Program-made: the position numbers and the translations under genes
The notes under the pieces: model-generated
The model's input: the letters and a program-made list of their open reading frames with translations, nothing else
Database searches by the model: none
What the model was told of the DNA's origin: nothing
DNA from: Clostridia bacterium
GTDB lineage: Bacteria; Bacillota; DUOV01; Zhaonellaceae
Direction of reading: 5' to 3'
Assembly: GCA_012838615.1 (NCBI GenBank)
Contig: DUOV01000005.1
Location: 1-54,539, forward strand
Length of the DNA: 54,539 nt
Shown: positions 1-54,539 of the stretch, one piece after another
Layout: the number at the start of each line of letters is the position of its first letter
How positions within the stretch are numbered: position 1 is the first letter of the stretch

Positions 1-453
1 ACTAGACCTTTTACTAAAGATCTTGCCAACAACCTTAAATTTTTTGAAGAAATCTTTGAACGTTGTAGCGATATTAATTACAGAAGCTTTGAACTTAGAG
101 GTCCATCACCCCTCAAAGCAGTTTGTATTTATGTTCCAAGCATGATTGATAAAGAAATAGTAAATAACCATGTTTTAAAACCACTAATGACCATAGAAAA
201 TACCCAGCTTCCTCCTAAAGAGCTGATTAGTCATCTGAAAAGAATGTTTATAACTTCTGTTGAGGTTGAAGACAGTTCTGACATAGTTGAGACTGTTGAA
301 TACATCCTTAGCGGTAATGTCGCTCTCTTGATTGATGGATATAACACCTGCCTAATTGTTGAAGCAAACGCTATAGAAAACAGGTGCATAAAAGTGCCAC
401 CTTCCGAGCAGTTTATCAGGGGGCCACGGGATGTTTTGTATAGTTTATCGTAA
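1..453 (+). pseudogene. GerA-family spore germination receptor A subunit (GerAA/GerKA-like), N-terminal fragment only
   Basis: Frame 1 is open from base 1 (TRPFTKDLANNLKFFEEIFERCSDINYRSFEL...CIYVPSMIDKEIVNNHVLKPLM...LLIDGYNTCLIVEA...IRGPRD). This matches the conserved N-terminal third of GerA-type proteins. It stops right after the RGPR(E/D) motif, and the roughly 350 aa membrane part is missing. Confidence 0.6.
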
Positions 454-584
454 AAGAGCTTAAACTTTGGAAAGAAATCAAAGATAATTGGCGTGATTAT
501 TTTATTAACCTTCCTGTAGAAATCAATGTTAAGGTTGATATTCGCAGGACCGGAATGATTACACACCCTATACTGACTCGGTAA
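444..584 (+). pseudogene. Possible C-terminal remnant of a Ger(x)C germinant-receptor lipoprotein
   Basis: Frame 3 reads FIVKELKLWKEIKDNWRDYFINLPVEINVKVDIRRTGMITHPILTR*. From memory this resembles the extreme C-terminus of GerAC/GerBC/GerKC proteins (W..W...F..P V.V.V.I.RTG). It has no start codon or RBS and abuts the truncated gerA fragment. Confidence 0.35.
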
Positions 585-643
585 ACAGTATGAAAAAGCA
601 GGTGAACGATTATCCATTTGCTCGCTCCCCCGCCGACTTTGCA

Positions 644-667
644 AAACCGCTGATTTTTCAGCGGTTT
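644..667 (-). terminator. Rho-independent terminator downstream of the ABC transporter operon
   Basis: Perfect 10-bp stem aaaccgctga/tcagcggttt with a tttt loop. On the minus strand it runs into TTTTG. Confidence 0.55.
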
Positions 668-732
668 CCGATTATAAAGTCAATTTTATTTGCCCGATGC
701 AATCGGTTGCCAACCCCCCTTCAATTTGAAGT

Positions 733-1620
733 TTACTCTAGTAAACCTGCTTCTTCCAAAAACTCCTGAGCTACTTTTGCTTCCATTTCTCCATCAATAT
801 CAACCCGAGAATTTAGCTCAGCCATCTTTTCCATAGTTAAATGAGGAGCTAATTCATCAATTAAATCTGCTATTTCAGGATGTTTTTCCAAAGTATCGTT
901 GTTAACAACTACAGCTCCAAAATAAGGTGGGAAGAAACCTTGATCATCTTCTAAAATTTTTAAGTTGAATCTCGGAATTCGACCATCAGTTGCGTAAGCT
1001 ATAATTGCATCTAATTGTCCTTCTTTTACAGCTGAATACATTAGCCCTTGATCCATGCCTTTGTTATCCTTCCAGGCTAAAGCATATAGCTTATTAAAGT
1101 TATCGAGCCCGTCTTCTCTTTCTAAAAAGTCAAAATCTGAACCTAAAATCATATCTGGTGCATGCTCCTTTAAGTCAGAAATCTTTTCTATACTTAGTTC
1201 CTCAGCCATTGCTGAGCGTATTGCAACGCAGTAGGCATTATTAAAACCAAAAGGAGTTAACCAAGTCATTTCATATTCTTTGGCGTAATGGTCTTTCACC
1301 CTGTCATAAATAACCTGGGGATCAGTAGTATCTAACCTCCCTTTTAAAACAATCATATAAGCTGTTCCGGTATACTCAACATACATATCCAAATCTTTAT
1401 CAAGCATACCCTGGTGTAATACGTCAGTTGCACCTAAATCAGCCTGGTTTACCACATCAATATCAGTACGGGCTTCGATTAATTGTTCAAGAATATGAAC
1501 TAAAATCACCTGCTCGGTAAATTTCTTACCTCCAATAGTAATACTGTCTTCACCTGAACCTCTGCCGCACCCTACTAACAATAGTGGAATGATTAATAAA
1601 GCAAGCAATATTTTTTTCAT
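733..1620 (-). CDS. OpuBC/OpuCC-type (glycine betaine/choline/carnitine family) ABC transporter substrate-binding lipoprotein
   Basis: Signal peptide plus lipobox LLVGC. GGKKFTEQVIL...YVEYTGTAY and the overall length are typical of the OpuAC/OpuCC-fold binding protein family. It is the last gene of a three-gene transporter operon. Confidence 0.85.
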   Translation of the reverse strand: MKKILLALLIIPLLLVGCGRGSGEDSITIGGKKFTEQVILVHILEQLIEARTDIDVVNQADLGATDVLHQGMLDKDLDMYVEYTGTAYMIVLKGRLDTTDPQVIYDRVKDHYAKEYEMTWLTPFGFNNAYCVAIRSAMAEELSIEKISDLKEHAPDMILGSDFDFLEREDGLDNFNKLYALAWKDNKGMDQGLMYSAVKEGQLDAIIAYATDGRIPRFNLKILEDDQGFFPPYFGAVVVNNDTLEKHPEIADLIDELAPHLTMEKMAELNSRVDIDGEMEAKVAQEFLEEAGLLE

Positions 1621-1644
1621 AAGTTTCTCCTCCTCATATTTGCT

Positions 1645-2307
1645 TTATTTTCTTATTCCAACAGGCGTTGCCCATACTTCAAACTTCTTTAAAATAAAAT
1701 CGGTTACTACAGCAAACAACGCTGCCGGAATAGCGCCTGTTAAGATAAGTTGATTATTTTGCATAGTAATCCCCCGATAAATTATGTCGCCAAGACCACC
1801 AGCACCCACAAAAGTAGCCAACGTTGCTACTCCTATAGTAGTAACTGTCGAGGTTCTAATTCCCGCCATGATGAACGGTAGCGCTAATGGCAATTCAACC
1901 TTATAAAGAATCTGCCAGCGTGTCATACCCATGCCTCTTCCCGCTTCTATAATCGCCGAATCTACCTCTAAAATACCCGTATAAGTATTACGCAAGATAG
2001 GTAATAAAGCATAAATAGTTAAGGCAATAATTGCATTAGTTTTTCCTATACCAACCAAAGGTAACATAAAACCAAGCAGAGCCAAACTTGGTATAGTTTG
2101 AGCAATAGCAGTCACCCCAATAACGGGCTCAGCAAATTTTCTGTAGTTGGTCAATAAAATTCCTAAGGGTACGGCAATAACAGTAGCAAAGGTCATGGCA
2201 ATCAATACTAGAAAAATATGTTCTTCTAAGCCTAATTTAACTAAGTCCCAACGCTCAATAAAAGTGTTATAAAGCCCCAATAAAAAACCTTGACTATTCA
2301 TCCCCAT
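1645..2307 (-). CDS. ABC transporter permease (OpuCB/OpuBB-like, BPD_transp_1)
   Basis: 220 aa polytopic membrane protein with the EAA-like loop (IIEAGRGMGMTRWQILYKVELPLA). It overlaps the ATPase gene by 14 nt. Confidence 0.85.
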   Translation of the reverse strand: MGMNSQGFLLGLYNTFIERWDLVKLGLEEHIFLVLIAMTFATVIAVPLGILLTNYRKFAEPVIGVTAIAQTIPSLALLGFMLPLVGIGKTNAIIALTIYALLPILRNTYTGILEVDSAIIEAGRGMGMTRWQILYKVELPLALPFIMAGIRTSTVTTIGVATLATFVGAGGLGDIIYRGITMQNNQLILTGAIPAALFAVVTDFILKKFEVWATPVGIRK

Positions 2308-3430
2308 TCACCACCTTTTTATGTCTCCATTCAGCAATACCTTGAATAATACTAGCCTTAGTAATAAGTCCCCTGACCTTTCCCTCACCAATAACCGGAA
2401 TAGCGTTAACTTCTTTATTAGAAAACAAATCGGCTATTTCACCAATTGTTTGGTCAGTATATACTTTTAAAACTTCAGGTTCCATAATATCTGCAATTAT
2501 TTTTTCTTCATCTTGGTAGTGATTAGTTAAATCTTCAAGGGTTACAACACCAAGTAATTCCCTTTCCTTATTAATTACAAAAAGTTTGTCAACTTTTTCT
2601 TTTCTAATTACTTGCAAGGCTTCAGCCAAACCTCTTTTGGGGCCAATAGTCACAATCCTTTCTTGCATTAAATCTACAGCAATAGGATCACTCATTTGGG
2701 CATTTAACCTTTTTTCACCAATAAACTCCCGTACAAATTTATCTTTAGGACGACGTAGTATTTTGTCTGGTGTATCGATTTGAACCATTTCTCCTTCTCT
2801 CATGATGGCTATTCTGGTTGAAAGTTTTAAAGCTTCATCCATGTCGTGGGTTACAAAAACAACAGTTTTACGAATTTCCTCTTGTAATTTAAGGAGTTCA
2901 TCTTGTAACTGTTCACGGCTAATAGGATCCAAAGCACTAAAAGGTTCATCCATTAAAATAATAGGAGGATCACCTGCTAAAGCTCTAATTACCCCTATGC
3001 GCTGTTGTTGACCTCCTGATAATTCAGATGGATAACGATCCTTATAAACAGAAGGATCCATTCCCACTAAATCTAAAAGTTCATCAACCCTTCCAAGATA
3101 TTTCTCCTTTGGCCATTTTTTTAGTTGAGGAATAAGAGCTATATTCTCCCCAATAGTCATATGTGGCATCAAACCTATTTGTTGAATAACATAGCCTATA
3201 TTTCGCCTCAACTTAACTGGGTCTTTCTTTTTTATATCCTCACCTTCAACTAATATTTGGCCGCTTGTCGGGTCAATCAAGCGATTAATCATTTTCATAG
3301 ACGTAGTCTTGCCACAACCGGATGGGCCAATTAAGGAGAATAGTTCTCCTTCTTTAACATGAAAATTAATTCCTTTTAAAGCTTCAAAGCCATCTTCATA
3401 TTGTTTAGTAACATCTTTAAATTCTATCAA
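2294..3430 (-). CDS. ABC transporter ATP-binding protein with C-terminal tandem CBS domains (OpuCA/ProV-like)
   Basis: Walker A GPSGCGKTT, signature LSGGQQQR, Walker B ILMDEPFSALD. The C-terminal ~120 aa CBS pair is typical of osmoprotectant-type ATPases. Confidence 0.9.
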   Translation of the reverse strand: MIEFKDVTKQYEDGFEALKGINFHVKEGELFSLIGPSGCGKTTSMKMINRLIDPTSGQILVEGEDIKKKDPVKLRRNIGYVIQQIGLMPHMTIGENIALIPQLKKWPKEKYLGRVDELLDLVGMDPSVYKDRYPSELSGGQQQRIGVIRALAGDPPIILMDEPFSALDPISREQLQDELLKLQEEIRKTVVFVTHDMDEALKLSTRIAIMREGEMVQIDTPDKILRRPKDKFVREFIGEKRLNAQMSDPIAVDLMQERIVTIGPKRGLAEALQVIRKEKVDKLFVINKERELLGVVTLEDLTNHYQDEEKIIADIMEPEVLKVYTDQTIGEIADLFSNKEVNAIPVIGEGKVRGLITKASIIQGIAEWRHKKVVNGDE

Positions 3431-3490
3431 TCATGTCCCCTCGCTTTCTCCTTTCTTTGTAATCTAATCCTCCTAGTTTGCTAAAAAATA

Positions 3491-3545
3491 AAACCTGGGT
3501 ACCCTAACCTTTTCTTTTTAAGAAAAGGTTAGGGTACCCAGGTTT
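3491..3545 (-). terminator. Intrinsic terminator inside the 5' leader of the ABC transporter operon (candidate attenuator or riboswitch expression platform)
   Basis: Perfect 23-bp stem (aaacctgggtaccctaacctttt / aaaaggttagggtacccaggttt) with a 9-nt loop. On the minus strand it is followed by TTTTATTTTTT. It lies about 60 nt upstream of the ATPase start codon. Confidence 0.6.
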
Positions 3546-3782
3546 CGCCTTTCGACTCACCTTAAGCCACTTTTATAGTAGCCTACCATTGATCCACTTG
3601 AACCAATGGGAATCCCAGCCTTTATTAAGCTTGCCATTTTTCAGATTAGATTTCAGCCGCTTTTGTTTGCTTACGCAGATCTACATTTTTCTAAAATACA
3701 GATTATGCATACCCACGCTCACAAACTGCCTACCGACTAACCCTACTTCATGGTAGTAACTTGCCAATTTTTTTACTTTAAG

Positions 3783-3811
3783 ACTATACCACATAGCCAA
3801 CTTAAATTCAA
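3783..3811 (-). promoter_or_regulatory. Putative sigma-A promoter for the long transporter leader
   Basis: The minus strand reads TTGAAT, 17 nt, then TATAGT with a TGn extended -10 (gTGgTATAGT). This predicts a leader of roughly 340 nt. Confidence 0.45.
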
Positions 3812-4056
3812 ATCAGTTCATGGGCAATATGCGTAGTTCAATGGAGTCATGAGGTAAATATTGGAAAATAGAATCGTTTATTGGCAGTTTTCTTACTGTC
3901 TCTTAAGTTTAAACCCTATTTGCTTTCCTTCTCTAAAAAATCAGTATATACTTAAATTGGTTTATGGTAGTAAAAAAATCTAGATCATGGAACACTATGC
4001 ATATTAACACAGTCTAAAAGATAGTAACAAGGATTTGCCTAAGGAGGATTTTCATT

Positions 4057-4614
4057 ATGAAGAAGAGACTTTTAGTATTTGGAGTAATTATCTTAGTTGT
4101 TACTTTTTTAGCCGGCTGCTTAGGTCAGAGTAAACAAGATAATGATACAACTGAACAGCCACAAACTGAAACAAATCAACAAAACGAGGAAACTCCGGCG
4201 GAAGAAACTATAGAATTTACAGTCTACTTTAGTGACGATGAAGCCATGTACCTTAAAGAGGAAAAGCGAGCAGTACCAAAAGATGACAGACCTGTAGCAG
4301 AACTAATGATTGAAGAATTAATTAAAGGGCCTAAGTCCCAAGACCTTATGCCAACCATTCCGGAAGGAACGAAACTTTTGTCCCTAGAAGTTAAAGAGAA
4401 AATTGCTATCGTCAATTTTTCAAAAGAAATCCAGACTAATCATCCCGGTGGTACAGCAGGTGAATCGATGACCGTCTATTCAATTGTTCATACCCTGACA
4501 CAGTTACCAGATATAAAGGCAGTTAAGTTTTTGGTTGAAGGTGAAGAACAGGAAGCCATCTGGGGACATTTATATACTCTCGAACCTATCGAACCAAATC
4601 CGGATCTCCTTTAG
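4057..4614 (+). CDS. GerMN-domain lipoprotein (sporulation/germination-associated)
   Basis: RBS AAGGAGG, lipobox LAGC, a low-complexity Q/E/T linker, then the GerMN pattern (VYF...ELIKGP...IPEGTKLLSLEVKEKIAIVNFS...YSIVHTLTQLPDIKAVKFLVEGEE). Confidence 0.75.
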   Translation: MKKRLLVFGVIILVVTFLAGCLGQSKQDNDTTEQPQTETNQQNEETPAEETIEFTVYFSDDEAMYLKEEKRAVPKDDRPVAELMIEELIKGPKSQDLMPTIPEGTKLLSLEVKEKIAIVNFSKEIQTNHPGGTAGESMTVYSIVHTLTQLPDIKAVKFLVEGEEQEAIWGHLYTLEPIEPNPDLL

Positions 4615-4631
4615 TAAGAACTATTACGTAA

Positions 4632-4682
4632 AAAACGGGTGTTTGTAGAAGTCTATCACAACTTCTTACAAATACCCGTTTT
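4632..4682. terminator. Bidirectional terminator between convergent genes
   Basis: A ~20-bp near-perfect hairpin (aaaacgggtgtttgtagaagt / acttcttacaaatacccgtttt) flanked by A and T runs, between the stops at 4614 (+) and 4699 (-). Confidence 0.7.
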
Positions 4683-4698
4683 AAATATGCAAGTATAC

Positions 4699-6615
4699 CT
4701 AAAACTCTGGGGGAAGTTTCAACATCTCCTCGTAATTAAATACCGGTCCATCGACACACATATACTTGGAACCTACTTTACAATGACCGCATTTACCAAT
4801 ACCGCAGCGCATATGGGTTTCTAAGGACGTTAAAATATCCGTACCCTTCATGCCTAAGTTTAGTAAATCTCTAGCCACAGCTTTAATTCTTCTAGGAGAT
4901 GCACATACTACTGCAGTAGTATTAGCCCAATCTAAGCCTAAATTTGGTAGTAAATCATTAATATAACCAACATGAGCATCAACTTTATCTGTCGGCTTAC
5001 TTAAAGCGTAAAGTACCCTGACGTCTTCCATCTCACTCCATTTTATCAGATCTTCTTTATAGACTAGACCTTCGTAAGATGTAGCGCTAGCAATAACTAC
5101 AACTTTACCAAACTGCTCTTTATTTTCAAGGACTTGTACCAGCATAGTCCGAACAGGAGCTAAACCTACACCGCTACCGATGACTAAAACATCCCGGCCT
5201 TTTATCTCTTCAAAGGGGAAACCTTTGCCAAAAGGCCCTCTCAGACCAATTTTATCTCCAACCTTAAGCTTGTGTAGAGCAGTAGTAACTTTACCTACTT
5301 TTTTCACACAAAAGTCAAAGTAATCCTTTTGGGAAGGGCCAAAAGGAATAGAAATGGCAATTTCCCCTACCCCAAAGACAGTAATCTCAAAAAACTGACC
5401 GGAAAACTTAAAGTTTTCATGAAGGCTTTTATCTTCATATTGAACGATAAAACGCTTAATACTATCAGTTTCTTCAATAATATCTTTAATAACAGCAATT
5501 TGAGGCGTATAAACGCTTTCGCAGTATCCGGTACAGCTATGGTCGGCTATTTGGTATTTTCGGTCTTCCACTTGCAATTCGGTAACTGTTCCTTGTTTTT
5601 CATAATCTTGTTGCAACTTTGTAGCAATTTCTACTATATCTACAAATACTGGGCAGACTTCAATACAACGGCCACAACCGGTACAACCCTTAAAATCAAA
5701 ACGATCTTCAATATATTTTAACTTGTCATAAAATCTATAACGCACTTTGGCAACTCTGTCCCGGGGGTTGTGGTGGCCTGCGTTTCGGGTAAAGGAATCG
5801 TTTTGGCAAGAATCCCAATACCTAACTCTACACCCCTCGTTGCAGCTAATATTTTCTTCTACCACGTTAAAGCAGGTACAAGTAGGGCACACATTGGTAC
5901 AACCTGTGCAGCTTATACAAAGCTTAGCGTATTCTTCCCACATAGGGTGATTAAAAGAGGCTTCTAACACTTGATGCAAATTTTTTGTATCAAGTTTTTT
6001 GGTAAATTTAGCCTCTACTTCCGCTAAAAGATTGCTTTTATCTTCCAGAGTTAAGTTGCTTGCTTCAAAAAATTCTTCTCCTAGTTTGAGCAATTCTTCT
6101 GCTTTTGGTGAACCAGCCTCTATCATAAACCCATCATTTATAGGTGTTAAAAGTAAATCATAACCCTTTTTGGCAAAGGGACCCACACCCATATCATGGC
6201 AGAAACAATGTTTCCCTTGCTCCAAACAGTTTAAAGCTACTACCCAGGTTTTTTCACGCCTTAGAGCATAATTGGTATCATGAAACTCTTTTAAATAAAA
6301 TCTATCCATATAAGCAATACCATAGGCGTCACATGGGCGAACCCCAAACAAAATCTTTTTGTTAAAATCTGTTTCTTTAGGGCTTGAGGTTTCAATATTT
6401 CCATTAACATTTTTCCACTCAAAAAGCTTTTCTTTTTGTTCAAATAAGCTTTCCTTGACCGGTAAAGCAAAGTTAATATAATCAAGGGTAAATTTGTCTT
6501 CATCATAGGGAAGCAGTAATGTGGTACCCTCATCTTCCACAGGTGCTAAGACTTGAAATTTTTCAGACCATCTTTTTAGAAGAGGTTTTAAATTTTCTTT
6601 TTTTATCCACCGCAT
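4699..6615 (-). CDS. Fused FeS/flavin electron-transfer subunit. N-terminal AsrA/sulfhydrogenase-beta-like 4Fe-4S part plus C-terminal AsrB/HydG/PyrK-like FAD/NAD(P)-binding part with a 2Fe-2S site
   Basis: N-terminal half has GVRPCDAYGIAYMD and two CxxCxxCxxxCP motifs (CISCTGCTNVCPTC, CTGCGRCIEVCP). C-terminal half has a ferredoxin-reductase-like fold (LRGPFGKGF, VIGSGVGLAP) ending in CGIGKCGHCKVG. The start ATG abuts the fdhA stop (TAAATG). Confidence 0.75.
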   Translation of the reverse strand: MRWIKKENLKPLLKRWSEKFQVLAPVEDEGTTLLLPYDEDKFTLDYINFALPVKESLFEQKEKLFEWKNVNGNIETSSPKETDFNKKILFGVRPCDAYGIAYMDRFYLKEFHDTNYALRREKTWVVALNCLEQGKHCFCHDMGVGPFAKKGYDLLLTPINDGFMIEAGSPKAEELLKLGEEFFEASNLTLEDKSNLLAEVEAKFTKKLDTKNLHQVLEASFNHPMWEEYAKLCISCTGCTNVCPTCTCFNVVEENISCNEGCRVRYWDSCQNDSFTRNAGHHNPRDRVAKVRYRFYDKLKYIEDRFDFKGCTGCGRCIEVCPVFVDIVEIATKLQQDYEKQGTVTELQVEDRKYQIADHSCTGYCESVYTPQIAVIKDIIEETDSIKRFIVQYEDKSLHENFKFSGQFFEITVFGVGEIAISIPFGPSQKDYFDFCVKKVGKVTTALHKLKVGDKIGLRGPFGKGFPFEEIKGRDVLVIGSGVGLAPVRTMLVQVLENKEQFGKVVVIASATSYEGLVYKEDLIKWSEMEDVRVLYALSKPTDKVDAHVGYINDLLPNLGLDWANTTAVVCASPRRIKAVARDLLNLGMKGTDILTSLETHMRCGIGKCGHCKVGSKYMCVDGPVFNYEEMLKLPPEF

Positions 6616-8652
6616 TTATCTCACCCCCTCAATTCTAACTGCACAAACTTTAAGCTCAGGGATTTCTACATCTGGATCTAAATTGCGGTTAGTTAATTTA
6701 TTGACCGGTGAATCGCCAAAGTGAAAAGTCATAAAAACAACTCCCTGTTTAATACGATCAGTTAAAACCGCCCTTGCTTCAATTTCCCCACGAGCAGAAA
6801 TCACTTTTACCCTGCTATGATTCCAAATCCCTAAAGCCTTACCGTCTTCAGAGTTAATTTCAATAAAACCATCCGGATATTCCCTATCTAAAGCCCAGGA
6901 TCTACGGGTCATGGTACCTGTATGATAATGATGCTGTACCCTTCCTGTAGTTAAAAGAAAAGGATACTCCTCGCTTACCTGTTCTTCAGCAGGTCTGTAA
7001 ACTGCAGGGGTAAATTTACCTAACCCCCTGGAAAATTTATCTTTATGAAGATATTTAGTACCTGGATGATCTACTGACGGACAAGGCCATTGGAGACCCT
7101 GATTTTCTAATCTTTCATAAGTTATGCCGCCATAGCTCGGTACTAACTGGTTAATCTCATCCATAATATCTTTGGGATGAGTATAACTCGCTTCATAGCC
7201 AAAAGCCTTTATAAGCTCCGTTAGAATTAACCAATCAGGCTTAGCTTCACCTATAGGATCTAAAGCCTTTCTAACCCGCTGGACTCGGCGCTCTGTATTA
7301 GTAAATGTTCCATCTTTTTCAATAAAACTTGCTCCTGGTAAAATAACGTGAGCAAATTTAGCAGTTTCAGTCATAAAGATATCTTGTACTACTAATAGTT
7401 CTACGTTTTGTAAGCCTTCCTCTACATGGCTCGAATCGGGGTCGGACAAGACAGGGTTTTCACCCATAACGTAAAGAGCTTTAATCCCTCCATGGGCTGC
7501 TTCCTCCATCATTTTGGAAACAGTCAAACCTTTACCATGGGCAAAATTTTGTCCCCATTTTTGGGCAAATTTATTCAGGACATCCTCCTCAGAAAGCTTT
7601 TGATAACCAGGTAAAACATCTGGTAAAGCTCCCATATCGCAGGCGCCTTGCACATTATTCTGACCTCTTAAAGGATTAACACCACTAGCCTCTTTACCAA
7701 TTTGGCCGGTAATAAGAGCTAAGTTAGCCAAAGCCTTTACATTAGCAGTACCGGTCACATGTTGGGTAATACCCATGGCATAAACAATAGAAGCGTTCGT
7801 AGCTTTTGCATAAATCCGCGCTATTTCACGAATAGTCGCTGCAGGAACTCCAGTTAATTCTTCAACTTTTTCCGGTGTAAACTTTAAAACACTTGCTTTA
7901 AACTCTTCATAACCCTCAGTTCTAGAAGCAATGAACTCTTCGTTAGCCAAGCCTTCAGTTACAATAGTATTAAGAATTCCATTAATAAAAGCTAAATTAG
8001 TACCGGGTGTTAACCTAACATCAATCGTAGCAAAATCAGATAAGCGAATTTTCCTCGGATCGGCGACAATTAATTTAGCACCATTTTTTCGAACGGCTTC
8101 AACAATACGCATACCGATCAAAGGATGCTGTTCAGTAGTATTTGAACCGATAACAAAAATCACATCAGCTTGCGCCAATTCTTCAATAGAATTAGTCATA
8201 GCTCCGCTTCCAAATGCAGTAGCTAAACCAGCTACGGTTGGACTGTGTCAGAGTCGGGCGCAATGATCAATATTGTTACTATCAAGCACAGCCCGAGCCA
8301 ACTTAACGAGCAAATAGTTTTCTTCGTTAGTACACCTAGCTGAAGACAAAAAACCAATAGAATTACCGCCGTGTTTCTCCTTAATATTACTTAATTTATT
8401 TACAACATATTTGTAAGCTTCCTCCCAAGAAGCTTCTTCAAATTCTCCAGCAGCGTTTCTTATTAAAGGCTTTTTAAGTCTATCCCTGTGACGAACAAAT
8501 CCAAAACCTTGCCACCCTTTAATACAAAGCTTTCCTTTGCTTACTGGATGATCAAATTTGGGCGTAACGCCAACAATTTCACCTTTATTTATATTGAGAT
8601 AAAAGTTACACCCACAACCACAATAGCCACAAGTTGTCAGTACCTTTTTCAC
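6616..8652 (-). CDS. fdhA: Selenocysteine-containing formate dehydrogenase catalytic subunit (Mo/W-bisPGD)
   Basis: Track ORFs 8248..8652 and 6616..8199 are one gene. The TGA at 8250..8248 is in frame, and the 48 nt after it read HSPTVAGLATAFGSGA into MTNSIEE. This gives the canonical DHCARL-U-HSPTVAGL active-site motif. The N-terminus has the CGYCGCGC...C 4Fe-4S motif. GTG start with RBS AGGGGAGGG. Confidence 0.9.
8210..8241 (-). promoter_or_regulatory. Candidate bacterial SECIS hairpin just 3' of the UGA
   Basis: The mRNA reads UGA CACAGU CCAA CC GUAGC UGGUUUA GCUAC UGCAU UUGG. There is a 5-bp apical stem with a GGUU-containing loop and a 4-bp lower stem, starting 6 nt after the UGA. Confidence 0.5.
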
Positions 8653-8904
8653 TACTAACCCTCCCCTATTAGAAGATTATCAAGCAGTCCATGAGTTGTG
8701 TAAACACAAACCCCTCTTATTTTAACAAAGTATACTAAAAAGTAAATAATGGACTATTACACACTTAAAATTAGAAAAATGTCATACTATCTTAGCAGGT
8801 ATGTCGAATAATGTCAATGTAATTTTACTAAAAATGTAAATTGTGGAATAACTTAAAAAATAATTTCCGCCGACTTTCCAAATATTAATTCCTAGTAATA
8901 AAAC

Positions 8905-8933
8905 AAAAAACAAGGGGCAAACCCTTGTTTTAA
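8905..8933 (-). terminator. Rho-independent terminator ending the 12304-8943 operon
   Basis: The minus strand reads aaaacaaggg-tttgc-cccttgtt followed by TTTTGTTTTATT. Confidence 0.7.
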
Positions 8934-8942
8934 CATAATTAT

Positions 8943-10088
8943 TTAGGCAAGGCGGGATTGTTGGGTAAACTGAGATAAATCATATTTTAGTCTTTCGCCT
9001 CTAACAATATCCGTTACGATTTCTCCAACAATAGGAGTTAAAACAACTGCACTTTTAAAACCGGCTGCTAAAATAAGGTTCTGGACTTCTACTTCTCCAA
9101 AAACCGGGATATGTGAAACTGTGTAAGGTGAATATGTAGTCCAACTTCTCAGTATATTAAGATTCAGCAGGCTAGGGAAAAACTTCCTAACTTCTTGGTA
9201 AATACCCAGGCAATGTTCCCGAGAATTCCTGGTTCCACTTTCCTCCGTAGATACTAAGCCAGGTTTACTCGTTTCTCCTAGCAAAAGGTTACCGGACTTA
9301 GTTTGTACACAGCAGAAGGAAGTTGTGGTTTCGTCTTGCCCGTGGGCTTCAGTAAAAAATGATGCCAAGGAAAAATAATTAATAAGAAAGGGTTGAATCT
9401 GTTCGGTTACAAAAGCCTCTGCTTTAACATATTCAATAGGTACATTTAAACCAAGTGACTTGCAAAGTTCTTTTGTCCAAGCTCCGGTTGCAAGAATAAC
9501 ATAATCCCCATAAAGCTTTTCCCCGCTAGCCAACTCCACACCCTTACATGTATTTCCCGCGGCAATTACTTTTTTAACCTTGGTTCTTTCCCAAACCTCC
9601 AAACCGTACCGTTTCCCCTGACCAATAAAAGCATTCATCAGCTTAAAACCGTTTAAATGGCCTTGTTTGCAGTAGCTTGCTCCACGGATACTGTCTGTTG
9701 ACAGATTAGGCTCTACTCTTTTTAACTCATTCCGGTCAAGCAAATCAATTTTTAATCCCCAGCTCTGTTTGATTTTTGCTTGTTCGATTAAAAAAGACAT
9801 ATCTTTTTCATTTTCCGCTATAAGTAAGGAACCCATTTCCCGATATTCCAAATCAAGATTAAATTCTTTTTCTAGCTGCTGTACCCTTTGGTAACCTTCT
9901 AGAGTTAGTTCTAAGCTCAAACCTGGTTCAGAATCTTGTACCTGGACACAACCGAAATTCCCGCCTGAAGAGCCTGAGCCGACTTCATTTTGTTCCACAA
10001 GGATAGTTTTAATTTTATTCTTGGCTAAATAATAAGCAATACTACAGCCAAAATAACCGCCCCCAACCACAATAGCTTTCTTAGACAT
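8943..10088 (-). CDS. FAD-dependent oxidoreductase, DAO family (beta subunit of a proline/sarcosine/opine-dehydrogenase-like complex), copy 1
   Basis: N-terminal dinucleotide fold AIVVGGGYFGCSIAYYLAK...LVEQ. ~380 aa, like SoxB/OoxB/LhpB/HcnC-type proteins. I prefer the ATG at 10088 (overlapping the upstream TAA) over the track GTG at 10100. Confidence 0.8.
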   Translation of the reverse strand: MSKKAIVVGGGYFGCSIAYYLAKNKIKTILVEQNEVGSGSSGGNFGCVQVQDSEPGLSLELTLEGYQRVQQLEKEFNLDLEYREMGSLLIAENEKDMSFLIEQAKIKQSWGLKIDLLDRNELKRVEPNLSTDSIRGASYCKQGHLNGFKLMNAFIGQGKRYGLEVWERTKVKKVIAAGNTCKGVELASGEKLYGDYVILATGAWTKELCKSLGLNVPIEYVKAEAFVTEQIQPFLINYFSLASFFTEAHGQDETTTSFCCVQTKSGNLLLGETSKPGLVSTEESGTRNSREHCLGIYQEVRKFFPSLLNLNILRSWTTYSPYTVSHIPVFGEVEVQNLILAAGFKSAVVLTPIVGEIVTDIVRGERLKYDLSQFTQQSRLA

Positions 10089-10368
10089 CCCCTTCACCAC
10101 CTATCTCCAAAGAAGATACTGGGATAGGAACAAGAGGAAATCTGGCTTTATCAAGTTCTAAGGCTTCTTCTTCAGGAACTCCTTCCCTTAAAAGCAGAGT
10201 AGTAATCAGTTTACTGCAAGTCCGTCCTTGGCAAGCACCCATTCCGGCTCTGGTAGCTCGTTTTATACTTTTCAAAGTCTGCTTGCCTTCCCTGATTGCT
10301 TGTAATACCTCTTCTTTTGTCACTTCCTCACAACGACAAATATACTCTTTACTATTCATTACTAACAC
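10081..10368 (-). CDS. Small BFD-like [2Fe-2S]-binding protein (delta-like subunit), copy 1
   Basis: Has the CRCEEVTKEEV...RATRAGMGACQGRTC motif of BFD-like 2Fe-2S domains. Overlaps both neighbours. Confidence 0.8.
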   Translation of the reverse strand: MLVMNSKEYICRCEEVTKEEVLQAIREGKQTLKSIKRATRAGMGACQGRTCSKLITTLLLREGVPEEEALELDKARFPLVPIPVSSLEIGGEGDV

Positions 10369-10876
10369 CGTCTCTCCGATATTTAATAAAACGCACTATT
10401 TCCAGATATTCTTTAGGAACTGCAATAGTTACCAAAGCTGTTTTATTAAGGTTTGGCCTTTGCTCAACTTTAACAACTGTAACAGGACAAACTTCTTTTC
10501 CCTCTCTGCTAACCCCCGGAAGTTCCGCACCTTCTTGGGGTAGGGGCAAATATTCATAAGGAAAAGTTAAAGTCCCAAGTTCTTCACTAAATGAGTAATC
10601 GACAACAAAAATAGCCTGACCAGGACAAGAGGAGATACACTTTTTACAGCCAAGGCAAGCTTCTTGGTCCAGTAAAGGGATGCCTGTTATATCTTGTTGG
10701 GAAAACTTTATAGCACCTACCGGACAAGCATCTTGACAAGGATTGCAGGGAATATCCTGCAGACATTCAATTATAGCTATCGGCCCTTTTTCCAGTCTTT
10801 CAACAGTAGGGTAGTCTTCTTTAGCTTTTAATTCTTCCAAACTTATATAGCCTTTGGATCCTACATCATGAAACAT
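10352..10876 (-). CDS. 4Fe-4S dicluster ferredoxin-domain protein (gamma-like subunit), copy 1
   Basis: Cys motifs CNPCQDACPVGAI and CLGCKKCISSCPGQAI, with a C-terminal beta-rich extension. Confidence 0.8.
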   Translation of the reverse strand: MFHDVGSKGYISLEELKAKEDYPTVERLEKGPIAIIECLQDIPCNPCQDACPVGAIKFSQQDITGIPLLDQEACLGCKKCISSCPGQAIFVVDYSFSEELGTLTFPYEYLPLPQEGAELPGVSREGKEVCPVTVVKVEQRPNLNKTALVTIAVPKEYLEIVRFIKYRRDGVSNE

Positions 10877-10878
10877 AT

Positions 10879-12000
10879 TTACACCACCCTCCCACTTCCA
10901 ACTTCCTTTAACATTGTCAGCAAATGCTCTTTAGCATCCCTTCTTGCTTCACCGAAAGTTCCTTTGCGCAGCTCATTTAAATTCTTCCAAATATCCTTTT
11001 TTAATCTTAAAGCTTGGGAGGGTTCTAAATAGCCCAAGCTTTCGGCAGCAGCAACACCGGCCAGCCTACCTTCTTCCAAGGCTGTACTGGCTTCTTCCAC
11101 CCCTGCTAAATCCCCACAGACATAAACTCCCTTAACAGAAGTTTCCATGTTCTTATCGTGTAAGATAGTGTGTCCTCCTAGCCTAGGCTCATAATGGAAG
11201 TCACAACCTAGCATGGTAGCAAGTTCAACTTTGGGAGATAAGCCCACAGCCAATAGTACTGTATCAACCTTAAACTGTTTTTCTGTACCGGGAATTGGGT
11301 CAAAAGACTTATCAATTTGAACTATTTCAGCTGATTGGACCCTGTCTTCTCCTGATGCCCGAGAAATAGTATGTTTAAGATAAAACGGAATGCCTAGTCT
11401 ACTTACTTTGCTAGCATGAACACCATAGCCGCTTATCCCGGGTAAAGCATCTACGATTGCCACAATATCGGCACCTGCTTGAGTTAACTGGTAAGAAACA
11501 ATTAATCCTACATTACCGCTACCGATCACTAAAATCTTTTTCCCAGGTAATACACCATGAACATTAGCAAAAGTTTGAGCAGCCCCTGCTGTCATGACTC
11601 CGGGAAGTGTCCAACCTGGAAAACTGACCGCATTTTCTTTGGCTCCAACTGCCAAGATTACTTTTTTACTTTTATAGCCAATCAACTTTCCAGTTTGCTC
11701 TTCGTAAACACTAATAAGGCCATCTTCCAAGCAACCTACAACCCTGGAGTTTAATTTAATCTTAACTCCCGCTTCAGCTGCTTCTCGCAGGAGCTTTTGA
11801 CCAATATCAATTCCTCGCCAACCGGCATAATGATCCTGGGACCCAAAAAATTTATGAATTTGTTTAAACAGCTGACCACCTAAAAGATGATTTTCATCTA
11901 AAAGGAGGACAGAGGCACCCGCCTTAGCTGCATTTATGGCTGCACCCAAGCCTGCCGGTCCCCCTCCTACAATTAATACATCATAGAGCATTATGGTCAC
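10879..12000 (-). CDS. FAD/NAD(P)-binding pyridine-nucleotide-disulfide-type oxidoreductase (alpha-like subunit, OoxA/HcnB/LhpF-like), copy 1
   Basis: Two Rossmann motifs, DVLIVGGGPAGLGAA and ILVIGSGNVGLIVSYQL, and a CGDLAGVEEA tail. The start could be the GTG at 12000 or the ATG at 11991. Confidence 0.8.
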   Translation of the reverse strand: MTIMLYDVLIVGGGPAGLGAAINAAKAGASVLLLDENHLLGGQLFKQIHKFFGSQDHYAGWRGIDIGQKLLREAAEAGVKIKLNSRVVGCLEDGLISVYEEQTGKLIGYKSKKVILAVGAKENAVSFPGWTLPGVMTAGAAQTFANVHGVLPGKKILVIGSGNVGLIVSYQLTQAGADIVAIVDALPGISGYGVHASKVSRLGIPFYLKHTISRASGEDRVQSAEIVQIDKSFDPIPGTEKQFKVDTVLLAVGLSPKVELATMLGCDFHYEPRLGGHTILHDKNMETSVKGVYVCGDLAGVEEASTALEEGRLAGVAAAESLGYLEPSQALRLKKDIWKNLNELRKGTFGEARRDAKEHLLTMLKEVGSGRVV

Positions 12001-12304
12001 CTATCTTTCCTAAACCTTTTTGGGTCGTAATTACCATACCATCCCTAACCGGCGTTACACATGTTCGCGTATTGGGAACCCCGTCAACTATCATTACACA
12101 GTCGTTACATTGACCTATGCCACAAAAAATACCTCTAGGCTCACGCTGCTTTTTAGTGTATCTAAAAGTATGAATATTGTTGGCTAAAAGGGCTGCCGCG
12201 ATCATTTCCCCTTCCTTGGCTTCCAATTTTTTACCGTCAACATAAATGGTAACATTCTTTCTTTCTTCCCGCTCTACTATGGGATGATTGATAATCCGAC
12301 ACAT
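11981..12304 (-). CDS. Small [2Fe-2S]-binding protein (HcnA / sarcosine-oxidase-alpha N-terminal-like), copy 1
   Basis: GIFCGIGQCNDCVMIVDGVPNTRTCVTPV is the Fer2_4-type motif. It is the first gene of the operon. Confidence 0.8.
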   Translation of the reverse strand: MCRIINHPIVEREERKNVTIYVDGKKLEAKEGEMIAAALLANNIHTFRYTKKQREPRGIFCGIGQCNDCVMIVDGVPNTRTCVTPVRDGMVITTQKGLGKIGDHNAL

Positions 12305-12421
12305 AAAGTCACCTTCTTTTTGGATCGATAATTTATTATTCTCTAACTTGTGATAAATACCTTTTTCACTAAAACTACTTTCTTCTGGTAAAAGGTTTGA
12401 GCTTCTGCTAAAATTAAATTA

Positions 12422-12441
12422 AGATATTTAGAAGTTTATCT
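12422..12441. promoter_or_regulatory. Inverted repeat AGATA-N10-TATCT, candidate ArsR/SdpR operator
   Basis: AGATATTTAGAAGTTTATCT lies about 20 nt upstream of the sdpR-like start, in the divergent intergenic region. Confidence 0.35.
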
Positions 12442-12462
12442 AATTATCTAAGGAGGGATGAC

Positions 12463-12744
12463 ATGTCTTTGCAAGATACTTTTAAAGCTTTATCTGATAG
12501 TACCCGCAGAGAAATACTCAACTTATTAAAAAGACAAGATTTAAGTGCAGGGGAAATTGCTGAACAGTTCAATATTTCCAAGCCTAGTATTTCTCACCAC
12601 CTAAATATTTTAAAACAAGCAGGTCTAGTTATTGATGAAAGAAAAGGGCAAAATATTTATTACTCTCTTAATACAAGTGTCTTAGAAGATGTTTTAAGTT
12701 GGTTTTTACAACTAAGGAGGAGGGAAGAGTATGAAAAAAATTGA
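12463..12744 (+). CDS. ArsR/SmtB-family transcriptional repressor, SdpR-like
   Basis: wHTH pattern FKALSDSTRREILNLL...LSAGEIAEQFNISKPSISHHLNILKQAGLV. Overlaps the downstream SdpI-like gene by 14 nt. Confidence 0.85.
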   Translation: MSLQDTFKALSDSTRREILNLLKRQDLSAGEIAEQFNISKPSISHHLNILKQAGLVIDERKGQNIYYSLNTSVLEDVLSWFLQLRRREEYEKN

Positions 12745-13369
12745 TTGGTTTCTGTTGGGCATAATTGGTGCTATGCTTATTTGCGGAGCAATAATCTACC
12801 CCAAGTTACCGGATCAGGTACCTATGCATTGGAATGCAGCAGGCGAAATAGATGGCTACGGCTCTCCTTTAGCAGGTGCCTTTGGTATACCCTTATTAAC
12901 CTTAGGAATTCTGCTTTTACTTTTAGTCACCCCTAAAATTGATCCCCGTAAGGAAAATTATGCTAAATTTAGCGGAGTTTATAACATTCTTAAAACCTTT
13001 TTAGTTCTTTTTATGGTTTTTATGTATATTGTTACTCTTATGGCAGCCTTTGAACATCAAATTAAAGTTGGACTTTTTGTTAAATTTGCTCTTGGTCTGC
13101 TGTTTGTTGTTATAGGTAACTACTTCGGTAAAATAAGACATAATTACTTTGTTGGCATTAAAACACCTTGGACCTTAGCAGACGAAACTGTATGGAATAA
13201 AACCCACCGTTTAGCCGGTCCCTTATGGATAGTTGCAGGAATAGTTGCCCTAGTAGTTGCCTTTTTCGACCATCCTGCTAGCTTTTGGATTTTTATGGCC
13301 TGTCTAATGATTGCAGCCATAATACCAACTATTTATTCTTATGTAATCTACAAGAATACAAGCAAATAG
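12731..13369 (+). CDS. SdpI/YhfL-family membrane protein (DUF1648 + SdpI immunity/signal-transduction domain)
   Basis: LPDQVPMHWNAAGEIDGYGS (DUF1648) and GNYFGKIRHNYFVGIKTPWTLADETVWNKTHRLAG (SdpI signature), with multiple TM helices. Confidence 0.8.
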   Translation: MKKIDWFLLGIIGAMLICGAIIYPKLPDQVPMHWNAAGEIDGYGSPLAGAFGIPLLTLGILLLLLVTPKIDPRKENYAKFSGVYNILKTFLVLFMVFMYIVTLMAAFEHQIKVGLFVKFALGLLFVVIGNYFGKIRHNYFVGIKTPWTLADETVWNKTHRLAGPLWIVAGIVALVVAFFDHPASFWIFMACLMIAAIIPTIYSYVIYKNTSK

Positions 13370-13395
13370 GTAGCTCTTTACTCTCAACAGATAAT

Positions 13396-13435
13396 AAAAA
13401 CACCGCTTTTATTAATAATAAAAACGGTGTTTTTT
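13396..13435. terminator. Bidirectional terminator
   Basis: Stem aaaaacaccg / cggtgttttt around an AT-rich loop, with T and A runs on both sides. Confidence 0.6.
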
Positions 13436-13503
13436 AAATCATGAATTATATAAGACCTTTTTTAGCTTTAACGGCTAAAGCGCATTCATTTTTAAATTTT
13501 GTT

Positions 13504-13857
13504 TTAAAGAGCCTGGCTTGCGGCTACAATGTCCACACCTGTATCTAGCACATTTTTAATGACAAGATCCTGCACTTCGACAGGCGCATTGAGAGTAATC
13601 TTAGATAACATTTCTTCTACCACAGGAATTAAGTCACGGGGAATCGGTTTTGTTGTGATAACTTTTACACTTTTAGATGTGCTATTCTCTACTTTTACAT
13701 AGCCAAACATATTTCTGTTTGGCAGGTCTAGTAAATCAATAGCAAAACGATATCCTCGCTCGCAGTTATTCCTTTCAATAGAATAAATTGCACTTTCATC
13801 ATATTCAACGTCTATAGAGCATCGTAAAGGACAGTTTAAACAAGTAATTTGCTGCAT
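13504..13857 (-). CDS. DUF1667-domain protein
   Basis: 117 aa with the N-terminal CLNCPLRC...C motif. Size and pattern match the DUF1667 proteins usually found with FAD-dependent oxidoreductases. Here it has no obvious partner. Confidence 0.6.
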   Translation of the reverse strand: MQQITCLNCPLRCSIDVEYDESAIYSIERNNCERGYRFAIDLLDLPNRNMFGYVKVENSTSKSVKVITTKPIPRDLIPVVEEMLSKITLNAPVEVQDLVIKNVLDTGVDIVAASQAL

Positions 13858-13934
13858 TTTATATCTCCTATCTTTGCTATATTAACTTACTTCTATTTTA
13901 ATAAACGGAAAAGCATTTGCAATGAGAAAAAGTA

Positions 13935-13952
13935 CCAACCCTAAATGGTTGG
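13935..13952 (-). terminator. Weak terminator after hcp
   Basis: 6-bp stem ccaacc/ggttgg. The minus strand follows with ACTTTTTCTC. Confidence 0.35.
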
Positions 13953-13976
13953 CACCTTTAATATGTTGAAAAACTT

Positions 13977-15287
13977 TTAAGCTAATGCTTCCTTTTCAGC
14001 TACTCCAAGCATGTCTTTTAAATCTTGCTCTGGATCGGATATTAGTTTAAGTCCAAAGTTTTCAACTAAGACATTTAAAACTCCGGGGGTTATAAATTCT
14101 GGGGCTCTCGCGCCAATTCGGATATCTTTAACACCCAGGCTTAATAGACCTAGTAAAATTGCTACAGCCTTTTGTTCAAACCAAGAAAGCACAATGCTTA
14201 AAGGCAGCTCATTTACACTACATTCAAAAGCCTCTGCCAAGGCAACAGCTATTTTCACCGCAGAAATTGAATTGTTGCATTGTCCCAAATCGATATAGCG
14301 TGGAATATTGGTTCCTGGAACAGCCCCGTAGTCAATATCATTAAAACGGAACTTACCACAGGAAGTAGTTAAAATGACACAGTTTTCCGGTACTGAAGTT
14401 GCAAGAGTACGGTAATACTCATGTCCTTTCATAGGAGCGTCACAGCCGGCAATAACAAAAAATCTTTTGATTTTACCTTCTTTAACAGCTTCTATTATCT
14501 CTGGAGCTAAACCTAAGACAGTCTTATGATGAAAACCGGTTAAAATCGTTTTGTCAGATTCCACGTTAGCTTCCGGCAATTCTAGAGCCTTTTCAATAAG
14601 TGGAGTAAAATCATTGTTTTCTATTTTACGAACTCCCTCCAGGCCAGTTACGTCATAAGAGAACATCCGATCTGCATAGCTACCTCTAATGGGCATTACA
14701 CAGTTGGTAGTAGCTAAAATAGCCCCTGGGAATTCTTCAAACACCTTTCGCTGATCAAGCCAAGATTTGCCAATATTTCCTTTCAGGTGCTTATATTTTT
14801 TAAGTTCAGGATAACCATGAGCAGGTAACATCTCAGAGTGAGTATAGATATTAATCCCTTTACCTTCAGACTGCTTAAGTAGTTCTTCTAAAGCAAACAG
14901 ATTGTGACCTGTTACAATAATACATTTTCCTTCAATTTTATCACTAGAAACTTTAATGGGCTGAGGTATTCCTAACCTGTCTGTATGGGCCTTATCCAGC
15001 AGTTCCATAGCTTTGATAGTAGCAGTTCCCACTTTTAAAGCCATGTTAATATGTTCTTGTAAATTAAAATTAACGTTAGTTAAAGTAAAATACAAAGCTT
15101 CATGGGTAATTTTATCAATTTCAGAGTCTGTATAACCCATTTCACGAGCATGAGTGGCATAGGCCGCAACACCTTTCAGACCTAAAACAATTGTATCCTG
15201 AAGACTTGCCAAATCTTCATTCTTACCACATACACCAATTTTTGTACATCCCCCTACCGGAGTTTGAGAACATTGATTACAAAACAT
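13977..15287 (-). CDS. hcp: Hybrid-cluster protein / hydroxylamine reductase, short (class III-like) form
   Basis: N-terminal MFCNQCSQT...GGCTKIGVCGK cubane motif. Prismane family hallmarks run throughout. At 436 aa it is about 100 aa shorter than class I/II Hcp. Confidence 0.85.
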   Translation of the reverse strand: MFCNQCSQTPVGGCTKIGVCGKNEDLASLQDTIVLGLKGVAAYATHAREMGYTDSEIDKITHEALYFTLTNVNFNLQEHINMALKVGTATIKAMELLDKAHTDRLGIPQPIKVSSDKIEGKCIIVTGHNLFALEELLKQSEGKGINIYTHSEMLPAHGYPELKKYKHLKGNIGKSWLDQRKVFEEFPGAILATTNCVMPIRGSYADRMFSYDVTGLEGVRKIENNDFTPLIEKALELPEANVESDKTILTGFHHKTVLGLAPEIIEAVKEGKIKRFFVIAGCDAPMKGHEYYRTLATSVPENCVILTTSCGKFRFNDIDYGAVPGTNIPRYIDLGQCNNSISAVKIAVALAEAFECSVNELPLSIVLSWFEQKAVAILLGLLSLGVKDIRIGARAPEFITPGVLNVLVENFGLKLISDPEQDLKDMLGVAEKEALA

Positions 15288-15321
15288 ATACGCATTCTCC
15301 CTTCTAAACTAGCTAATTTTT

Positions 15322-15364
15322 ATTATAGGATTTAACCTTAGGACAAGCTGTGATATTAATCACA
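15322..15364 (-). promoter_or_regulatory. hcp promoter with a CRP/FNR-family (HcpR-type) box
   Basis: Perfect palindrome TGTGA-TATTAA-TCACA at 15349..15364. A perfect minus-strand TATAAT sits at 15327..15322. The box centre falls about 41 nt upstream of the predicted TSS (class II geometry). Confidence 0.6.
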
Positions 15365-15569
15365 TTCTAGTAATTTTTATCATTTTTTTATGTATTTACC
15401 ATACTATCCATTTTAAAACCGAAACTGTTTTCCCCAAAAAATAAATCCTCCGCAGCTTGCTTATGGAACTTATATTCGGGACATAAAAGTAATTACAGGC
15501 TCCTTGCTTGTTTAAATAATCTTAATATGATAAAAAAATAGTAATGAGAATAGAAAGGGGAGAAAAAAA

Positions 15570-17417
15570 TTGGCAAATCACATTGAAACTAAAGAATTCC
15601 AAACTGAGGTAAAACAGATGTTGGATATTGTGATTAACTCCCTTTATACTAATAAAGAAATTTTTTTAAGGGAGTTAATATCTAATGCTTCAGACGCCTT
15701 AGAAAAAGTTCGTTATGCCAAATTAACAAATCAAGATATTTTAGATCCTTCAATACCACTCGAAATAACCATTCAAGCCAATGAAAAAGAAAATACACTT
15801 ACCATTACAGATACCGGAGTAGGAATGACAAAAGAAGAATTGGTGGAAAATCTAGGCACAATTGCTCACTCAGGTTCCAAAAGTTTTCTGAAACACCTGG
15901 ATGAAACTGAACAAAAAAACCTGGATATTATAGGCCAATTTGGTGTGGGCTTTTATTCAGCCTTTATGGTGGCAGAAAAAGTTACCCTTTACACCCGTTC
16001 CTATAAACCTAACTCCGCAAGCTTAATCTGGAAATCTGGCGGTACAGGTACTTACACTATTGAGGAAACTCAAGATCTAAAAAGAGGCACAAAAATCGTC
16101 CTCCACCTTAAAAAAGATGCGTCAGAATATACTAAAGAATATACAATCAAGAGTATTATAAAAAGATACTCTAGCTTTATTCAGTTTCCTATCCTGGTCA
16201 ATGGTGAAAAAGTTAATACTATAGAAGCTATTTGGACAAAAAACAAAAATGAAATTTCTGACGAAGAATATAATGAGTTTTATAAATACCAAGCAAATGC
16301 TTTTGACGAACCACTACTAAAACTTCACTTTAGTGCAGATGCCCCACTTGCTATCAATGCCTTACTCTTTATTCCTAAAGAAAATCTAGAACGTTGGGGG
16401 TTTGGTAAACTCGATCCGGGAGTAAATCTTTACTGCCGTAAGATTCTTATTCAGCAGGAAGCCGAAAGCATCCTACCTAAATGGCTGCGTTTTGTAAAAG
16501 GAGTGGTGGATAGTGAAGAACTTCCACTAAACATTTCCAGGGAAACTATGCAGGATAACGCCTTAGTAGCTAAAATTCGCAAAGTTATTACTAAGCGATT
16601 CTTAAAGTTCCTACATGAACAAAGTAAAAATGACCCAGAAAAATATAGTGCTTTTTGGCAACAGTTTGGCATTTTCATTAAAGAAGGCTTAGTGACCGAT
16701 TTCGAATACAAAGATGAACTTACCCAACTCTTACGCTTTGAATCGTCTAAAACTGAGCCAGGAAAACTTATCTCCTTGCAAGAATATGTCGAGAGAATGC
16801 CTTCTAAGCAAAAGCAAATTTATTATATTAACGGAATGAGGCGGGAAATTGTAGAAGCCAGCCCTTACCTGGAAGCTTTTAAAGTCAGAGAAATCGAAGT
16901 TCTCTATACTTATGATCCGGTAGATGATTATGTCTTAACTACTGTTAATGAGTTCGGCGGTAAAAAACTTGTTTCTGCTGATCAGGAAAACATAGATTTG
17001 CCAGAAACAGAGGAAGAAGCAGGCGAAGAATTACCTGCAGAAGAACTGCCTGTTTTTAAGGCTTGGTTAAAACAAACTCTGGGCGAAAAAGTTTCTGAAG
17101 TCAAAACCTCTAAACGCTTAACAACCAGCCCGGCTATGGTTTTAAATCCGGAAGGCATGACTAACAATATGCTAAAGATGATGCATATAATGAACCCTGA
17201 CCAAAAAAATAATACTCCTCGCATACTTGCTATCAATCCGAAACATGAAATTATTAAAGGTATTAATGAGCTGCGCAAACAATCAGATCCCTTTGCCGAA
17301 GTTGCAGCTTGGCAGCTTCTTGATACTGCTTTACTTTCTGCAGGGTTACTTACCGATCCAAGTGCTACTGTTCAAAGAATGAACAAAATTTTAGAAAAAG
17401 CTTTAACTAGGTATTAA
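15570..17417 (+). CDS. htpG: Molecular chaperone HtpG (Hsp90)
   Basis: TTG start after the GGGGAG RBS. FQTEVKQMLDIVINSLYTNKEIFLRELISNASDALEK, the GTIAHSGSK motif, and full-length Hsp90 architecture. Confidence 0.95.
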   Translation: MANHIETKEFQTEVKQMLDIVINSLYTNKEIFLRELISNASDALEKVRYAKLTNQDILDPSIPLEITIQANEKENTLTITDTGVGMTKEELVENLGTIAHSGSKSFLKHLDETEQKNLDIIGQFGVGFYSAFMVAEKVTLYTRSYKPNSASLIWKSGGTGTYTIEETQDLKRGTKIVLHLKKDASEYTKEYTIKSIIKRYSSFIQFPILVNGEKVNTIEAIWTKNKNEISDEEYNEFYKYQANAFDEPLLKLHFSADAPLAINALLFIPKENLERWGFGKLDPGVNLYCRKILIQQEAESILPKWLRFVKGVVDSEELPLNISRETMQDNALVAKIRKVITKRFLKFLHEQSKNDPEKYSAFWQQFGIFIKEGLVTDFEYKDELTQLLRFESSKTEPGKLISLQEYVERMPSKQKQIYYINGMRREIVEASPYLEAFKVREIEVLYTYDPVDDYVLTTVNEFGGKKLVSADQENIDLPETEEEAGEELPAEELPVFKAWLKQTLGEKVSEVKTSKRLTTSPAMVLNPEGMTNNMLKMMHIMNPDQKNNTPRILAINPKHEIIKGINELRKQSDPFAEVAAWQLLDTALLSAGLLTDPSATVQRMNKILEKALTRY

Positions 17418-17442
17418 AAAAGCCCCCTACAGGGGCTTTTTT
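17416..17442. terminator. Bidirectional terminator (htpG / end of the minus-strand cluster)
   Basis: aaaaaagcccc-ctaca-ggggctttttt. Confidence 0.75.
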
Positions 17443-18079
17443 AATAACCTAAAGATTCTCCTATAACCACTACCGTCACATCAGTTGCAAATGGTTTTTT
17501 ATACATAATTGATAACACGTTACAAATTCGGCTTTTACCTTGACAATCCATACAGTACCCTTTAACGGTACAAGGATTTTGGGTTTGCAAGCGAAGGTTG
17601 TTCTGGGGTGAAGCAACAAGCTCTATACGTTCGATAGCAGCGTTAATATCTTTACATATTTTATTTACCCCAGCTACAATTATTACCTTTTCAGGTCCAA
17701 AGGTCATAGCACCAACCCGGTTTCCTACCCCGTCCATATTGACTAAAACCCCATCTAAAGTTAAGGCGTTAGTACTAGTTAAAAATACTTGGCAAGCTAA
17801 CTGCTCATGTCTTATTCTCGATTTTTCCTCAGGTGTCAGTCCAGGTAAATTGTGATCAAGTATTTTAGCCCCCTTAGCCTTAGCCAATTCAATAATATTA
17901 AGCTCTTTTAAAGTAACAGAACCTCCACAACCAACCTTGGCACCTTGAGGTATTAAATTAAGAATATATTCTACTGCCTCTATACGCTTAGAAAAATAAA
18001 AAGCATCAAAGTTGTTTTGCTTTAAACTTTTAACAACTTCCCTGCCTATTATATCTACATGTGCAATACTACCGGACAA
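17441..18079 (-). CDS. LUD-domain (LutC/YkgG-like, DUF162) protein
   Basis: ~210 aa stand-alone LUD-type protein (GCGGSVTL...ALTLDGVLVNMDGVGNRVGAMTFGP). It has a C-terminal Cys cluster (CTVKGYCMDCQGKSRIC). TTG start. Last gene of the cluster. Confidence 0.7.
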   Translation of the reverse strand: MSGSIAHVDIIGREVVKSLKQNNFDAFYFSKRIEAVEYILNLIPQGAKVGCGGSVTLKELNIIELAKAKGAKILDHNLPGLTPEEKSRIRHEQLACQVFLTSTNALTLDGVLVNMDGVGNRVGAMTFGPEKVIIVAGVNKICKDINAAIERIELVASPQNNLRLQTQNPCTVKGYCMDCQGKSRICNVLSIMYKKPFATDVTVVVIGESLGY

Positions 18080-18129
18080 CTCTACCTCTCCTTTTTATGA
18101 ACCAACTATTTATTCTAGTACATTATACT

Positions 18130-19383
18130 TTAGATCAGTCTTTTTCCTACTGCTTTGGCTAGCTCAGCTCCATTAACCAATAAGTCACAAACAGTAGCAC
18201 AGATAATCTGCGCTGGAATAATGTAGGCCGCATATTCATCAATTACCCTAAAATCCTTAGAGTGTAAATCTCCGGCAAATCCCCCTAAACATAACTGGCT
18301 TATAGGAAGCTTTTGGGATAAATCACCTAAATCTGTACATTGATAACCATGCTCCTGGTGCTTGACTTTTTGATTAACTAAAACCCGTTCAGCATTTAGT
18401 GTATATACTTTATTAAGTAAAGGATCAGATTCATAGGGCTTATAGCCTGGGATCCGCTCAATTTCGAGCTTACAACCAATTGTATTAGCCCCTCCTTGGG
18501 CCGCCCTTATAATTTTTTCTCTCACATTTTTTATAGCCTTAATAGTTCGTCCTCTGATCTGAACTTCCAAAACAGCTTCCTCAGGAACTATATTAAGGAC
18601 TTTACCTGCTTCAGTTAAGATAAAACTTACCCTAATGTTATCCCCTTCGGGAAATGTATCACGTAAAAATTGGATACCATTTATACTTAAGATAGCAGCG
18701 TTAAGGGCATTAACACATCTACTGGGGTTAAGTCCGGCATGACCGCCCTGTCCTATAAACCTAAACCTGTTTATCTCATAACCGTTACAGCTAACGCACA
18801 AGATAGCTTCAGCCTGATGTTCATTGTCCCGGGATAAAGCATGAGTGGTAAGTGCCATATCTACATCATCAAAACAGCCAAGCCTAAGCATTTCCTGCTT
18901 GCCACTAGAAAACTCCACTTGTCTTGTCTCAAGAAGATGGTTTCTGAAATTAAACTCTAAGTGTTCTTCGGCAGGTACAGCAAAAAATATCATGTCCCCA
19001 TCAAGTTGACTACCCACTCCAGACTTAACTAAAGCTTCAGCTGCAGCCAAAACGGCTACTAGCTGCATATGATGGCCACAGGCGTGAGCTGCTCCCGTTT
19101 CTTTATCAGCTAACGGGTGTTCTGGACAGTAAATAGCATCTAGCTCACCTAAGACCCCCACCGAAGCATAGCTGTTTTTTCCCTGAAACCTACTTTTTAC
19201 ACCGGTTAGGGCATACTTTTCAGTTTTTAAACCTAGCTCTTTAAAAAAGTCCTCTACGAGCTGAGACGTTTTATGTTCGCGAAAACCTAGTTCTGGTGTC
19301 CGGAAAAGCTTATTTCCTAAATCAATAAACTTTTGACTATGCTGTTCCAAATAACCAATTGCCTTTTCTTTTAGTTTTTTCAT
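18130..19383 (-). CDS. M20D-family amidohydrolase (AbgB / hippurate hydrolase / N-acyl-amino-acid amidohydrolase-like)
   Basis: PELGFREHKT...AHACGHH metal-binding motif. ~415 aa, typical of peptidase M20D. Confidence 0.8.
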   Translation of the reverse strand: MKKLKEKAIGYLEQHSQKFIDLGNKLFRTPELGFREHKTSQLVEDFFKELGLKTEKYALTGVKSRFQGKNSYASVGVLGELDAIYCPEHPLADKETGAAHACGHHMQLVAVLAAAEALVKSGVGSQLDGDMIFFAVPAEEHLEFNFRNHLLETRQVEFSSGKQEMLRLGCFDDVDMALTTHALSRDNEHQAEAILCVSCNGYEINRFRFIGQGGHAGLNPSRCVNALNAAILSINGIQFLRDTFPEGDNIRVSFILTEAGKVLNIVPEEAVLEVQIRGRTIKAIKNVREKIIRAAQGGANTIGCKLEIERIPGYKPYESDPLLNKVYTLNAERVLVNQKVKHQEHGYQCTDLGDLSQKLPISQLCLGGFAGDLHSKDFRVIDEYAAYIIPAQIICATVCDLLVNGAELAKAVGKRLI

Positions 19384-19413
19384 CCCTTCTCCTTTTAATC
19401 AGCTTTTTAAAAA

Positions 19414-20766
19414 CTAAAACTCAGCTGCCATCACATTTCCTCTTGATTCCTGATATTTTTCATTCCCTAGTTCAATGGCTCGCTGTAAGATTTTTTCCTC
19501 GTCAACTGTACAGAATTTTTGATTTTCTAAAATAACCTTTCCATCAATAATTACCGTTTCCACGTCACTTGCTTTACCACAATAAACTAAGGATTGTATT
19601 ATGTCATGTAAAGGTTGGATATGGGCTAACCTGGGATTTAAAACAACAAGATCAGCAAGTTTGCCTTCCTCAAGAATACCAGCTTCTATTCCCAACATTT
19701 TTGCCCCAGCTTCGGTAGCCATCTTAAACATTTCAGCACCAGAAATAACAGCCGGATCTTCATAAGCAGCTTTCTGGAGCATTGCACCAAAACGCATTTC
19801 CTCAAACATATCTAAAAGATCATTGGAAGCAGCGCCGTCAGTAGCTAAAGTAACGGGAATACCTTTCTTTAAATAAGTCACGATAGGGGCAATTCCACTC
19901 CCTAGTTTAGCGTTGCTCTTAGGATTATAAATCACGGTTACTTCTTTCTTTTTAGCCAATTCAATTTCATCCTCAGTTAAATGTACACAATGGATAGCAC
20001 AAATTGGCCTGGATAAGAAATCAAGGCTATCCAGATAAGCTAAAGGCGTTTTATTGCACTCGGTAAGGGATTGCTCAACTTCCCATTTTGTTTCAGAAAC
20101 ATGAATGTAAATTTGCAGTCCCCCATACTCTTCAGCTACTTGTTTAAGCCAATCCAGATAATCTGGTGTACAAGCAAAAGGGGTAGAAGGAGCCAAGGCT
20201 ACCTTTAAAATACCATTATTATGCCATTTTTCTATATACCCTACCATTTCTTGCTTCTTCTTATCTTCTGTTTGCATTAAAACCTTAGGAATCCATCTGT
20301 TAACTGTTTGTAGCGCCCCTGTTGCCCGTACACCGATATCTGACCAGGCTTCAAAAATACTATCCAGAGTAATATCCATATCCACAAAAGAAGTAACGCC
20401 GGACCTGACCATTTCTAAAGCACCTAAACCTGCATAATAATAGCCTAGTTCTATACTATTGTGTTGACGATGCTCCTGATGAATAATACGGGAAAAGGGG
20501 AAAGTTACCTGCTCACACCACTCTTTAAGTCGCAAATCGTCTCTAATTCCTTTTAGCATATTTTGATACAGATGCGTATGAGCATTAACCAGCCCAGGGA
20601 TGACTATCTTACCTGTTCCGTCAATTATTTTTACTTCATCTTTCCATTGGTCTAATTTAAAATGACCAATTTTTTTAATCTTGTTTCCCTCAATTAGCAA
20701 ATCTATATTTGTAAGCACTTTATCCGCTTTTTGCACAAGGTAGCTAATATTCCTAAGTAAAATCAC
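19414..20766 (-). CDS. Amidohydrolase_1 superfamily deaminase/hydrolase (COG0402: SsnA / MtaD / guanine- or pterin-deaminase-like)
   Basis: Has PGLVNAHTHLYQ (HxH), HVSET, CAIHCVHL and ATDGAASN motifs in the canonical order. Confidence 0.8.
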   Translation of the reverse strand: MILLRNISYLVQKADKVLTNIDLLIEGNKIKKIGHFKLDQWKDEVKIIDGTGKIVIPGLVNAHTHLYQNMLKGIRDDLRLKEWCEQVTFPFSRIIHQEHRQHNSIELGYYYAGLGALEMVRSGVTSFVDMDITLDSIFEAWSDIGVRATGALQTVNRWIPKVLMQTEDKKKQEMVGYIEKWHNNGILKVALAPSTPFACTPDYLDWLKQVAEEYGGLQIYIHVSETKWEVEQSLTECNKTPLAYLDSLDFLSRPICAIHCVHLTEDEIELAKKKEVTVIYNPKSNAKLGSGIAPIVTYLKKGIPVTLATDGAASNDLLDMFEEMRFGAMLQKAAYEDPAVISGAEMFKMATEAGAKMLGIEAGILEEGKLADLVVLNPRLAHIQPLHDIIQSLVYCGKASDVETVIIDGKVILENQKFCTVDEEKILQRAIELGNEKYQESRGNVMAAEF

Positions 20767-20782
20767 TAAAACTCCCCCTTAT

Positions 20783-21196
20783 CTATTCCATAGCCAAAGC
20801 TCTAACTTGGAGGGCTTTATCCTTGGGAACTATGAGTCTGACAATTGGGGTATGGTCATTTTTAGGACTAACTATAACCTTGTCAACATGAGCTTGGCAA
20901 ATTACCTCGCCCTCATTATTTCTAGCCCTAACCTGTTGTCCTTTTACAGGGAGAGGTAAATATTCATAAGGTATATCTACACTTGCCTCATGGGGACTGT
21001 AATCTAAATCGACTACAAAACAGGCTTGGCCTGGACAAGCAACTATACACCGACCGCAACCAGTACATAAATCCAGGTTTACTTCAGGTATTGCAGTCAA
21101 ATCCTCCCCTACTCTGATGGCGCCTGTTTGACAGGCGTATTCACATGGATTGCAAGGGATCCTTTCAGGACAATCAACTAATACTTTTCTTGCCAT
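20783..21196 (-). CDS. 4Fe-4S dicluster ferredoxin-domain protein (gamma-like subunit), copy 2
   Basis: CNPCEYACQTGAI and CTGCGRCIVACPGQAC. It is a paralogue of 10352..10876. The ATG at 21196 lies 8 nt after an AGGAG, so I prefer it to the track GTG at 21205. Confidence 0.75.
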   Translation of the reverse strand: MARKVLVDCPERIPCNPCEYACQTGAIRVGEDLTAIPEVNLDLCTGCGRCIVACPGQACFVVDLDYSPHEASVDIPYEYLPLPVKGQQVRARNNEGEVICQAHVDKVIVSPKNDHTPIVRLIVPKDKALQVRALAME

Positions 21197-22052
21197 AGCC
21201 CCCACTCCTGTTTATGATCTTATCTAAAAGGTTTAAGGCATTTATCCCACTTATTAAAGACTGTTCAGCCAGATTTAAGCCGCTGCGAGTCATTTCTTCC
21301 AAATTACGTTGGGGTGATAACAGAGGATAATCACTACCTAATAAAATCTTGTCTAATACTCCTACTTCCTGTGCTACCTTATATACTTTAGGCTCATATA
21401 GAAACGGTGAGGCAGCAGTATCATAATAGACATTTTTGTATTTTTCTTTAAGCTCAGGCATCAATTCATAGAAAAAGAGCCCCCCACCCCAATGGGCAAA
21501 AATTACTGTTAAGTCCGGATTCTTATCTACAAAAGCATTAAGTTTTACCGGAGTTGTTGTTGTCTTACCAGGATAATAGTGTCCCACAGGTTCATTGGAA
21601 TGGACAATTAATGGCATATTCCTCTCCTGCAAATAACCGGCAAAAATGATACTGTGTTTTGGGTTTTCTATTTCAAAATTCTGACCATCAGGAAATATCT
21701 CACCAACGCCGATAAGTCCTAAATCTAAACACCTGTCCAATTCCTGCTCAACCTTGGAATCATTAGGATTAACAATCCCAAACCCTATCAGAAAATCAGG
21801 ATGATTTTTTACAGCCTCAGCTACATAATCATTAACCATCTTGCATAAACCAGGATCTTTAAAACCAAAACCAAAAACTACAGCTTTATCTACACCTGTT
21901 CTTTGTAATTCGGCCACAACCTCTTCAGCAGTTGCAAACTTATTTTTAGGACTATCCGATAAAAGCTTAAAATAAGGTTCTCTGGCGCCTATTTTCTGAT
22001 AATCTTTAATGATTTCCGGCGGAGTTACGTGGACATGAAAATCAATTTTCAT
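21174..22052 (-). CDS. Amidohydrolase_2 (PF04909-type TIM-barrel metal hydrolase/decarboxylase/lactonase family), copy A
   Basis: MKIDFHVHV (HxH), VHSNEP, FAHWGG and GSDYP in the order typical of ACMSD/LigI-type enzymes. It is inserted between the delta-like and gamma-like dehydrogenase genes. Confidence 0.8.
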   Translation of the reverse strand: MKIDFHVHVTPPEIIKDYQKIGAREPYFKLLSDSPKNKFATAEEVVAELQRTGVDKAVVFGFGFKDPGLCKMVNDYVAEAVKNHPDFLIGFGIVNPNDSKVEQELDRCLDLGLIGVGEIFPDGQNFEIENPKHSIIFAGYLQERNMPLIVHSNEPVGHYYPGKTTTTPVKLNAFVDKNPDLTVIFAHWGGGLFFYELMPELKEKYKNVYYDTAASPFLYEPKVYKVAQEVGVLDKILLGSDYPLLSPQRNLEEMTRSGLNLAEQSLISGINALNLLDKIINRSGGYGKKSIS

Positions 22053-22341
22053 TTTCCTTACCCCCAGCTAAATCTAAATCTGCTATCACCTTGAGGGTTA
22101 CTGGTCCGACCGGATACCGAATACTACCTGGCAGGAAATGAGCCACAGGCATCCCTAAATAAGCACTTAACAATTTTGCCACGAGCCTCTTGCAGCTTTT
22201 ACCCTGACAATAGCCCATGCCAGCTCGGGTTCTCTTCTTAATTGCTTCTAAGGAAGTATCTCCTGCTTGTAAAGCTTGGATTATTTCCTCCTTTGTTACT
22301 TCTTCGCACCGACAAATTATTTCTCGTTTGCTCATAGACAT
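22042..22341 (-). CDS. Small BFD-like [2Fe-2S]-binding protein (delta-like), copy 2
   Basis: CRCEEVTKEEI...RTRAGMGYCQGKSC. Paralogue of 10081..10368. Confidence 0.8.
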   Translation of the reverse strand: MSMSKREIICRCEEVTKEEIIQALQAGDTSLEAIKKRTRAGMGYCQGKSCKRLVAKLLSAYLGMPVAHFLPGSIRYPVGPVTLKVIADLDLAGGKENEN

Positions 22342-23435
22342 GACTCCTTAGGAATTTTCATGCTAATTATTCCTTGTTTAGCTAGTTGTCTTTTCTCGCC
22401 AAAAGGCCCCTGGCGTAGCTTGGTCAGCCTGTCTTTTATCTTCTGCATTTCATCATCCACTTCTTTAAAGTTCCTTAAGCCAAGTTTTTGGACTGCTGAC
22501 AAACCTGCTAGACGACCTTCATCTAACGCTGTGCTGGCTTCTTCCACTCCGGCCAAATCACCGGCAACCAAGATTCTGCTTTGGGAGGTACACATATTTT
22601 CGTCATGCCAGGGCATCATACCCCCTAAAACCGGGGAATATATTAGGTGACACCCACATAAGGCGGCCAACTCCACTCTAGGATTAAGACCAACAGCTAA
22701 ACAAAGGGTATCTGCGTCTAAAGTAAACTCTGTTCCGGCAATAGGTTTCATATTACTATCAAGCTTACAGAGAATAACTTGTTCCAAGATTTTTTCTCCT
22801 ATCGCTTCCTTTACAGTATGACTCAGCAGTATTCTTACTCCTGCCCTTTTTACCTTAGCGGCATGAACCGCATAACCGGATATTTGAGGTAAAGCCTCCA
22901 CGATTGCTAGTACTTCTGCCCCAGCCTGTTTTAGCTGGTAAGAAACAATTAAACCAACATTACCTGAGCCTACTACTACAAACTTTTTACCCGGTAAAAC
23001 CCGGTGTAAATTAACCATAGTTTGGGCAGCCCCTGCAGTAATAACTCCGGGCAAGGTACTACCGGGAAAACTTAAAACATTTTCCGAAGCTCCTGTGGCC
23101 AAAATAATAGTTTTCCCTTCAAATTTCAGACCTTTCTCTCCACAATAAGCAGTTACAATACCCCCCGGAAAAACACCCCAAACCCTTGTATCCAACTTTA
23201 AAACCACGTTTAAGCTAGCTGCTTCCTTAAGTAAGTTTTCACCGATATCAAAACCTCTGGTGCCGGCATAATGTTCTTTTGAACCAAAAAACTTATGAAT
23301 CTGTTTAAACAACTGACCGCCAGGTCTGGAATTCTCATCAAGAAGTAAAGTTCTAGCCCCTAACCTAGCTGCTTCTACAGCAGCCCCCAGGCCAGCCGGT
23401 CCTCCACCAATCACGATTACATCAAATTTATTCAT
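22332..23435 (-). CDS. FAD/NAD(P)-binding oxidoreductase (alpha-like), copy 2
   Basis: FDVIVIGGGPAGLGAA and FVVVGSGNVGLIVSYQL. The ATG at 23435 lies 7 nt after an AAGGAG and overlaps the upstream stop (ATGAATAA). The track start at 23459 is probably too long. Confidence 0.8.
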   Translation of the reverse strand: MNKFDVIVIGGGPAGLGAAVEAARLGARTLLLDENSRPGGQLFKQIHKFFGSKEHYAGTRGFDIGENLLKEAASLNVVLKLDTRVWGVFPGGIVTAYCGEKGLKFEGKTIILATGASENVLSFPGSTLPGVITAGAAQTMVNLHRVLPGKKFVVVGSGNVGLIVSYQLKQAGAEVLAIVEALPQISGYAVHAAKVKRAGVRILLSHTVKEAIGEKILEQVILCKLDSNMKPIAGTEFTLDADTLCLAVGLNPRVELAALCGCHLIYSPVLGGMMPWHDENMCTSQSRILVAGDLAGVEEASTALDEGRLAGLSAVQKLGLRNFKEVDDEMQKIKDRLTKLRQGPFGEKRQLAKQGIISMKIPKESCL

Positions 23436-23748
23436 ATGTTGACTCCTTTCCAAACCCATGCTGTGTTTTTATTTCCATTCCTTCCCTGATTGGAGTCACA
23501 CAAGTTCGAACATTAGGAACGCCATCAACCTCCATTACACAATCGGTACATTGGCCTATCCCGCAAAATAAACCGCGAGGTTCATTAAACTTATGAGTGA
23601 ATCTAAAAATTTTTATACCATTAGCCAGTAAAGCGGCGGCAATGGGTTCCCCCTCAATACCTTGTATTTCCCTGCCGTCAACTTTTACAGTAACATATTT
23701 TTTCTTTTCCATGGTTCCAAGAATAGGATGTTCTTCAATATGTGCCAT
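23428..23748 (-). CDS. Small [2Fe-2S]-binding protein (HcnA-like), copy 2
   Basis: GLFCGIGQCTDCVMEVDGVPNVRTCVTPI. Clear paralogue of 11981..12304. Confidence 0.8.
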   Translation of the reverse strand: MAHIEEHPILGTMEKKKYVTVKVDGREIQGIEGEPIAAALLANGIKIFRFTHKFNEPRGLFCGIGQCTDCVMEVDGVPNVRTCVTPIREGMEIKTQHGFGKESTYE

Positions 23749-23773
23749 AGTCTTCGCCTACCTTTTGGTGTAG

Positions 23774-23794
23774 AAGCGGGGCTTAGCCCCGCTT
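23774..23794. other. GC-rich intra-cluster hairpin
   Basis: aagcggggc-tta-gccccgctt between the S-component stop (23800) and the next start (23748). The T-run is on the plus-strand side only, so it is not a canonical minus-strand terminator. Confidence 0.4.
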
Positions 23795-23799
23795 TTTAC

Positions 23800-24558
23800 T
23801 TAATCTTCGTCATCATCTTCCAGTCCAGCCTCGGGTCCAACAAAAATACCGATCTTAGGCAAACCTATTAGAAGAGGTACTCCGATAATTCCGGCGCCGA
23901 TAGAAAATATCGTTCTCTCAGTAGGAGAAATAGGAATTAGCATGTTCCACAAGGATGCGGGAAGTTGATATACGACTAAACTAAAATAATTGGCAAGGGC
24001 AGCAGCTCCAACCATTCCTGCAAAAGAAGCTAACCAAACTGCTATAAATTTTTTGAAGAAATTAGCTTCTTTGATTAATTTAGTTCCTATAATACCACCA
24101 ATAATTGCCATAATAGCTCCCAGTCCATAAAATACAATTGCAAAAAATGGAGCCTGACGACCAATTTCATGGGTAAACCAGAGTACGGTACCAAGAGCAA
24201 TAATACCTACAGCTATTGGCCACTTACCCCTAGAGACAGTACCTGATACAAAAGCATTAATAGTACCTATTAAAAATGTTCCTATCCCCGCCCAGGCTGT
24301 GTGGGGAGCAATAATTTGTCCGATAAAGTTACCGATGGCAGCGCAAAGAGCACCCCCAATAGGTCCAAAAAATACTCCTGCCAAGGGGACAAGGGCTGAA
24401 CTAACTGAAAAAGTACCACCTGTTCCTAAAATAGGAATAGAAGGTAGCATATGAGCCACAGCAATTACAGCAGCCCAAACGGCAAGAACAGCGGGATGAG
24501 TATTTCCCATGCCCATTTTTTCAGTAAAGCTTTTCTCTCTTAACTTGACTTCACTCAC
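23800..24558 (-). CDS. Polytopic membrane protein, probable ECF-transporter substrate-capture (S) component of unknown specificity
   Basis: GTG start after AAAGGAGG. About 6-7 Gly/Ala-rich TM helices and an acidic tail (EDDDED). It lies next to ecfA-ecfA'-ecfT in the same operon (group-I ECF layout). Confidence 0.6.
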   Translation of the reverse strand: MSEVKLREKSFTEKMGMGNTHPAVLAVWAAVIAVAHMLPSIPILGTGGTFSVSSALVPLAGVFFGPIGGALCAAIGNFIGQIIAPHTAWAGIGTFLIGTINAFVSGTVSRGKWPIAVGIIALGTVLWFTHEIGRQAPFFAIVFYGLGAIMAIIGGIIGTKLIKEANFFKKFIAVWLASFAGMVGAAALANYFSLVVYQLPASLWNMLIPISPTERTIFSIGAGIIGVPLLIGLPKIGIFVGPEAGLEDDDED

Positions 24559-24660
24559 GACTTCAACCTCCTTTTTTTAGTTATAGAGACTAATTTAGGT
24601 TAGGTTAAGGCTACAGGTTTCCACCTCCTTGTTTATTTCTTTTTGCCTCCCCAAAGACGC

Positions 24661-25461
24661 CTAGATTCCCAGGGCCTCAAGCATATTCAAGCCCAAGACC
24701 CGTTTTTTAGCACCTGAATCTATGTCTAAGTAATCAAACCTCTTAAGCATAGCTTCAGGGGAATCCCAAGGAAAATCTGAACCAAAAACAACCTTGTCAG
24801 GTAATTCCCGTACAGCTACTTGTAGGGCAGTTGCGTTTACAACCTCGGAAGTATCGAGGTAAATATTAGGACAGTTAAGGGCAACTTCAATTGCTTCAAT
24901 CCAATAATCTCCTCCCAGATGTCCAACGATAATTTTCGCCCTGTTAAAACGCTTAGCTAATTCAAATACTGCCTTTAAATCAGTAACATCTACAGGGTAA
25001 TCACAATGGATAAATACTGGAAAACCATTTTGTTCATGGGAAAATTGAAACAAAGGCTCTAATAATTTAGTGTTGCCATGAATACCTACTACTTCTCCGA
25101 TACCTTTTAGTCCTAAGTCTAGAATTTTCTGCGCTTCCATGAGTATCTCGCTTTGAAATAAATCAATCTTGCCAAACCCAATCAACCTTTGGCAATGGTT
25201 AGCTACCACTTGAGCAAGTTTTGTATTGATATCCTGCAAAGCCAGCTCCTGACCCATTCCATTTTGGGCCTCAGTAATTCTGTTAAAAGTCGTTTTGGCA
25301 TCCAATAAGGAATAAATGTGCTCACCCTTGGCTAACCCAGAAGAACAGACTACAGCCTTGTCGATTCCAGCTCGTTTAAGTCTTTTAAGTATTATCTCTT
25401 CCGGCTCGGTTAAATGAGTATGAGCATCAACCAGCATTAACCGCGTTACCGCCTTTCTCAC
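24661..25461 (-). CDS. Amidohydrolase_2 (PF04909-type) family protein, copy B
   Basis: Has VDAHTHL, IHCDYP, VGHLGG and FGSDFPW motifs. Overlaps the 3' end of the upstream ecfA gene by 35 nt. Confidence 0.75.
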   Translation of the reverse strand: MRKAVTRLMLVDAHTHLTEPEEIILKRLKRAGIDKAVVCSSGLAKGEHIYSLLDAKTTFNRITEAQNGMGQELALQDINTKLAQVVANHCQRLIGFGKIDLFQSEILMEAQKILDLGLKGIGEVVGIHGNTKLLEPLFQFSHEQNGFPVFIHCDYPVDVTDLKAVFELAKRFNRAKIIVGHLGGDYWIEAIEVALNCPNIYLDTSEVVNATALQVAVRELPDKVVFGSDFPWDSPEAMLKRFDYLDIDSGAKKRVLGLNMLEALGI

Positions 25462-26284
25462 TTTTTAGAGCAATTAATTTTTCGCCAAATTCCCCAACGT
25501 TGAGGATAGTTTGGTTTATGGGTATTTTCGGTTGTAAGCTGCGTGCAACTTCTGTAATTTGGGGTGGTTTAATATGGGTCATTCTAAGCTTGTCAGGGTG
25601 GGAGAACACTTCTCTTGTACTGCCGTCCAACAAAACCTCACTATTCATCATTACAATGGTTCTTTCGGTATACTCGGCAACTAAAGCCATATGGTGAGTT
25701 ACAACCACCAAAGTATGTCCCCTTTTATTAAATTCTTTAGCAATATCCATGATCTGATAACAGCCACGGTAATCTTGACCGCTGGTTGGCTCATCCAGAA
25801 TGATAATCTGAGGGCCCATGGCAAGGACAGAAGCTATAACAACCTTTGCCCTATCCCCTTTACTCAAAGCAGGAGGGAAGGCATCCCTATAATCATTTAA
25901 GCCTACTGCATCTAAAGCATAGTCGACCCTTTCCTTGATCTGAGCTTCGTTTAAACCCACATTTTTAGGCCCAAAAGCTACTTCTTCTTCTACAGTATTT
26001 GCGAAAAGTTGACGATCCGGGTTTTGGAGAACGAAACCCACTTCTAAGGCCAAATCTGATACAGGCACATTTATAGTATCTCTTCCGTTAACCAGAATTC
26101 TTCCTTCTGTTGGTCGCAAAAGCCCCGTAATATTTTTTAGCAGAGTAGATTTTCCTGCCCCGTTTTGTCCGATAATACCAACAAATTCGCCTTTTTTTAT
26201 ATCAATATTAATATTTTTTAAAGCTAGACTACCTTTTTCGTATTTGTAAGATAAATTCTCGATTTTAATAACTGATTCCCTCAC
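25427..26284 (-). CDS. ECF transporter ATPase (EcfA2-like)
   Basis: GQNGAGKST, LSKGDRAKV signature and IIILDEPTSGQD. The C-terminal extension is typical of EcfA. Confidence 0.85.
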   Translation of the reverse strand: MRESVIKIENLSYKYEKGSLALKNINIDIKKGEFVGIIGQNGAGKSTLLKNITGLLRPTEGRILVNGRDTINVPVSDLALEVGFVLQNPDRQLFANTVEEEVAFGPKNVGLNEAQIKERVDYALDAVGLNDYRDAFPPALSKGDRAKVVIASVLAMGPQIIILDEPTSGQDYRGCYQIMDIAKEFNKRGHTLVVVTHHMALVAEYTERTIVMMNSEVLLDGSTREVFSHPDKLRMTHIKPPQITEVARSLQPKIPINQTILNVGEFGEKLIALKSEKGGNAVNAG

Positions 26285-27162
26285 GCTTCCCCCTCCTCAT
26301 ACCACTTGGTAAGCAACTGTATAGCCTCCTCTGGTAAAATTGGAAAGCCCTTTAAAAGCTGTCCCTTTTCTTCTAAAAGAGTGGCCAGTTCAGATACTTG
26401 AGGTGGACGAATCCAGTTGTCTTTCATTAACTTTGTATTCCTAAATATTAGTTGAGGAATGTCAAAGGCTTGTATCTGGCCATCTTTTAAAACCAGTACC
26501 CTATCAGCAAATTTAGCAATTTCTTCACTCTTATGAGTAGCAATAACAACAGTCATTCCGTACTCATCCTTTAGTTCTCTGATAACACTAAATACTTCTT
26601 CCGTACCTATAGGATCTAGCTGAGAAGTTGGCTCATCTAACACCAAAATTTTAGGTTTCATGGCTATTGCTGCAGCAATGGCCAGTCGTTGTTTTTGCCC
26701 ACCGGATAAGGCTGTAGGATGGCGTTCTGCATATTGTTCTAAACGTACTACTTTCAAAGCCCAACGGATTCTTTCTAAAATTTCCGGAACTGGCATACTT
26801 AAATTTTCTGGTCCAAAGGCCACTTCCTCTTTTACTTTAGTAGTAAACAGCTGAGTTTCCGGATCCTCCAAGACCATCCCTACAATCTGCGACAATTTAG
26901 ATATTGGTGTCTGTAGGGTATTTAGACCTGCGACCGTGATAACACCTTTCAATTTTCCTTGCTGAGAATGAGGAATAACCCCGTTTATGCATTGACAAAA
27001 GGTTGTCTTACCTGCACCATTTTCCCCCATTACAGCAATAAATTCCCCTTCTTTAATTTCTAGATTTAACTCCTTTAAAACCCACTTTTTTGTTCTGGGA
27101 TAGCGATAAGATACATTATCAACCTTAATTATAGTTTCCGCCACATCTGAACCCCCTACCAT
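26281..27162 (-). CDS. ECF transporter ATPase (EcfA1-like)
   Basis: GENGAGKTT, LSGGQKQRLAIA and ILVLDEPTSQLD. The ATG at 27162 overlaps the ecfT stop (ATGGTAG). I prefer it to the track start at 27192. Confidence 0.85.
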   Translation of the reverse strand: MVGGSDVAETIIKVDNVSYRYPRTKKWVLKELNLEIKEGEFIAVMGENGAGKTTFCQCINGVIPHSQQGKLKGVITVAGLNTLQTPISKLSQIVGMVLEDPETQLFTTKVKEEVAFGPENLSMPVPEILERIRWALKVVRLEQYAERHPTALSGGQKQRLAIAAAIAMKPKILVLDEPTSQLDPIGTEEVFSVIRELKDEYGMTVVIATHKSEEIAKFADRVLVLKDGQIQAFDIPQLIFRNTKLMKDNWIRPPQVSELATLLEEKGQLLKGFPILPEEAIQLLTKWYEEGEA

Positions 27163-27917
27163 GCAAAATTCACCCAAAGAGCAATTCCGCATAATATTAG
27201 TATTAAAACTAAGGCTACTATATCGACGTTCTGAAGTGAAATATCTTCGATAAAAGTTTTTGTTTTACCAGCACCAAAAGCTCTGGAATCCATAGCTACA
27301 CCCATTAATTGGGCCCTGCGCATAGCTCCAATTACCAATGGAACTACTAGCGTAGGATATGCTTTAAATTTCTCTATCAATTTACCCTTTTCAAAAACTG
27401 TAAGCCCGCGCATTTTTTGCGCATCCATTATTACCTTGGTTTCATCCTGGAATGTTGGGATAATATTAAGGGCAGTAGTTGCCATGTAGGCAATTTTATA
27501 GCTCATGCCCATTTTAACCAAACCTAAAGCAAGCTTGTTAATAGGTGTAGTCATAATAACCAAAGGCATAAAACATATTAAGGTGAGAAGTCTAAAGCTT
27601 AATAGTAAACCGAAAATCGCTCCCTCTAAACTGAAAAAACCTTTAAAAAGATAATGTTCACCAGGTAAAAATAAAGATTGCACTACAGTTAAAAAAACAA
27701 AAAGACTTAACAAGAATTTTAAAAATCCTTTAACCTTATTTAAAGGTAAACCAGCAATGTGCCAACACATAAGACAACTTAAAAAGAAAGCTGCTATCAC
27801 AAAAAAGTTCGAAAGTAAGAAGATTGTGACTGTTACAACTATTAGGGTAATTAATTTTACTCTTGGATCAAGTCTGTGTACCAATGAATCTCCCGGATAA
27901 TAATCAATTACACTCAA
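27156..27917 (-). CDS. ecfT: ECF transporter transmembrane (T) component
   Basis: CbiQ/EcfT-type membrane protein with the conserved Arg-containing coupling helices (VPLVIGAMRRAQLMGVAMDSRAFG). Confidence 0.85.
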   Translation of the reverse strand: MSVIDYYPGDSLVHRLDPRVKLITLIVVTVTIFLLSNFFVIAAFFLSCLMCWHIAGLPLNKVKGFLKFLLSLFVFLTVVQSLFLPGEHYLFKGFFSLEGAIFGLLLSFRLLTLICFMPLVIMTTPINKLALGLVKMGMSYKIAYMATTALNIIPTFQDETKVIMDAQKMRGLTVFEKGKLIEKFKAYPTLVVPLVIGAMRRAQLMGVAMDSRAFGAGKTKTFIEDISLQNVDIVALVLILILCGIALWVNFAW

Positions 27918-27929
27918 TTAGATCCCTCC

Positions 27930-29060
27930 TTAAACTCTATCTGGGGAAAACATTTCTATAGGCCAATTGCTTCTTCCTCGTATATACTCTACTACTTTTA
28001 CTCCAATGGCGGGTGCCGTTGTAAATGCCCCTTTAAAACCAGCCGCGGTAAACAAATTAGGTACTTTAGAACTAAATCCGCAAATCGGAAGCCCATCATT
28101 TGTATAAGGTGTTACGGCAGTCCATACTCTGACTATCTCCAAATTCATAAGTTTCGGAAAATATCTGCTGAAATTTTTAGCCGTCTTGTGAAAAGTTTTT
28201 AAGGGAACATCCTTACTGTCAAGTTCTTTTTCTTCAGTACCCTGACCTATGATTACACTACCACGAGCGGATTGAACAGCGCTTAAACCTATCCTTAAAG
28301 TAGTGGTCTTTAACATCGCTCCTGTTAAAAAACCTCCGCCTACAACAGGACCGAAAATTACTCTTGGTACAGGCTGAGAAACCATAGCTGTACCATGATG
28401 ATATTTAAGGGGAATAGATGCGCCAGCCAGTTGAGCAATTAAACCGGACCATGAACCTGCAGCGTTAATAACTAAATTAGTTGTTATTTCTCCTTTTGAA
28501 GTTAAAACCTTATGGATCATCGAACCTTTTTTTTCAAAACCTATTACTTTTGTAAAGGGACGTATCCTAAGTCCGTATTGCTTACCTAGTTCAATAAACA
28601 TTAAGGTTACGGCAAAGGGATCCAACCTTCCTTCCCTCGGACAATAAACCGCGCCGCAAACTTCATCGGGATACAAATAAGGTTCGACACTATTTATATC
28701 TTTACCTTTTAATATTTGTGGACTTATCTTAAAGTCCTTAAACCTTCCAACTATTTTCTCAGCCATTTCTTCTTGTTCAGGCGTTGCTAGTACTACAAGA
28801 CCACCTGTTTCTTGAAAATCAATAGCAAAATCTTGAGCGAATAACTTATACATTTCCAACGACTCTAAAGCTAAGGAGATATGCCAATCTTCCCAACGAT
28901 CAAATAAAGATATTTGACCTAAATTTCCTCCTGAAGCTCCAGAAGCAAATTCATTTTTGTCTAAAATAACTGTATCATAGCCTGCTTTGGCAAGGTTATA
29001 GGCAATAGCAGAACCGAGTACCCCTCCGCCAACTACTACGACATCGGCTCTTTCAGACAT
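27930..29060 (-). CDS. FAD-dependent oxidoreductase, DAO family (beta-like subunit), copy 2
   Basis: DVVVVGGGVLGSAIAYNLAKAGYDTVILDK. ~376 aa. Paralogue of 8943..10088, but separated from its alpha/gamma/delta-like partners by the ECF genes. Confidence 0.8.
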   Translation of the reverse strand: MSERADVVVVGGGVLGSAIAYNLAKAGYDTVILDKNEFASGASGGNLGQISLFDRWEDWHISLALESLEMYKLFAQDFAIDFQETGGLVVLATPEQEEMAEKIVGRFKDFKISPQILKGKDINSVEPYLYPDEVCGAVYCPREGRLDPFAVTLMFIELGKQYGLRIRPFTKVIGFEKKGSMIHKVLTSKGEITTNLVINAAGSWSGLIAQLAGASIPLKYHHGTAMVSQPVPRVIFGPVVGGGFLTGAMLKTTTLRIGLSAVQSARGSVIIGQGTEEKELDSKDVPLKTFHKTAKNFSRYFPKLMNLEIVRVWTAVTPYTNDGLPICGFSSKVPNLFTAAGFKGAFTTAPAIGVKVVEYIRGRSNWPIEMFSPDRV

Positions 29061-29113
29061 TGCCTCACTCCCTTCTGGTTCAGCTCATCTAATTGTCATT
29101 TAGAAAGGAAACT

Positions 29114-29147
29114 AACTTGGCTTTCCCAAACCAGGAAAGGCCAAGTT
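29114..29147 (-). other. Strong stem-loop between the Mch-like gene and the downstream genes (possible partial terminator or processing site)
   Basis: 13-bp stem with one bulge: aacttggctttcc / ggaaaggccaagtt, with a 7-nt loop. The minus-strand 3' flank is AGTTTCCTTTCT. Confidence 0.4.
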
Positions 29148-29163
29148 AATTGTAAACTGCTAA

Positions 29164-30132
29164 TTATGCTTTTCTATAAAAAGATTTTTTCAACTTATCC
29201 GGTCTGATTACCCCAGCTTCAAAGGTACTACCAGTTGCATAATTAGTTATTTCATACCGGGCTACTGTATGTATATCTTTATCAACAATATAAAAATCAC
29301 GTTTACCTTCTTCAAAAATATCTATAAAATCCTCACCATAACGCCTTGAAGCATTAAAAGGCAGCTTTTCAATAACTTCCTCTACTTCTGCATCTGTACA
29401 ATCTACCACATAGCGTACCGTAACCCCGTAAAGAAGAGCTGTATTAACTCTGTCCATAGCAAATAACTCGTCTTTTACCGGAGGAGCAATGGGGCAAGTT
29501 CCCATGCCGCTGATTATCTTACTTATATCAAAACCTTTACGTTGAATTCTCCAGATAGACGCTTCAACTGTTCGAGAGCAGACCTGGATTGAGCCTGCCA
29601 GACTACCTGTTTTAGCTGCCAAAATATAGACGTTCTCTACTGGAATCTTACACTCATCTGCTATTTGCTGAGCTAGTGCTTCATCCGGTATTTCCTGAGT
29701 TTGGGCTGCAAAAACAGTCTCATGGTGGATATCTTGATAGTGCCAACATTGGGAGAAGATATCATTTTTAGCTATAGCTCTAGCTGGGCCGGAACCAATT
29801 GGATTAATATAACCTGGAATATCTTTGCTAGGCATTTTCCAGCCTGAAAACTGGGAAGACAAACAAGCAGTAGCCGGATGGTCGATATACACATCAATTG
29901 AAGGCAAAGTTATATCATCTGCAGAGAAAGTGCCAAAGTCCACATGACCAAGACCTCCAATGGTAGCTTCCACAAAAAGTTTGCCAGCCAGATAGCCTCC
30001 GGGCATTTCCACCCCCATATCCACTACTGTAGCTCCATTTTTCAGCTTGATGACTTTGCAGTTCAATTGTTCAGCATAAGGGATAATCTTTTCTTTAACA
30101 ATCCTGACTGCTTCTTGGTTAACACTAAACAT
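29164..30132 (-). CDS. Methenyltetrahydromethanopterin cyclohydrolase (Mch)-family protein
   Basis: 322 aa, collinear with archaeal Mch as I recall it. Shared blocks are SVN.EA...L.NG.TV.D.GVE..GG..AG.LF, DHPA...Q..GW, GSGPARA, ADEC....ENVY.L.A.T.S..GS.Q...R.VE, G..PIAP, DFY..D and G.I. Confidence 0.8.
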   Translation of the reverse strand: MFSVNQEAVRIVKEKIIPYAEQLNCKVIKLKNGATVVDMGVEMPGGYLAGKLFVEATIGGLGHVDFGTFSADDITLPSIDVYIDHPATACLSSQFSGWKMPSKDIPGYINPIGSGPARAIAKNDIFSQCWHYQDIHHETVFAAQTQEIPDEALAQQIADECKIPVENVYILAAKTGSLAGSIQVCSRTVEASIWRIQRKGFDISKIISGMGTCPIAPPVKDELFAMDRVNTALLYGVTVRYVVDCTDAEVEEVIEKLPFNASRRYGEDFIDIFEEGKRDFYIVDKDIHTVARYEITNYATGSTFEAGVIRPDKLKKSFYRKA

Positions 30133-30185
30133 TTACCTTCCTCCTTTGATATAAAAAATGTAGTGCATAAATAAGTTTGTTAATT

Positions 30186-30917
30186 TTAATCAAGGGGTCC
30201 ATCAGTCTTACGCAACATGGTCAGCTTCATGATTTCCGGTTTAAAGTAACACTTAGCACTACAAATAGCTTCATCCTTAAAATTGAAATATACCTCTTCC
30301 CAGGCAAATAACGGGCACAGTAGCGGTACATCCAGGTAATTTGCTAAAACTTCATCACTTATTGCAGCCTGAAAGTAAATCAGGGTTTGAGCTACTTCTT
30401 GATTACAATACTTCTTTAAAAACTTAAAAATGCTACGGCCTACTTGTTTAAGATCGGGCTGGATCAGGAATAGTCTTTGAGGAATGAATATTTCACAATA
30501 AATTGCAGGATTGTTATCGGCGTAATAAAGCCCCTTTCTAACCAATACTAGTTCATCATCTTCCAGCTTAAGAAACTTTTTAATTTTATCATCAGCTTTA
30601 ATAAATTCGTTATTGAGTAATTTAAAGCTGGCTTGATGATTGCCATCCTCTATTAGATTGATAAAATCTTGAATTTGGTCAATGCGCATAACAGTATTTA
30701 AAGCACTTGCATGAATAAAATTGCCAAATCCATGTTTTTTACTAATAATACCTTCTTTATCTAAAGTCCTCAAAACTTCACGTATGGTACTGCGACTGAC
30801 ATTGAGTTGCTCGGCCAGACTGTCTTCCGAAGGCAACTGGTTATTTTTTTTAAGATTTAAATTATTAATCAATTTCAGCAAATTATGCTTTGTTTCTATG
30901 TAAAGTGAATTTCTCAC
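30186..30917 (-). CDS. GntR-family (HutC-like, UTRA effector domain) transcriptional regulator
   Basis: wHTH LPSEDSLAEQLNVSRSTIREVLRTLDKEGIISKKHGFGNFI plus a ~150 aa UTRA-like C-terminus. The track TTG start (30968) coincides with a TTGACA -35 box. I prefer the GTG at 30917 after the G-rich RBS, giving (M)RNSLYIETKH. Confidence 0.8.
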   Translation of the reverse strand: MRNSLYIETKHNLLKLINNLNLKKNNQLPSEDSLAEQLNVSRSTIREVLRTLDKEGIISKKHGFGNFIHASALNTVMRIDQIQDFINLIEDGNHQASFKLLNNEFIKADDKIKKFLKLEDDELVLVRKGLYYADNNPAIYCEIFIPQRLFLIQPDLKQVGRSIFKFLKKYCNQEVAQTLIYFQAAISDEVLANYLDVPLLCPLFAWEEVYFNFKDEAICSAKCYFKPEIMKLTMLRKTDGPLD

Positions 30918-30938
30918 TCCCTCCCCCCCTCTACTAAT

Positions 30939-30968
30939 AGAATACTGTCTGAGGTCTGACAATGTCAA
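30939..30968 (-). promoter_or_regulatory. Putative sigma-A promoter of the GntR-headed cluster with an embedded imperfect palindrome
   Basis: The minus strand reads TTGACA, 18 nt, then TATTCT. The spacer contains TGTCagacctcaGACA (30961..30946), a candidate GntR autoregulatory operator. Confidence 0.45.
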
Positions 30969-31016
30969 TCAAAATTTTCTAAAAGAACATAAAATTTTAA
31001 AAACTATAGCAAAAAG

Positions 31017-31044
31017 AAAGACGAACCTAGCCAAGGTTGTCTTT
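31017..31044 (-). terminator. Rho-independent terminator after zur
   Basis: aaagac(g)aacc-tagccaa-ggttgtcttt. The minus strand follows with CTTTTTGC. Confidence 0.6.
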
Positions 31045-31492
31045 ACTTATAATTACTGTTATGCTTTTTTTGACATTCTTCACAATAGCCATAAATCTCT
31101 AAGCGATGCTCAAGAGGTAAAAAGTTAGTCTTTGCTTTGATGATGTCTTTTAGATCGTCATAAGGACAATAGTCAAAAGGTTGGGTACTGTGGCATTTCT
31201 TGCATATTAAATGATGTATATGCTCACGATGCTTTAAAAGTTTATATTTATTCTCCCCTGTAACCACTAGCTTTTCTATCAGATTATTTTTGGAAAGATA
31301 ATCTAAAGTCCTGTAGACGGTTGAATAGTTTACAAAAACGCCATTAGTTCGCAATGCTTCATAAATTTCAGCTACATTTAGCAATTGGTCTGTACTAGCC
31401 AAGACCTCTAAAATTCCTTTTCGAGCCGGTGTTATTTTTTCACCCCTACCCTTTAGCGTATTAACTATAGCCTGAACAGTCTTCCCGCTCAT
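31043..31492 (-). CDS. zur: Fur-family metalloregulator, probably Zur
   Basis: Fur-type wHTH plus HHLICKKCHS...CxxC zinc sites. It is the last gene of the znu operon. I prefer the start at MSGKTVQ (31492) over the track start at 31540. Confidence 0.7.
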   Translation of the reverse strand: MSGKTVQAIVNTLKGRGEKITPARKGILEVLASTDQLLNVAEIYEALRTNGVFVNYSTVYRTLDYLSKNNLIEKLVVTGENKYKLLKHREHIHHLICKKCHSTQPFDYCPYDDLKDIIKAKTNFLPLEHRLEIYGYCEECQKKHNSNYK

Positions 31493-32342
31493 CACCCTCC
31501 CCCTCTCCAGCCCGTGCTTTTTTAAGGTTGTTAAAAACAAAACTCTTGACCAGGTACATTAAAATCATGATACCGACCATCACTACTATTATTGCTCCAC
31601 CTGGTGCCACATCATAAAAGTAAGAAAGAATGATCCCTGTGTAAACTGAAAATATACTAACCATATTAGCAATTATAAGAGTGGATTTAAAATCGTGACT
31701 AACTACAAGGCTTGCAGCTACAGGCAGTACAAACAATGATGAAATCAAAAGAGCGCCAATAATGGGCATACCGACAGCAACGATACTGGCTGTCATCAAC
31801 AATAATAAATAGTTAAATAATTTTGTATTAATTCCTGCTAAACTTGCGCCATCCTCGTCAAAAGTTAAATAGAAAAACTCACGGTAAAACTTCAACACAA
31901 CAGTTAATACAGTCAGGCCTAGAATCCAAATAACCCATATGTCACGTCCGGTAACGGAAACAATACTGCCAAAAAGCAAACTCTGAACTGATGTATCGCT
32001 GCTTTTTACAACATTAAACAAAATTACTGCCAAACCAAGACCAACAGAAGTAAAAATTGCTAAAGCTAATTCAGCATAGTCACAGAAAACTCTTCGAACT
32101 TTTTCGATACCAAAAGCAGTTACCACAGCTGTTATTAAGGCTGCTAAAATTGGATCTAAACGCAACAATAAACCACCTAAAACACCCGCTAAAGATACAT
32201 GGGCTATTGTATCACCTACCATGGAAAGCCTTTTTAAAACCAGAAAAACACCAACAGTTGGGCAAAGTATCCCAACAATGGTGCCCGCTAAAAGTGCCCT
32301 TTGCATAAACTGAAAAGAAAATAATTCAATCCATATACCCAT
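31461..32342 (-). CDS. znuB: Metal (zinc-type) ABC transporter permease
   Basis: ABC-3 family membrane protein, ~290 aa with 8-9 TM helices, lying between the ATPase and zur. Confidence 0.8.
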   Translation of the reverse strand: MGIWIELFSFQFMQRALLAGTIVGILCPTVGVFLVLKRLSMVGDTIAHVSLAGVLGGLLLRLDPILAALITAVVTAFGIEKVRRVFCDYAELALAIFTSVGLGLAVILFNVVKSSDTSVQSLLFGSIVSVTGRDIWVIWILGLTVLTVVLKFYREFFYLTFDEDGASLAGINTKLFNYLLLLMTASIVAVGMPIIGALLISSLFVLPVAASLVVSHDFKSTLIIANMVSIFSVYTGIILSYFYDVAPGGAIIVVMVGIMILMYLVKSFVFNNLKKARAGEGEGDEREDCSGYS

Positions 32343-32361
32343 GTTTAAGTCACCAAACTCC

Positions 32362-33036
32362 TTAACTCGTACTTTTTTTACAGCTAAGCTTCCCTTCCGT
32401 CAATTCCAATATCTTTTTAGCACTCCCCTTAATTTTTTCATCATGAGTTACCATGAAAACACTCAAACCTAAATCTGAATTTAATTTAACTAAAAGATTG
32501 CTTAAATTCTCTTGAGCTGATTTATCTAAATTAGCTGTTGGTTCATCCAAAAGTAAAACTTCAGGGCAGTTGATTAAAGCTCTGGCAATAAGCACCCTTT
32601 GCAGTTCTCCCCCCGATAACTGGCCAATCTTCTTGAACCTTTTTTCAGGCAAGCCAACTAAATCTAAGACTTCTTCAATTTCTTTTTGGGGGTCGGATTT
32701 ACTAGCCACCAAAGCATTTTTAGCTTTATTAAGCCAAATTATTTCCTGTACTGAAGCTGGAAAACTCGGGTTAAAAAAGTTGGTTTTTTGGGAAACATAG
32801 CCAATTTTAAACCAGTCTCTAAAGGCGTGAGCTTCTTGACCAAAGAGGATAACTTCTCCTGCTTGAGGCTTTAAAGAGCCAAGAATAAGCTTAAGAAGGG
32901 TCGTTTTGGCAGAACCATTAGGACCTGTTAAAACTATGTAATCTCCCCGCACTATTTTTAAGTTTATATTTTCCAGTATATTATTTCCCCCTGGATAATG
33001 AAAGGAAACTTCCTTTAACTCAATCATCGTATTCAT
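32362..33036 (-). CDS. znuC: Metal (zinc-type) ABC transporter ATPase
   Basis: GPNGSAKTT, LSGGELQRVLIA and LLLDEPTANLD. Confidence 0.85.
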   Translation of the reverse strand: MNTMIELKEVSFHYPGGNNILENINLKIVRGDYIVLTGPNGSAKTTLLKLILGSLKPQAGEVILFGQEAHAFRDWFKIGYVSQKTNFFNPSFPASVQEIIWLNKAKNALVASKSDPQKEIEEVLDLVGLPEKRFKKIGQLSGGELQRVLIARALINCPEVLLLDEPTANLDKSAQENLSNLLVKLNSDLGLSVFMVTHDEKIKGSAKKILELTEGKLSCKKSTS

Positions 33037-33039
33037 TTG

Positions 33040-33993
33040 CTATTCCTCATTTAAAGCTGTCTTTAAATTAGCTAAGTTAGTGCGCATTATAGAGAAATAA
33101 TCTTCTCCAGCCATGATTTCGGCAGCAGTTAAATTACCAAGGGGGTTTAACTCTAAGGTTTGAATGCCCAGTTCTTGGGCAATAGCCTCAGAAATTTTAG
33201 GAACAGTTTGGGATTCAAAAAAAACGTACTTAAGACCGTATTTCCGAGCCAGAGTAATAATTTCTCTAATTTTTGTAGGGGAAGGCTCAACTTCGGCCGT
33301 TAAACCTCGAATGGGGATTTGCTTTAAGCCATATTCTTTCGCCAGGTAGCCGAAAGCATCATGGGCCACAATAAATTCCTTGCGCCTACTGTTCTGTAAA
33401 GTTAACCTGTATTCTCGATCTAGTTTCTCCAGTTCTTTTACCAGCTGTGTAAAATTGTTGCGGTAATAATCAGCCTGTTCTTCATCTATTGCTATTAGAG
33501 CATTACATATAGTTCTACTTTGGCTAACAGCATTTTTAGGGCTAAGCCAAATATGAGGATCTACTCCATAATGTTCATGAGCTGTTTCAAATCCATGCTG
33601 ACTACTATCTTCTCCCAGTTTCAACAAAGTAACATTTTCGCTGGCATTTATAAAGGTAACTTGTTCTTTTTCAAGAGCCTTCATAACCTTTGGTATCCAG
33701 GGCTCCATATTGGCGCCATTGTAGATAACTAAATCTGCATGGGCTAAATTGGTCAATAACTTAGCAGACGGTTCAAAACTGTGAGCATCAGCATCTCTAG
33801 GAACTATTTGGTTCACTTCAACTAAATCCCCACCAATTTTTTTGGTAAAATCATAGACAGGATATATGGTCGCATAAATTTTTAGCTTTTGTTCTATTTG
33901 GCTTTGGTTAGTAACAACTTCCTTTGCGCATCCAGTTAGCCCCAGGAAAAAAAATAGAAAAATAAAACTTAAATAACGAAAACTTTTGGGCAT
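33040..33993 (-). CDS. znuA: Metal (zinc-type) ABC transporter substrate-binding lipoprotein (TroA/ZnuA fold)
   Basis: Lipobox LTGC, a DAHSFEPS motif and a His-containing loop (HGFETAHEHYGVDPHIW). I prefer the ATG at 33993 after AGGGGG over the track TTG at 34014. Confidence 0.8.
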   Translation of the reverse strand: MPKSFRYLSFIFLFFFLGLTGCAKEVVTNQSQIEQKLKIYATIYPVYDFTKKIGGDLVEVNQIVPRDADAHSFEPSAKLLTNLAHADLVIYNGANMEPWIPKVMKALEKEQVTFINASENVTLLKLGEDSSQHGFETAHEHYGVDPHIWLSPKNAVSQSRTICNALIAIDEEQADYYRNNFTQLVKELEKLDREYRLTLQNSRRKEFIVAHDAFGYLAKEYGLKQIPIRGLTAEVEPSPTKIREIITLARKYGLKYVFFESQTVPKISEAIAQELGIQTLELNPLGNLTAAEIMAGEDYFSIMRTNLANLKTALNEE

Positions 33994-34009
33994 AACATGA
34001 CCCCCTAGA

Positions 34010-34024
34010 TGCAAATGATTTGCA
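34010..34024. promoter_or_regulatory. Perfect 7-1-7 palindrome, candidate Zur box
   Basis: TGCAAAT-G-ATTTGCA lies about 20 nt upstream of the znuA-like start. Confidence 0.4.
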
Positions 34025-34154
34025 ATTGCATTATATATTATACTTTAGTTTATCCAAATATGACAATGCTATACTTTCAAAAGATAAAAAGCGTGCGAAT
34101 TCGCCCGCTTTTAAGTTGACTATGCAAAACCCGCAAAGGTATAATCCCTTAGCA

Positions 34155-34182
34155 ACAAAAAAGCACCTCCATTTGGGGGTGC
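34155..34182 (-). terminator. Rho-independent terminator of the 34207..34725 gene
   Basis: 8-bp stem gcacctcc/gggggtgc (one G-U pair). The minus strand follows with TTTTTTGTTG. Confidence 0.65.
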
Positions 34183-34206
34183 CCTTTAATTAATTACTTT
34201 TCATCA

Positions 34207-34725
34207 CTATTTTACGTTAAAAATATCTTCTTTTGCAATTTTACCTTCCGGACTAACTTTGATTTCAGTAGCTTTTACCACTTTCTTTTCTCCATCAACT
34301 TTAGTACATTCTACCATAACATATTCTTTGGTAGAATCACCGGTAGCCTTTGCTACATCTCTTACAATTTTCATTAGTGAGAAGTTGTGATCCGGATCTT
34401 TTAAGCAAAGTACTGCGCCTTTTTTGCTGAATAAATCGGCTAATATTTCACCATAACTTTTCTCCTGCTCTTTAATATCGCCTACAACATAATAATCAGC
34501 TTCAGCCTCAAGGTCAGCAGGAATGTTTTTCACTTGCTTTACTTTATTAGCTTTAAGATCAATACATGTAAGCAAGTGGGACAATAAGATTAAAATACCA
34601 TGACCTTTATGACCGGCAATGATAATGTTTTTCTTTGCTTCAACACATTGTTCTAAATACTCTGCTTGATCTGGTGAGATGAATTCCGTTTCGGCTAAAG
34701 CGGCCAGCTTTTTACTTTTTATCAT
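34207..34725 (-). CDS. Miniature CpaF/VirB11-like (T2SSE-fold) protein with a degenerate P-loop
   Basis: Strong RBS AAGGAG. ISPDQAEYLEQCVEAKKNIIIAGHKGHGILILLSHLL aligns with the L.PE.A.FL...V....NILISGGTGSGKTTLLNAL block of secretion ATPases. ADYYVVGDIKEQE aligns with PDRIIVGEVRG.E. The C-terminal VDGEKKVVKATEI...EDIF aligns with RDG.RRV..I.EV....LF. Monocistronic, with its own promoter-like sequence and terminator. Confidence 0.55.
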   Translation of the reverse strand: MIKSKKLAALAETEFISPDQAEYLEQCVEAKKNIIIAGHKGHGILILLSHLLTCIDLKANKVKQVKNIPADLEAEADYYVVGDIKEQEKSYGEILADLFSKKGAVLCLKDPDHNFSLMKIVRDVAKATGDSTKEYVMVECTKVDGEKKVVKATEIKVSPEGKIAKEDIFNVK

Positions 34726-34821
34726 ATGTATCTCTCCTTAAACTAGTAATGTTTCCTTAATATTATAACACTTAATCTTGCCAAGTAAAATTAAACAAGG
34801 GTTTATTTGTTAATTTTTTTG

Positions 34822-36135
34822 TTATTTTTTCTCATAATACAAATTTGGCACAACATAACCACCGGTCGAAGTAGATATCACATTGTTTTTTCCTACTCTG
34901 GTATACAAGCCTGACATTTTACCGTTATATAGATAAAGGCCTAAAATCTGTTTCCAAAACTCTACTTTGAGTTCCATGTTTAACATAGGAATTTGGGGAG
35001 GTACAACAAACTCTTGTAGTAAGTAATCTTTATCCCAAACCCTTTTCAGCACTTCCAGCCACTCATCTTCTGTATAATCCCGACCCACAAAGACTTCCCG
35101 GGAACCATATAGATCTTGGGGTTTAATAACTAAATCATCTTTTTGACTTATGGCTAGTTCCGAAAGTCTTTTGTCTCCCCTCAACACAGCAGTAAAAGGA
35201 ATATGGTTAGTAATAAATGTTTTTTCCGAATCGGTAAAAAGATCTTGTACTTCAGGAGCATTTAAAACCTGGAAAATAATTTTGTTATGAATGATCTGGG
35301 AGCGAATTGGCCCTACTACACATACCCCTTGCTGCTTATACCCTTGGATAAAATCAGTTATTTCTTCCTGATACTTTACTACCTCGTGGTTTACCAGTCT
35401 GCGGTAAACCAAATCTATCGGCAACTGACCCCAGTATAACTTACCATTTTTAAGTTTTAACCTTCTTGGGTCAGTAATAACAGTTTTACAACCTTTAGCC
35501 TGGAATGCTTGTTGAAAAGCTTCAAACTCCCGGATGGTGGACACACCTTCCCAGTCCACAATAGCTACCGTAGGCAATTTTTTACATCCTATAAATTCCC
35601 AAAAATTTTTTAAACAAGCTTCCACCCAACTATCAAGCAGTTCAAAGTAAAACAAACTATACTCCTTATTTATTTCTTCCAATAGAGGGGTTGTCAAAAA
35701 TATTTTGGCTAGCACATTATCTTCATTCATACCTGAAGACCCGTCTGTGTTAAATTCACAAAACTTTAGTTTTTGTTCAGGCTGGTAAAATAAGTCATAA
35801 CGGGCCATGGGAGCTGGGTCTTTATACCCTGGATCTACTAGAATCAATTCCTCTGTCAAAGGATCAAAGTTAAAATACTTTCTAAAATCAGGGTTGTTTA
35901 CATAAGTAGCCACAATTTTATTCAGGATGGAAGTCATTTTCTCCCCGGCTTGAGCAAGTTGTTCGATTTCTTCTTTGCTCCAAAAAACAGGCTGACATAA
36001 AAAGGGGATAGGAGTATCTATATATTTAGCTGACGAATTGGCTACCCGTACCTTAAGAGCTGCTAAAAACTTAGCAGGATTGTCCAAGCTCAATACTTTG
36101 TCAATAAAAGCTTGTGAAAGAATATCTTCCTTCAT
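34822..36135 (-). CDS. ATP-grasp ligase resembling eukaryote-type glutathione synthetase
   Basis: MARYDLFYQPEQKLKFCEFNTDGSSGMNE resembles the R.DYM....L.Q.E.NTI..SF block of GSH_synth_ATP proteins. It lies 1 nt downstream of gshA. Confidence 0.55.
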   Translation of the reverse strand: MKEDILSQAFIDKVLSLDNPAKFLAALKVRVANSSAKYIDTPIPFLCQPVFWSKEEIEQLAQAGEKMTSILNKIVATYVNNPDFRKYFNFDPLTEELILVDPGYKDPAPMARYDLFYQPEQKLKFCEFNTDGSSGMNEDNVLAKIFLTTPLLEEINKEYSLFYFELLDSWVEACLKNFWEFIGCKKLPTVAIVDWEGVSTIREFEAFQQAFQAKGCKTVITDPRRLKLKNGKLYWGQLPIDLVYRRLVNHEVVKYQEEITDFIQGYKQQGVCVVGPIRSQIIHNKIIFQVLNAPEVQDLFTDSEKTFITNHIPFTAVLRGDKRLSELAISQKDDLVIKPQDLYGSREVFVGRDYTEDEWLEVLKRVWDKDYLLQEFVVPPQIPMLNMELKVEFWKQILGLYLYNGKMSGLYTRVGKNNVISTSTGGYVVPNLYYEKK

Positions 36136-36136
36136 C

Positions 36137-37438
36137 CTAATCCCTACTTACCAGATTATTTAAGATACACCAACTTAAAGCTTCTTTCTTGCCTAAATGT
36201 ATTTTTTCCTTGCTAAGTTTGGCAGGAGACTCCCCCTTCCTGATAAGGGATTGAAGGGGCTTAAGATAAGATTTTTCTTTCTCCTCCAAACCGTGTTCAG
36301 CTAAAGCCACTACTTCTTTAGCCAATTCATATAACTTTTGGCCTCTTAAGGTAGCATTTAATCCATAAGTTAAACATTCTTTTTTAGATTGAATGATGTC
36401 CTCATTAGTTACAGCGGAAACCAGCTCACTCGCTTTTTTAAAATTAGCTTCGTTGTAAAGAAGGCCTTTCCATAGCCCAATAACGCTAAAATTTAGTGGA
36501 TAGGGAACAGCATCCGTCATTCGCACTTCTATATACTTTTTTAACCTTACATCCGGAAACACCATGGTCAATACATGTTCTAACTCAGGTAAGGAAAACC
36601 TTTGACAGTCGAAAACATCTTTCAGAGGTTTCTCCTTAGTGTAGTGAAAAGTATCGCCTTCAATTAGGAAAATAACGGGGGTGTTTAATAGGTATTCTGC
36701 ATATTCATTATAACCAAAATCCCCGTCTAAAGACCCTGGAACTACTCCACAGCGGGCATCATCACAATTACTCCAGATAGCCACCCTCTGACAGTAATTA
36801 GGGTTAAGATTTCCTTCAAAAAAGGGAGCGTTGTCAAAAAGTGCAGCCATAACAGTTGTTAGAGCATTAGCTAGGCGAAACTTTCTTTTACAATCTTCCT
36901 CACTAGCATAATCAAAACATAAATGAATTGACGCGGTCCCACGCATCATATTATAAGCATACTTTCCCTTATCTCTAAAATGGTCTGCCATAAATTGATA
37001 TCTCTTTTTGGGAATAAAAGGAATGTCTTTTATGGAGCTTTCAGGCTGATAACCTAGTGTAACCATGGCCAAACCGTGCTCATCTAAAAAAGGAACAACC
37101 TCATGTAAAAAAGTAAGATATTCCTGCTCCATCATTTCTAGGCTTAAAAGCGGCTTCATACTTAACTCAAATTGGCCTCCAGGCTCTAAAGTGACGGTAG
37201 AACCGTTTCTTTCCAGAGCCAGTAAATAACCGTCTTCATAATGGCCTTGCCAGCCTTTGTTGAGCAGGTATCTTAATATATCTTTAATGCCATTATCCTC
37301 ATAATATGAGATTGCACGTAAGCTTTCTTTTTCTACTATAAAATGTTCCAGTTCAACACCGATCTTAAAGTCGGCAGGATTTTTTTCGCTATGGCGATAG
37401 TAATTTACTAAAGCCTCTTTTTGCCTTTTATAATCCAT
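36137..37438 (-). CDS. gshA: Glutamate-cysteine ligase, GCS2 (plant/proteobacterial type)
   Basis: KIGVELEHFIV...TLEPGGQFELS are the hallmark GCS2 motifs. 433 aa. Confidence 0.75.
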   Translation of the reverse strand: MDYKRQKEALVNYYRHSEKNPADFKIGVELEHFIVEKESLRAISYYEDNGIKDILRYLLNKGWQGHYEDGYLLALERNGSTVTLEPGGQFELSMKPLLSLEMMEQEYLTFLHEVVPFLDEHGLAMVTLGYQPESSIKDIPFIPKKRYQFMADHFRDKGKYAYNMMRGTASIHLCFDYASEEDCKRKFRLANALTTVMAALFDNAPFFEGNLNPNYCQRVAIWSNCDDARCGVVPGSLDGDFGYNEYAEYLLNTPVIFLIEGDTFHYTKEKPLKDVFDCQRFSLPELEHVLTMVFPDVRLKKYIEVRMTDAVPYPLNFSVIGLWKGLLYNEANFKKASELVSAVTNEDIIQSKKECLTYGLNATLRGQKLYELAKEVVALAEHGLEEKEKSYLKPLQSLIRKGESPAKLSKEKIHLGKKEALSWCILNNLVSRD

Positions 37439-37570
37439 AGGTTAATCCTCCAAGTAGTATTTCTTGCTAATCTGTTATATTATAACACTAAGGCTTGGCA
37501 AAAAATGCAAAACTTTCATCAAAGGATAGACACTATTTAAGTTGGGATACTACAAAAGGAGGGATTAGGA

Positions 37571-38881
37571 ATGAGAATGTATGATTTAATTTTAAAAAAA
37601 AGAAACGGAAATCCGCTATCTAAGCTAGAAATAGACTTTTTTGTTAATGGTTATACAACGGGAAAAATACCTGATTACCAGGCTTCGGCTCTGCTTATGG
37701 CTATCTACTTTCAAAAGATGACTAAAGAGGAAACAGCTCATTTAACTCTAGCCATGGCTAATTCCGGCCAAATTTTAGACTTATCTCAAGTCCAAGGTAT
37801 CAAAGTAGATAAACACAGTACAGGCGGTGTAGGAGATAAAGTCTCCTTGGTTTTAGCGCCTCTAGTGGCTAGTGCCGGCGTAAAAGTACCTAAAATGAGC
37901 GGCCGAGGTCTTGGGCATACGGGAGGAACTATAGATAAACTTGAATCCATCCCAGGCTTTAAGGCCGATCTTACCCAAGAACAGTTTATCAATAATGTAA
38001 ACGCTATTGGGATGGCTATTGCCGGACAAACTGCCGATCTAGCTCCTGCTGATAAAAAACTATACGCCCTTCGAGATACAACTGCCACAGTAGATAATAT
38101 TTCCTTAATTGCAGCTAGTGTTATGTCTAAAAAGATTGCTAGTGGAGCGGACAAAATCCTTCTAGATGTAAAAACAGGCTCAGGAGCTTTTATGAAAACA
38201 GTTGAGGATTCACTTCTCCTAGCCAAAGAAATGGTGGAAATTGGGACAAATGTGGGTAGGGAGACAGTAGCTGTTATCTCTGATATGGATCAACCTTTGG
38301 GCTTAAATATCGGCAACGCCTTAGAAGTAAAAGAAGCTATTGCTACTTTACAAGGCCATGGCCCCCAGGATTTAGAAGAGCTCTGTCTGACTTTAGGAGC
38401 TCATATGTTGGTTCTAGCGGAAAAGTCTAAAGATATTCAGGAAGGAAGACAAATATTAGAAGATAAGTTGAAAAACAGTTCTGCCTACCAAACTTTCAAA
38501 AAGTTTATTATAGCCCAAGGAGGGGATCCTCTAGCCGTTAGCGACCCTGAAAACTATTTACCAAAAGCTAAGGAATCAGTCTCCTTGAAAGCTTGGGAAA
38601 CTGGCTTTATCAACCGTATCTTAGCAGAACAGGTTGGTTTGGCAACTTTAACTTTGGGTGCTGGTAGGGAGACAAAAGAGAGCCCAATTGATTTGTCTGT
38701 AGGAGTCACTTTACATAAAAAAGTAGGAGAAGAAATAAGACAAGGAGAGAGAATCGCCACAATTTATTATAATGATGAAGCTAAAGCCGAGGCAGCTTTC
38801 GCTGTCTTAAAAAAAGCTGTATCTATCAGTTCTGCTAAGCCGGAGCCTCGCCCCTTAGTCTTTAGTGTAGTAACCCCTTAA
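37571..38881 (+). CDS. pdp: Pyrimidine-nucleoside (thymidine) phosphorylase
   Basis: Has DKHSTGGVGDK, SGRGLGHTGGTIDKLESIPGF and the full-length family architecture. Confidence 0.9.
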   Translation: MRMYDLILKKRNGNPLSKLEIDFFVNGYTTGKIPDYQASALLMAIYFQKMTKEETAHLTLAMANSGQILDLSQVQGIKVDKHSTGGVGDKVSLVLAPLVASAGVKVPKMSGRGLGHTGGTIDKLESIPGFKADLTQEQFINNVNAIGMAIAGQTADLAPADKKLYALRDTTATVDNISLIAASVMSKKIASGADKILLDVKTGSGAFMKTVEDSLLLAKEMVEIGTNVGRETVAVISDMDQPLGLNIGNALEVKEAIATLQGHGPQDLEELCLTLGAHMLVLAEKSKDIQEGRQILEDKLKNSSAYQTFKKFIIAQGGDPLAVSDPENYLPKAKESVSLKAWETGFINRILAEQVGLATLTLGAGRETKESPIDLSVGVTLHKKVGEEIRQGERIATIYYNDEAKAEAAFAVLKKAVSISSAKPEPRPLVFSVVTP

Positions 38882-39279
38882 CTATGTTTTATTAAGTTTT
38901 GAGGACCGAAAGCATGGGGTAAAAGTTCGGATATGCTGGCCGAGCGAAATTCTCCCTTATTGTTAACCATGATTACCTCAATGTCTGAACCAAATTCATA
39001 GATAAACTGGCGGCAAATACCACAAGGGGTACAAAAATCTTCAGTATCGGCAACGCAGCATACAGCTTTGATATCTCTTGCTCCTTCAGAAATAGCTTTA
39101 ACTATGGCTGTTCGTTCGGCACAAATAGTACCGCCATAACTTGCTAATTCTACATTACAACCGGTAAAGATTTTACCTGAAGAGGTCATAAGGGCTGCTC
39201 CTACAGGAAAATTAGAGTAGGGGGCATAAGCCAGTTTTTTAGCCTCTAAGGCTTTACTTATTAATCGACTTTTATCCAT
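38878..39279 (-). CDS. cdd: Cytidine deaminase (homotetrameric type)
   Basis: Zinc motifs CAERTAI and CTPCGICRQ. 133 aa. Confidence 0.9.
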   Translation of the reverse strand: MDKSRLISKALEAKKLAYAPYSNFPVGAALMTSSGKIFTGCNVELASYGGTICAERTAIVKAISEGARDIKAVCCVADTEDFCTPCGICRQFIYEFGSDIEVIMVNNKGEFRSASISELLPHAFGPQNLIKHS

Positions 39280-40387
39280 GTTTCTCCTCCTTTATCGAAC
39301 TAACTAATTGTTCTAAAATATGGTTAGCCTGGGGTGGACAACCTGCAACATTAATTGTAAATCCTCTGGTACAGGCTCCAACACCAAATCCTGTTAACCT
39401 TTTCCCCTTATACCCTTGCCCTACGTAAATGGGAGCGGGGTATTTCTCTAGCAAGCCCTTTTCTTTTAAGCGCATTAAGGCGTGCATCAAGTTACCGTAA
39501 CAAGCCGAGCAAGCTTGATCCTCCACTACAAACCTTCTTAAATAATCTAATTCTTCTCCGCCTTGCCTGAGGTCAACAAGGGGAGCTTCTTGACTGCTAT
39601 TTATTTCGATTATATCCTTAGAACTTACTTTGCTTTTTCCCACTCCCAGTTTTTCAGCCAGTAGGATGTAAGGAATATCTTGTAGCTCATAGCCCAATAA
39701 CCCTGCGGCATATGCATCAATCAGAACAGGGTCCCGACCGGCTATGACCCGATTCATAGCAACAGGATTGCCTCCTTCTTCATGGGTCAAATCCCCATAC
39801 AGTCCATCCACGATAGTAAGATGAGATTTTAAGGCTTTGTTAAGCAGAGCAATAGGACGATGGAGTCCCATAGTATGAAAACGCCGCTTTTCCTGGTCTG
39901 GAATACACCCTTTTAAATTTTTTAAAGCACAGGTAAGCCTAGTCTGACAATGAGCTTTTAAGACAGGCATATTAATCAAGTAGTCAGCCTCTAAAGCCTT
40001 AGTACAAACTTTAATTTTTTCCTTTTCCACTTCTAATTCTCGGTAACTGTCGTCTTTTAAATCGATTAGAGGTACATCATAAATCTGGCTAATCTTTTCA
40101 TATCCGCAGACTTTAAAAGCTTCCTTAGTGTTGTCACCGACCCAGGAGCTCTCTATAATACTAATTTTATTAAAGCCTGCCTTTTTTAAAAAAACAATAA
40201 GGGCAGTTACCATCTCCGGAGAAGTTGTTGCTCCCCATTCAGCAGGTTGTGGTACGACCAGATTTGGTTTAATAACAATAGAAGGATTGCCAAGACTTTG
40301 CAGTTCCCCGATTAGATCTATTTTTTTTAATATAGTAGTAACTAACCTTTCCGGGTCAGCACCGTACATTATGTAAACTTTTTTCAT
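39272..40387 (-). CDS. DUF362-domain protein with a C-terminal Cys cluster
   Basis: PNLVVPQP...TSPEMV...the N-terminal region is typical of DUF362. The C-terminal region is Cys-rich (CSACYGNL...GACTRG...AGCPP). Confidence 0.55.
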   Translation of the reverse strand: MKKVYIMYGADPERLVTTILKKIDLIGELQSLGNPSIVIKPNLVVPQPAEWGATTSPEMVTALIVFLKKAGFNKISIIESSWVGDNTKEAFKVCGYEKISQIYDVPLIDLKDDSYRELEVEKEKIKVCTKALEADYLINMPVLKAHCQTRLTCALKNLKGCIPDQEKRRFHTMGLHRPIALLNKALKSHLTIVDGLYGDLTHEEGGNPVAMNRVIAGRDPVLIDAYAAGLLGYELQDIPYILLAEKLGVGKSKVSSKDIIEINSSQEAPLVDLRQGGEELDYLRRFVVEDQACSACYGNLMHALMRLKEKGLLEKYPAPIYVGQGYKGKRLTGFGVGACTRGFTINVAGCPPQANHILEQLVSSIKEEKHG

Positions 40388-40406
40388 TTGTTTCTCCTCT
40401 GTTGTT

Positions 40407-41357
40407 TTAGTGTTCCATTACTAAAGCAGCCGCACCTATAACTCCCCCGTAATCTTGTAATTTTGCCGGTAGTATTTGAGTCAAGGCTGCTTGAGCATAG
40501 CCTAAGGTTTGTACTTTGCTTCGTACTGCCGAAAAAATTATTGGTCCGGCTTTAGTGACTCCGCCTCCGATTATTACTTTTTGAGGATTTATTATGTTAA
40601 CTAGATTAGCAACTCCGATCCCTAAATAATCCAGGGCTTCATCTACAACAAGCCTTGCAACTTCATCACCACGCTGGTATGCTTCAAATACATGCTCAGC
40701 TTTTATCTCTTCTTCTGCTATACTGCTGATTAAACTTTTTGACCCCTGACTAATGCATTTTTGAGCTTTTTTGGCAATAGCGGTACCAGAGCTAAGGGTT
40801 TCCCAGCAGCCTAAATTTCCACAATTACACCGTTCTCCTTGAGGATTTAAAATCATATGTCCTATTTCACCAGCAGTACCGGTAGTACCCCGTAATAATT
40901 GACCGTTTATAACAATCCCGCCTCCAATGCCCGTACTTACAGTTAAATATACCATGTCAATACTGCCTTCTCCTGCCCCGTATTTGAACTCAGCCCAGGC
41001 AGCTGCGTTAGCATCATTTTCGACGACGACAGGTACTTGAAAATAATCTTGTAAAACACTCTTCAGGGGGTAGTTGTCCCAACCTGGCAAATTCGTCAAT
41101 CTCTTAATAACCCCTGTTTTCCATACAACTGAACCTGGTACTCCAACACCTATTCCTTTTAATTTTACTTGTCCAGGGTGCACAAGTCTTTCTATTAACT
41201 GAATAATTTGCCTAGCTACCCCCACAGGCCCTGCTTCACCTTGAGTCCTAACTTTTAAAAACTCATCAACAACTCTTTCCTCGACAATTCTCCCAGCCGC
41301 CAATTTTGTCCCGCCTAAATCTACTCCAATTAAATAACCTTCGTCCTTATCTTGCAA
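40407..41357 (-). CDS. glcK: ROK-family glucokinase
   Basis: GVDLGGTK, ENDANAAAWAE and CNCGNLGCWE zinc motif. TTG start after AGGGGTG. Confidence 0.8.
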   Translation of the reverse strand: MQDKDEGYLIGVDLGGTKLAAGRIVEERVVDEFLKVRTQGEAGPVGVARQIIQLIERLVHPGQVKLKGIGVGVPGSVVWKTGVIKRLTNLPGWDNYPLKSVLQDYFQVPVVVENDANAAAWAEFKYGAGEGSIDMVYLTVSTGIGGGIVINGQLLRGTTGTAGEIGHMILNPQGERCNCGNLGCWETLSSGTAIAKKAQKCISQGSKSLISSIAEEEIKAEHVFEAYQRGDEVARLVVDEALDYLGIGVANLVNIINPQKVIIGGGVTKAGPIIFSAVRSKVQTLGYAQAALTQILPAKLQDYGGVIGAAALVMEH

Positions 41358-41383
41358 AGGTCAACACCCCTATTTTTTTCTCA

Positions 41384-41527
41384 TTAAGTATTTTGGATCA
41401 ATTCCTGGCAAAGGTCTATTAAATGTTCTAAAACAATATCTAAAACATCTTTTACATCTATAGTATTATCATGTAGACCTTCTCGCACTAATTCTAATCT
41501 TTTTATTGCTCTTTCAAATTTTTCCAT
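41384..41527 (-). CDS. Unannotated 47-aa helical protein, possibly Spo0E-family
   Basis: Not in the ORF track because it is under 60 aa. GGAGGAG RBS 4 nt before the ATG. Sequence MEKFERAIKRLELVREGLHDNTIDVKDVLDIVLEHLIDLCQELIQNT. The helix-turn-helix-hairpin-like pattern with a (S/C)QEL motif is reminiscent of Spo0E-like phosphatases. Confidence 0.4.
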   Translation of the reverse strand: MEKFERAIKRLELVREGLHDNTIDVKDVLDIVLEHLIDLCQELIQNT

Positions 41528-41627
41528 AACTCTCCTCCCCAATTACCAATGTTCTTATGCCAATTATACATAATTTAAATTCTCGGAGGCAAAATACTCC
41601 TATTAAAAATAAAAGGAGGAGAAAAAT

Positions 41628-41882
41628 ATGTTTCTTGATCAAGGGATGGCTCTAATGGAGAAAATTGCAGTATCAATTAAAAATGCTGCTCCTGAACAAA
41701 GAAACCATTTTTTAAAAAGTACCTTAATTCTGTTTGACGTTGCTATGGAGGCATTAAAAGAGAGCCCGGAGTTTAGAGAAGCTTTTGCCAAAGTCCATAT
41801 GGAGTTTTTAAACTATCCGGAATATGCTAATCAAGTTATAGCTAAAAGTATTAAGGCTTATGATAATTACAAAAACGGATAA
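41628..41882 (+). CDS. Hypothetical 84-aa protein
   Basis: Strong RBS AAAGGAGGAG 7 nt upstream. Predicted all-helical. I recognise no family. Confidence 0.55.
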   Translation: MFLDQGMALMEKIAVSIKNAAPEQRNHFLKSTLILFDVAMEALKESPEFREAFAKVHMEFLNYPEYANQVIAKSIKAYDNYKNG

Positions 41883-42805
41883 TTATCGACGGGAAGGTCA
41901 ACAAAAGTTTCAATGCTAGGATGACGAAGAGTGTGTTCGTTAGTCCATTCGCTAAATTTTACTTTGACTTTTAATAAGGGTTCTAACCAGATAGCTTCCT
42001 TTAAGCGAGGTACTGGGTTAAGAAAGGGGTTTTGGGTTGTAATAATTGGTTGGATGGATTTGGTTAAATTTCTCCAGTCATCCTGAGTCAGCCTTCCTGT
42101 ACCCACATGACCAATATACCATAAAGCTCCTTCCTTATCGTAGAGACCTATAAGAAGAGAGTTAACTATGTTTCCTCTGAAAGTTACACCACCGACTACA
42201 GCTATTACATCCTGGTAATATTTCTTTTTTTGCCACCGGCTATCTTTACCGTTAATCCCATATGTACTGTTAAGATCTTTGATAACTATACCTTCCATTT
42301 TATTTTGACTTATAACATCAAATAAAGCTTGGCTGTCAGCAAAATTTTCTACAAGTTGTACGCTATGATTAGGGTTAATTATTTCTTCTAATAGAGCTTG
42401 TCTAAATGAAAGGGGCTTAGAAATTACCCAACTACCATTGTAGTATAAAATATCGAAAATCATATATATAATAGGGTTAGTTTTTACTAATTTTTTTACC
42501 TTTCCTAAGTTGGTAATCCCATCTCTTTTCATGACCTCGTAAAAAGACGGTTTCCCATCTTTTAAAGCTATAATTTCCCCATCTAAAATAACAGAGGTAC
42601 ATAAACAATAGTTGTTTAGTTCTAAAAGTTCAGGGTAATGAAAGGTTCGTTCGTTTAATTTACGATTATACAGTTTGACCTGGTTTCCATTAAAATAAGT
42701 TAATACCCTTACCCCATCCCATTTCACTTGACTAACCCATTGAGAGCCAGTAGGAATTTTTTCTGTACTAACCGGTTCGAAAGGAATAACTGGTTTCATA
42801 AACAT
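41867..42805 (-). CDS. ATP-dependent DNA ligase, LigD ligase-domain-only type
   Basis: Motif I KWDGVR, motif III LDGEII, motif IV IFDILY, motif V EGIVIK and an OB-fold tail. There are no polymerase or nuclease domains. Confidence 0.85.
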   Translation of the reverse strand: MFMKPVIPFEPVSTEKIPTGSQWVSQVKWDGVRVLTYFNGNQVKLYNRKLNERTFHYPELLELNNYCLCTSVILDGEIIALKDGKPSFYEVMKRDGITNLGKVKKLVKTNPIIYMIFDILYYNGSWVISKPLSFRQALLEEIINPNHSVQLVENFADSQALFDVISQNKMEGIVIKDLNSTYGINGKDSRWQKKKYYQDVIAVVGGVTFRGNIVNSLLIGLYDKEGALWYIGHVGTGRLTQDDWRNLTKSIQPIITTQNPFLNPVPRLKEAIWLEPLLKVKVKFSEWTNEHTLRHPSIETFVDLPVDNYPFL

Positions 42806-42839
42806 TTACCTTGCTTTTAAAATGCTAATTACTAAAAGG

Positions 42840-42857
42840 GCGCATCAAAAGATGCGC
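42840..42857 (-). terminator. Terminator between a small ORF and the ligase gene
   Basis: gcgcatc-aaaa-gatgcgc. The minus strand follows with CCTTTTAG. Confidence 0.5.
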
Positions 42858-42862
42858 TTAAG

Positions 42863-42994
42863 TTATTGCTTGACTTTTTTCTCAAAACTCAATCCTGGTG
42901 GCCCAATCTCTTTAGTTTTAGTACCTTCAGAGCTACCTTCCCATTCTTTTTGTCTTCTCATAATTTTTTGACTTGTTTTATCTGTATGTTTCAA
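42863..42994 (-). CDS. Possible 43-aa basic hydrophilic protein (SASP-like or spore-associated?)
   Basis: AAGGAGGG RBS 10 nt before a TTG. Sequence (M)KHTDKTSQKIMRRQKEWEGSSEGTKTKEIGPPGLSFEKKVKQ. It is followed by a terminator. Confidence 0.3.
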   Translation of the reverse strand: MKHTDKTSQKIMRRQKEWEGSSEGTKTKEIGPPGLSFEKKVKQ

Positions 42995-43184
42995 GATTGG
43001 TTGTCCCTCCTTTAAGCTTAGCTTATCCTTAGTTTTTACAATTTTATCTCAAGTACTCTGAGCAATATTGGATAGCAATCCATTTTTTTCTACATATTTT
43101 TCAGGTTTTGGCTAGTTAGAGTGTCACGTCTATTTATAAATGAATATGATACATTAGATTAAAATGAAAGGGGGCCCATAGTCT

Positions 43185-43274
43185 ATGAGTAGCTATGGAG
43201 GTCGCAACAACTTGTCGTTTGCAATTTTCTTGATCTTAATCCTCTTACTTTTCGCAAGCGACTGGGATTACTAG
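43185..43274 (+). CDS. Unannotated 29-aa tiny TM peptide, YjcZ-like sporulation peptide family candidate
   Basis: RBS AAAGGGGG. Sequence MSSYGGRNNLSFAIFLILILLLFASDWDY. The Gly-rich N-terminus plus a single hydrophobic helix resembles the tiny_TM/YjcZ family. A strong terminator follows immediately. Confidence 0.45.
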   Translation: MSSYGGRNNLSFAIFLILILLLFASDWDY

Positions 43275-43282
43275 GTAAATTT

Positions 43283-43308
43283 AAACGGCCTACCTTCATA
43301 GGCCGTTT
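43283..43308 (+). terminator. Rho-independent terminator
   Basis: aaacggcc-taccttcata-ggccgttt followed by an A/T-rich tail. Confidence 0.65.
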
Positions 43309-43439
43309 AAATTAAATGATTTTGAGTTTGTTGAATTTAAGACTCGTTTTTACAAATTAATTTAATCTTAGTCAAAATTTTGGAACTAATACAAAGTTTT
43401 AACGTCAATTATATATAGCTACCAACCTAGCAAAATTTA

Positions 43440-44420
43440 ATGCAGAACAGGATGACAGCCCAGATGAAGCCTAAATGGATTATTTGCTTTTCACTTCTTT
43501 TCACCCTGATCTTATTAGTATGTATGCAGCCCCCCTGGACTCACAAAAATTTTAAAGAACTTAATTCAACAGCTCAGGCCCATACTGGGGGTAAACAAGT
43601 AACAGAAAACTTTACGGAAAGTCCTACTAGTACAAACCAAGAAGCAATTACGAAAATAGAAAATCACTCTGAAAATTCCAAACCCGAACCAAACAATACA
43701 ACTCCTAGCAGCAATGACAAACCGAAAGAATCTAACGAAAAAAGTCAAGAAATTGAGGAGAATCAGGAACAAACTAACGATGTAGCAAATGATATAATAG
43801 AAGATGAACAAACCCCCGTAAAGGCCAAAAAAGTCTTTCTAACTTTTGATGACGGTCCTTCTTCCACAACCGAAATACTTTTAAATATTCTACAAGATTT
43901 CGACGCCAAAGCCACATTTTTTATGTTAGAGCCACAAATGACTCTTTACCCTGACAGTATTAAAAGGATGGCCCAAGAAGAACATGGACTAGGTCTTCAC
44001 GGTGTTACACATAATCGCAACCTATTTTACCAATCACCCGAATCTGCTCTGGCAGAAATGCAGTTGGCTCAATCCACTCTTGCTGCTTTAACAGGTGTAA
44101 ATACTTTTCTGGTACGTACTCCCTACGGAAGCAAACCACATATGACAGAGATGCATAAAATAGTCATGTCTGAAGCAGGTTTTATCATCTGGGACTGGAA
44201 CGTAGACAGTAAAGACTGGTTCTTTAAAGATAGACGCTTAATAGAATATACTATTGGCCAGATTGAAAGACTTGCCGATAAAGGTATTCAACCCGTAATC
44301 TTATTTCATGATAACAAGCATACTATAAAATACTTACCTGAAGTTTTGACTTACTTGCTTGAAAACGATTATGAATTTGAAATTTTGGACTCAACAATGG
44401 AAGCTATAACATTTCACTAA
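43440..44420 (+). CDS. Polysaccharide (peptidoglycan) deacetylase, NodB-homology domain, membrane-anchored
   Basis: N-terminal TM helix, a low-complexity N/E/S/T/P linker, then VFLTFDDGPS, HGVTH and the remaining NodB motifs. Confidence 0.85.
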   Translation: MQNRMTAQMKPKWIICFSLLFTLILLVCMQPPWTHKNFKELNSTAQAHTGGKQVTENFTESPTSTNQEAITKIENHSENSKPEPNNTTPSSNDKPKESNEKSQEIEENQEQTNDVANDIIEDEQTPVKAKKVFLTFDDGPSSTTEILLNILQDFDAKATFFMLEPQMTLYPDSIKRMAQEEHGLGLHGVTHNRNLFYQSPESALAEMQLAQSTLAALTGVNTFLVRTPYGSKPHMTEMHKIVMSEAGFIIWDWNVDSKDWFFKDRRLIEYTIGQIERLADKGIQPVILFHDNKHTIKYLPEVLTYLLENDYEFEILDSTMEAITFH

Positions 44421-45472
44421 ATTGTGACCATTTCTTTAATTTTGTAAGACGTATCTTTAGACAAATCAATGTATTTATTACCCAGGGCAACCACAGGTTT
44501 AGATATGTTATAGGGAGGTACAAAAACAATCTCCCCAATTTCCCCAGTATTCATCTTTACCTTTGATCCGATATAAAAGTTTGCAATGTTAGTTAAAAAA
44601 GTTAACATTACTCTCACGTCAAACTGGCCATAGCCAATTTTCTCAAATTCCCTAAAAGTGTCGAAAGGGGTAATCCTTTTTTTATATACCCGCTCAGAAG
44701 TCAAAGCATCGTAAACATCAGCTACTGCGACAATCTTTGTATATAGTGATAATTTATCCCCAGTAACGGCTAAGGGATATCCTTGGCCGTCTTCTCTTTC
44801 GTGATGCATTAAAACAGCTACCCTTGTTTTTTTGTTGATATGAGGAATATCTTTGAGCATCTGATAACTATAAATAGGATGATTTTTTACTTCCTCAAAT
44901 TCTTCAGGAAGTAAAGGACCTTCTTTATTTAATATTTCAGGACTAATTTTACACTTACCAACATCGTGTAAAATTCCAGCTTGTATTACCTCAGTAATCT
45001 TCTTTTCTGAAAGTTCCAGCCATTTGGCGATTAACATGCTGTACAATGCTACATTTACACTATGGGTAAATGTATATTGATCTTTTTCTCTTAAACTGTT
45101 AAGACATTCTAGTAGCAAATAGTTGTGATAAATTTTTCTGTAAATGGACCTAGTCAAAGCGTCAACCCGCTCATAATCCAATTTTTCACCTGAGGCCAAG
45201 GCGTTGATAACAGCTTTATACTCTTCTATATCCTTTTTGTAGCTTATTTTAATTTGCTCTGCCGGTGTTAATCTACTTCGGGCGTCGATCACTAGATCAT
45301 CATTTACAATAGGTACCTTTGTTATGCCTAACTGACTCAACTTTTTAATAACATAATCATTCAATACAATGTTTTTGGATATTAGCAATACCCCTCGATC
45401 ATCAAAAATGTTTTTACCAATGACTTGTCCCGGTTCGCATTTGCCAATATCAACATACTTTAAGGTAAACAT
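44417..45472 (-). CDS. HD-GYP domain protein (putative c-di-GMP phosphodiesterase) with an uncharacterised N-terminal domain
   Basis: HDVGK...HHEREDGQGYP. Its stop overlaps the convergent deacetylase stop. Confidence 0.85.
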   Translation of the reverse strand: MFTLKYVDIGKCEPGQVIGKNIFDDRGVLLISKNIVLNDYVIKKLSQLGITKVPIVNDDLVIDARSRLTPAEQIKISYKKDIEEYKAVINALASGEKLDYERVDALTRSIYRKIYHNYLLLECLNSLREKDQYTFTHSVNVALYSMLIAKWLELSEKKITEVIQAGILHDVGKCKISPEILNKEGPLLPEEFEEVKNHPIYSYQMLKDIPHINKKTRVAVLMHHEREDGQGYPLAVTGDKLSLYTKIVAVADVYDALTSERVYKKRITPFDTFREFEKIGYGQFDVRVMLTFLTNIANFYIGSKVKMNTGEIGEIVFVPPYNISKPVVALGNKYIDLSKDTSYKIKEMVTI

Positions 45473-45552
45473 AGGCTCACCTAATAAAATAATATTTTAG
45501 AATATTTTATTAATTTAATTTCTACAGAAACTCGTATACTCCTTTATCTGAG

Positions 45553-46755
45553 TTAGATTTTTGCCTTAAACAGCTTAAGTATAAATAATGGACTTAGAGC
45601 CGAAACCAGTCCCCAGAAAAAATAAATTACTGCATAGCTAGCATGAAATGTAAGCAAACCAAATAAAAAGGAACTCAGCGCATAACTGCCGTCGATAGCA
45701 TTTTCCTGCATAGCTAAAGCTGTAGCAGCAATCTTTTCATCTGCCACATCCACAACCCAAGCAATTAAAATGGGGCGCGTACCAAAAAAACCTATACCTG
45801 ACAGCGCAGCACCAAAGTAAAGTGCCCACCCTTGTAACTGGGATAAAAAGGAAATAACCATTAATCCTATACCAAAAATACTGACAGCAGGCCAAAGCAC
45901 CCTACTCCTTCCCCAGTAATCAGAAGCCACGCCGCCCAAAATGCCTGCCAAACCACCAATACAAGCAAACAAAGTAAAAAATAATCCAAGATTGTCAATG
46001 CCGGCCTGACTTCCGGCAAATATCCCCACATAGGTGATAAGAACACTATAGCACGATGCCACAATAGCCATGGCTATATAAGTTTTAGTTAAGGTAACAT
46101 TCTGAAACAAGAGCTTTGTATTACTAAATGGTGAGATGACGTCTTTTTTCTTACTTTCTGGTGTTTCCCTTAAAAATAGTACTAGTCCAAAACTAACAAA
46201 ACAAATTAAAGCGTTAGAAATAAAATACTGATCATAACCGTAATTATTAATCAGACTTAAAGCTAAAAACGGCCCCACCATAAAAGCTAAAACAGTAACT
46301 AAACGGTAGATACCCATTACTGAACCACGTAACTTAACGGGGGTTAAGTCAGATACAACTAAACTACCTGCCGCAAGAAAAGTAGCCATGCCGATGGCCT
46401 GATATGCTCGGGCCAAGGCTTGCCAAACTAAATTTGGTGCTAACCAAATCAGCAGAGAAGAAGTGGCAAAAACAAAGCTACCTACTAAAAGAGGAAGTTT
46501 TCTTCCCAGTCGATCGGGCAACGAGCCGAGGAAAAAGCGTAAAATAACTGCCGACAAAGTAAAAATTGTACTGAGTAAGCCAGCTTCAAAATCAGAGCCT
46601 CCGATATTTTTTACATACAAAGGTAAGATGGTTAGACTATTAAATAAGTTCACATAAACGAAAAAAATAGCCCCTAAGACTAACAACATGTCTTTTTGTA
46701 ATATTACTGTTTTTAAATCTTCCTGCTTTTCCTTCCTAATAGAGACGTGCCCCAT
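45553..46755 (-). CDS. MFS transporter
   Basis: 12 predicted TM helices and a loop 2-3 motif LPDRLGRK. Confidence 0.85.
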   Translation of the reverse strand: MGHVSIRKEKQEDLKTVILQKDMLLVLGAIFFVYVNLFNSLTILPLYVKNIGGSDFEAGLLSTIFTLSAVILRFFLGSLPDRLGRKLPLLVGSFVFATSSLLIWLAPNLVWQALARAYQAIGMATFLAAGSLVVSDLTPVKLRGSVMGIYRLVTVLAFMVGPFLALSLINNYGYDQYFISNALICFVSFGLVLFLRETPESKKKDVISPFSNTKLLFQNVTLTKTYIAMAIVASCYSVLITYVGIFAGSQAGIDNLGLFFTLFACIGGLAGILGGVASDYWGRSRVLWPAVSIFGIGLMVISFLSQLQGWALYFGAALSGIGFFGTRPILIAWVVDVADEKIAATALAMQENAIDGSYALSSFLFGLLTFHASYAVIYFFWGLVSALSPLFILKLFKAKI

Positions 46756-47108
46756 ATACTAAATTCCTTTCTGATTTTTATTAGAAAAACTTGGCTTTCG
46801 CCAAGTCCTTTGGACGAAGACGAAAGCCTTAGTTGCTATTATTTAAAATCAGAAAGCTTGTACTTTCTGATTCTATTAGAATATTACACATATTTTACTT
46901 TTCTCCTTTATTTTTTCCTGCCAAATATGAAAAAGCCTCTCTAGCTTTCAACTTTACACGCTTTACTCTTTTGCTTATTTTAGCCTTGGATTACCAATAA
47001 TAATTTATATTATAGCTTTGTAAGCAACAATTAAAGTCATTTTGTAAAAGGGAAGCTAAAAAAAATGGGGAATATATTAACAAAGCAATGTTTTAAGGAG
47101 GGCTGGGT

Positions 47109-48299
47109 GTGCGTGGAATAGCTTTGCGAGAAGTTCTGGAACTTCTTCCTCCCAATAGTGTCAACATGCTAGCAGGTGATAAAAATCTGCACCGCCTGGT
47201 AACAGGAGTGACTCTTATTGAAACTCCAGATGCGGGAGATTGGGTCAAAGGTGGAGAGTTACTACTTACTACCGGTTACATTTTTAAGGATGCTCCCCAA
47301 AACATGATAGAGCTTATAAAACAGCTTCATCGAAAAAAAACTGCTGCCTTAGGAATTAAACTTAACCGCTACCTGGAGTCTTTACCACCACAAATTATCA
47401 CTCTAGCCCAGGAACTTGATTTTCCTATATTTACTATTTTAACAGAGAAGCCAACTTTTCTAGATATAATCTCAAGAGTCTACGAACGGATTGAAAAACA
47501 AAAAGCTCTCCAAAACGTCCAAGAAAAAATTCTTGATACTTATCTCAAAGAAATTTTGTTGCAAGAAAATTTAAATCCTAAAAAAGAAATTATCTATGAA
47601 GAAGCTTGGCTGCCTAAAATATCACCTGAAAAACCTAAAGCTATTTTCTTGTTGCAAAGTAAGTTTTTCAAGGAAAACCCGGCTTTATACAAAAAAATAT
47701 GCTACGAGACTACTGGCTCCCAGCTTGTAACTCATCTGCAAAAAGATCAGTTAGCCTTGATTATAGAAATCTCAGCTTCAGATAACCCAACTAAAGAGGT
47801 AGCCTTGCAAAAAGCTACCTCTTTACAGGAAAGCTATAAAAGCCTACATCCTACTGATAAGCTAATAATAGGAATAAGCAGTTTTTATACGGATCTGTTA
47901 AAATTACACCTGGCACTTGTGGAGGCAGAAAAATCTTTAACAATTGGTCTAGCCGTCTGGCCCAAGGGTACTATTTTTCATTATGATGATCTGGGCTTTT
48001 ACAGGCTGATAGTTAACCAAACAGATTCAGAGGAACTAAAAGCCTTCTACCGAGATACTTTAGAGCCTTTAGTCGCCTATGACAAGAATAACCAAACTTT
48101 TCTGGTGCCAACCTTGGAAGCATATTTAAAAAATAACGGTAATATCACTTCAACGGCTCAAAACTTATTTGTCCACTATAATACGGTCAAGTATCGCCTT
48201 GAGCAAATAGAAGAACTATTAGAAATAACCCTTAAGGATGCAGAAGTCCGCTTTAACCTACAAGTCGCCTTAAAAGTCCACCAGCTACTTACTAGCTGA
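47109..48299 (+). CDS. PucR/CdaR-family transcriptional regulator
   Basis: N-terminal PucR-like purine-catabolism regulatory domain (LAGDKNLHRLVTGVTLIETPD...GGELLLTTG). C-terminal HTH TAQNLFVHYNTVKYRLEQIEELL. Confidence 0.85.
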   Translation: MRGIALREVLELLPPNSVNMLAGDKNLHRLVTGVTLIETPDAGDWVKGGELLLTTGYIFKDAPQNMIELIKQLHRKKTAALGIKLNRYLESLPPQIITLAQELDFPIFTILTEKPTFLDIISRVYERIEKQKALQNVQEKILDTYLKEILLQENLNPKKEIIYEEAWLPKISPEKPKAIFLLQSKFFKENPALYKKICYETTGSQLVTHLQKDQLALIIEISASDNPTKEVALQKATSLQESYKSLHPTDKLIIGISSFYTDLLKLHLALVEAEKSLTIGLAVWPKGTIFHYDDLGFYRLIVNQTDSEELKAFYRDTLEPLVAYDKNNQTFLVPTLEAYLKNNGNITSTAQNLFVHYNTVKYRLEQIEELLEITLKDAEVRFNLQVALKVHQLLTS

Positions 48300-48746
48300 T
48301 GCAATAGCCTTAATTATTTGTATATATCCGGTACACCGGCATAAATTACCGGATATGGCTTCTTTTATTTCTTCTTTGGTGGGGTTTGGATTGTTCATCA
48401 ACAAGGCTTTAGCACTCATTAACATGCCTGGAGTACAAAAACCGCATTGAATGGCATGATTTTTAATAAAGGATTGTTGCAAAGAGTCTAGTTCTCCATT
48501 TTGGGACAGGCCTTCCACGGTAATAACTTCTGTCCCTTCTACCTGAGGCACTAAGACCATACAGGAGTTTACAGCTTTTTTATTGATAATTACTGTACAA
48601 GCCCCACATTCTCCTATTTCGCAGCCTTTTTTTGTTCCGGTCAGATCCAGCTTTTCCCTTAACAGTTCTAAGAGAGTCATATCAGGAGGAGCCATAACTG
48701 TTACTTCCCTACCATTTAAGTTAAAGCAGATTTTTAGCTCAGGCAT
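48285..48746 (-). CDS. Xanthine-dehydrogenase-family [2Fe-2S] small subunit
   Basis: GCEIGECGACTV and CGFCTPGM...LCRCTGY motifs. Confidence 0.9.
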   Translation of the reverse strand: MPELKICFNLNGREVTVMAPPDMTLLELLREKLDLTGTKKGCEIGECGACTVIINKKAVNSCMVLVPQVEGTEVITVEGLSQNGELDSLQQSFIKNHAIQCGFCTPGMLMSAKALLMNNPNPTKEEIKEAISGNLCRCTGYIQIIKAIASASK

Positions 48747-49605
48747 AAGCTTTATCCCCTTTCCATGCCACTTGTAAAAGCCTGACCGTCAGCCTTTCAA
48801 CTACCGGAAGTTTATAGTTGCTGGAAGGGCGCTTCCCGGTTACAGCAAGTACATGCTCTCTAGCCATTACTCCTGCCTCTTCTAAAAGCTCTTGGGAAAT
48901 ATTTTTGCCTACCAGGTATTCCTCAACATCTGTGAAACGGTGAGGAGTAGGGGTAGCCGACCCTATTATCAAGCTCACATCTTTGATAATTTCATCTTCT
49001 AGTTTTAGTAAACATACACCGTTAAGCCGGGAAATAGCCAGGGCATTACGACGACCTACTTTTTTATAGGCCATTCCCGTTCCTTTCGGAGGAACATTAA
49101 CTTCAATCCTAATTATTATTTCACCAGGTTCCAAGCTTGTCTTATAAGGTCCAACTATTAATTCGGCAACAGGTACTTTCCTTAAACCGTTTTGTTTAGC
49201 TATAACTGCCACTCCATCCAGAGCTACTAAAACCGGTACTAGATCTGCGGCAGGACTGGCATTAGCAATGTTTCCTCCCACCGTGCCACGGTTGCGGATT
49301 TGAGGCGAACCTACCGCTTTAGCGCCACAAGCTAAAACAGATATTAGTTCTTGAACTAAAGGATGGGCGGCGAGCTCACTAAAAGTTACTAACGCGCCAA
49401 TAGAAAGATTATCTCCTTCTTGGCTAATTGTTTTTAGTTCTTCAATCTTGGACAAATCCACAATCCCCTCGGGCTTGATTTGGCCCTTCCTCATATTTAC
49501 CAGCAAATCGGTGCCTCCTGCCAAAATATGAACAGGACCAGGAAAAACGCTCAAGAAAGTCAAAGCTTCCGCAAGTTTTAAGGGTTGGTAATATTCTTTA
49601 ATCAT
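48739..49605 (-). CDS. Xanthine-dehydrogenase-family FAD-binding medium subunit
   Basis: CoxM/XdhB-like: ILAGGTDLL...IRNRGTVGGNIANASPAAD. Confidence 0.9.
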   Translation of the reverse strand: MIKEYYQPLKLAEALTFLSVFPGPVHILAGGTDLLVNMRKGQIKPEGIVDLSKIEELKTISQEGDNLSIGALVTFSELAAHPLVQELISVLACGAKAVGSPQIRNRGTVGGNIANASPAADLVPVLVALDGVAVIAKQNGLRKVPVAELIVGPYKTSLEPGEIIIRIEVNVPPKGTGMAYKKVGRRNALAISRLNGVCLLKLEDEIIKDVSLIIGSATPTPHRFTDVEEYLVGKNISQELLEEAGVMAREHVLAVTGKRPSSNYKLPVVERLTVRLLQVAWKGDKAYA

Positions 49606-51874
49606 TACAGCACCTTCCTTTGGCTGCTCTAGCTTTGTCTAAAACTGCTTCTAAGTTGGCCGGTAAATCGTAAACCCTCGTTCCTAGGGCATCGGCTATG
49701 GCATTTAAGATGGCCGGAGCTACCGCTGACATAACCGGTTCTCCCAGCCCCTTGGCACCTAGTGGCCCATAGGAACTAGGCTGTTCAACTATGACCGGTA
49801 TGATCTCGTGAATGTCCAGAGAAGTAGGCAAGAGATATTCATCAAAATTAACGGTTTTAACCACGCCTTGTCTCACTACCAGGTCTTCCATGAGGGCATA
49901 TCCAATTCCCATGGAAACCCCGCCCGCGATCTGTCCTTTAACTTCTTCTTTGTCCAAAGCCTTACCTACATCGTGGACGGCCACAAATTTCATTACCTCG
50001 ACCTTTCCTAGATCCAGATCTAGCTCAACTTCAGCTGCACAAGCGCCATAGACATAAGATGAGTATGCTTCCCCTTGGCCCTTTTCCCGATCCCAGCTTC
50101 CGACCGGCGGACTCCACCAGCCATAACCATAGGGACTTTTAGACTTAAGATAACATTGGGCCGCTATTCGACTAAAAGAAATACTTTTACTCGGATCGCC
50201 CGGGCAGTAAATTCGTTCATCTTTAAAGACCAACTCTTCAGGTCTGACGCCTAACTCTTCGGCAGCAACTTCTGCAAACTTTGCTTTAACCTCCTCAGCT
50301 GCCAGCCTAATTGCGTTACCGATAACATAAGTCCCTCTGGTCGCTACAGTTGGACCGCTATCGGGTACATAGCAAGTGTCTACCGGACTGACAAAAATCC
50401 GTGAAGGTTTAATGCCTAAAACCTCGGACACGACCCTTACGAGCATAGTATGGCCGCCCTGACCTACTTCACTCATGGCAGAGTAAAGAGTTATACTACC
50501 ATCTCTTTGCACCTGTAAAGTTGCACCGGCGTAATCACTACCTTGCCCGGCGGAGCCAAAGGATTCTCCCCTATACATGCAAGCCAACCCTAGACCTTTT
50601 ACAATGCTCCCTGTTTTATCTTGCTGCTTTAACTCAGCTTTCCGACTTGACCACTTTATCTCCTGTTCCAGCTTGTCTAAACACTCGTCAAGAGTAACGT
50701 TTTGCATAACCTGTCCTGTAGCGGAAAGGGAGTTGTCTTTTAGACCGTTTATTCTACGAAATTTCAGAGGATCAATTCCAAGTTTTTCTGCCAGTTCATC
50801 CATAAGAAGTTCAGAAGCATAAGCAACCTGGGGCGAGCCAAAGCCCCGCATAGCACAGCTAGTCACGTTATTGGTGTAAACACATATTGCCTCTGTATGC
50901 ACGTTAGGAACAACATAAGGTCCGGTTGCCTCTATTGATGAACGACTGATTACAAAGGGCGTTTTGGATTTATAGGCCCCAGAATCCCCAATAATTTTAA
51001 CTTCCATAGCTGTAAGCTTGCCGTTTTTCTTGACACCAACTTTATACTTCATCTTGTAAGGGTGCCGTTTGGTGCTTTCAACTATTGATTCTTCTCTAGT
51101 ATAGACGATTTTACATGGACGGCCTGTTAATTTAGCAGCTAGAGCTGCCCTTGAGGCCAATACGCCTGCATCATAACATTTACTGCCAAAGGATCCTCCT
51201 ATGGTAGGCTGGAACAACCTAATCTGGCTTTGGGGCATGGCCATAGTTTCAGCAACTATTTGTCTCACTTGAAATGGGCTGTTGGTAGGGCAATAGACAG
51301 TTATCCCCTCAAAAGTAGGTACGGCAATTGCAACCTCCGGTTCGATGGGAGCATGTTCAACCCGGTGAGTATTGTATTCCCGTTCCAAGATAAGATCAGC
51401 TTCTTTAAAACCTGCTTCTACATCGCCTTTACAAACTTTACTCTGGGCAGCCACATTGTTATCGCCGTGAACTAAAGGTGCTCCAGTCTTTAGAGCCTCT
51501 TCCGGATCAAAGACGGCTTCTAGTAATTCATATTCTACCCGGACAGCCTCCGCACCCTCCAAAGCAGCCTTCGGTGATTCAGCAACAACCAAGGCTACTC
51601 CGTCTCCCGCATACCGGGCAATTTCAGGCACCAGGATTGGCCTTTCTTTTGGTTGACAGGGTAGGCCTGGAATGTCTGTTGCCGTTAAGACAGCTACAAC
51701 TCCTTCTATAGCCAGAGCCTTTTCCTTATTGATACCGATAACCCTAGCATGGGGATGAGGACAACGAACTACTTTTAAATAAAGCATATTATCGAATTTC
51801 AAGTCATCAGTATATTTAGCCTTACCTAGAGCCTTAGCTAATACATCCACCCTGGTGATCGAACTATCGGCCAA
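49598..51874 (-). CDS. Xanthine-dehydrogenase-family molybdopterin-binding large subunit
   Basis: 758 aa with GGSFGSK, the MRGFG motif, and GAKGLGE near the C-terminus. TTG start after GAAAGGAGGG. Confidence 0.9.
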   Translation of the reverse strand: MADSSITRVDVLAKALGKAKYTDDLKFDNMLYLKVVRCPHPHARVIGINKEKALAIEGVVAVLTATDIPGLPCQPKERPILVPEIARYAGDGVALVVAESPKAALEGAEAVRVEYELLEAVFDPEEALKTGAPLVHGDNNVAAQSKVCKGDVEAGFKEADLILEREYNTHRVEHAPIEPEVAIAVPTFEGITVYCPTNSPFQVRQIVAETMAMPQSQIRLFQPTIGGSFGSKCYDAGVLASRAALAAKLTGRPCKIVYTREESIVESTKRHPYKMKYKVGVKKNGKLTAMEVKIIGDSGAYKSKTPFVISRSSIEATGPYVVPNVHTEAICVYTNNVTSCAMRGFGSPQVAYASELLMDELAEKLGIDPLKFRRINGLKDNSLSATGQVMQNVTLDECLDKLEQEIKWSSRKAELKQQDKTGSIVKGLGLACMYRGESFGSAGQGSDYAGATLQVQRDGSITLYSAMSEVGQGGHTMLVRVVSEVLGIKPSRIFVSPVDTCYVPDSGPTVATRGTYVIGNAIRLAAEEVKAKFAEVAAEELGVRPEELVFKDERIYCPGDPSKSISFSRIAAQCYLKSKSPYGYGWWSPPVGSWDREKGQGEAYSSYVYGACAAEVELDLDLGKVEVMKFVAVHDVGKALDKEEVKGQIAGGVSMGIGYALMEDLVVRQGVVKTVNFDEYLLPTSLDIHEIIPVIVEQPSSYGPLGAKGLGEPVMSAVAPAILNAIADALGTRVYDLPANLEAVLDKARAAKGRCCND

Positions 51875-52091
51875 AATACGCCCTCCTTTCGTATTTTAAA
51901 AAGACCTTATAACTGTACAAGTATAATTTTATACTTATTATCTATTGTTTTGGTATATTAGTCTTCGCCAATTATTTGCCTTATCCTTTGTGAAACTTTT
52001 GCTCCCATATAGAAAACGGGCAAATTCAGTTTCCTTGTCGCCCGCCTTTAAGCCGACATTTAAAAACGCCTTTTAAAATTCCTAGCAATTT

Positions 52092-52120
52092 AAAAAGGCG
52101 TGCCGCGACACGCCTTTTTT
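52092..52120. terminator. Bidirectional terminator
   Basis: aaaaaggcgtg-ccgcga-cacgcctttttt. Confidence 0.7.
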
Positions 52121-52138
52121 ATATTTAGGGCAAGCAAA

Positions 52139-52585
52139 TTAATCTCTTAACTTTTCCAGCTGAGCCTTTAATTCTTCAACACTTATACCCTTCTTTTTGG
52201 CCAGTTCTTCCAATCTTGCTTCCCGTTCTTTTTTAATTTGTTCTTTTAATTCTTCTACGGTTATGCCTTTCTTTTTAGCCAGCTCCTCTAATCTTGCTTC
52301 CCGCTCCTTTTTCATTTGAGCTTTCAATTCATCTACAGTAATGCCCTTTTTCCTGGCCATTTTTTCCAGCCTTGCTTCTCGCTCTTTTTTTAATTCAATT
52401 ACTAATTCTTCGATGGTCAACCCTTTTTCTTCGGCAAGATCCTCTAAGTCAAGTTTGTGATGAATACCATTCTTACAATAAATAAGTTGCTCAGGAAAAT
52501 TATTTGCAGCAAATACAGGTACTATTGAAGACAACATAAATGCTCCGCTAAAAGTTACTGTCAGGAGTTTTTTCTTAAAAGACAC
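52139..52585 (-). CDS. Secreted coiled-coil protein built from 26-aa tandem repeats
   Basis: Signal peptide MSFKKKLLTVTFSGAFMLSSIVPVFA, then repeats of KKGITVEELKEQIKKEREARLEELAK. Confidence 0.7.
   Translation of the reverse strand: MSFKKKLLTVTFSGAFMLSSIVPVFAANNFPEQLIYCKNGIHHKLDLEDLAEEKGLTIEELVIELKKEREARLEKMARKKGITVDELKAQMKKEREARLEELAKKKGITVEELKEQIKKEREARLEELAKKKGISVEELKAQLEKLRD
52172..52450 (-). repeat. 78-bp tandem repeat, about 3.5 copies, inside the CDS
   Basis: Unit starts counted at 52172, 52250, 52328 and 52406, an exact 78-bp period. The copies are diverged mainly at synonymous or conservative positions. Confidence 0.8.
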
Positions 52586-52753
52586 TTATTGTCCTCCTTC
52601 TGATTTTTTTCTTGCCCTGTATTTATTTTTACCCAACCAAATCTTTATCATGGTAATTAAATTATGTAAATTTAAGAAATTTTTTTGATGCTATTAACCT
52701 GTTAAAAATAAGTTGGAAAAAGATGCTATTGAATCTGCTTTTTTGAAAAAAGT

Positions 52754-52780
52754 GAACCACCCACTAAAAGCGGATGGTTC
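52754..52780 (-). terminator. Terminator after the beta-eliminating lyase gene
   Basis: Imperfect stem gaaccaccc.../...ggatggttc. The minus strand follows with ACTTTTTTC. Confidence 0.5.
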
Positions 52781-52793
52781 TATTGTCAATATA

Positions 52794-54254
52794 TTATGCT
52801 TGATCGGAAAAATCTTTAATAAAGGCTTGGGCCAATTCTTGGGGCCAATTTTCGCTTGCTCCGCCTGCTGCAATAGGCTTTAATCTACCTATAAAGAAAC
52901 GCAGCATCTCAGGTTCGTAATCAAAAGTTAAGCCACCGATCATATCACGATGCTCGTACAACCATGCTATTCTATCTACTGCATACTCAATGTGAGACAT
53001 GGTAAATACCCGGCGCGGAACGGCCAACCGTACCAGCTCTATCTCCGAAATTAATTCTTTACCGTCAACGTCACGGTCCATAGATATAGTACCACGTTCC
53101 ATGCCTCTAACTCCTGAGCAGATAAAGATAGCTGCTGCCAAGGCACCGGCAGGGTATTGTTCATGGGCGACGTTAGGTATAAAACGCGAGGCATCAACAT
53201 GGGCACCTACTCCACCAGCAGGTGTAACCATAGGTACGCCTTTTTCCAAGAGTCTACCCACAAAGTATTCAATTAAATCAGCTGCACATCCGGCTGTATA
53301 TTCATCGGTCATTTCACGTAAACCTACAGCCATAGACTCAATTTCCCGCGTAGAAATACCGCCGTAAGTTAAAAAGCCTTCGTAAACAGGTATTAAAGGA
53401 GCCATAATCTTGTATAATTCCTTTTTGCCTGTAGCAATAAGACCACCCCGGGAAGTACAGCTTTTGCGGGCCGACATATAGACCAGATCGGCCATGCCCA
53501 CAATTTCTTTAACAATATCTGCAATAGAGGTGTTTTCGTAACCTGCTTCCCGCTTTTTGATCATGTAAGCGTTATCGCCTATGAGACTGGTATCAATAAT
53601 AATAGGTATATTATGTTTATCGGCTATTGCTTTTACTGCTTTCAGATTAGCCATAGAAAATGGCTGACCGCCTAAAAGATTGGCAGTAGATTCCATGCGG
53701 ATAAAAGGTATTTTATCTGCGCCGTGGGTTGCAATAAGGTTTTCCAGTTTATCTAAATCTAAATTGCCTTTAAATAAGCAACTACTATCAGTCTTAAAAG
53801 CCTCATCAGTACAAATTTCTTCTACCGTAGCACCTTGTAACACAAAATGAGCCTTAGTAGTAGTAAAATGTTGATTCATAGGTACAATATGACCTGGTTT
53901 TACTAATGCTTTAGCGATGATATGTTCTGCTGCCCGACCTTGGTGAACCGGTAAAGTATATTCCATACCAAATACGTCCCGCACCGCGTCTGCCAGCTTA
54001 TAAAAGCTTTCCGACCCAGCGTAAGCATCGTCTGACTCCATGGAAGCAGCTAACTGATGATCACTTTGGGCATTAGTACCCGAGTCAGTAAGCATATCAA
54101 GAAATATGTCTCTTGTTCTAAGTAAAAAGGTATTGAAGCCTGCTTCCTCAATTGCCTTTAGCCTCTGTCCTACCGTAGGGAAAGGTAAACGCTGTATGAT
54201 TTTTACTTTGTGCATGTCTAAGGGTATTTGTCGACCGTTTGATAGTTTTATCAT
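52794..54254 (-). CDS. Beta-eliminating lyase family (tryptophanase / tyrosine phenol-lyase-like), PLP-dependent
   Basis: Collinear with TnaA/TPL: DMLTDSGTNAQSD, HQGRAAE, a PLP-lysine block (MSARKSCTSRGG), YGGIS and LTFDYEPEMLRFF. It has a ~25-aa C-terminal extension. Confidence 0.85.
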   Translation of the reverse strand: MIKLSNGRQIPLDMHKVKIIQRLPFPTVGQRLKAIEEAGFNTFLLRTRDIFLDMLTDSGTNAQSDHQLAASMESDDAYAGSESFYKLADAVRDVFGMEYTLPVHQGRAAEHIIAKALVKPGHIVPMNQHFTTTKAHFVLQGATVEEICTDEAFKTDSSCLFKGNLDLDKLENLIATHGADKIPFIRMESTANLLGGQPFSMANLKAVKAIADKHNIPIIIDTSLIGDNAYMIKKREAGYENTSIADIVKEIVGMADLVYMSARKSCTSRGGLIATGKKELYKIMAPLIPVYEGFLTYGGISTREIESMAVGLREMTDEYTAGCAADLIEYFVGRLLEKGVPMVTPAGGVGAHVDASRFIPNVAHEQYPAGALAAAIFICSGVRGMERGTISMDRDVDGKELISEIELVRLAVPRRVFTMSHIEYAVDRIAWLYEHRDMIGGLTFDYEPEMLRFFIGRLKPIAAGGASENWPQELAQAFIKDFSDQA

Positions 54255-54338
54255 CTTTTTTCCTCCATCCTACCTTGCTACTCAAGGGATATTTTAGTTC
54301 ATATCTACTAGGATAAAGCATTTGTCGAGGATTGTAAA

Positions 54339-54430
54339 GATAAAGTACAATTAAGTGTCTTTATTTTATGATAATTTCACCCTTAAGATTATCGTGTGAT
54401 TATTTCACCCCTGATAAAGTACAATTAAGT
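54339..54430. repeat. Nested direct repeats in the lyase upstream region
   Basis: GATAAAGTACAATTAAGT occurs at 54339..54356 and 54413..54430. Between them are TGATAATTTCACCC (54369..54382) and TGATTATTTCACCC (54397..54410), giving an A-B-B-A order. Confidence 0.6.
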
Positions 54431-54451
54431 TCGCAAAAGTAAAAAGGAAAA

Positions 54452-54514
54452 ACCATCGGTAACTCCGAAATTGGTAAGTGACGAGCAAACCAAGAAGGAG
54501 TGTTTACCGATGGT
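54452..54514 (+). promoter_or_regulatory. Start-codon-sequestering hairpin in front of a plus-strand gene at the window edge
   Basis: An 11-bp perfect stem accatcggtaa / ttaccgatggt encloses an inner ttggt/accaa stem and the AAGGAG RBS. The ATG at 54510 lies in the 3' arm. Confidence 0.35.
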
Positions 54515-54539
54515 CTACTCTAATACTACCCAAAATTTC
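54510..54539 (+). CDS. 5' end of an unidentified gene (MVYSNTTQNF...)
   Basis: ATG lies 9 nt after an AAGGAG. Only 10 codons are visible. Confidence 0.3.
   Translation, partial: MVYSNTTQNF

Follow-up and report, generated by a model that had tools for sequence, protein, structure and literature searches.

What is the function of an operon in which a homologue of Mch, a ring-opening enzyme of methanogens, stands beside deaminase-type hydrolases, an iron-sulfur flavoenzyme and a dedicated importer? In an anaerobic bacterium of the class Clostridia, such a set lies on a contig of which 54,539 nucleotides were analysed (hereafter the window, meaning this whole stretch). Our main reading, to which we assign a probability of roughly 0.45, is a substrate-inducible operon that imports and dismantles a fused-pyrimidine N-heterocycle by an undescribed route; the substrate, the order of the steps, the redox direction and the regulation are all inferred. 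Since the cultured Moorella naiadis carries the system, the proposal is testable there.

Operon structure and regulation

The minus strand from 17441 to 30968 holds 16 consecutive co-directional ORFs that form one tight unit (Table 1), with intergenic spacings of −23 to +103 nt in independent gene calls on identical contigs, and this operon structure is shown. The preliminary description, made from the sequence alone, had reported a run of minus-strand genes with short gaps or overlaps, which held, but it was headed as a 15-gene cluster while listing 16 items, and 16 is the correct count. Both overlaps it had quoted, ATGGTAG between ecfT and ecfA (27162–27156) and ATGAATAA (23435–23428), are real and were confirmed in the sequence. 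It had also placed terminators at both ends: the downstream one is canonical, and the upstream hairpin is weak and bulged. Neither structure was listed by the consensus scanner. The neighbours are a fur-znu operon upstream and a convergent htpG gene downstream.

Table 1. Features of the operon and its borders, in window coordinates; regulatory roles are predicted
Feature	Position	Strand	Evidence or remark
Bidirectional intrinsic terminator AAAAAGCCCCTGTAGGGGGCTTTTTT	17416-17441	none	Canonical, read by eye; common to convergent htpG
LUD-domain protein, last gene	17441-18079	-	PF02589 1e-47
M20D amidohydrolase, putative accessory N-acyl/N-formyl/N-carbamoyl hydrolase	18130-19383	-	TIGR01891 172.9 bits (cut-off 153.75)
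COG0402 amidohydrolase AH1, deaminase type, 450 aa	19414-20766	-	PF01979 3.9e-67
2x[4Fe-4S] ferredoxin-like subunit	20783-21196	-	Fer4 families
Second PF04909 amidohydrolase, AH2b	21174-22052	-	PF04909 5.3e-25
BFD-like 2Fe-2S + SO_alpha_A3 domain protein	22042-22335	-	PF04324 8.1e-15; PF17806 6.9e-10
FAD/NAD(P)-binding alpha-type subunit (Pyr_redox_2)	22332-23435	-	PF07992 6.9e-36
2Fe-2S subunit (Fer2_4; like SoxA N-terminus and HcnA)	23428-23748	-	PF13510 8.6e-32
ECF S (substrate-capture) component, unnamed family	23800-24558	-	PF07155 37.5 bits (cut-off 26.7)
PF04909 amidohydrolase AH2a	24661-25437	-	PF04909 7.6e-20; between ecfA' and S component
EcfA' ATPase	25427-26284	-	TIGR04521 263.7 bits
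EcfA ATPase	26281-27162	-	TIGR04520 270 bits
EcfT (CbiQ family), transmembrane coupling component	27156-27917	-	PF02361 5.2e-34
DAO-family flavoprotein, catalytic beta-type subunit of heteromeric amine dehydrogenase	27930-29060	-	PF01266 8.8e-61
Strong hairpin then T-rich tract	29112-29134	-	Within 103-nt Mch-DAO spacer
Mch-family cyclohydrolase, signature enzyme, 322 aa	29164-30132	-	PF02289 1.7e-105, 353 bits
GntR/HutC-subfamily regulator, winged HTH + UTRA effector domain, 243 aa	30186-30917	-	PF00392 52 bits; PF07702 55 bits
Predicted sigma-70-type promoter, TTGACA-18 nt-TATTCT	30939-30968	-	Upstream of gntR; 10/12 consensus matches
Palindrome TGTCTGAGGTCTGACA (TGTC-N8-GACA)	30946-30961	none	In spacer between -35 and -10 hexamers
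Weak bulged hairpin then T run	~31010-31044	-	3' of fur-znu operon; upstream boundary

The promoter is a consensus match only, its activity being predicted. The palindrome is the sole TGTC-N8-GACA match in the whole window, but because at least one match arose somewhere in the window in 23/100 shuffles, its position rather than its count is suggestive, and it remains a possible operator for the GntR/HutC-type repressor. The mechanical gntR ORF reaches a TTG at 30968 and overlaps the promoter; from the gene call on identical contigs, the true start is likely to be 30917. The start of ecfA is ambiguous between ATG 27162, which overlaps the ecfT stop, an equally good GTG 27144 behind a GGGGG Shine-Dalgarno sequence, and ATG 27192. 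The hairpin between Mch and DAO might act as an attenuator or as a processing or stability element, a function that is inferred. A scan of 19 sources revealed no associated riboswitch that would name the ligand.

Gene families and conserved residues

Pfam and NCBIfam profile searches upheld the family calls that the preliminary description had made for every ORF and had set as a refuting test, and these families are shown. The Mch protein passes the equivalog cut-off of TIGR03120 (296.8 bits, cut-off 228.8) and matches PDB 1QLM at 1.2e-70; conservation of its catalytic residues is likewise shown, with Arg183/Glu186 of Archaeoglobus fulgidus Mch corresponding to R187/E190, invariant in 13 relatives. 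AH1 retains every deaminase motif (HxH, HxxE, His and Asp) and the equivalents of Tm0936 Trp75 and Glu84, the residue roles being assigned by analogy with Tm0936; among NCBIfam models it is best matched by those of the MtaD/DadD type, without reaching the cut-off of any.

The DAO and alpha-type subunits are closest to Pyrococcus horikoshii proline dehydrogenase and to sarcosine oxidase. The best solved relative of DAO is the L-proline dehydrogenase beta subunit 1Y56_B (1.7e-45), and the alpha-type subunit matches positions 165–490 of TIGR01372 (soxA) as well as PDB 2GAG_A, 1VRQ_A and 1Y56_A, but lacks the folate-binding C-terminal half of SoxA. The closest structure to AH2a, 3CJP, is itself an uncharacterised protein. 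None of the 327 S-component homologues found carries a specific substrate name.

Recurrence in other genomes

In Clostridia, Oscillospiraceae, Peptococcaceae, Moorella naiadis and a spirochaete, Mch is repeatedly found together with a COG0402 amidohydrolase, a flavo-FeS complex of the proline-dehydrogenase/sarcosine-oxidase type, one or more PF04909 hydrolases and a dedicated ECF transporter. Identities of 41–67% apply to the recurring proteins, namely Mch, DAO, the alpha subunit, the two 2Fe-2S proteins, the Fer4 protein, AH1, PF04909 and ECF T/A/A'/S (loci L015, L018–L025, L030, L037 from the spirochaete and L038 from M. naiadis). Co-conservation, the absence of which the preliminary description would have taken as a refutation, held in some twelve genomes of Bacillota, Spirochaetota and Moorella (45–67% identity per protein). 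This co-conservation across phyla is shown, and the gene set is no chance juxtaposition. The S component is 53–64% identical across the ECF-type Mch clusters, AH2b 50–63% in six related loci and the 2x[4Fe-4S] protein 41–57% in related loci; GntR homologues occur in 11. In a Treponema operon limited to the ECF module, a PF04909 gene comes directly after an S-component homologue.

Two genes are not core. No close M20D orthologue was present in the other loci examined, where non-orthologous M20 genes recur as accessories (L083/L020, L037, L091 and group-B loci), and the LUD protein, missing from all 79 related loci, was seen only in this host.

In Anaerolineae and Acidimicrobiia, Mch is 65–80% identical and its partners are analogous but diverged, including an ABC importer of the Bmp type, a CE4 deacylase, an F420 enzyme resembling Mer and a methyl-THF-binding MeTr-like protein. 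Among 35 loci of the window's Mch subfamily with a called Mch ORF, AH1 lies within 6 kb of Mch in 24, CE4 deacylase in 20, DAO in 18 and an ABC/ECF importer ATPase in 21, and AH1 immediately follows Mch in 16; Bmp/PnrA-type importers occur in 21/41 loci of the subfamily. Paralogous Mch clusters hold as many as two or three Mch paralogues at a single locus, and their other genes encode an SsnA-like hydrolase, a PreA/UacX-like reductase, a D-hydantoinase, a Mo enzyme of the xanthine-dehydrogenase type and an M20. Among the operon's neighbours, none was identified as an H4MPT C1 gene.

Proposed pathway

The HutC-type GntR repressor would probably bind the palindrome inside its own promoter. EcfT, EcfA, EcfA' and the S component would import the compound, after which AH1 may hydrolytically remove an exocyclic amino or amidine nitrogen. 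The flavo-FeS dehydrogenase, a putative complex of DAO, the alpha-type subunit, two 2Fe-2S proteins and the 2x[4Fe-4S] protein that resembles the archaeal proline dehydrogenase or sarcosine oxidase type, would then carry out a two-electron step at a C-N bond of a ring or of an N-alkyl group. Its product would be a cyclic formamidinium with a non-aromatic five-membered ring, located on the substrate or, alternatively, on a tetrahydropterin that accepted the methyl or methylene carbon of the substrate.

For the Mch-like protein we propose a cyclic formamidinium-to-N-formyl hydrolase role, an activity that is inferred: hydration of the formamidinium carbon would open the ring to an N-formyl amine, the chemistry of Mch on methenyl-H4MPT. 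The PF04909 and M20D amidohydrolases would finally release the formyl group as formate and cut the remaining amide or ureido bonds, a role that the CE4 deacylase adjoining Mch may take over in other lineages. Their individual roles are guesses; AH2a likely acts at the start or the end of the hydrolysis of the imported compound and could be the deformylase. Consistent with formate release, the gene for a selenocysteine formate dehydrogenase lies 9 kb from the operon.

Candidate substrates and alternative explanations

We rank a purine-type substrate first (base or nucleoside, possibly N-methylated), although we would not give it even odds. The nearest characterised relatives of AH1 are adenosine-analogue deaminases, Bmp/PnrA-type importers and, in paralogous clusters, uricolytic-type genes accompany Mch, and the multiple Mch paralogues per locus argue that Mch acts on heterocycles themselves. 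Against the main reading, the window operon has no Mo hydroxylase, PreA-like reductase or CE4 deacylase. A pterin carrying a C1 unit follows as a close second, likewise below even odds: Mch clears its equivalog cut-off, the best matches of its neighbours in Anaerolineae and Acidimicrobiia are methylene-H4MPT reductase (Mer) and the methyl-THF-binding MeTr domain, and a Moorella operon (L077) carries a true FolB. Both ideas, listed as pterin/folate/methanopterin and purine/imidazole intermediates in the preliminary description, gained support.

One rival holds that the Mch substrate is invariant and cofactor-bound, for example methenyl-THF; it fits at least as well as a formamidinium derived from the substrate, as identity between host and Anaerolineae is 76–80% for Mch but only ~30% for AH1, DAO and the alpha subunit. 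The null expectation likewise remains a genuine methenyl-tetrahydropterin cyclohydrolase, favoured by ~45% identity to Methanopyrus kandleri Mch with all motifs kept. It is equally possible that the DAO-type complex acts late, on an amino-acid product. As a counterpoint to bulk catabolism, ECF transporters usually carry trace-level vitamins, which suits salvage better. Creatinine has incidental support only: one locus has a Creatininase-family gene at its edge, and paralogous clusters hold a hydantoinase and an M20. Ectoine has none.

Comparison with known pathways

The preliminary interpretation of N-heterocycle import, redox chemistry, ring opening and deacylation is supported, and none of its three refuting tests (other family assignments, a match to a characterised pathway, genes not co-conserved) refuted it. 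Its claim that no characterised pathway has this combination held among the pathways tested or found, the clostridial xanthinase gene families being outside the comparison; "undescribed" applies only to the literature and libraries that were searched. The literature searched contains no description of Mch homologues in such clusters, and the two 2025 papers defining the anaerobic uric-acid pathway mention no cyclohydrolase. The SsnA/2,8-dioxopurine pathway was rejected, as AH1 reaches 192 bits on the SsnA model, whose cut-off is 455.5; the operon lacks XdhD, YgfK/UacX, HyuA, YgeW and YgeX. The paralogous Mch clusters do carry the components of the reductive uric-acid pathway. There the 8-oxo five-membered ring is opened by a hydantoinase, so for a ring with C8-H the logical equivalent would be an amidine hydrolase.

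Organization and putative regulation of the operon

An ORF scan places 16 consecutive minus-strand genes between positions 17441 and 30968 of the window, in the order GntR/UTRA regulator, Mch-family cyclohydrolase (Mch), beta-type flavoprotein (DAO), EcfT, EcfA, EcfA', PF04909 amidohydrolase, ECF S component, Fer2_4 2Fe-2S protein, Pyr_redox_2 subunit (alpha), BFD/SO_alpha_A3 protein, second PF04909 amidohydrolase, 2x[4Fe-4S] protein, COG0402 amidohydrolase (AH1), M20D amidohydrolase, and LUD protein. All family assignments made in the preliminary description held in Pfam and NCBIfam searches, and the gene overlaps quoted there are present in the sequence. Intergenic spacing ranges from -23 to +103 nt in independent gene calls on identical metagenome contigs, and these spacings and overlaps together indicate translational coupling. 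The contig of the window is present unchanged in the samples ERR6164931, ERR6186277, and ERR6186057.

The regulator meets the definition of the HutC subfamily of GntR proteins, with the GntR winged HTH (PF00392) and UTRA (PF07702) domains both above cut-off in a profile search. Its candidate target DNA is TGTCTGAGGTCTGACA, for which no binding data exist. This TGTC-N8-GACA palindrome has its sole copy in the window inside the spacer of the promoter preceding gntR; at least one copy also appears in 23 of 100 shuffles, so the count alone is not significant and it is the position in the promoter spacer that makes the palindrome an operator candidate. The gntR start is probably the one listed in the table below rather than a TTG inside the promoter. 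A hairpin in the 103-nt spacer between mch and dao could conceivably attenuate or split transcription, setting gntR-mch apart from the other 14 genes.

Features of the operon and of the surrounding window (positions in window coordinates)
Feature	Position	Strand	Remark
Operon	17441-30968	minus	gntR first, LUD last
Bidirectional terminator	17416-17441		Textbook type; downstream end of the operon, common to convergent htpG
AH1 (COG0402)	19414-20766	minus	
mch-dao hairpin	29112-29134		Near-perfect, ~14 bp, followed by a T-rich tract
Mch	29164-30132	minus	
gntR start	30917	minus	Probable start
Promoter	30968-30939	minus	TTGACA-18-TATTCT, upstream of gntR
Weak hairpin			Closes the upstream fur-znu operon; the operon begins after it
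Fe-S/NAD-binding protein	4699-6615		Follows the formate dehydrogenase gene
Selenocysteine formate dehydrogenase alpha	6616-8652	minus	Molybdop_Fe4S4, Molybdopterin, Molydop_binding domains
Second flavo-FeS set	8943-13857		Paralogous to the set in the operon
DAO of second set	8943-10100		
2x[4Fe-4S] of second set	10352-10876		
Pyr_redox_2 of second set	10879-12000		
DUF1667 of second set	13504-13857		
Pyrimidine-nucleoside phosphorylase	37571-38881	plus	
Cytidine deaminase	38878-39279	minus	
PucR-family regulator	47109-48299		
153-aa ORF of XDH-type operon	48285-48746		Probably the 2Fe-2S subunit
FAD subunit of XDH-type operon	48739-49605		
Mo subunit of XDH-type operon	49598-51874		

A deep bacterial branch of Mch

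The Mch-like protein matches PF02289 over residues 3-318 of 322 (353 bits, 1.7e-105; Pfam search), scores 296.8 bits on TIGR03120 (equivalog cut-off 228.8), and is ~45% identical to the Mch of M. kandleri. In an alignment, its R187 and E190 coincide with Arg183 and Glu186 of the A. fulgidus enzyme, which we take to be the catalytic residues on the basis of the 4GVQ-4GVS work, and both are invariant in 13 members of the subfamily. Because this Arg/Glu pair is kept, the enzyme is expected to add water to a cyclic formamidinium and so form an N-formyl amine. The GSGPAR and VxDxGV motifs of known Mch are likewise retained, whereas QKAGW is changed to QFSGW and TND to VNT.

A distance tree contains several deep bacterial subfamilies, some with two or three copies per locus, alongside which the two archaeal Mch included make up a single branch; the window protein together with that of one related locus (L020) is sister to the Mch clade of the Anaerolineae. 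Mch identity between the window and the Anaerolineae loci (L001-L017, L049) is 74-80%, compared with ~30% for the neighboring enzymes. This contrast and the placement in the tree suggest that Mch alone was recently transferred between phyla. In a record titled Methanothrix sp. bin.308 (locus L034), a 5-kb contig carries a bacterial-type Mch that shares 66% identity with that of the window and has CE4 and Mer-like genes as neighbors. The Methanothrix assignment is most likely a binning error, one that would inflate counts of "archaeal" Mch.

No Fae, Mtd, Ftr/Fhc, or H4MPT-biosynthesis genes were found among the annotated neighbors in the window and the 79 related loci, a result that covers the gene neighborhoods only and does not rest on a search by name. 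A precedent for Mch outside H4MPT metabolism is given by the haloarchaeal Mch and Mer homologues, which have been argued to use folate (THF) instead of methanopterin (PMC8305020). Mch serves as a marker for methanogenesis and for H4MPT-dependent methylotrophy, and annotation by NCBI- and JGI-style pipelines follows this usage. Since a large, deep bacterial branch of the family lies within catabolic operons in members of the Clostridia, Chloroflexota, Actinomycetota, and Spirochaetota, such annotations are probably misleading in metagenome-based metabolic reconstructions.

Conservation in related loci

Aligning the Mch-like protein with 12 relatives and scanning GTDB r232 (one genome per species) yielded 79 distinct loci, by far the most from MAGs but some from the cultured Moorella naiadis. 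Comparison of the 16 window proteins with the 79 loci by tblastn revealed a co-travelling set with 41-67% identity, namely Mch, DAO, both 2Fe-2S proteins, alpha, the 4Fe-4S protein, COG0402, PF04909, and the ECF T, A, A', and S components. This set recurs with shuffled gene order in Clostridia, Oscillospiraceae, Peptococcaceae, a spirochaete (L037), and M. naiadis (L038). Mch clusters as a whole are hosted by Zhaonellaceae, Anaerolineae, Oscillospiraceae, Cloacimonadota, and spirochaete MAGs, many of whose record titles point to anoxic digester-type samples, and two Mch clusters, one of the ECF type and one of the Bmp type, are present in the cultured strain M. naiadis AZ13.I.

De novo clustering of neighboring ORFs at the 35 loci of the window subfamily with a called Mch ORF showed which genes lie within 6 kb of Mch: COG0402 at 24 loci (as the immediately next gene at 16), an ABC/ECF importer ATPase at 21, a small cytoplasmic CE4 (NodB-type) deacylase at 20, and DAO at 18. 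Among 60 unclustered same-strand neighbor proteins, a Pfam scan found no further family with more than two members. At Rfam gathering thresholds, no riboswitch was detected in or before any Mch operon in the window and 18 related loci; the only matches were a purine riboswitch next to a second Moorella operon (L077) and a Moco riboswitch in another locus (L030). As evidence from the neighborhood this is suggestive, but it does not assign a ligand.

Redox complex, hydrolases, and importer

DAO scores 206.8 bits on PF01266 and is much closer to the beta subunit of L-proline dehydrogenase from P. horikoshii (1Y56_B, 1.7e-45) than to sarcosine oxidase beta (3.5e-17). The nearest relatives of the alpha subunit (367-375 aa) are sarcosine oxidase alpha and PH1363; it matches positions 165-490 of soxA and does not have the folate-binding C-terminal half of SoxA. 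A profile search found no folate-binding (GCV_T-like) domain in any of the 16 operon proteins. The second, paralogous flavo-FeS set in the window resembles the DAO/oxidoreductase/DUF1667 triads that are common in Clostridia.

The NAHTH, IHVSET, HCVH, and TDGAASN motifs of AH1 align with Tm0936, PA3170, and Cv1032, which completes the HxH, HxxE, His, and Asp set, and equivalents of Trp75 and Glu84 of Tm0936 are retained; we take the residue roles to be those known from Tm0936. The nearest characterized relatives are deaminases of methylthioadenosine, S-adenosylhomocysteine, and 5'-deoxyadenosine. AH1 is closer to the adenosine-analogue deaminases than to the pterin/guanine group; COG0402 also includes pterin and isoxanthopterin deaminases, and AH1 matches its relative 2PAJ at 1.9e-27. 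On HutF models it reaches 125-135 bits (cut-offs 362-413). The possibility that AH1 is an SsnA was rejected, with 192.4 bits on TIGR03314 (cut-off 455.5) and 196.6 on PRK07203 (cut-off 444); eight homologues from other loci all fall below cut-off as well, and only one copy, from the paralogous (group-B) clusters, is SsnA-like.

For both PF04909 proteins and the CE4 deacylase, a structure-database search returned only uncharacterized or generic solved relatives. The M20D protein passes the TIGR01891 cut-off and reaches only 76.6 bits on DoeB2 (cut-off 550). It has no close orthologue in the related loci, although unrelated M20 genes occur in L083, the spirochaete locus L037, the ECF-only locus L091, and the paralogous clusters; LUD is absent from all related loci and thus seen only in this host.

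The importer satisfies the definition of a group-I ECF system, as EcfT (PF02361), two ATPases (TIGR04520 and TIGR04521), and an S component (PF07155) are encoded together. No named cargo was found among the S-component homologues examined, which make up a populous unnamed family. Homologues with ~50-56% identity were seen in ECF-only operons without Mch (L088-L091), with a PF04909 gene directly after the S component in one (Treponema), an M20 gene in another, and, in others, an FGGY kinase and PRPP synthetase upstream or adjoining polyamine-synthesis genes. The importer module also occurs independently of Mch clusters.

Diverged and paralogous Mch clusters

By tblastn, the Anaerolineae Mch are 76-80% identical to that of the window, while COG0402, DAO, and alpha are only ~30% identical. 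These clusters use a Bmp/PnrA-type ABC importer, a CE4 deacylase precedes Mch, and the opposite strand encodes a Sox-like DAO/alpha/Fer2_4 set together with MeTr-like and Mer-like proteins. The MeTr-like protein has the methyl-THF-binding MeTr domain as its best match (138-206 bits) and remains below the cut-off of 259; for the luciferase-like protein, Mer is by a wide margin the best match, at 182 bits (cut-off 276) against 81 for the LLM family that comes next. In Acidimicrobiia, a Mer-like gene directly follows Mch. Across the window Mch subfamily, MeTr-like proteins are present in 13 loci and Mer-like proteins in 15. Bmp-type binding proteins are encoded, for instance, in L003 and L029. 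A link to sugar or ribose handling, considered on account of PfkB, UxaC, MBL, and PHO4 genes upstream of the Anaerolineae clusters, was dropped: NCBIfam identifies a true glucuronate isomerase and a KDG-kinase-like protein, and the PfkB and UxaC genes probably belong to an unrelated hexuronate operon.

A more distant tier (Mch identity 41-53%) in Oscillospiraceae, Christensenellaceae, and Clostridiaceae keeps the order COG0402-Mch-DAO, often with two or three Mch copies. Also encoded there are an SsnA-like hydrolase, an Fe-S reductase resembling PreA/UacX, a D-hydantoinase whose score lies at the TIGR02033 cut-off, a Mo enzyme of the xanthine-dehydrogenase type together with its FAD and 2Fe-2S subunits, M20, and 2-oxoacid dehydrogenase E1/E2/E3. 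The Bmp-type operon of M. naiadis (L077, positions 9980-18838 of that locus) encodes Mch, a truncated Mch-like ORF (Mch'), FMN_red, FolB, a Bmp-ABC importer, and COG0402; its FolB exceeds the NCBIfam equivalog cut-off and is a true dihydroneopterin aldolase. The purine riboswitch of this locus (8593-8694) precedes a xanthine/uracil permease immediately beside the Mch operon, so that purine and pterin signals are adjacent in a cultured organism.

Proposed pathway and its substrate

The underlying observation is confirmed, and the interpretation offered from sequence alone, an operon for anaerobic N-heterocycle metabolism, is supported, with the substrate still unresolved. We regard the operon as a widely conserved, uncharacterized anaerobic unit for N-heterocycles built around a recruited Mch. 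Our main reading is that it serves the catabolism of a fused-pyrimidine N-heterocycle in which Mch opens a cyclic formamidinium. We hold this reading tentatively, at a probability of roughly 0.45. It predicts that the ECF system imports the heterocycle, that the COG0402 enzyme would strip an exocyclic amino or amidine nitrogen, and that the proline-dehydrogenase/sarcosine-oxidase-type complex would carry out a redox step yielding a non-aromatic cyclic formamidinium. Mch would then open this ring to an N-formyl amine, from which PF04909 and M20D (CE4 elsewhere) may free formate while cleaving the remaining amides. The formate could be oxidized by a selenocysteine formate dehydrogenase encoded 9 kb away. 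The gene for this enzyme was recognized from the minus-strand ORFs 8248-8652 and 6616-8199, which form one frame via the TGA at 8250-8248 with the motif CARL-U-HSPTVAGL.

As to the substrate, we would give a purine-type compound about two chances in five, a pterin-type compound slightly more than one in three, and anything else one in four. The purine type is favored because of the Bmp importers, the adenosine-type deaminase relatives of AH1, the paralogous clusters of uricolytic type, and the multiplicity of Mch paralogues; the pterin type draws support from the similarity to true Mch and from the MeTr-like, Mer-like, and FolB neighbors. By chemical reasoning only, N-methylated cationic purine nucleosides of the 7-methylguanosine type are attractive candidates: among natural compounds, none comes closer to methenyl-H4MPT than their imidazolium ring with its fused 2-amino-4-oxopyrimidine. 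Their N-methyl group could then be removed by a sarcosine-oxidase-like enzyme.

Elsewhere in the window, 17 kb from the Mch operon, a PucR-family regulator gene adjoins and is convergent with a xanthine-dehydrogenase (XDH)-type Mo hydroxylase operon, a hint that the host handles purine-like heterocycles. Two nucleoside-salvage genes, for pyrimidine-nucleoside phosphorylase and cytidine deaminase, are located ~7 kb upstream of the operon. Other substrates were also considered: no TenA, ThiD, or ThiM was found among the annotated neighbors for thiamine (thiazolium ring opening), no DoeA/DoeB-type genes among them for ectoine, and for creatinine a creatininase-family gene only at the edge of one locus (L081).

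If correct, the proposed role would represent a new enzymatic way to open N-heterocycles without oxygen, and digesters, sediments, and guts would gain a sink not recognized before for purines, methylated nucleosides, or pterins. A bolder reading, which we regard as no more than possible, is that bacteria of anoxic habitats have recruited Mch to open formamidine rings of purine-type heterocycles in general. This would amount to a fourth route of purine degradation, in which the C-H amidine carbon is freed as formate by Mch and a deformylase; candidates for this carbon are C8 of a purine that is either reduced or N7-alkylated (such as 7-methylguanosine) and C2 of a 1-methyladenine- or hypoxanthine-type ring, whereas in the known routes it is the pyrimidine ring that is attacked first. 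On this view, the presence of several Mch-COG0402 paralogue pairs at a locus would reflect different (methylated) purines.

Alternative explanations

The chief rival, which remains possible, is that Mch acts on a C1 carrier. An N-methylated amine or heterocycle would be oxidized by a Sox-like enzyme that passes the methyl group to THF as methylene-THF, oxidation would convert this to methenyl-THF, Mch would serve as methenyl-THF cyclohydrolase on the way to formyl-THF and formate, and the hydrolases would act on the demethylated skeleton, as in a creatinine-, sarcosine-, or methyl-purine-type route. In its favor, Mch exceeds the equivalog cut-off with its catalytic residues retained, a use of THF has already been argued for haloarchaeal Mch/Mer (PMC8305020), the complex has the SO_alpha_A3 domain and similarity to soxA/soxB, MeTr-like (13 loci) and Mer-like (15 loci) proteins accompany the same Mch subfamily, and Mch is far better conserved between Clostridia and Anaerolineae than its partner enzymes. 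However, a generic C1 enzyme would not readily account for two to three Mch paralogues in one locus or for the strict adjacency of AH1 and Mch, and the window operon has neither MeTr-like nor Mer-like proteins nor a recognizable methylene-THF dehydrogenase. The folate-binding half of SoxA is missing from the alpha subunit, and DAO resembles proline dehydrogenase (1.7e-45) far more than sarcosine oxidase beta (3.5e-17). FolD and Fhs are normally present in Neomoorellales; if this holds for the host, a private cyclohydrolase would be redundant, which also counts against this explanation.

It is unlikely that the operon imports a (C1-loaded) tetrahydropterin, folate, or methanopterin/sarcinapterin released by methanogens, for salvage or catabolism, with Mch stripping the methenyl group, COG0402 acting as a pterin deaminase, the flavo-FeS complex cleaving the C-N10 bond, and the hydrolases finishing the degradation. 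The MeTr-like and Mer-like neighbors are linked to pterins here as well, cofactors are typical ECF cargo, the record titles of many hosts suggest anoxic digester-type samples (one Mch, L034, even being binned with a Methanothrix MAG), and COG0402 has pterin-deaminating members, with AH1 matching 2PAJ at 1.9e-27. Against it, AH1 is closer to the adenosine-analogue deaminases, there is no conserved enzyme of the p-aminobenzoyl-glutamate or side-chain type (M20D is not part of the core), cofactor pools are small for a catabolic investment of 16 genes, and the paralogous clusters look uricolytic rather than pterin-directed.

We consider it very unlikely that the operon is a divergent copy of a known pathway, be it reductive uric-acid/2,8-dioxopurine degradation, the clostridial xanthinase route, or proline/opine/sarcosine dehydrogenation. 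COG0402, M20, and Fe-S flavoenzymes are common to the uricolytic cluster, and the PucR regulator and XDH-type enzyme are encoded in the same window. Nevertheless, AH1 fails the SsnA model, XdhD, YgfK/UacX, HyuA, YgeW/YqeA, and YgeX are not in the operon, neither uric-acid paper mentions a cyclohydrolase (xanthinase families were outside the comparison), and Mch and four hydrolases would be superfluous in an operon for simple proline or sarcosine dehydrogenation. Also very unlikely is that the 16 genes are at least two unrelated co-transcribed modules (ECF and PF04909, dehydrogenase, Mch-AH1, M20D-LUD). In favor of this view, members of the S-component family are also encoded in ECF-only operons that contain PF04909, M20, or PRPP synthetase genes but lack Mch, LUD and the window M20D are not conserved, and a strong hairpin separates mch from the rest. 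Against it, the core set co-travels with shuffled gene order in at least four phyla, a classical signature of functional coupling, and the spacings and overlaps indicate translational coupling.

Comparison with known systems

The inferred chemistry of the Mch-like enzyme (cyclic formamidinium plus water to N-formyl amine) is that of known Mch, although its activity on methenyl-H4MPT has no assay behind it. Known Mch come from methanogens, Archaeoglobus, and methylotrophic bacteria, whereas the window gene belongs to a bacterium of the class Clostridia (Zhaonellaceae, Neomoorellales) and lies among genes for deaminase-type hydrolases, for an amine dehydrogenase, and for an importer. The literature searched (ECF, Clostridia, purine, and Anaerolineae contexts) contains no description of Mch homologues in comparable clusters; genes of the clostridial xanthinase (Rabinowitz) pathway, which is defined by a xanthine amidohydrolase and imidazole-carboxylate enzymes acting after it (Tong et al. 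2023, Cell Chem Biol), were outside this comparison. As in BioMNY, QrtTUVW, and YkoEDC, ecfT, ecfA, ecfA', and the S-component gene are encoded with genes for using the cargo, but they are coupled to a large catabolic set instead of cofactor biosynthesis or salvage. The dehydrogenase matches P. horikoshii PDH1 (1Y56), heterotetrameric sarcosine oxidase, HcnABC, and opine oxidase in its beta-type DAO subunit and in the NAD/FAD part of its alpha subunit, which lacks the folate-binding C-terminal half of SoxA, and has in common with them small 2Fe-2S (Fer2_4, BFD) and ferredoxin-like subunits and the SO_alpha_A3 domain. Its A3/BFD part is a separate 97-aa protein, and genomic partners such as Mch and COG0402 are unlike those of any characterized member.

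The same chemical grammar is found in Hut pathway II (HutI, HutF, HutG, HutC), where a cyclic amidine is opened, a COG0402 enzyme takes the amidine nitrogen, and a deformylase frees formate; a GntR/UTRA (HutC-type) regulator is present in the window too. The window operon differs by having no histidase, urocanase, or HutI, and ring opening would be performed by an unrelated fold (Mch).

The reductive uric-acid/2,8-dioxopurine cluster comprises XdhD, YgfK or UacX, SsnA, HyuA, YgeW/UacY, YgeY, and YgeX, and couples an Fe-S flavoenzyme reductase to the COG0402-type SsnA, followed by hydantoinase, M20, and other hydrolases (bioRxiv 2025.05.19.654654, 2025.04.24.650524). The ring-cleaving amidohydrolase family SsnA (TIGR03314/IPR017700) is the marker used by its discoverers, and neither paper mentions a cyclohydrolase. 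The overall logic is similar, that of an anaerobic operon with Fe-S flavoenzyme redox chemistry and a COG0402 hydrolase followed by ring or ureido hydrolases including M20. The paralogous Mch clusters go further and carry SsnA-like, UacX-like, hydantoinase, XDH, and M20 genes, and in both systems there are variants from Chloroflexota in which luciferase-family reductases occur. In contrast, a profile search of the 16 window genes found no SsnA orthologue, Mo enzyme (XdhD), YgfK/UacX, HyuA, YgeW/YqeA carbamoyltransferase, or YgeX; the operon has Mch, the proline-dehydrogenase-type complex, two PF04909 proteins, and an ECF importer instead, and the Mch step would attack the formamidine carbon. 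The window operon is thus not the reductive uric-acid pathway, though the two have a common logic.

Follow-up and report, generated by a model that had tools for sequence, protein, structure and literature searches.

Methenyl-tetrahydromethanopterin (H4MPT) cyclohydrolase (Mch; EC 3.5.4.27; Pfam PF02289, NCBIfam TIGR03120; structures 1QLM, 4GVQ and 4FIO) is the closest described relative of the protein reported here. Only one function is known to us for the Mch fold, and metagenome studies use mch as a marker gene for methanogenesis and methylotrophy. Like these enzymes, our Mch-like protein is collinear over its full length (36-42% identity, TM-score 0.87-0.89) and conserves the catalytic Arg183 and Glu186 and the active-site Gln93 of Archaeoglobus fulgidus Mch. 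It differs from them in its regulated importer-plus-hydrolase operon, which has no Ftr, Mtd, Mer or Fae context, and in belonging to a clade that carries K/Y94F, A95S, E140Q, D227T, F280H and P282V and comes only from metagenome-assembled genomes (MAGs) of anaerobic bacteria.

H4MPT and MF genes in Firmicutes and Chloroflexi were earlier read as an H4MPT-linked C1 pathway (PMC5020050). The haloarchaeal homologues HVO_2573 (Mch) and HVO_1937 (Mer) have been proposed to act on tetrahydrofolate (THF) (Pfeiffer and Dyall-Smith 2021, PMC8305020). As in the haloarchaea, an Mch-family protein occurs here in a host not expected to use H4MPT, is probably mislabelled by annotation pipelines and may have switched substrate, as was proposed there (PMC8305020). 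The haloarchaeal proteins are thought to serve housekeeping C1 metabolism, whereas those of the present clade are encoded in a catabolic operon.

Anaerobic purine breakdown can proceed by reductive dearomatisation followed by ring cleavage of the ATZ/TRZ type (PMC12507026). The reductive 2,8-dioxopurine (uric-acid) cluster encodes XdhD, YgfK/UacX, SsnA, HyuA, YgeW/UacY, YgeY as well as YgeX (Li et al. 2025, PMC12507026), and SsnA-family genes in Chloroflexota have F420 luciferase-family neighbours (PMC12507026). Like that cluster, the operon studied here appears to serve anaerobic N-heterocycle breakdown, with a ring cleaver of the ATZ/TRZ type and an M20 gene downstream. Unlike it, the operon has no XdhD, YgfK/UacX, HyuA, YgeW or YgeX; we rejected it as a copy of the 2,8-dioxopurine cluster on the absence of XdhD, YgfK/UacX, HyuA and YgeX. 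In the 2,8-dioxopurine pathway a hydantoinase opens the 8-oxo (ureide) ring and no Mch-family enzyme takes part (PMC12507026), whereas a ring with N=CH-N in place of 8-oxo would need a cyclohydrolase.

The Hut system (HutI, HutF, HutG) offers a second parallel, in which ring hydrolysis is followed by amidine hydrolysis by an ATZ/TRZ-family enzyme (HutF) and by deformylation to formate, under the control of a GntR/UTRA regulator (HutC). The present operon resembles it in these respects, and differs in having no HutH, HutU, HutI or HutG homologue, an Mch-fold ring opener and a built-in importer and redox complex. A conserved Mch relative in a transporter-linked breakdown operon, in a Firmicute and in many other anaerobes, therefore probably opens a nitrogen ring of an imported compound. 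In a full-text literature search we found no paper that links the Mch family to purine or heterocycle catabolism and none that describes the clade; Tong et al. 2023, on a clostridial xanthinase gene cluster, lay outside the scope of that search.

A full-length Mch-family protein with intact fold and catalytic residues

The gene at 29164..30132 (minus strand) encodes a full-length Mch-family protein of 322 aa, with an ATG start and a Shine-Dalgarno sequence GGAGG 8 nt 5' of the ATG. Residues 3-318 match the Pfam MCH profile PF02289 from end to end (positions 1-311 of 311) with 353.1 bits (cut-off 25; E = 1.7e-105), and the NCBIfam equivalog TIGR03120 scores 296.8 bits, above its curated cut-off of 228.8. 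In a phmmer search of the PDB the matches were Mch from Methanopyrus kandleri (1qlm, E = 1.2e-70), A. fulgidus (4gvq, 6e-61) and M. ruminantium (4fio, 2e-56), each collinear with the protein across about 318 residues. Identity is 41-42% to the M. kandleri and 36-37% to the A. fulgidus enzyme. The sequence-only reading had called this ORF an Mch homologue collinear with archaeal Mch and had listed shared blocks. The profile matches and PDB alignments agree with it, and every listed block aligned with M. kandleri Mch (SVNQEA, NGATVVDMGVEMPGG, DHPA, GSGPARA, ADECKIPVENVY, PIAP and DFY). A miss against the MCH profile, which would have spoken against that reading, was not seen.

The AlphaFold2 model (pLDDT 90.4, pTM 0.90) has the two-domain alpha/beta fold of Mch, with Foldseek TM-scores of 0.87-0.89 to 1qlm, 4gvq and 4fio. 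Foldseek matched no fold other than Mch (next E = 0.34), and with this model as query it found nothing else of the Mch fold in the PDB.

Arg187 and Glu190 of the protein align with Arg183 and Glu186 of A. fulgidus Mch, and the column is confirmed by the sequence of the E186Q mutant (4gvr). Arg183 and Glu186 are reportedly catalytic, roles that Upadhyay et al. are said to have assigned in 2012. Both residues are invariant throughout the clade in the sequence alignment, so the protein is an enzyme and no relic. We give an even chance to the prediction that this is a catalytically competent cyclohydrolase of the Mch fold with no role in H4MPT-dependent C1 energy metabolism. The product also carries the clade signature residues F95, S96, Q144, T231, H288 and V290.

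The operon opened by the Mch-like gene

The window, that is, the whole 54.5-kb stretch of DNA analysed, encodes a Germane sporulation protein and an HtpG that shares 60-68% identity with the proteins of Zhaonella, Desulfotomaculum and Desulfitobacterium, and the host is therefore a member of the Bacillota. The Mch-like gene opens an operon of about 13.5 kb and 15 genes, which encode an importer, hydrolases and a flavoprotein/Fe-S set. Lying 53 nt upstream is the gene of a GntR regulator with a UTRA effector domain (HutC/PhnF type; 30186..30968, minus strand; Pfam GntR and UTRA). Its top NCBIfam matches are PhnR, HutC (second) and PhnF, all below cut-off, and it is likely a substrate-responsive repressor of the operon. 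Downstream follow the genes of a DAO flavoprotein and of several amidohydrolases. Pfam thus bears out the gene order first read by eye, with the Mch gene directly after a GntR regulator and ahead of hydrolases and a flavoprotein. The earlier remark that the window has no H4MPT C1 genes also stands, since a Pfam scan of its ORFs of about 100 aa or more detected no Ftr, Mtd, Mer, Fae, Fhc/Fwd or H4MPT-biosynthesis family.

Between the Mch and DAO genes is a weak terminator-like hairpin (29112..29134, minus strand; 9 pairs, 3 of them G-C), which could be an attenuator or a chance match; promoter and terminator scans of the region gave site counts not above those of shuffled sequence. At Rfam gathering thresholds, no riboswitch was found near the clusters in the window and 11 loci, and the scan's sole match was in locus L036, a Moco riboswitch preceding an AFOR gene.

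All further genes of the operon are on the minus strand. The DAO-family protein (27930..29060; Pfam DAO 207 bits) is a putative FAD-dependent amine dehydrogenase. Its top PDB match is 1Y56_B (158.7 bits), deposited as 'sarcosine oxidase', which we take to be the beta subunit of the L-proline dehydrogenase PDH1 of Pyrococcus horikoshii. Following the PDH1 subunit names, as we presume they apply to the window proteins, this is the beta subunit, the Pyr_redox_2 flavoprotein (22332..23459; PF07992) is alpha, a 4Fe-4S ferredoxin-like protein (20783..21205; Pfam Fer4 families), which recurs in related loci of the ECF type, is gamma, and a small 2Fe-2S Fer2_4 protein (23428..23748; PF13510, 109.5 bits) is delta. 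As in PDH1 (1Y56), a DAO beta, a Pyr_redox_2 alpha, a small 4Fe-4S and a small 2Fe-2S subunit are encoded together, a composition that recurs in the relatives. Unlike in PDH1, transporter and hydrolase genes are placed between those of the complex, and the window holds a second, separate paralogous set at 8943-12304. A small BFD-like [2Fe-2S] protein with the A3 domain of sarcosine oxidase alpha (22042..22341) belongs to clustering family f15; Pfam Fer2_BFD and SO_alpha_A3 match the representative of that family and a window paralogue at 10081-10368.

The importer is a complete group I (dedicated) ECF transporter within 23800-27917. It consists of a T component (27156..27917; Pfam CbiQ and TIGR02454), the ATPases A (26281..27192; TIGR04520 270 bits, TIGR04521 239 bits) and A' (25427..26284; TIGR04521 264 bits, TIGR04520 256 bits), and an S component of a RibU-like family (23800..24558; PF07155 37.5 bits, cut-off 26.7). 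The PF07155 family also adjoins Mch-like genes in loci L063, L064 and L066.

Two genes encode Amidohydro_2 (PF04909) proteins. Copy a (24661..25461), a metal hydrolase or decarboxylase, has as its top PDB match 3cjp, a protein of unknown function, and has homologues in 11 related loci; copy b (21174..22052; 89 bits) has homologues in 7 related loci at 50-63% identity. The window has no enzyme of the type of the small [TS]FDG polysaccharide-deacetylase homologue (PDA) that is found in the relatives, which makes copy a a candidate deformylase.

Further along the operon is the gene of an ATZ/TRZ-type Amidohydro_1 protein, AH1 (19414..20766; PF01979, 227 bits), which would be a deaminase or an amidine-hydrolysing ring opener. 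Its best NCBIfam matches are models of DadD/MtaD-type deaminases (335-365 bits), HutF models give 125-135 bits, none at cut-off, and its PDB matches are of the TM0936 / MTA-SAH deaminase group. An assignment as SsnA was rejected because the SsnA models (TIGR03314 / PRK07203) have cut-offs of 444-455 bits, whereas the window AH1 reaches 192-197 and its Chloroflexi-type counterpart 201-210 bits. AH1 is followed by an M20 N-acyl-amino-acid amidohydrolase (18130..19383; TIGR01891 172.9 bits, cut-off 153.75) and by a LUD-domain protein (17441..18079; PF02589), the last gene on the strand before a convergent htpG. Homologues of the LUD gene were not found in the related loci, so its membership of the operon is doubtful and we did not count it in the pathway.

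Elsewhere in the window, 7-20 kb from the Mch operon, are genes of nucleoside catabolism and, about 17 kb away, an XDH operon under a PucR regulator of its own.

Clade-specific substitutions and a conserved neighbourhood in uncultured anaerobes

The Mch-like clade comprises 53 species-level loci from at least five phyla, including Chloroflexota, Bacillota, Actinomycetota and Spirochaetota. None of its hosts is cultured: every member is a MAG or a metagenome contig of an anaerobic bacterium, and by their names the MAGs appear to come from digesters, anoxic groundwater, sediments and vents. In a neighbour-joining tree the clade is tight and monophyletic. It nests among other Mch-like proteins of anaerobic bacteria and is set apart from the methanogen/haloarchaeal and Burkholderiales-type groups, so that the phylogeny suggested by the sequence-only reading places it away from the bona fide enzymes.

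Substitutions were numbered by A. fulgidus Mch and scored at columns at least 85% conserved in both canonical groups, archaeal and proteobacterial. The clade keeps about 20 of the 28 columns conserved in these groups, and in the alignment has fixed replacements at conserved columns, namely A95S, E140Q, D227T, F280H and P282V. The active-site segment 93-95 reads Q-K/Y-A in Mch and Q-F-S in the clade, with Gln93 retained. K94F was rejected as a sign of altered function because position 94 takes K, Y, L, M and I across the family. E140Q is shared with 23 of 26 other anaerobe Mch-like proteins; all 14 archaeal sequences, Halorubrum included, keep Glu140, as do 35 of the 39 in the QYA group. Ligand-contact residues of Mch were not found in our full-text literature search.

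The sequence-only reading had also proposed that the cyclohydrolase fold was recruited for a different cyclic amidine. Of this, the non-canonical setting stands up well, for the context is conserved across a monophyletic clade of several phyla with fixed replacements. The different substrate fares worse: the equivalog cut-off is passed, the Arg and Glu are kept, and mean identity to archaeal Mch is 31.8% for the clade against 34.4% for the proteobacterial Mch group.

Neighbourhoods were counted in 24 related loci where 6 kb or more of sequence flanks the gene on each side, in stretches of up to about 21 kb per gene. The core partners were AH1 (21/24), a transporter (20/24), PDA or Amidohydro_2 (20/24) and DAO (16/24), with Fer2_4 and Pyr_redox_2 in 15 loci each. 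No partner is as constant as AH1, which directly adjoins 19 of the 43 Mch genes. In 8 of the 24 loci, GntR/UTRA genes stand at the flank of the cluster. A Bmp-type ABC importer replaces the ECF transporter in relatives; the closest structural relatives of its binding protein include the nucleobase/nucleoside binders 3s99, AtzT (6pi5) and PnrA (2fqw), and among the more distant ones is 4iil, which we take to be a riboflavin-binding lipoprotein of Treponema pallidum. Genes for AFOR, Fe-ADH, PfkB, UxaC-like and M20 proteins are repeatedly found inside the clusters or close by. Among the Pfam-annotated loci, L064 and L066 have the M20 gene directly after AH1, like the window; by tblastn (E <= 1e-15, at least 50% of the query aligned) the related loci gave only three M20 matches, all weak. 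Only about seven loci have an XDH-family gene within 10 kb. No H4MPT partner gene (Ftr/Fhc, Mtd/Hmd, Fae or canonical Mer) was present in 12 distinct loci with precomputed Pfam families.

The loci of more distant Mch-like proteins contain XDH-family molybdoenzymes, PreA/UacX-like reductases, a HutI-like protein, a dihydropyrimidinase (548 bits), an SsnA-like protein (310 bits) and Bmp or ECF importers. UacX-like, HyuA-like and XDH genes were seen within a cluster only beside these more distant proteins (L059, L061), whose loci also contain SsnA-like genes.

Candidate substrates and a possible ring-opening route

We consider it an even bet that an imported heterocycle of the purine or pterin type is hydrolysed by the Mch-like enzyme at an N=CH-N ring carbon, and that the resulting N-formyl compound is subsequently deformylated. 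The operon would be substrate-inducible through the GntR/UTRA regulator, with the Mch-like gene as its first structural gene. The dedicated ECF transporter, or in relatives the Bmp-type nucleobase/nucleoside ABC transporter, would import a flat N-heterocycle. Glu190, tuned by Arg187, would activate water for attack on the N=CH-N carbon of a formamidine or of an imidazoline/imidazolium-type ring, either in the imported compound or in a derivative made from it by oxidation or reduction. The ring would thereby open to an N-formyl product, from which formate could be released by the Amidohydro_2 or M20 enzymes of the window, or by the PDA of the relatives. AH1 may remove or open a second amidine of the same molecule, and the PDH1-like complex of DAO, Pyr_redox_2, Fer2_4 and Fer4 proteins may perform a redox reaction on a C-N bond, either ahead of the ring opening or following it. 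Our data show the family, the fold, the catalytic residues, the conserved neighbourhood and the clade-specific substitutions; substrate, step order and redox direction are what we infer in this scheme. Among the candidate substrates we rank a purine derivative first, in the form of a base or nucleoside that is dearomatised or N-alkylated. An imported pterin that carries C1, and is possibly deaminated, comes second.

Several observations argue for a heterocycle. The window and 12 loci are without H4MPT partners, the neighbourhood is conserved in the 53 loci, and the clade is monophyletic with fixed replacements. Distant Mch-like genes lie in N-heterocycle catabolic loci, the relatives of the Bmp protein bind nucleobases or nucleosides, and AH1 groups with deaminases of adenosine analogues. 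The PucR/XDH and nucleoside-catabolic genes of the window, the published precedent of reductive dearomatisation and the tandem Mch paralogues point the same way. Against a heterocycle stand the passing of the equivalog cut-off, the slight divergence, the roughly 20 of 28 columns kept, the Mer-like and MeTr-like neighbours and the small number of XDH genes. For a scheme in which the ring is reduced first, no obvious dedicated reductase was found in the window operon.

The Mer-like and MeTr-like neighbours, present in about half of the related loci, make a pterin-bound methenyl group (on THF or scavenged H4MPT) a serious alternative. The enzyme would then be a cyclohydrolase of methenyl-THF or a similar non-H4MPT pterin, working with the Mer-like and MeTr-like proteins on C1 units that arise when the DAO protein oxidises N-methyl or N-methylene groups, a reading we regard as possible, if rather unlikely. 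A Mer-like LLM protein is encoded in 12 of the 24 loci; it scores 168.7 bits against the Mer cut-off of 276, and its PDB matches are all Mer (130 bits), the next family reaching 48 bits. A MeTr-like Pterin_bind protein, in 10 of the 24, appears in its alignment with the MeTr of Carboxydothermus hydrogenoformans to keep the pterin-binding Asp, Asp, Asn and Arg. We know the Mer and MeTr families only with pterin-C1 substrates, and in the relatives both genes share an operon with the DAO, Pyr_redox_2 and Fer2_4 genes. Relatives of the DAO subunit include the sarcosine oxidase and dimethylglycine dehydrogenase families, from which C1 units pass to THF. Locus L062, one of the distant ones, joins Mch-like genes with a corrinoid protein, a URO-D methyltransferase and a Pterin_bind protein, and the proposed switch of the haloarchaeal Mch and Mer homologues to THF (PMC8305020) provides a precedent. 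However, the window operon has neither a Mer-like nor a MeTr-like gene, yet has Mch first. In bacteria FolD already performs the step, and neither the near-constant pairing with an ATZ/TRZ enzyme nor the small deacetylase or deformylase would be explained. In addition, the Mch of Halorubrum, a member of the group proposed to use THF, keeps E140, D227 and F280, and the clade has replaced all three.

A pterin could also be the imported heterocycle itself, so that scavenging of methanopterin or folate from neighbouring cells, for example from methanogen necromass, overlaps with the ring-opening route favoured above. Here the Mch-like, Mer-like and MeTr-like proteins and the deformylase would strip off C1 units, AH1 would deaminate the pterin, and the DAO complex would cleave the C-N10 bond. 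Three pterin-C1 enzyme families and a vitamin-type importer (the ECF transporter with its RibU-like S component, or the Bmp protein with its kinship to 4iil) fit such a role. AFOR, Fe-ADH, PfkB, UxaC-like and M20 enzymes could process the aldehyde, sugar and tail fragments, the digesters, anoxic groundwater, sediments and vents of the MAGs are methanogen habitats, and E140Q could suit a deaminated 2-oxo ring, which is pure conjecture on our part. We nevertheless find scavenging improbable: the substrate pool would be small, AH1 groups with adenosine-type and not with pterin or 8-oxoguanine deaminases, and what the Bmp protein's nearest relatives bind is small bases or nucleosides rather than an anionic cofactor of 770 Da. 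We also know of no methanopterin or folate scavenging pathway of this kind.

Most clade hosts are fermenters or syntrophs that are not known to make H4MPT. An ordinary methenyl-H4MPT cyclohydrolase, part of a dispersed H4MPT-linked C1 pathway with its partner genes elsewhere in the genome, is very improbable, in spite of the equivalog cut-off passed, the intact catalytic residues and the recognition of such genes in Firmicutes, Chloroflexi and Actinomycetes (Chistoserdova 2016, PMC5020050), given a catabolic operon context tightly conserved across phyla, with no Ftr/Fhc, Mtd or Fae in the examined loci, and the clade-specific replacements at conserved Mch positions.

Returning to the opening of an imported ring, we suggest tentatively that the operon might be the Firmicute version of an undescribed anaerobic pathway in which enzymes derived from the methanogenic C1 branch, Mch-like in every version and accompanied in Chloroflexota and Actinomycetota by Mer-like and MeTr-like ones, cut the ring methine carbon (N-CH=N) out as formate. 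It could be either a fourth purine-degradation route, with a cyclohydrolase acting on an imidazole-derived ring, or C1 scavenging from methanopterin or folate. A second substrate, if true, would be the first functional diversification of the Mch fold and would illustrate how catabolism took over C1 enzymes of methanogens. The cluster, which is widespread among uncultured Anaerolineae and Clostridia, points to an N-rich substrate from nucleic-acid or cofactor necromass.

The source names of the clade proteins and the TIGR03120 rule both give 'methenyltetrahydromethanopterin cyclohydrolase', and annotation pipelines have probably mislabelled the clade. Where mch serves as a marker, clade genes would inflate the C1-pathway signals of Bacillota and Chloroflexota in digesters, sediments and guts. 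Some loci carry tandem Mch paralogues, three in L065 and two each in L006, L036, L059 and L062, which fits several CH-amidine ring openings.

Identity and relatives of the Mch-like protein

The Mch-like gene (29164-30132, minus strand) has 322 codons, starts with ATG and has a ribosome-binding site, GGAGG, 8 nt upstream. It is a real ORF encoding a full-length protein of the methenyl-H4MPT cyclohydrolase (Mch) family. The sequence-only reading had called it an Mch homologue from a set of shared motif blocks and had suggested a Pfam search as a check. That search gave a match over the whole MCH profile (353 bits), and the NCBIfam equivalog for methenyl-H4MPT cyclohydrolase scored 296.8 bits against a curated cut-off of 228.8. 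The protein aligns with three solved Mch proteins without large gaps (36-42% identity, E=1e-70 to 2e-56), and all of the listed blocks are found in this alignment. Its AlphaFold2 model (pLDDT 90.4) superposes on the solved Mch structures with TM 0.87-0.89, which also bears out the assignment. When the model was compared with the PDB, the fold was found in Mch entries only and in no other protein.

A word-indexed search with the Mch-like protein as query returned 191 proteins. The 120 matches listed share 60-96% identity with the query, are all named Mch at source and come from MAGs of Bacillota, Lachnospiraceae, Oscillospiraceae, Thermoanaerobacteraceae, Chloroflexota and Acidimicrobiales. Scanning one genome per GTDB species gave 53 loci, every one MAG-derived, about 20 of them from Anaerolineae or Chloroflexia and the others from Clostridia, Acidimicrobiia, Spirochaetes, Cloacimonadota and Halanaerobiales. 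Searched exhaustively with HMMER, the 50%-identity representatives contained 1042 members of the Mch family as a whole.

The query clade was monophyletic and tight in a midpoint-rooted NJ tree of 148 sequences, with anaerobe Mch-likes from Clostridiaceae, Feifaniaceae, Halanaerobiales and Bacillota MAGs as its sisters. Placed against bona fide Mch, as the earlier reading had advised, the clade stood apart from the archaeal group (M. kandleri, A. fulgidus, Methanosphaera, Methanoplanus, Halorubrum) and from a large group including Burkholderiales and Rhodocyclaceae proteins, here called Q-Y-A after active-site segment residues 93-95.

R187 and E190 of the Mch-like protein occupy the columns of Arg183 and Glu186 of A. 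fulgidus Mch, the glutamate column being confirmed by the aligned E186Q mutant chain, and both are invariant throughout the query clade. These two A. fulgidus residues were reportedly found to be catalytic by Upadhyay et al. in 2012. Of 28 columns with conservation of 85% or more in each of two groups, archaeal (n=14) and Q-Y-A (n=39), the query clade retains about 20, and A95S, E140Q, D227T, F280H and P282V are fixed in it. E140Q is common to 23 of the 26 other anaerobe Mch-likes, while Glu stands at 140 in all 14 archaeal sequences, Halorubrum included, and in 35 of the 39 Q-Y-A sequences. According to one proposal (PMC8305020), Mch of haloarchaea uses THF; if this is right, a plain switch between H4MPT and THF needs no such changes, since Halorubrum keeps Glu140. 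Judged from these alignments, the five replacements may have a functional meaning.

Operon and conserved neighbourhood

The genes from 30968 down to 17441 all lie on the minus strand and overlap or are spaced by at most about 100 nt. A GntR/UTRA regulator comes first, followed by the Mch-like gene, a DAO flavoprotein, the ECF T, A and A' components, a first Amidohydro_2 protein and an ECF S component of a RibU-like family. After these come Fer2_4, Pyr_redox_2 and BFD-like 2Fe-2S proteins, a second Amidohydro_2 protein, a 4Fe-4S protein, AH1 (an Amidohydro_1 enzyme of the ATZ/TRZ type), an M20 amidohydrolase and, last, a LUD-domain protein. This agrees with the gene order first noticed, regulator, Mch, then flavoprotein and hydrolases. 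The claim that H4MPT C1 genes are missing nearby held as well: no member of the Ftr, Mtd, Mer, Fae or Fhc/Fwd families, and none of an H4MPT-biosynthesis family, turned up in Pfam scans of window ORFs down to about 100 aa in length. Among known structures, the DAO subunit is most closely related to 1Y56_B, which we take to be the PDH1 proline dehydrogenase beta subunit from Pyrococcus, and the operon also encodes partners of the alpha, gamma and delta types. Between the Mch and DAO genes there is a weak hairpin (29112-29134, minus strand) with a T-rich tract after it; it might be a chance match, or it could give Mch an expression level of its own within the operon.

ORFs were called in all loci (crude calling) and grouped by BLASTP clustering, and neighbours were counted in those loci, 24 in all, where the Mch gene has 6 kb or more on either side. 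AH1 was present in 21; an importer of any kind (Bmp-type ABC or ECF) in 20, as was either Amidohydro_2 or PDA, a small cytosolic polysaccharide-deacetylase homologue; DAO in 16; Pyr_redox_2 and Fer2_4 in 15 each; a Mer-like LLM protein in 12; a MeTr-like Pterin_bind protein in 10; and GntR in eight. AH1 directly adjoins the Mch gene in 19/43 cases. This picture was confirmed by a separate set of gene calls that carry precomputed Pfam families; among the 12 loci annotated in that way, none contains Ftr, Fhc, Mtd or Fae.

Loci L064 and L066 carry an ECF-type operon near-identical to that of the window, including AH1 then M20, and L001, L003 and L065 carry the operon in a Bmp-type version. In L065 the Mch gene is present as three tandem paralogues (7944-10963), and several other genomes have two, tandem or clustered (L006, L036, L059, L062, and L020 with L048 on one contig), a hint that more than one related ring-opening step or substrate is involved. 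In L036, the region preceding the Mch cluster contains a Moco/Tuco riboswitch (6723-6833, minus strand; 47.3 bits), beside an aldehyde:ferredoxin oxidoreductase (AFOR) gene which it probably controls. Downstream of the cluster of L066, beyond AFOR and Fe-ADH genes, is a prFMN decarboxylase set of the UbiD/UbiX/LpdD type, with a GntR regulator of its own (17173-19500).

AH1 scored highest with NCBIfam models of DadD/MtaD-type adenosine-analogue deaminases (303-365 bits, no cut-off reached) and lower with those of 8-oxoguanine deaminase, SsnA, guanine deaminase and HutF; in the PDB, its relatives are deaminases of the TM0936 type. The closest structures to the Bmp binding protein are 7x0r ('Lbp'), 3s99, purine-derived AtzT and PnrA. 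PDA (for example L034 9257-9856) keeps HSxxH and RPPxG and has [TS]FDG in 27/27 copies versus the usual CE4 TFDD; if the one replaces the other, PDA would lack the metal-ligand Asp.

Among more distant loci, L059 has two Mch-likes, a Bmp importer, a PreA/UacX-like reductase, a DAO protein, an XDH enzyme and three amidohydrolases (SsnA-like, AH1-like and hydantoinase-like). L061 encodes a true dihydropyrimidinase (548 bits), SsnA-like (310 bits) and UacX-like proteins, two AFORs and a PDH1-like set; L060, two XDH-family enzymes, FMN reductases and sugar-processing genes; and L063, an ECF importer with the S-component family of the window, AH1 and a HutI-like enzyme.

Candidate role of the Mch-like protein

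A consistent theme of these clusters is that anaerobes import a nitrogen heterocycle under regulation and take it apart by hydrolytic or redox steps. The reductive uric-acid pathway, in which dearomatisation is followed by ring cleavage by an ATZ/TRZ-type amidohydrolase (PMC12507026), is a precedent. There the 8-oxo ring is a ureide opened by a hydantoinase, whereas a ring with N=CH-N would need a cyclohydrolase instead. The same paper states that the pyrimidine ring is the first to be opened in every known purine pathway, and describes genes of the F420 luciferase family next to SsnA-family genes in Chloroflexota (PMC12507026). Where N=CH-N is kept, the Mch-like protein would act as cyclohydrolase, and PDA, Amidohydro_2 or M20 as the deformylase that follows. 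Such a ring would need both activities and the pairing is present in the clusters, which favours a catabolic cyclohydrolase. We give an even chance to the Mch-like protein acting on a formamidine-type ring carbon of an imported compound or of its redox derivative.

The main alternative, that the methenyl carbon is carried on a pterin, is possible but rather doubtful. It draws on the Mer-like and MeTr-like neighbours and on a modest overall divergence from true Mch. The sole strong structural matches of the Mer-like protein are Mer (130 bits; next family 48 bits), and it falls under the Mer cut-offs. The MeTr-like protein can be aligned to C. hydrogenoformans MeTr; by our reading it appears to keep the pterin-binding Asp, Asp, Asn and Arg, with the 'INS' asparagine replaced. 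The gene set of distant locus L062 (corrinoid protein, URO-D methyltransferase, Pterin_bind protein, SDR-Mch pairs) looks like real pterin C1 chemistry. A scavenging variant of the pterin explanation is improbable. H4MPT-type genes have been 'recognised' in Firmicutes, Chloroflexi and Actinomycetes (PMC5020050); judged from the window and the related loci, a canonical H4MPT pathway with its genes dispersed over the genome seems very unlikely here. In full-text literature searches we found no description of the Mch-like clade, its catabolic operon or a non-C1 role of the Mch fold.

Other genes in the window

The host is an uncultured member of the Bacillota; the window encodes a sporulation protein, and its HtpG shares 60-68% identity with the Zhaonella, Desulfotomaculum and Desulfitobacterium proteins. 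A PucR-family regulator (purine catabolism), some 17 kb away from the Mch operon, is transcribed divergently from a three-subunit XDH-family molybdoenzyme with 2Fe-2S, FAD and MoCo subunits (47109-51874). The Pfam scan also found a cytidine deaminase and a pyrimidine-nucleoside phosphorylase (37571-39279).

A formate-dehydrogenase-type molybdopterin oxidoreductase (6616-8652, minus strand) is divided into two ORFs by an in-frame stop. The read-through translation, IDHCARL*HSPTVAGL, resembles a selenocysteine site, and the two ORFs are probably a single Sec-containing gene, followed by an Fe-S/NAD-binding partner (4699-6615). Adjoining it is a second, paralogous PDH1-like set of DAO, BFD-like, 4Fe-4S, Pyr_redox_2 and Fer2_4 proteins (8943-12304, minus strand), with an OpuA-type betaine ABC transporter nearby (733-3430), suggesting that the set is an independent N-methyl or cyclic amino-acid dehydrogenase. 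At 34822-37438 (minus strand), a homologue of GCS2-type glutamate-cysteine ligase sits beside an ATP-grasp protein resembling glutathionylspermidine synthase, and the two could be a small thiol or peptide-ligase pair.
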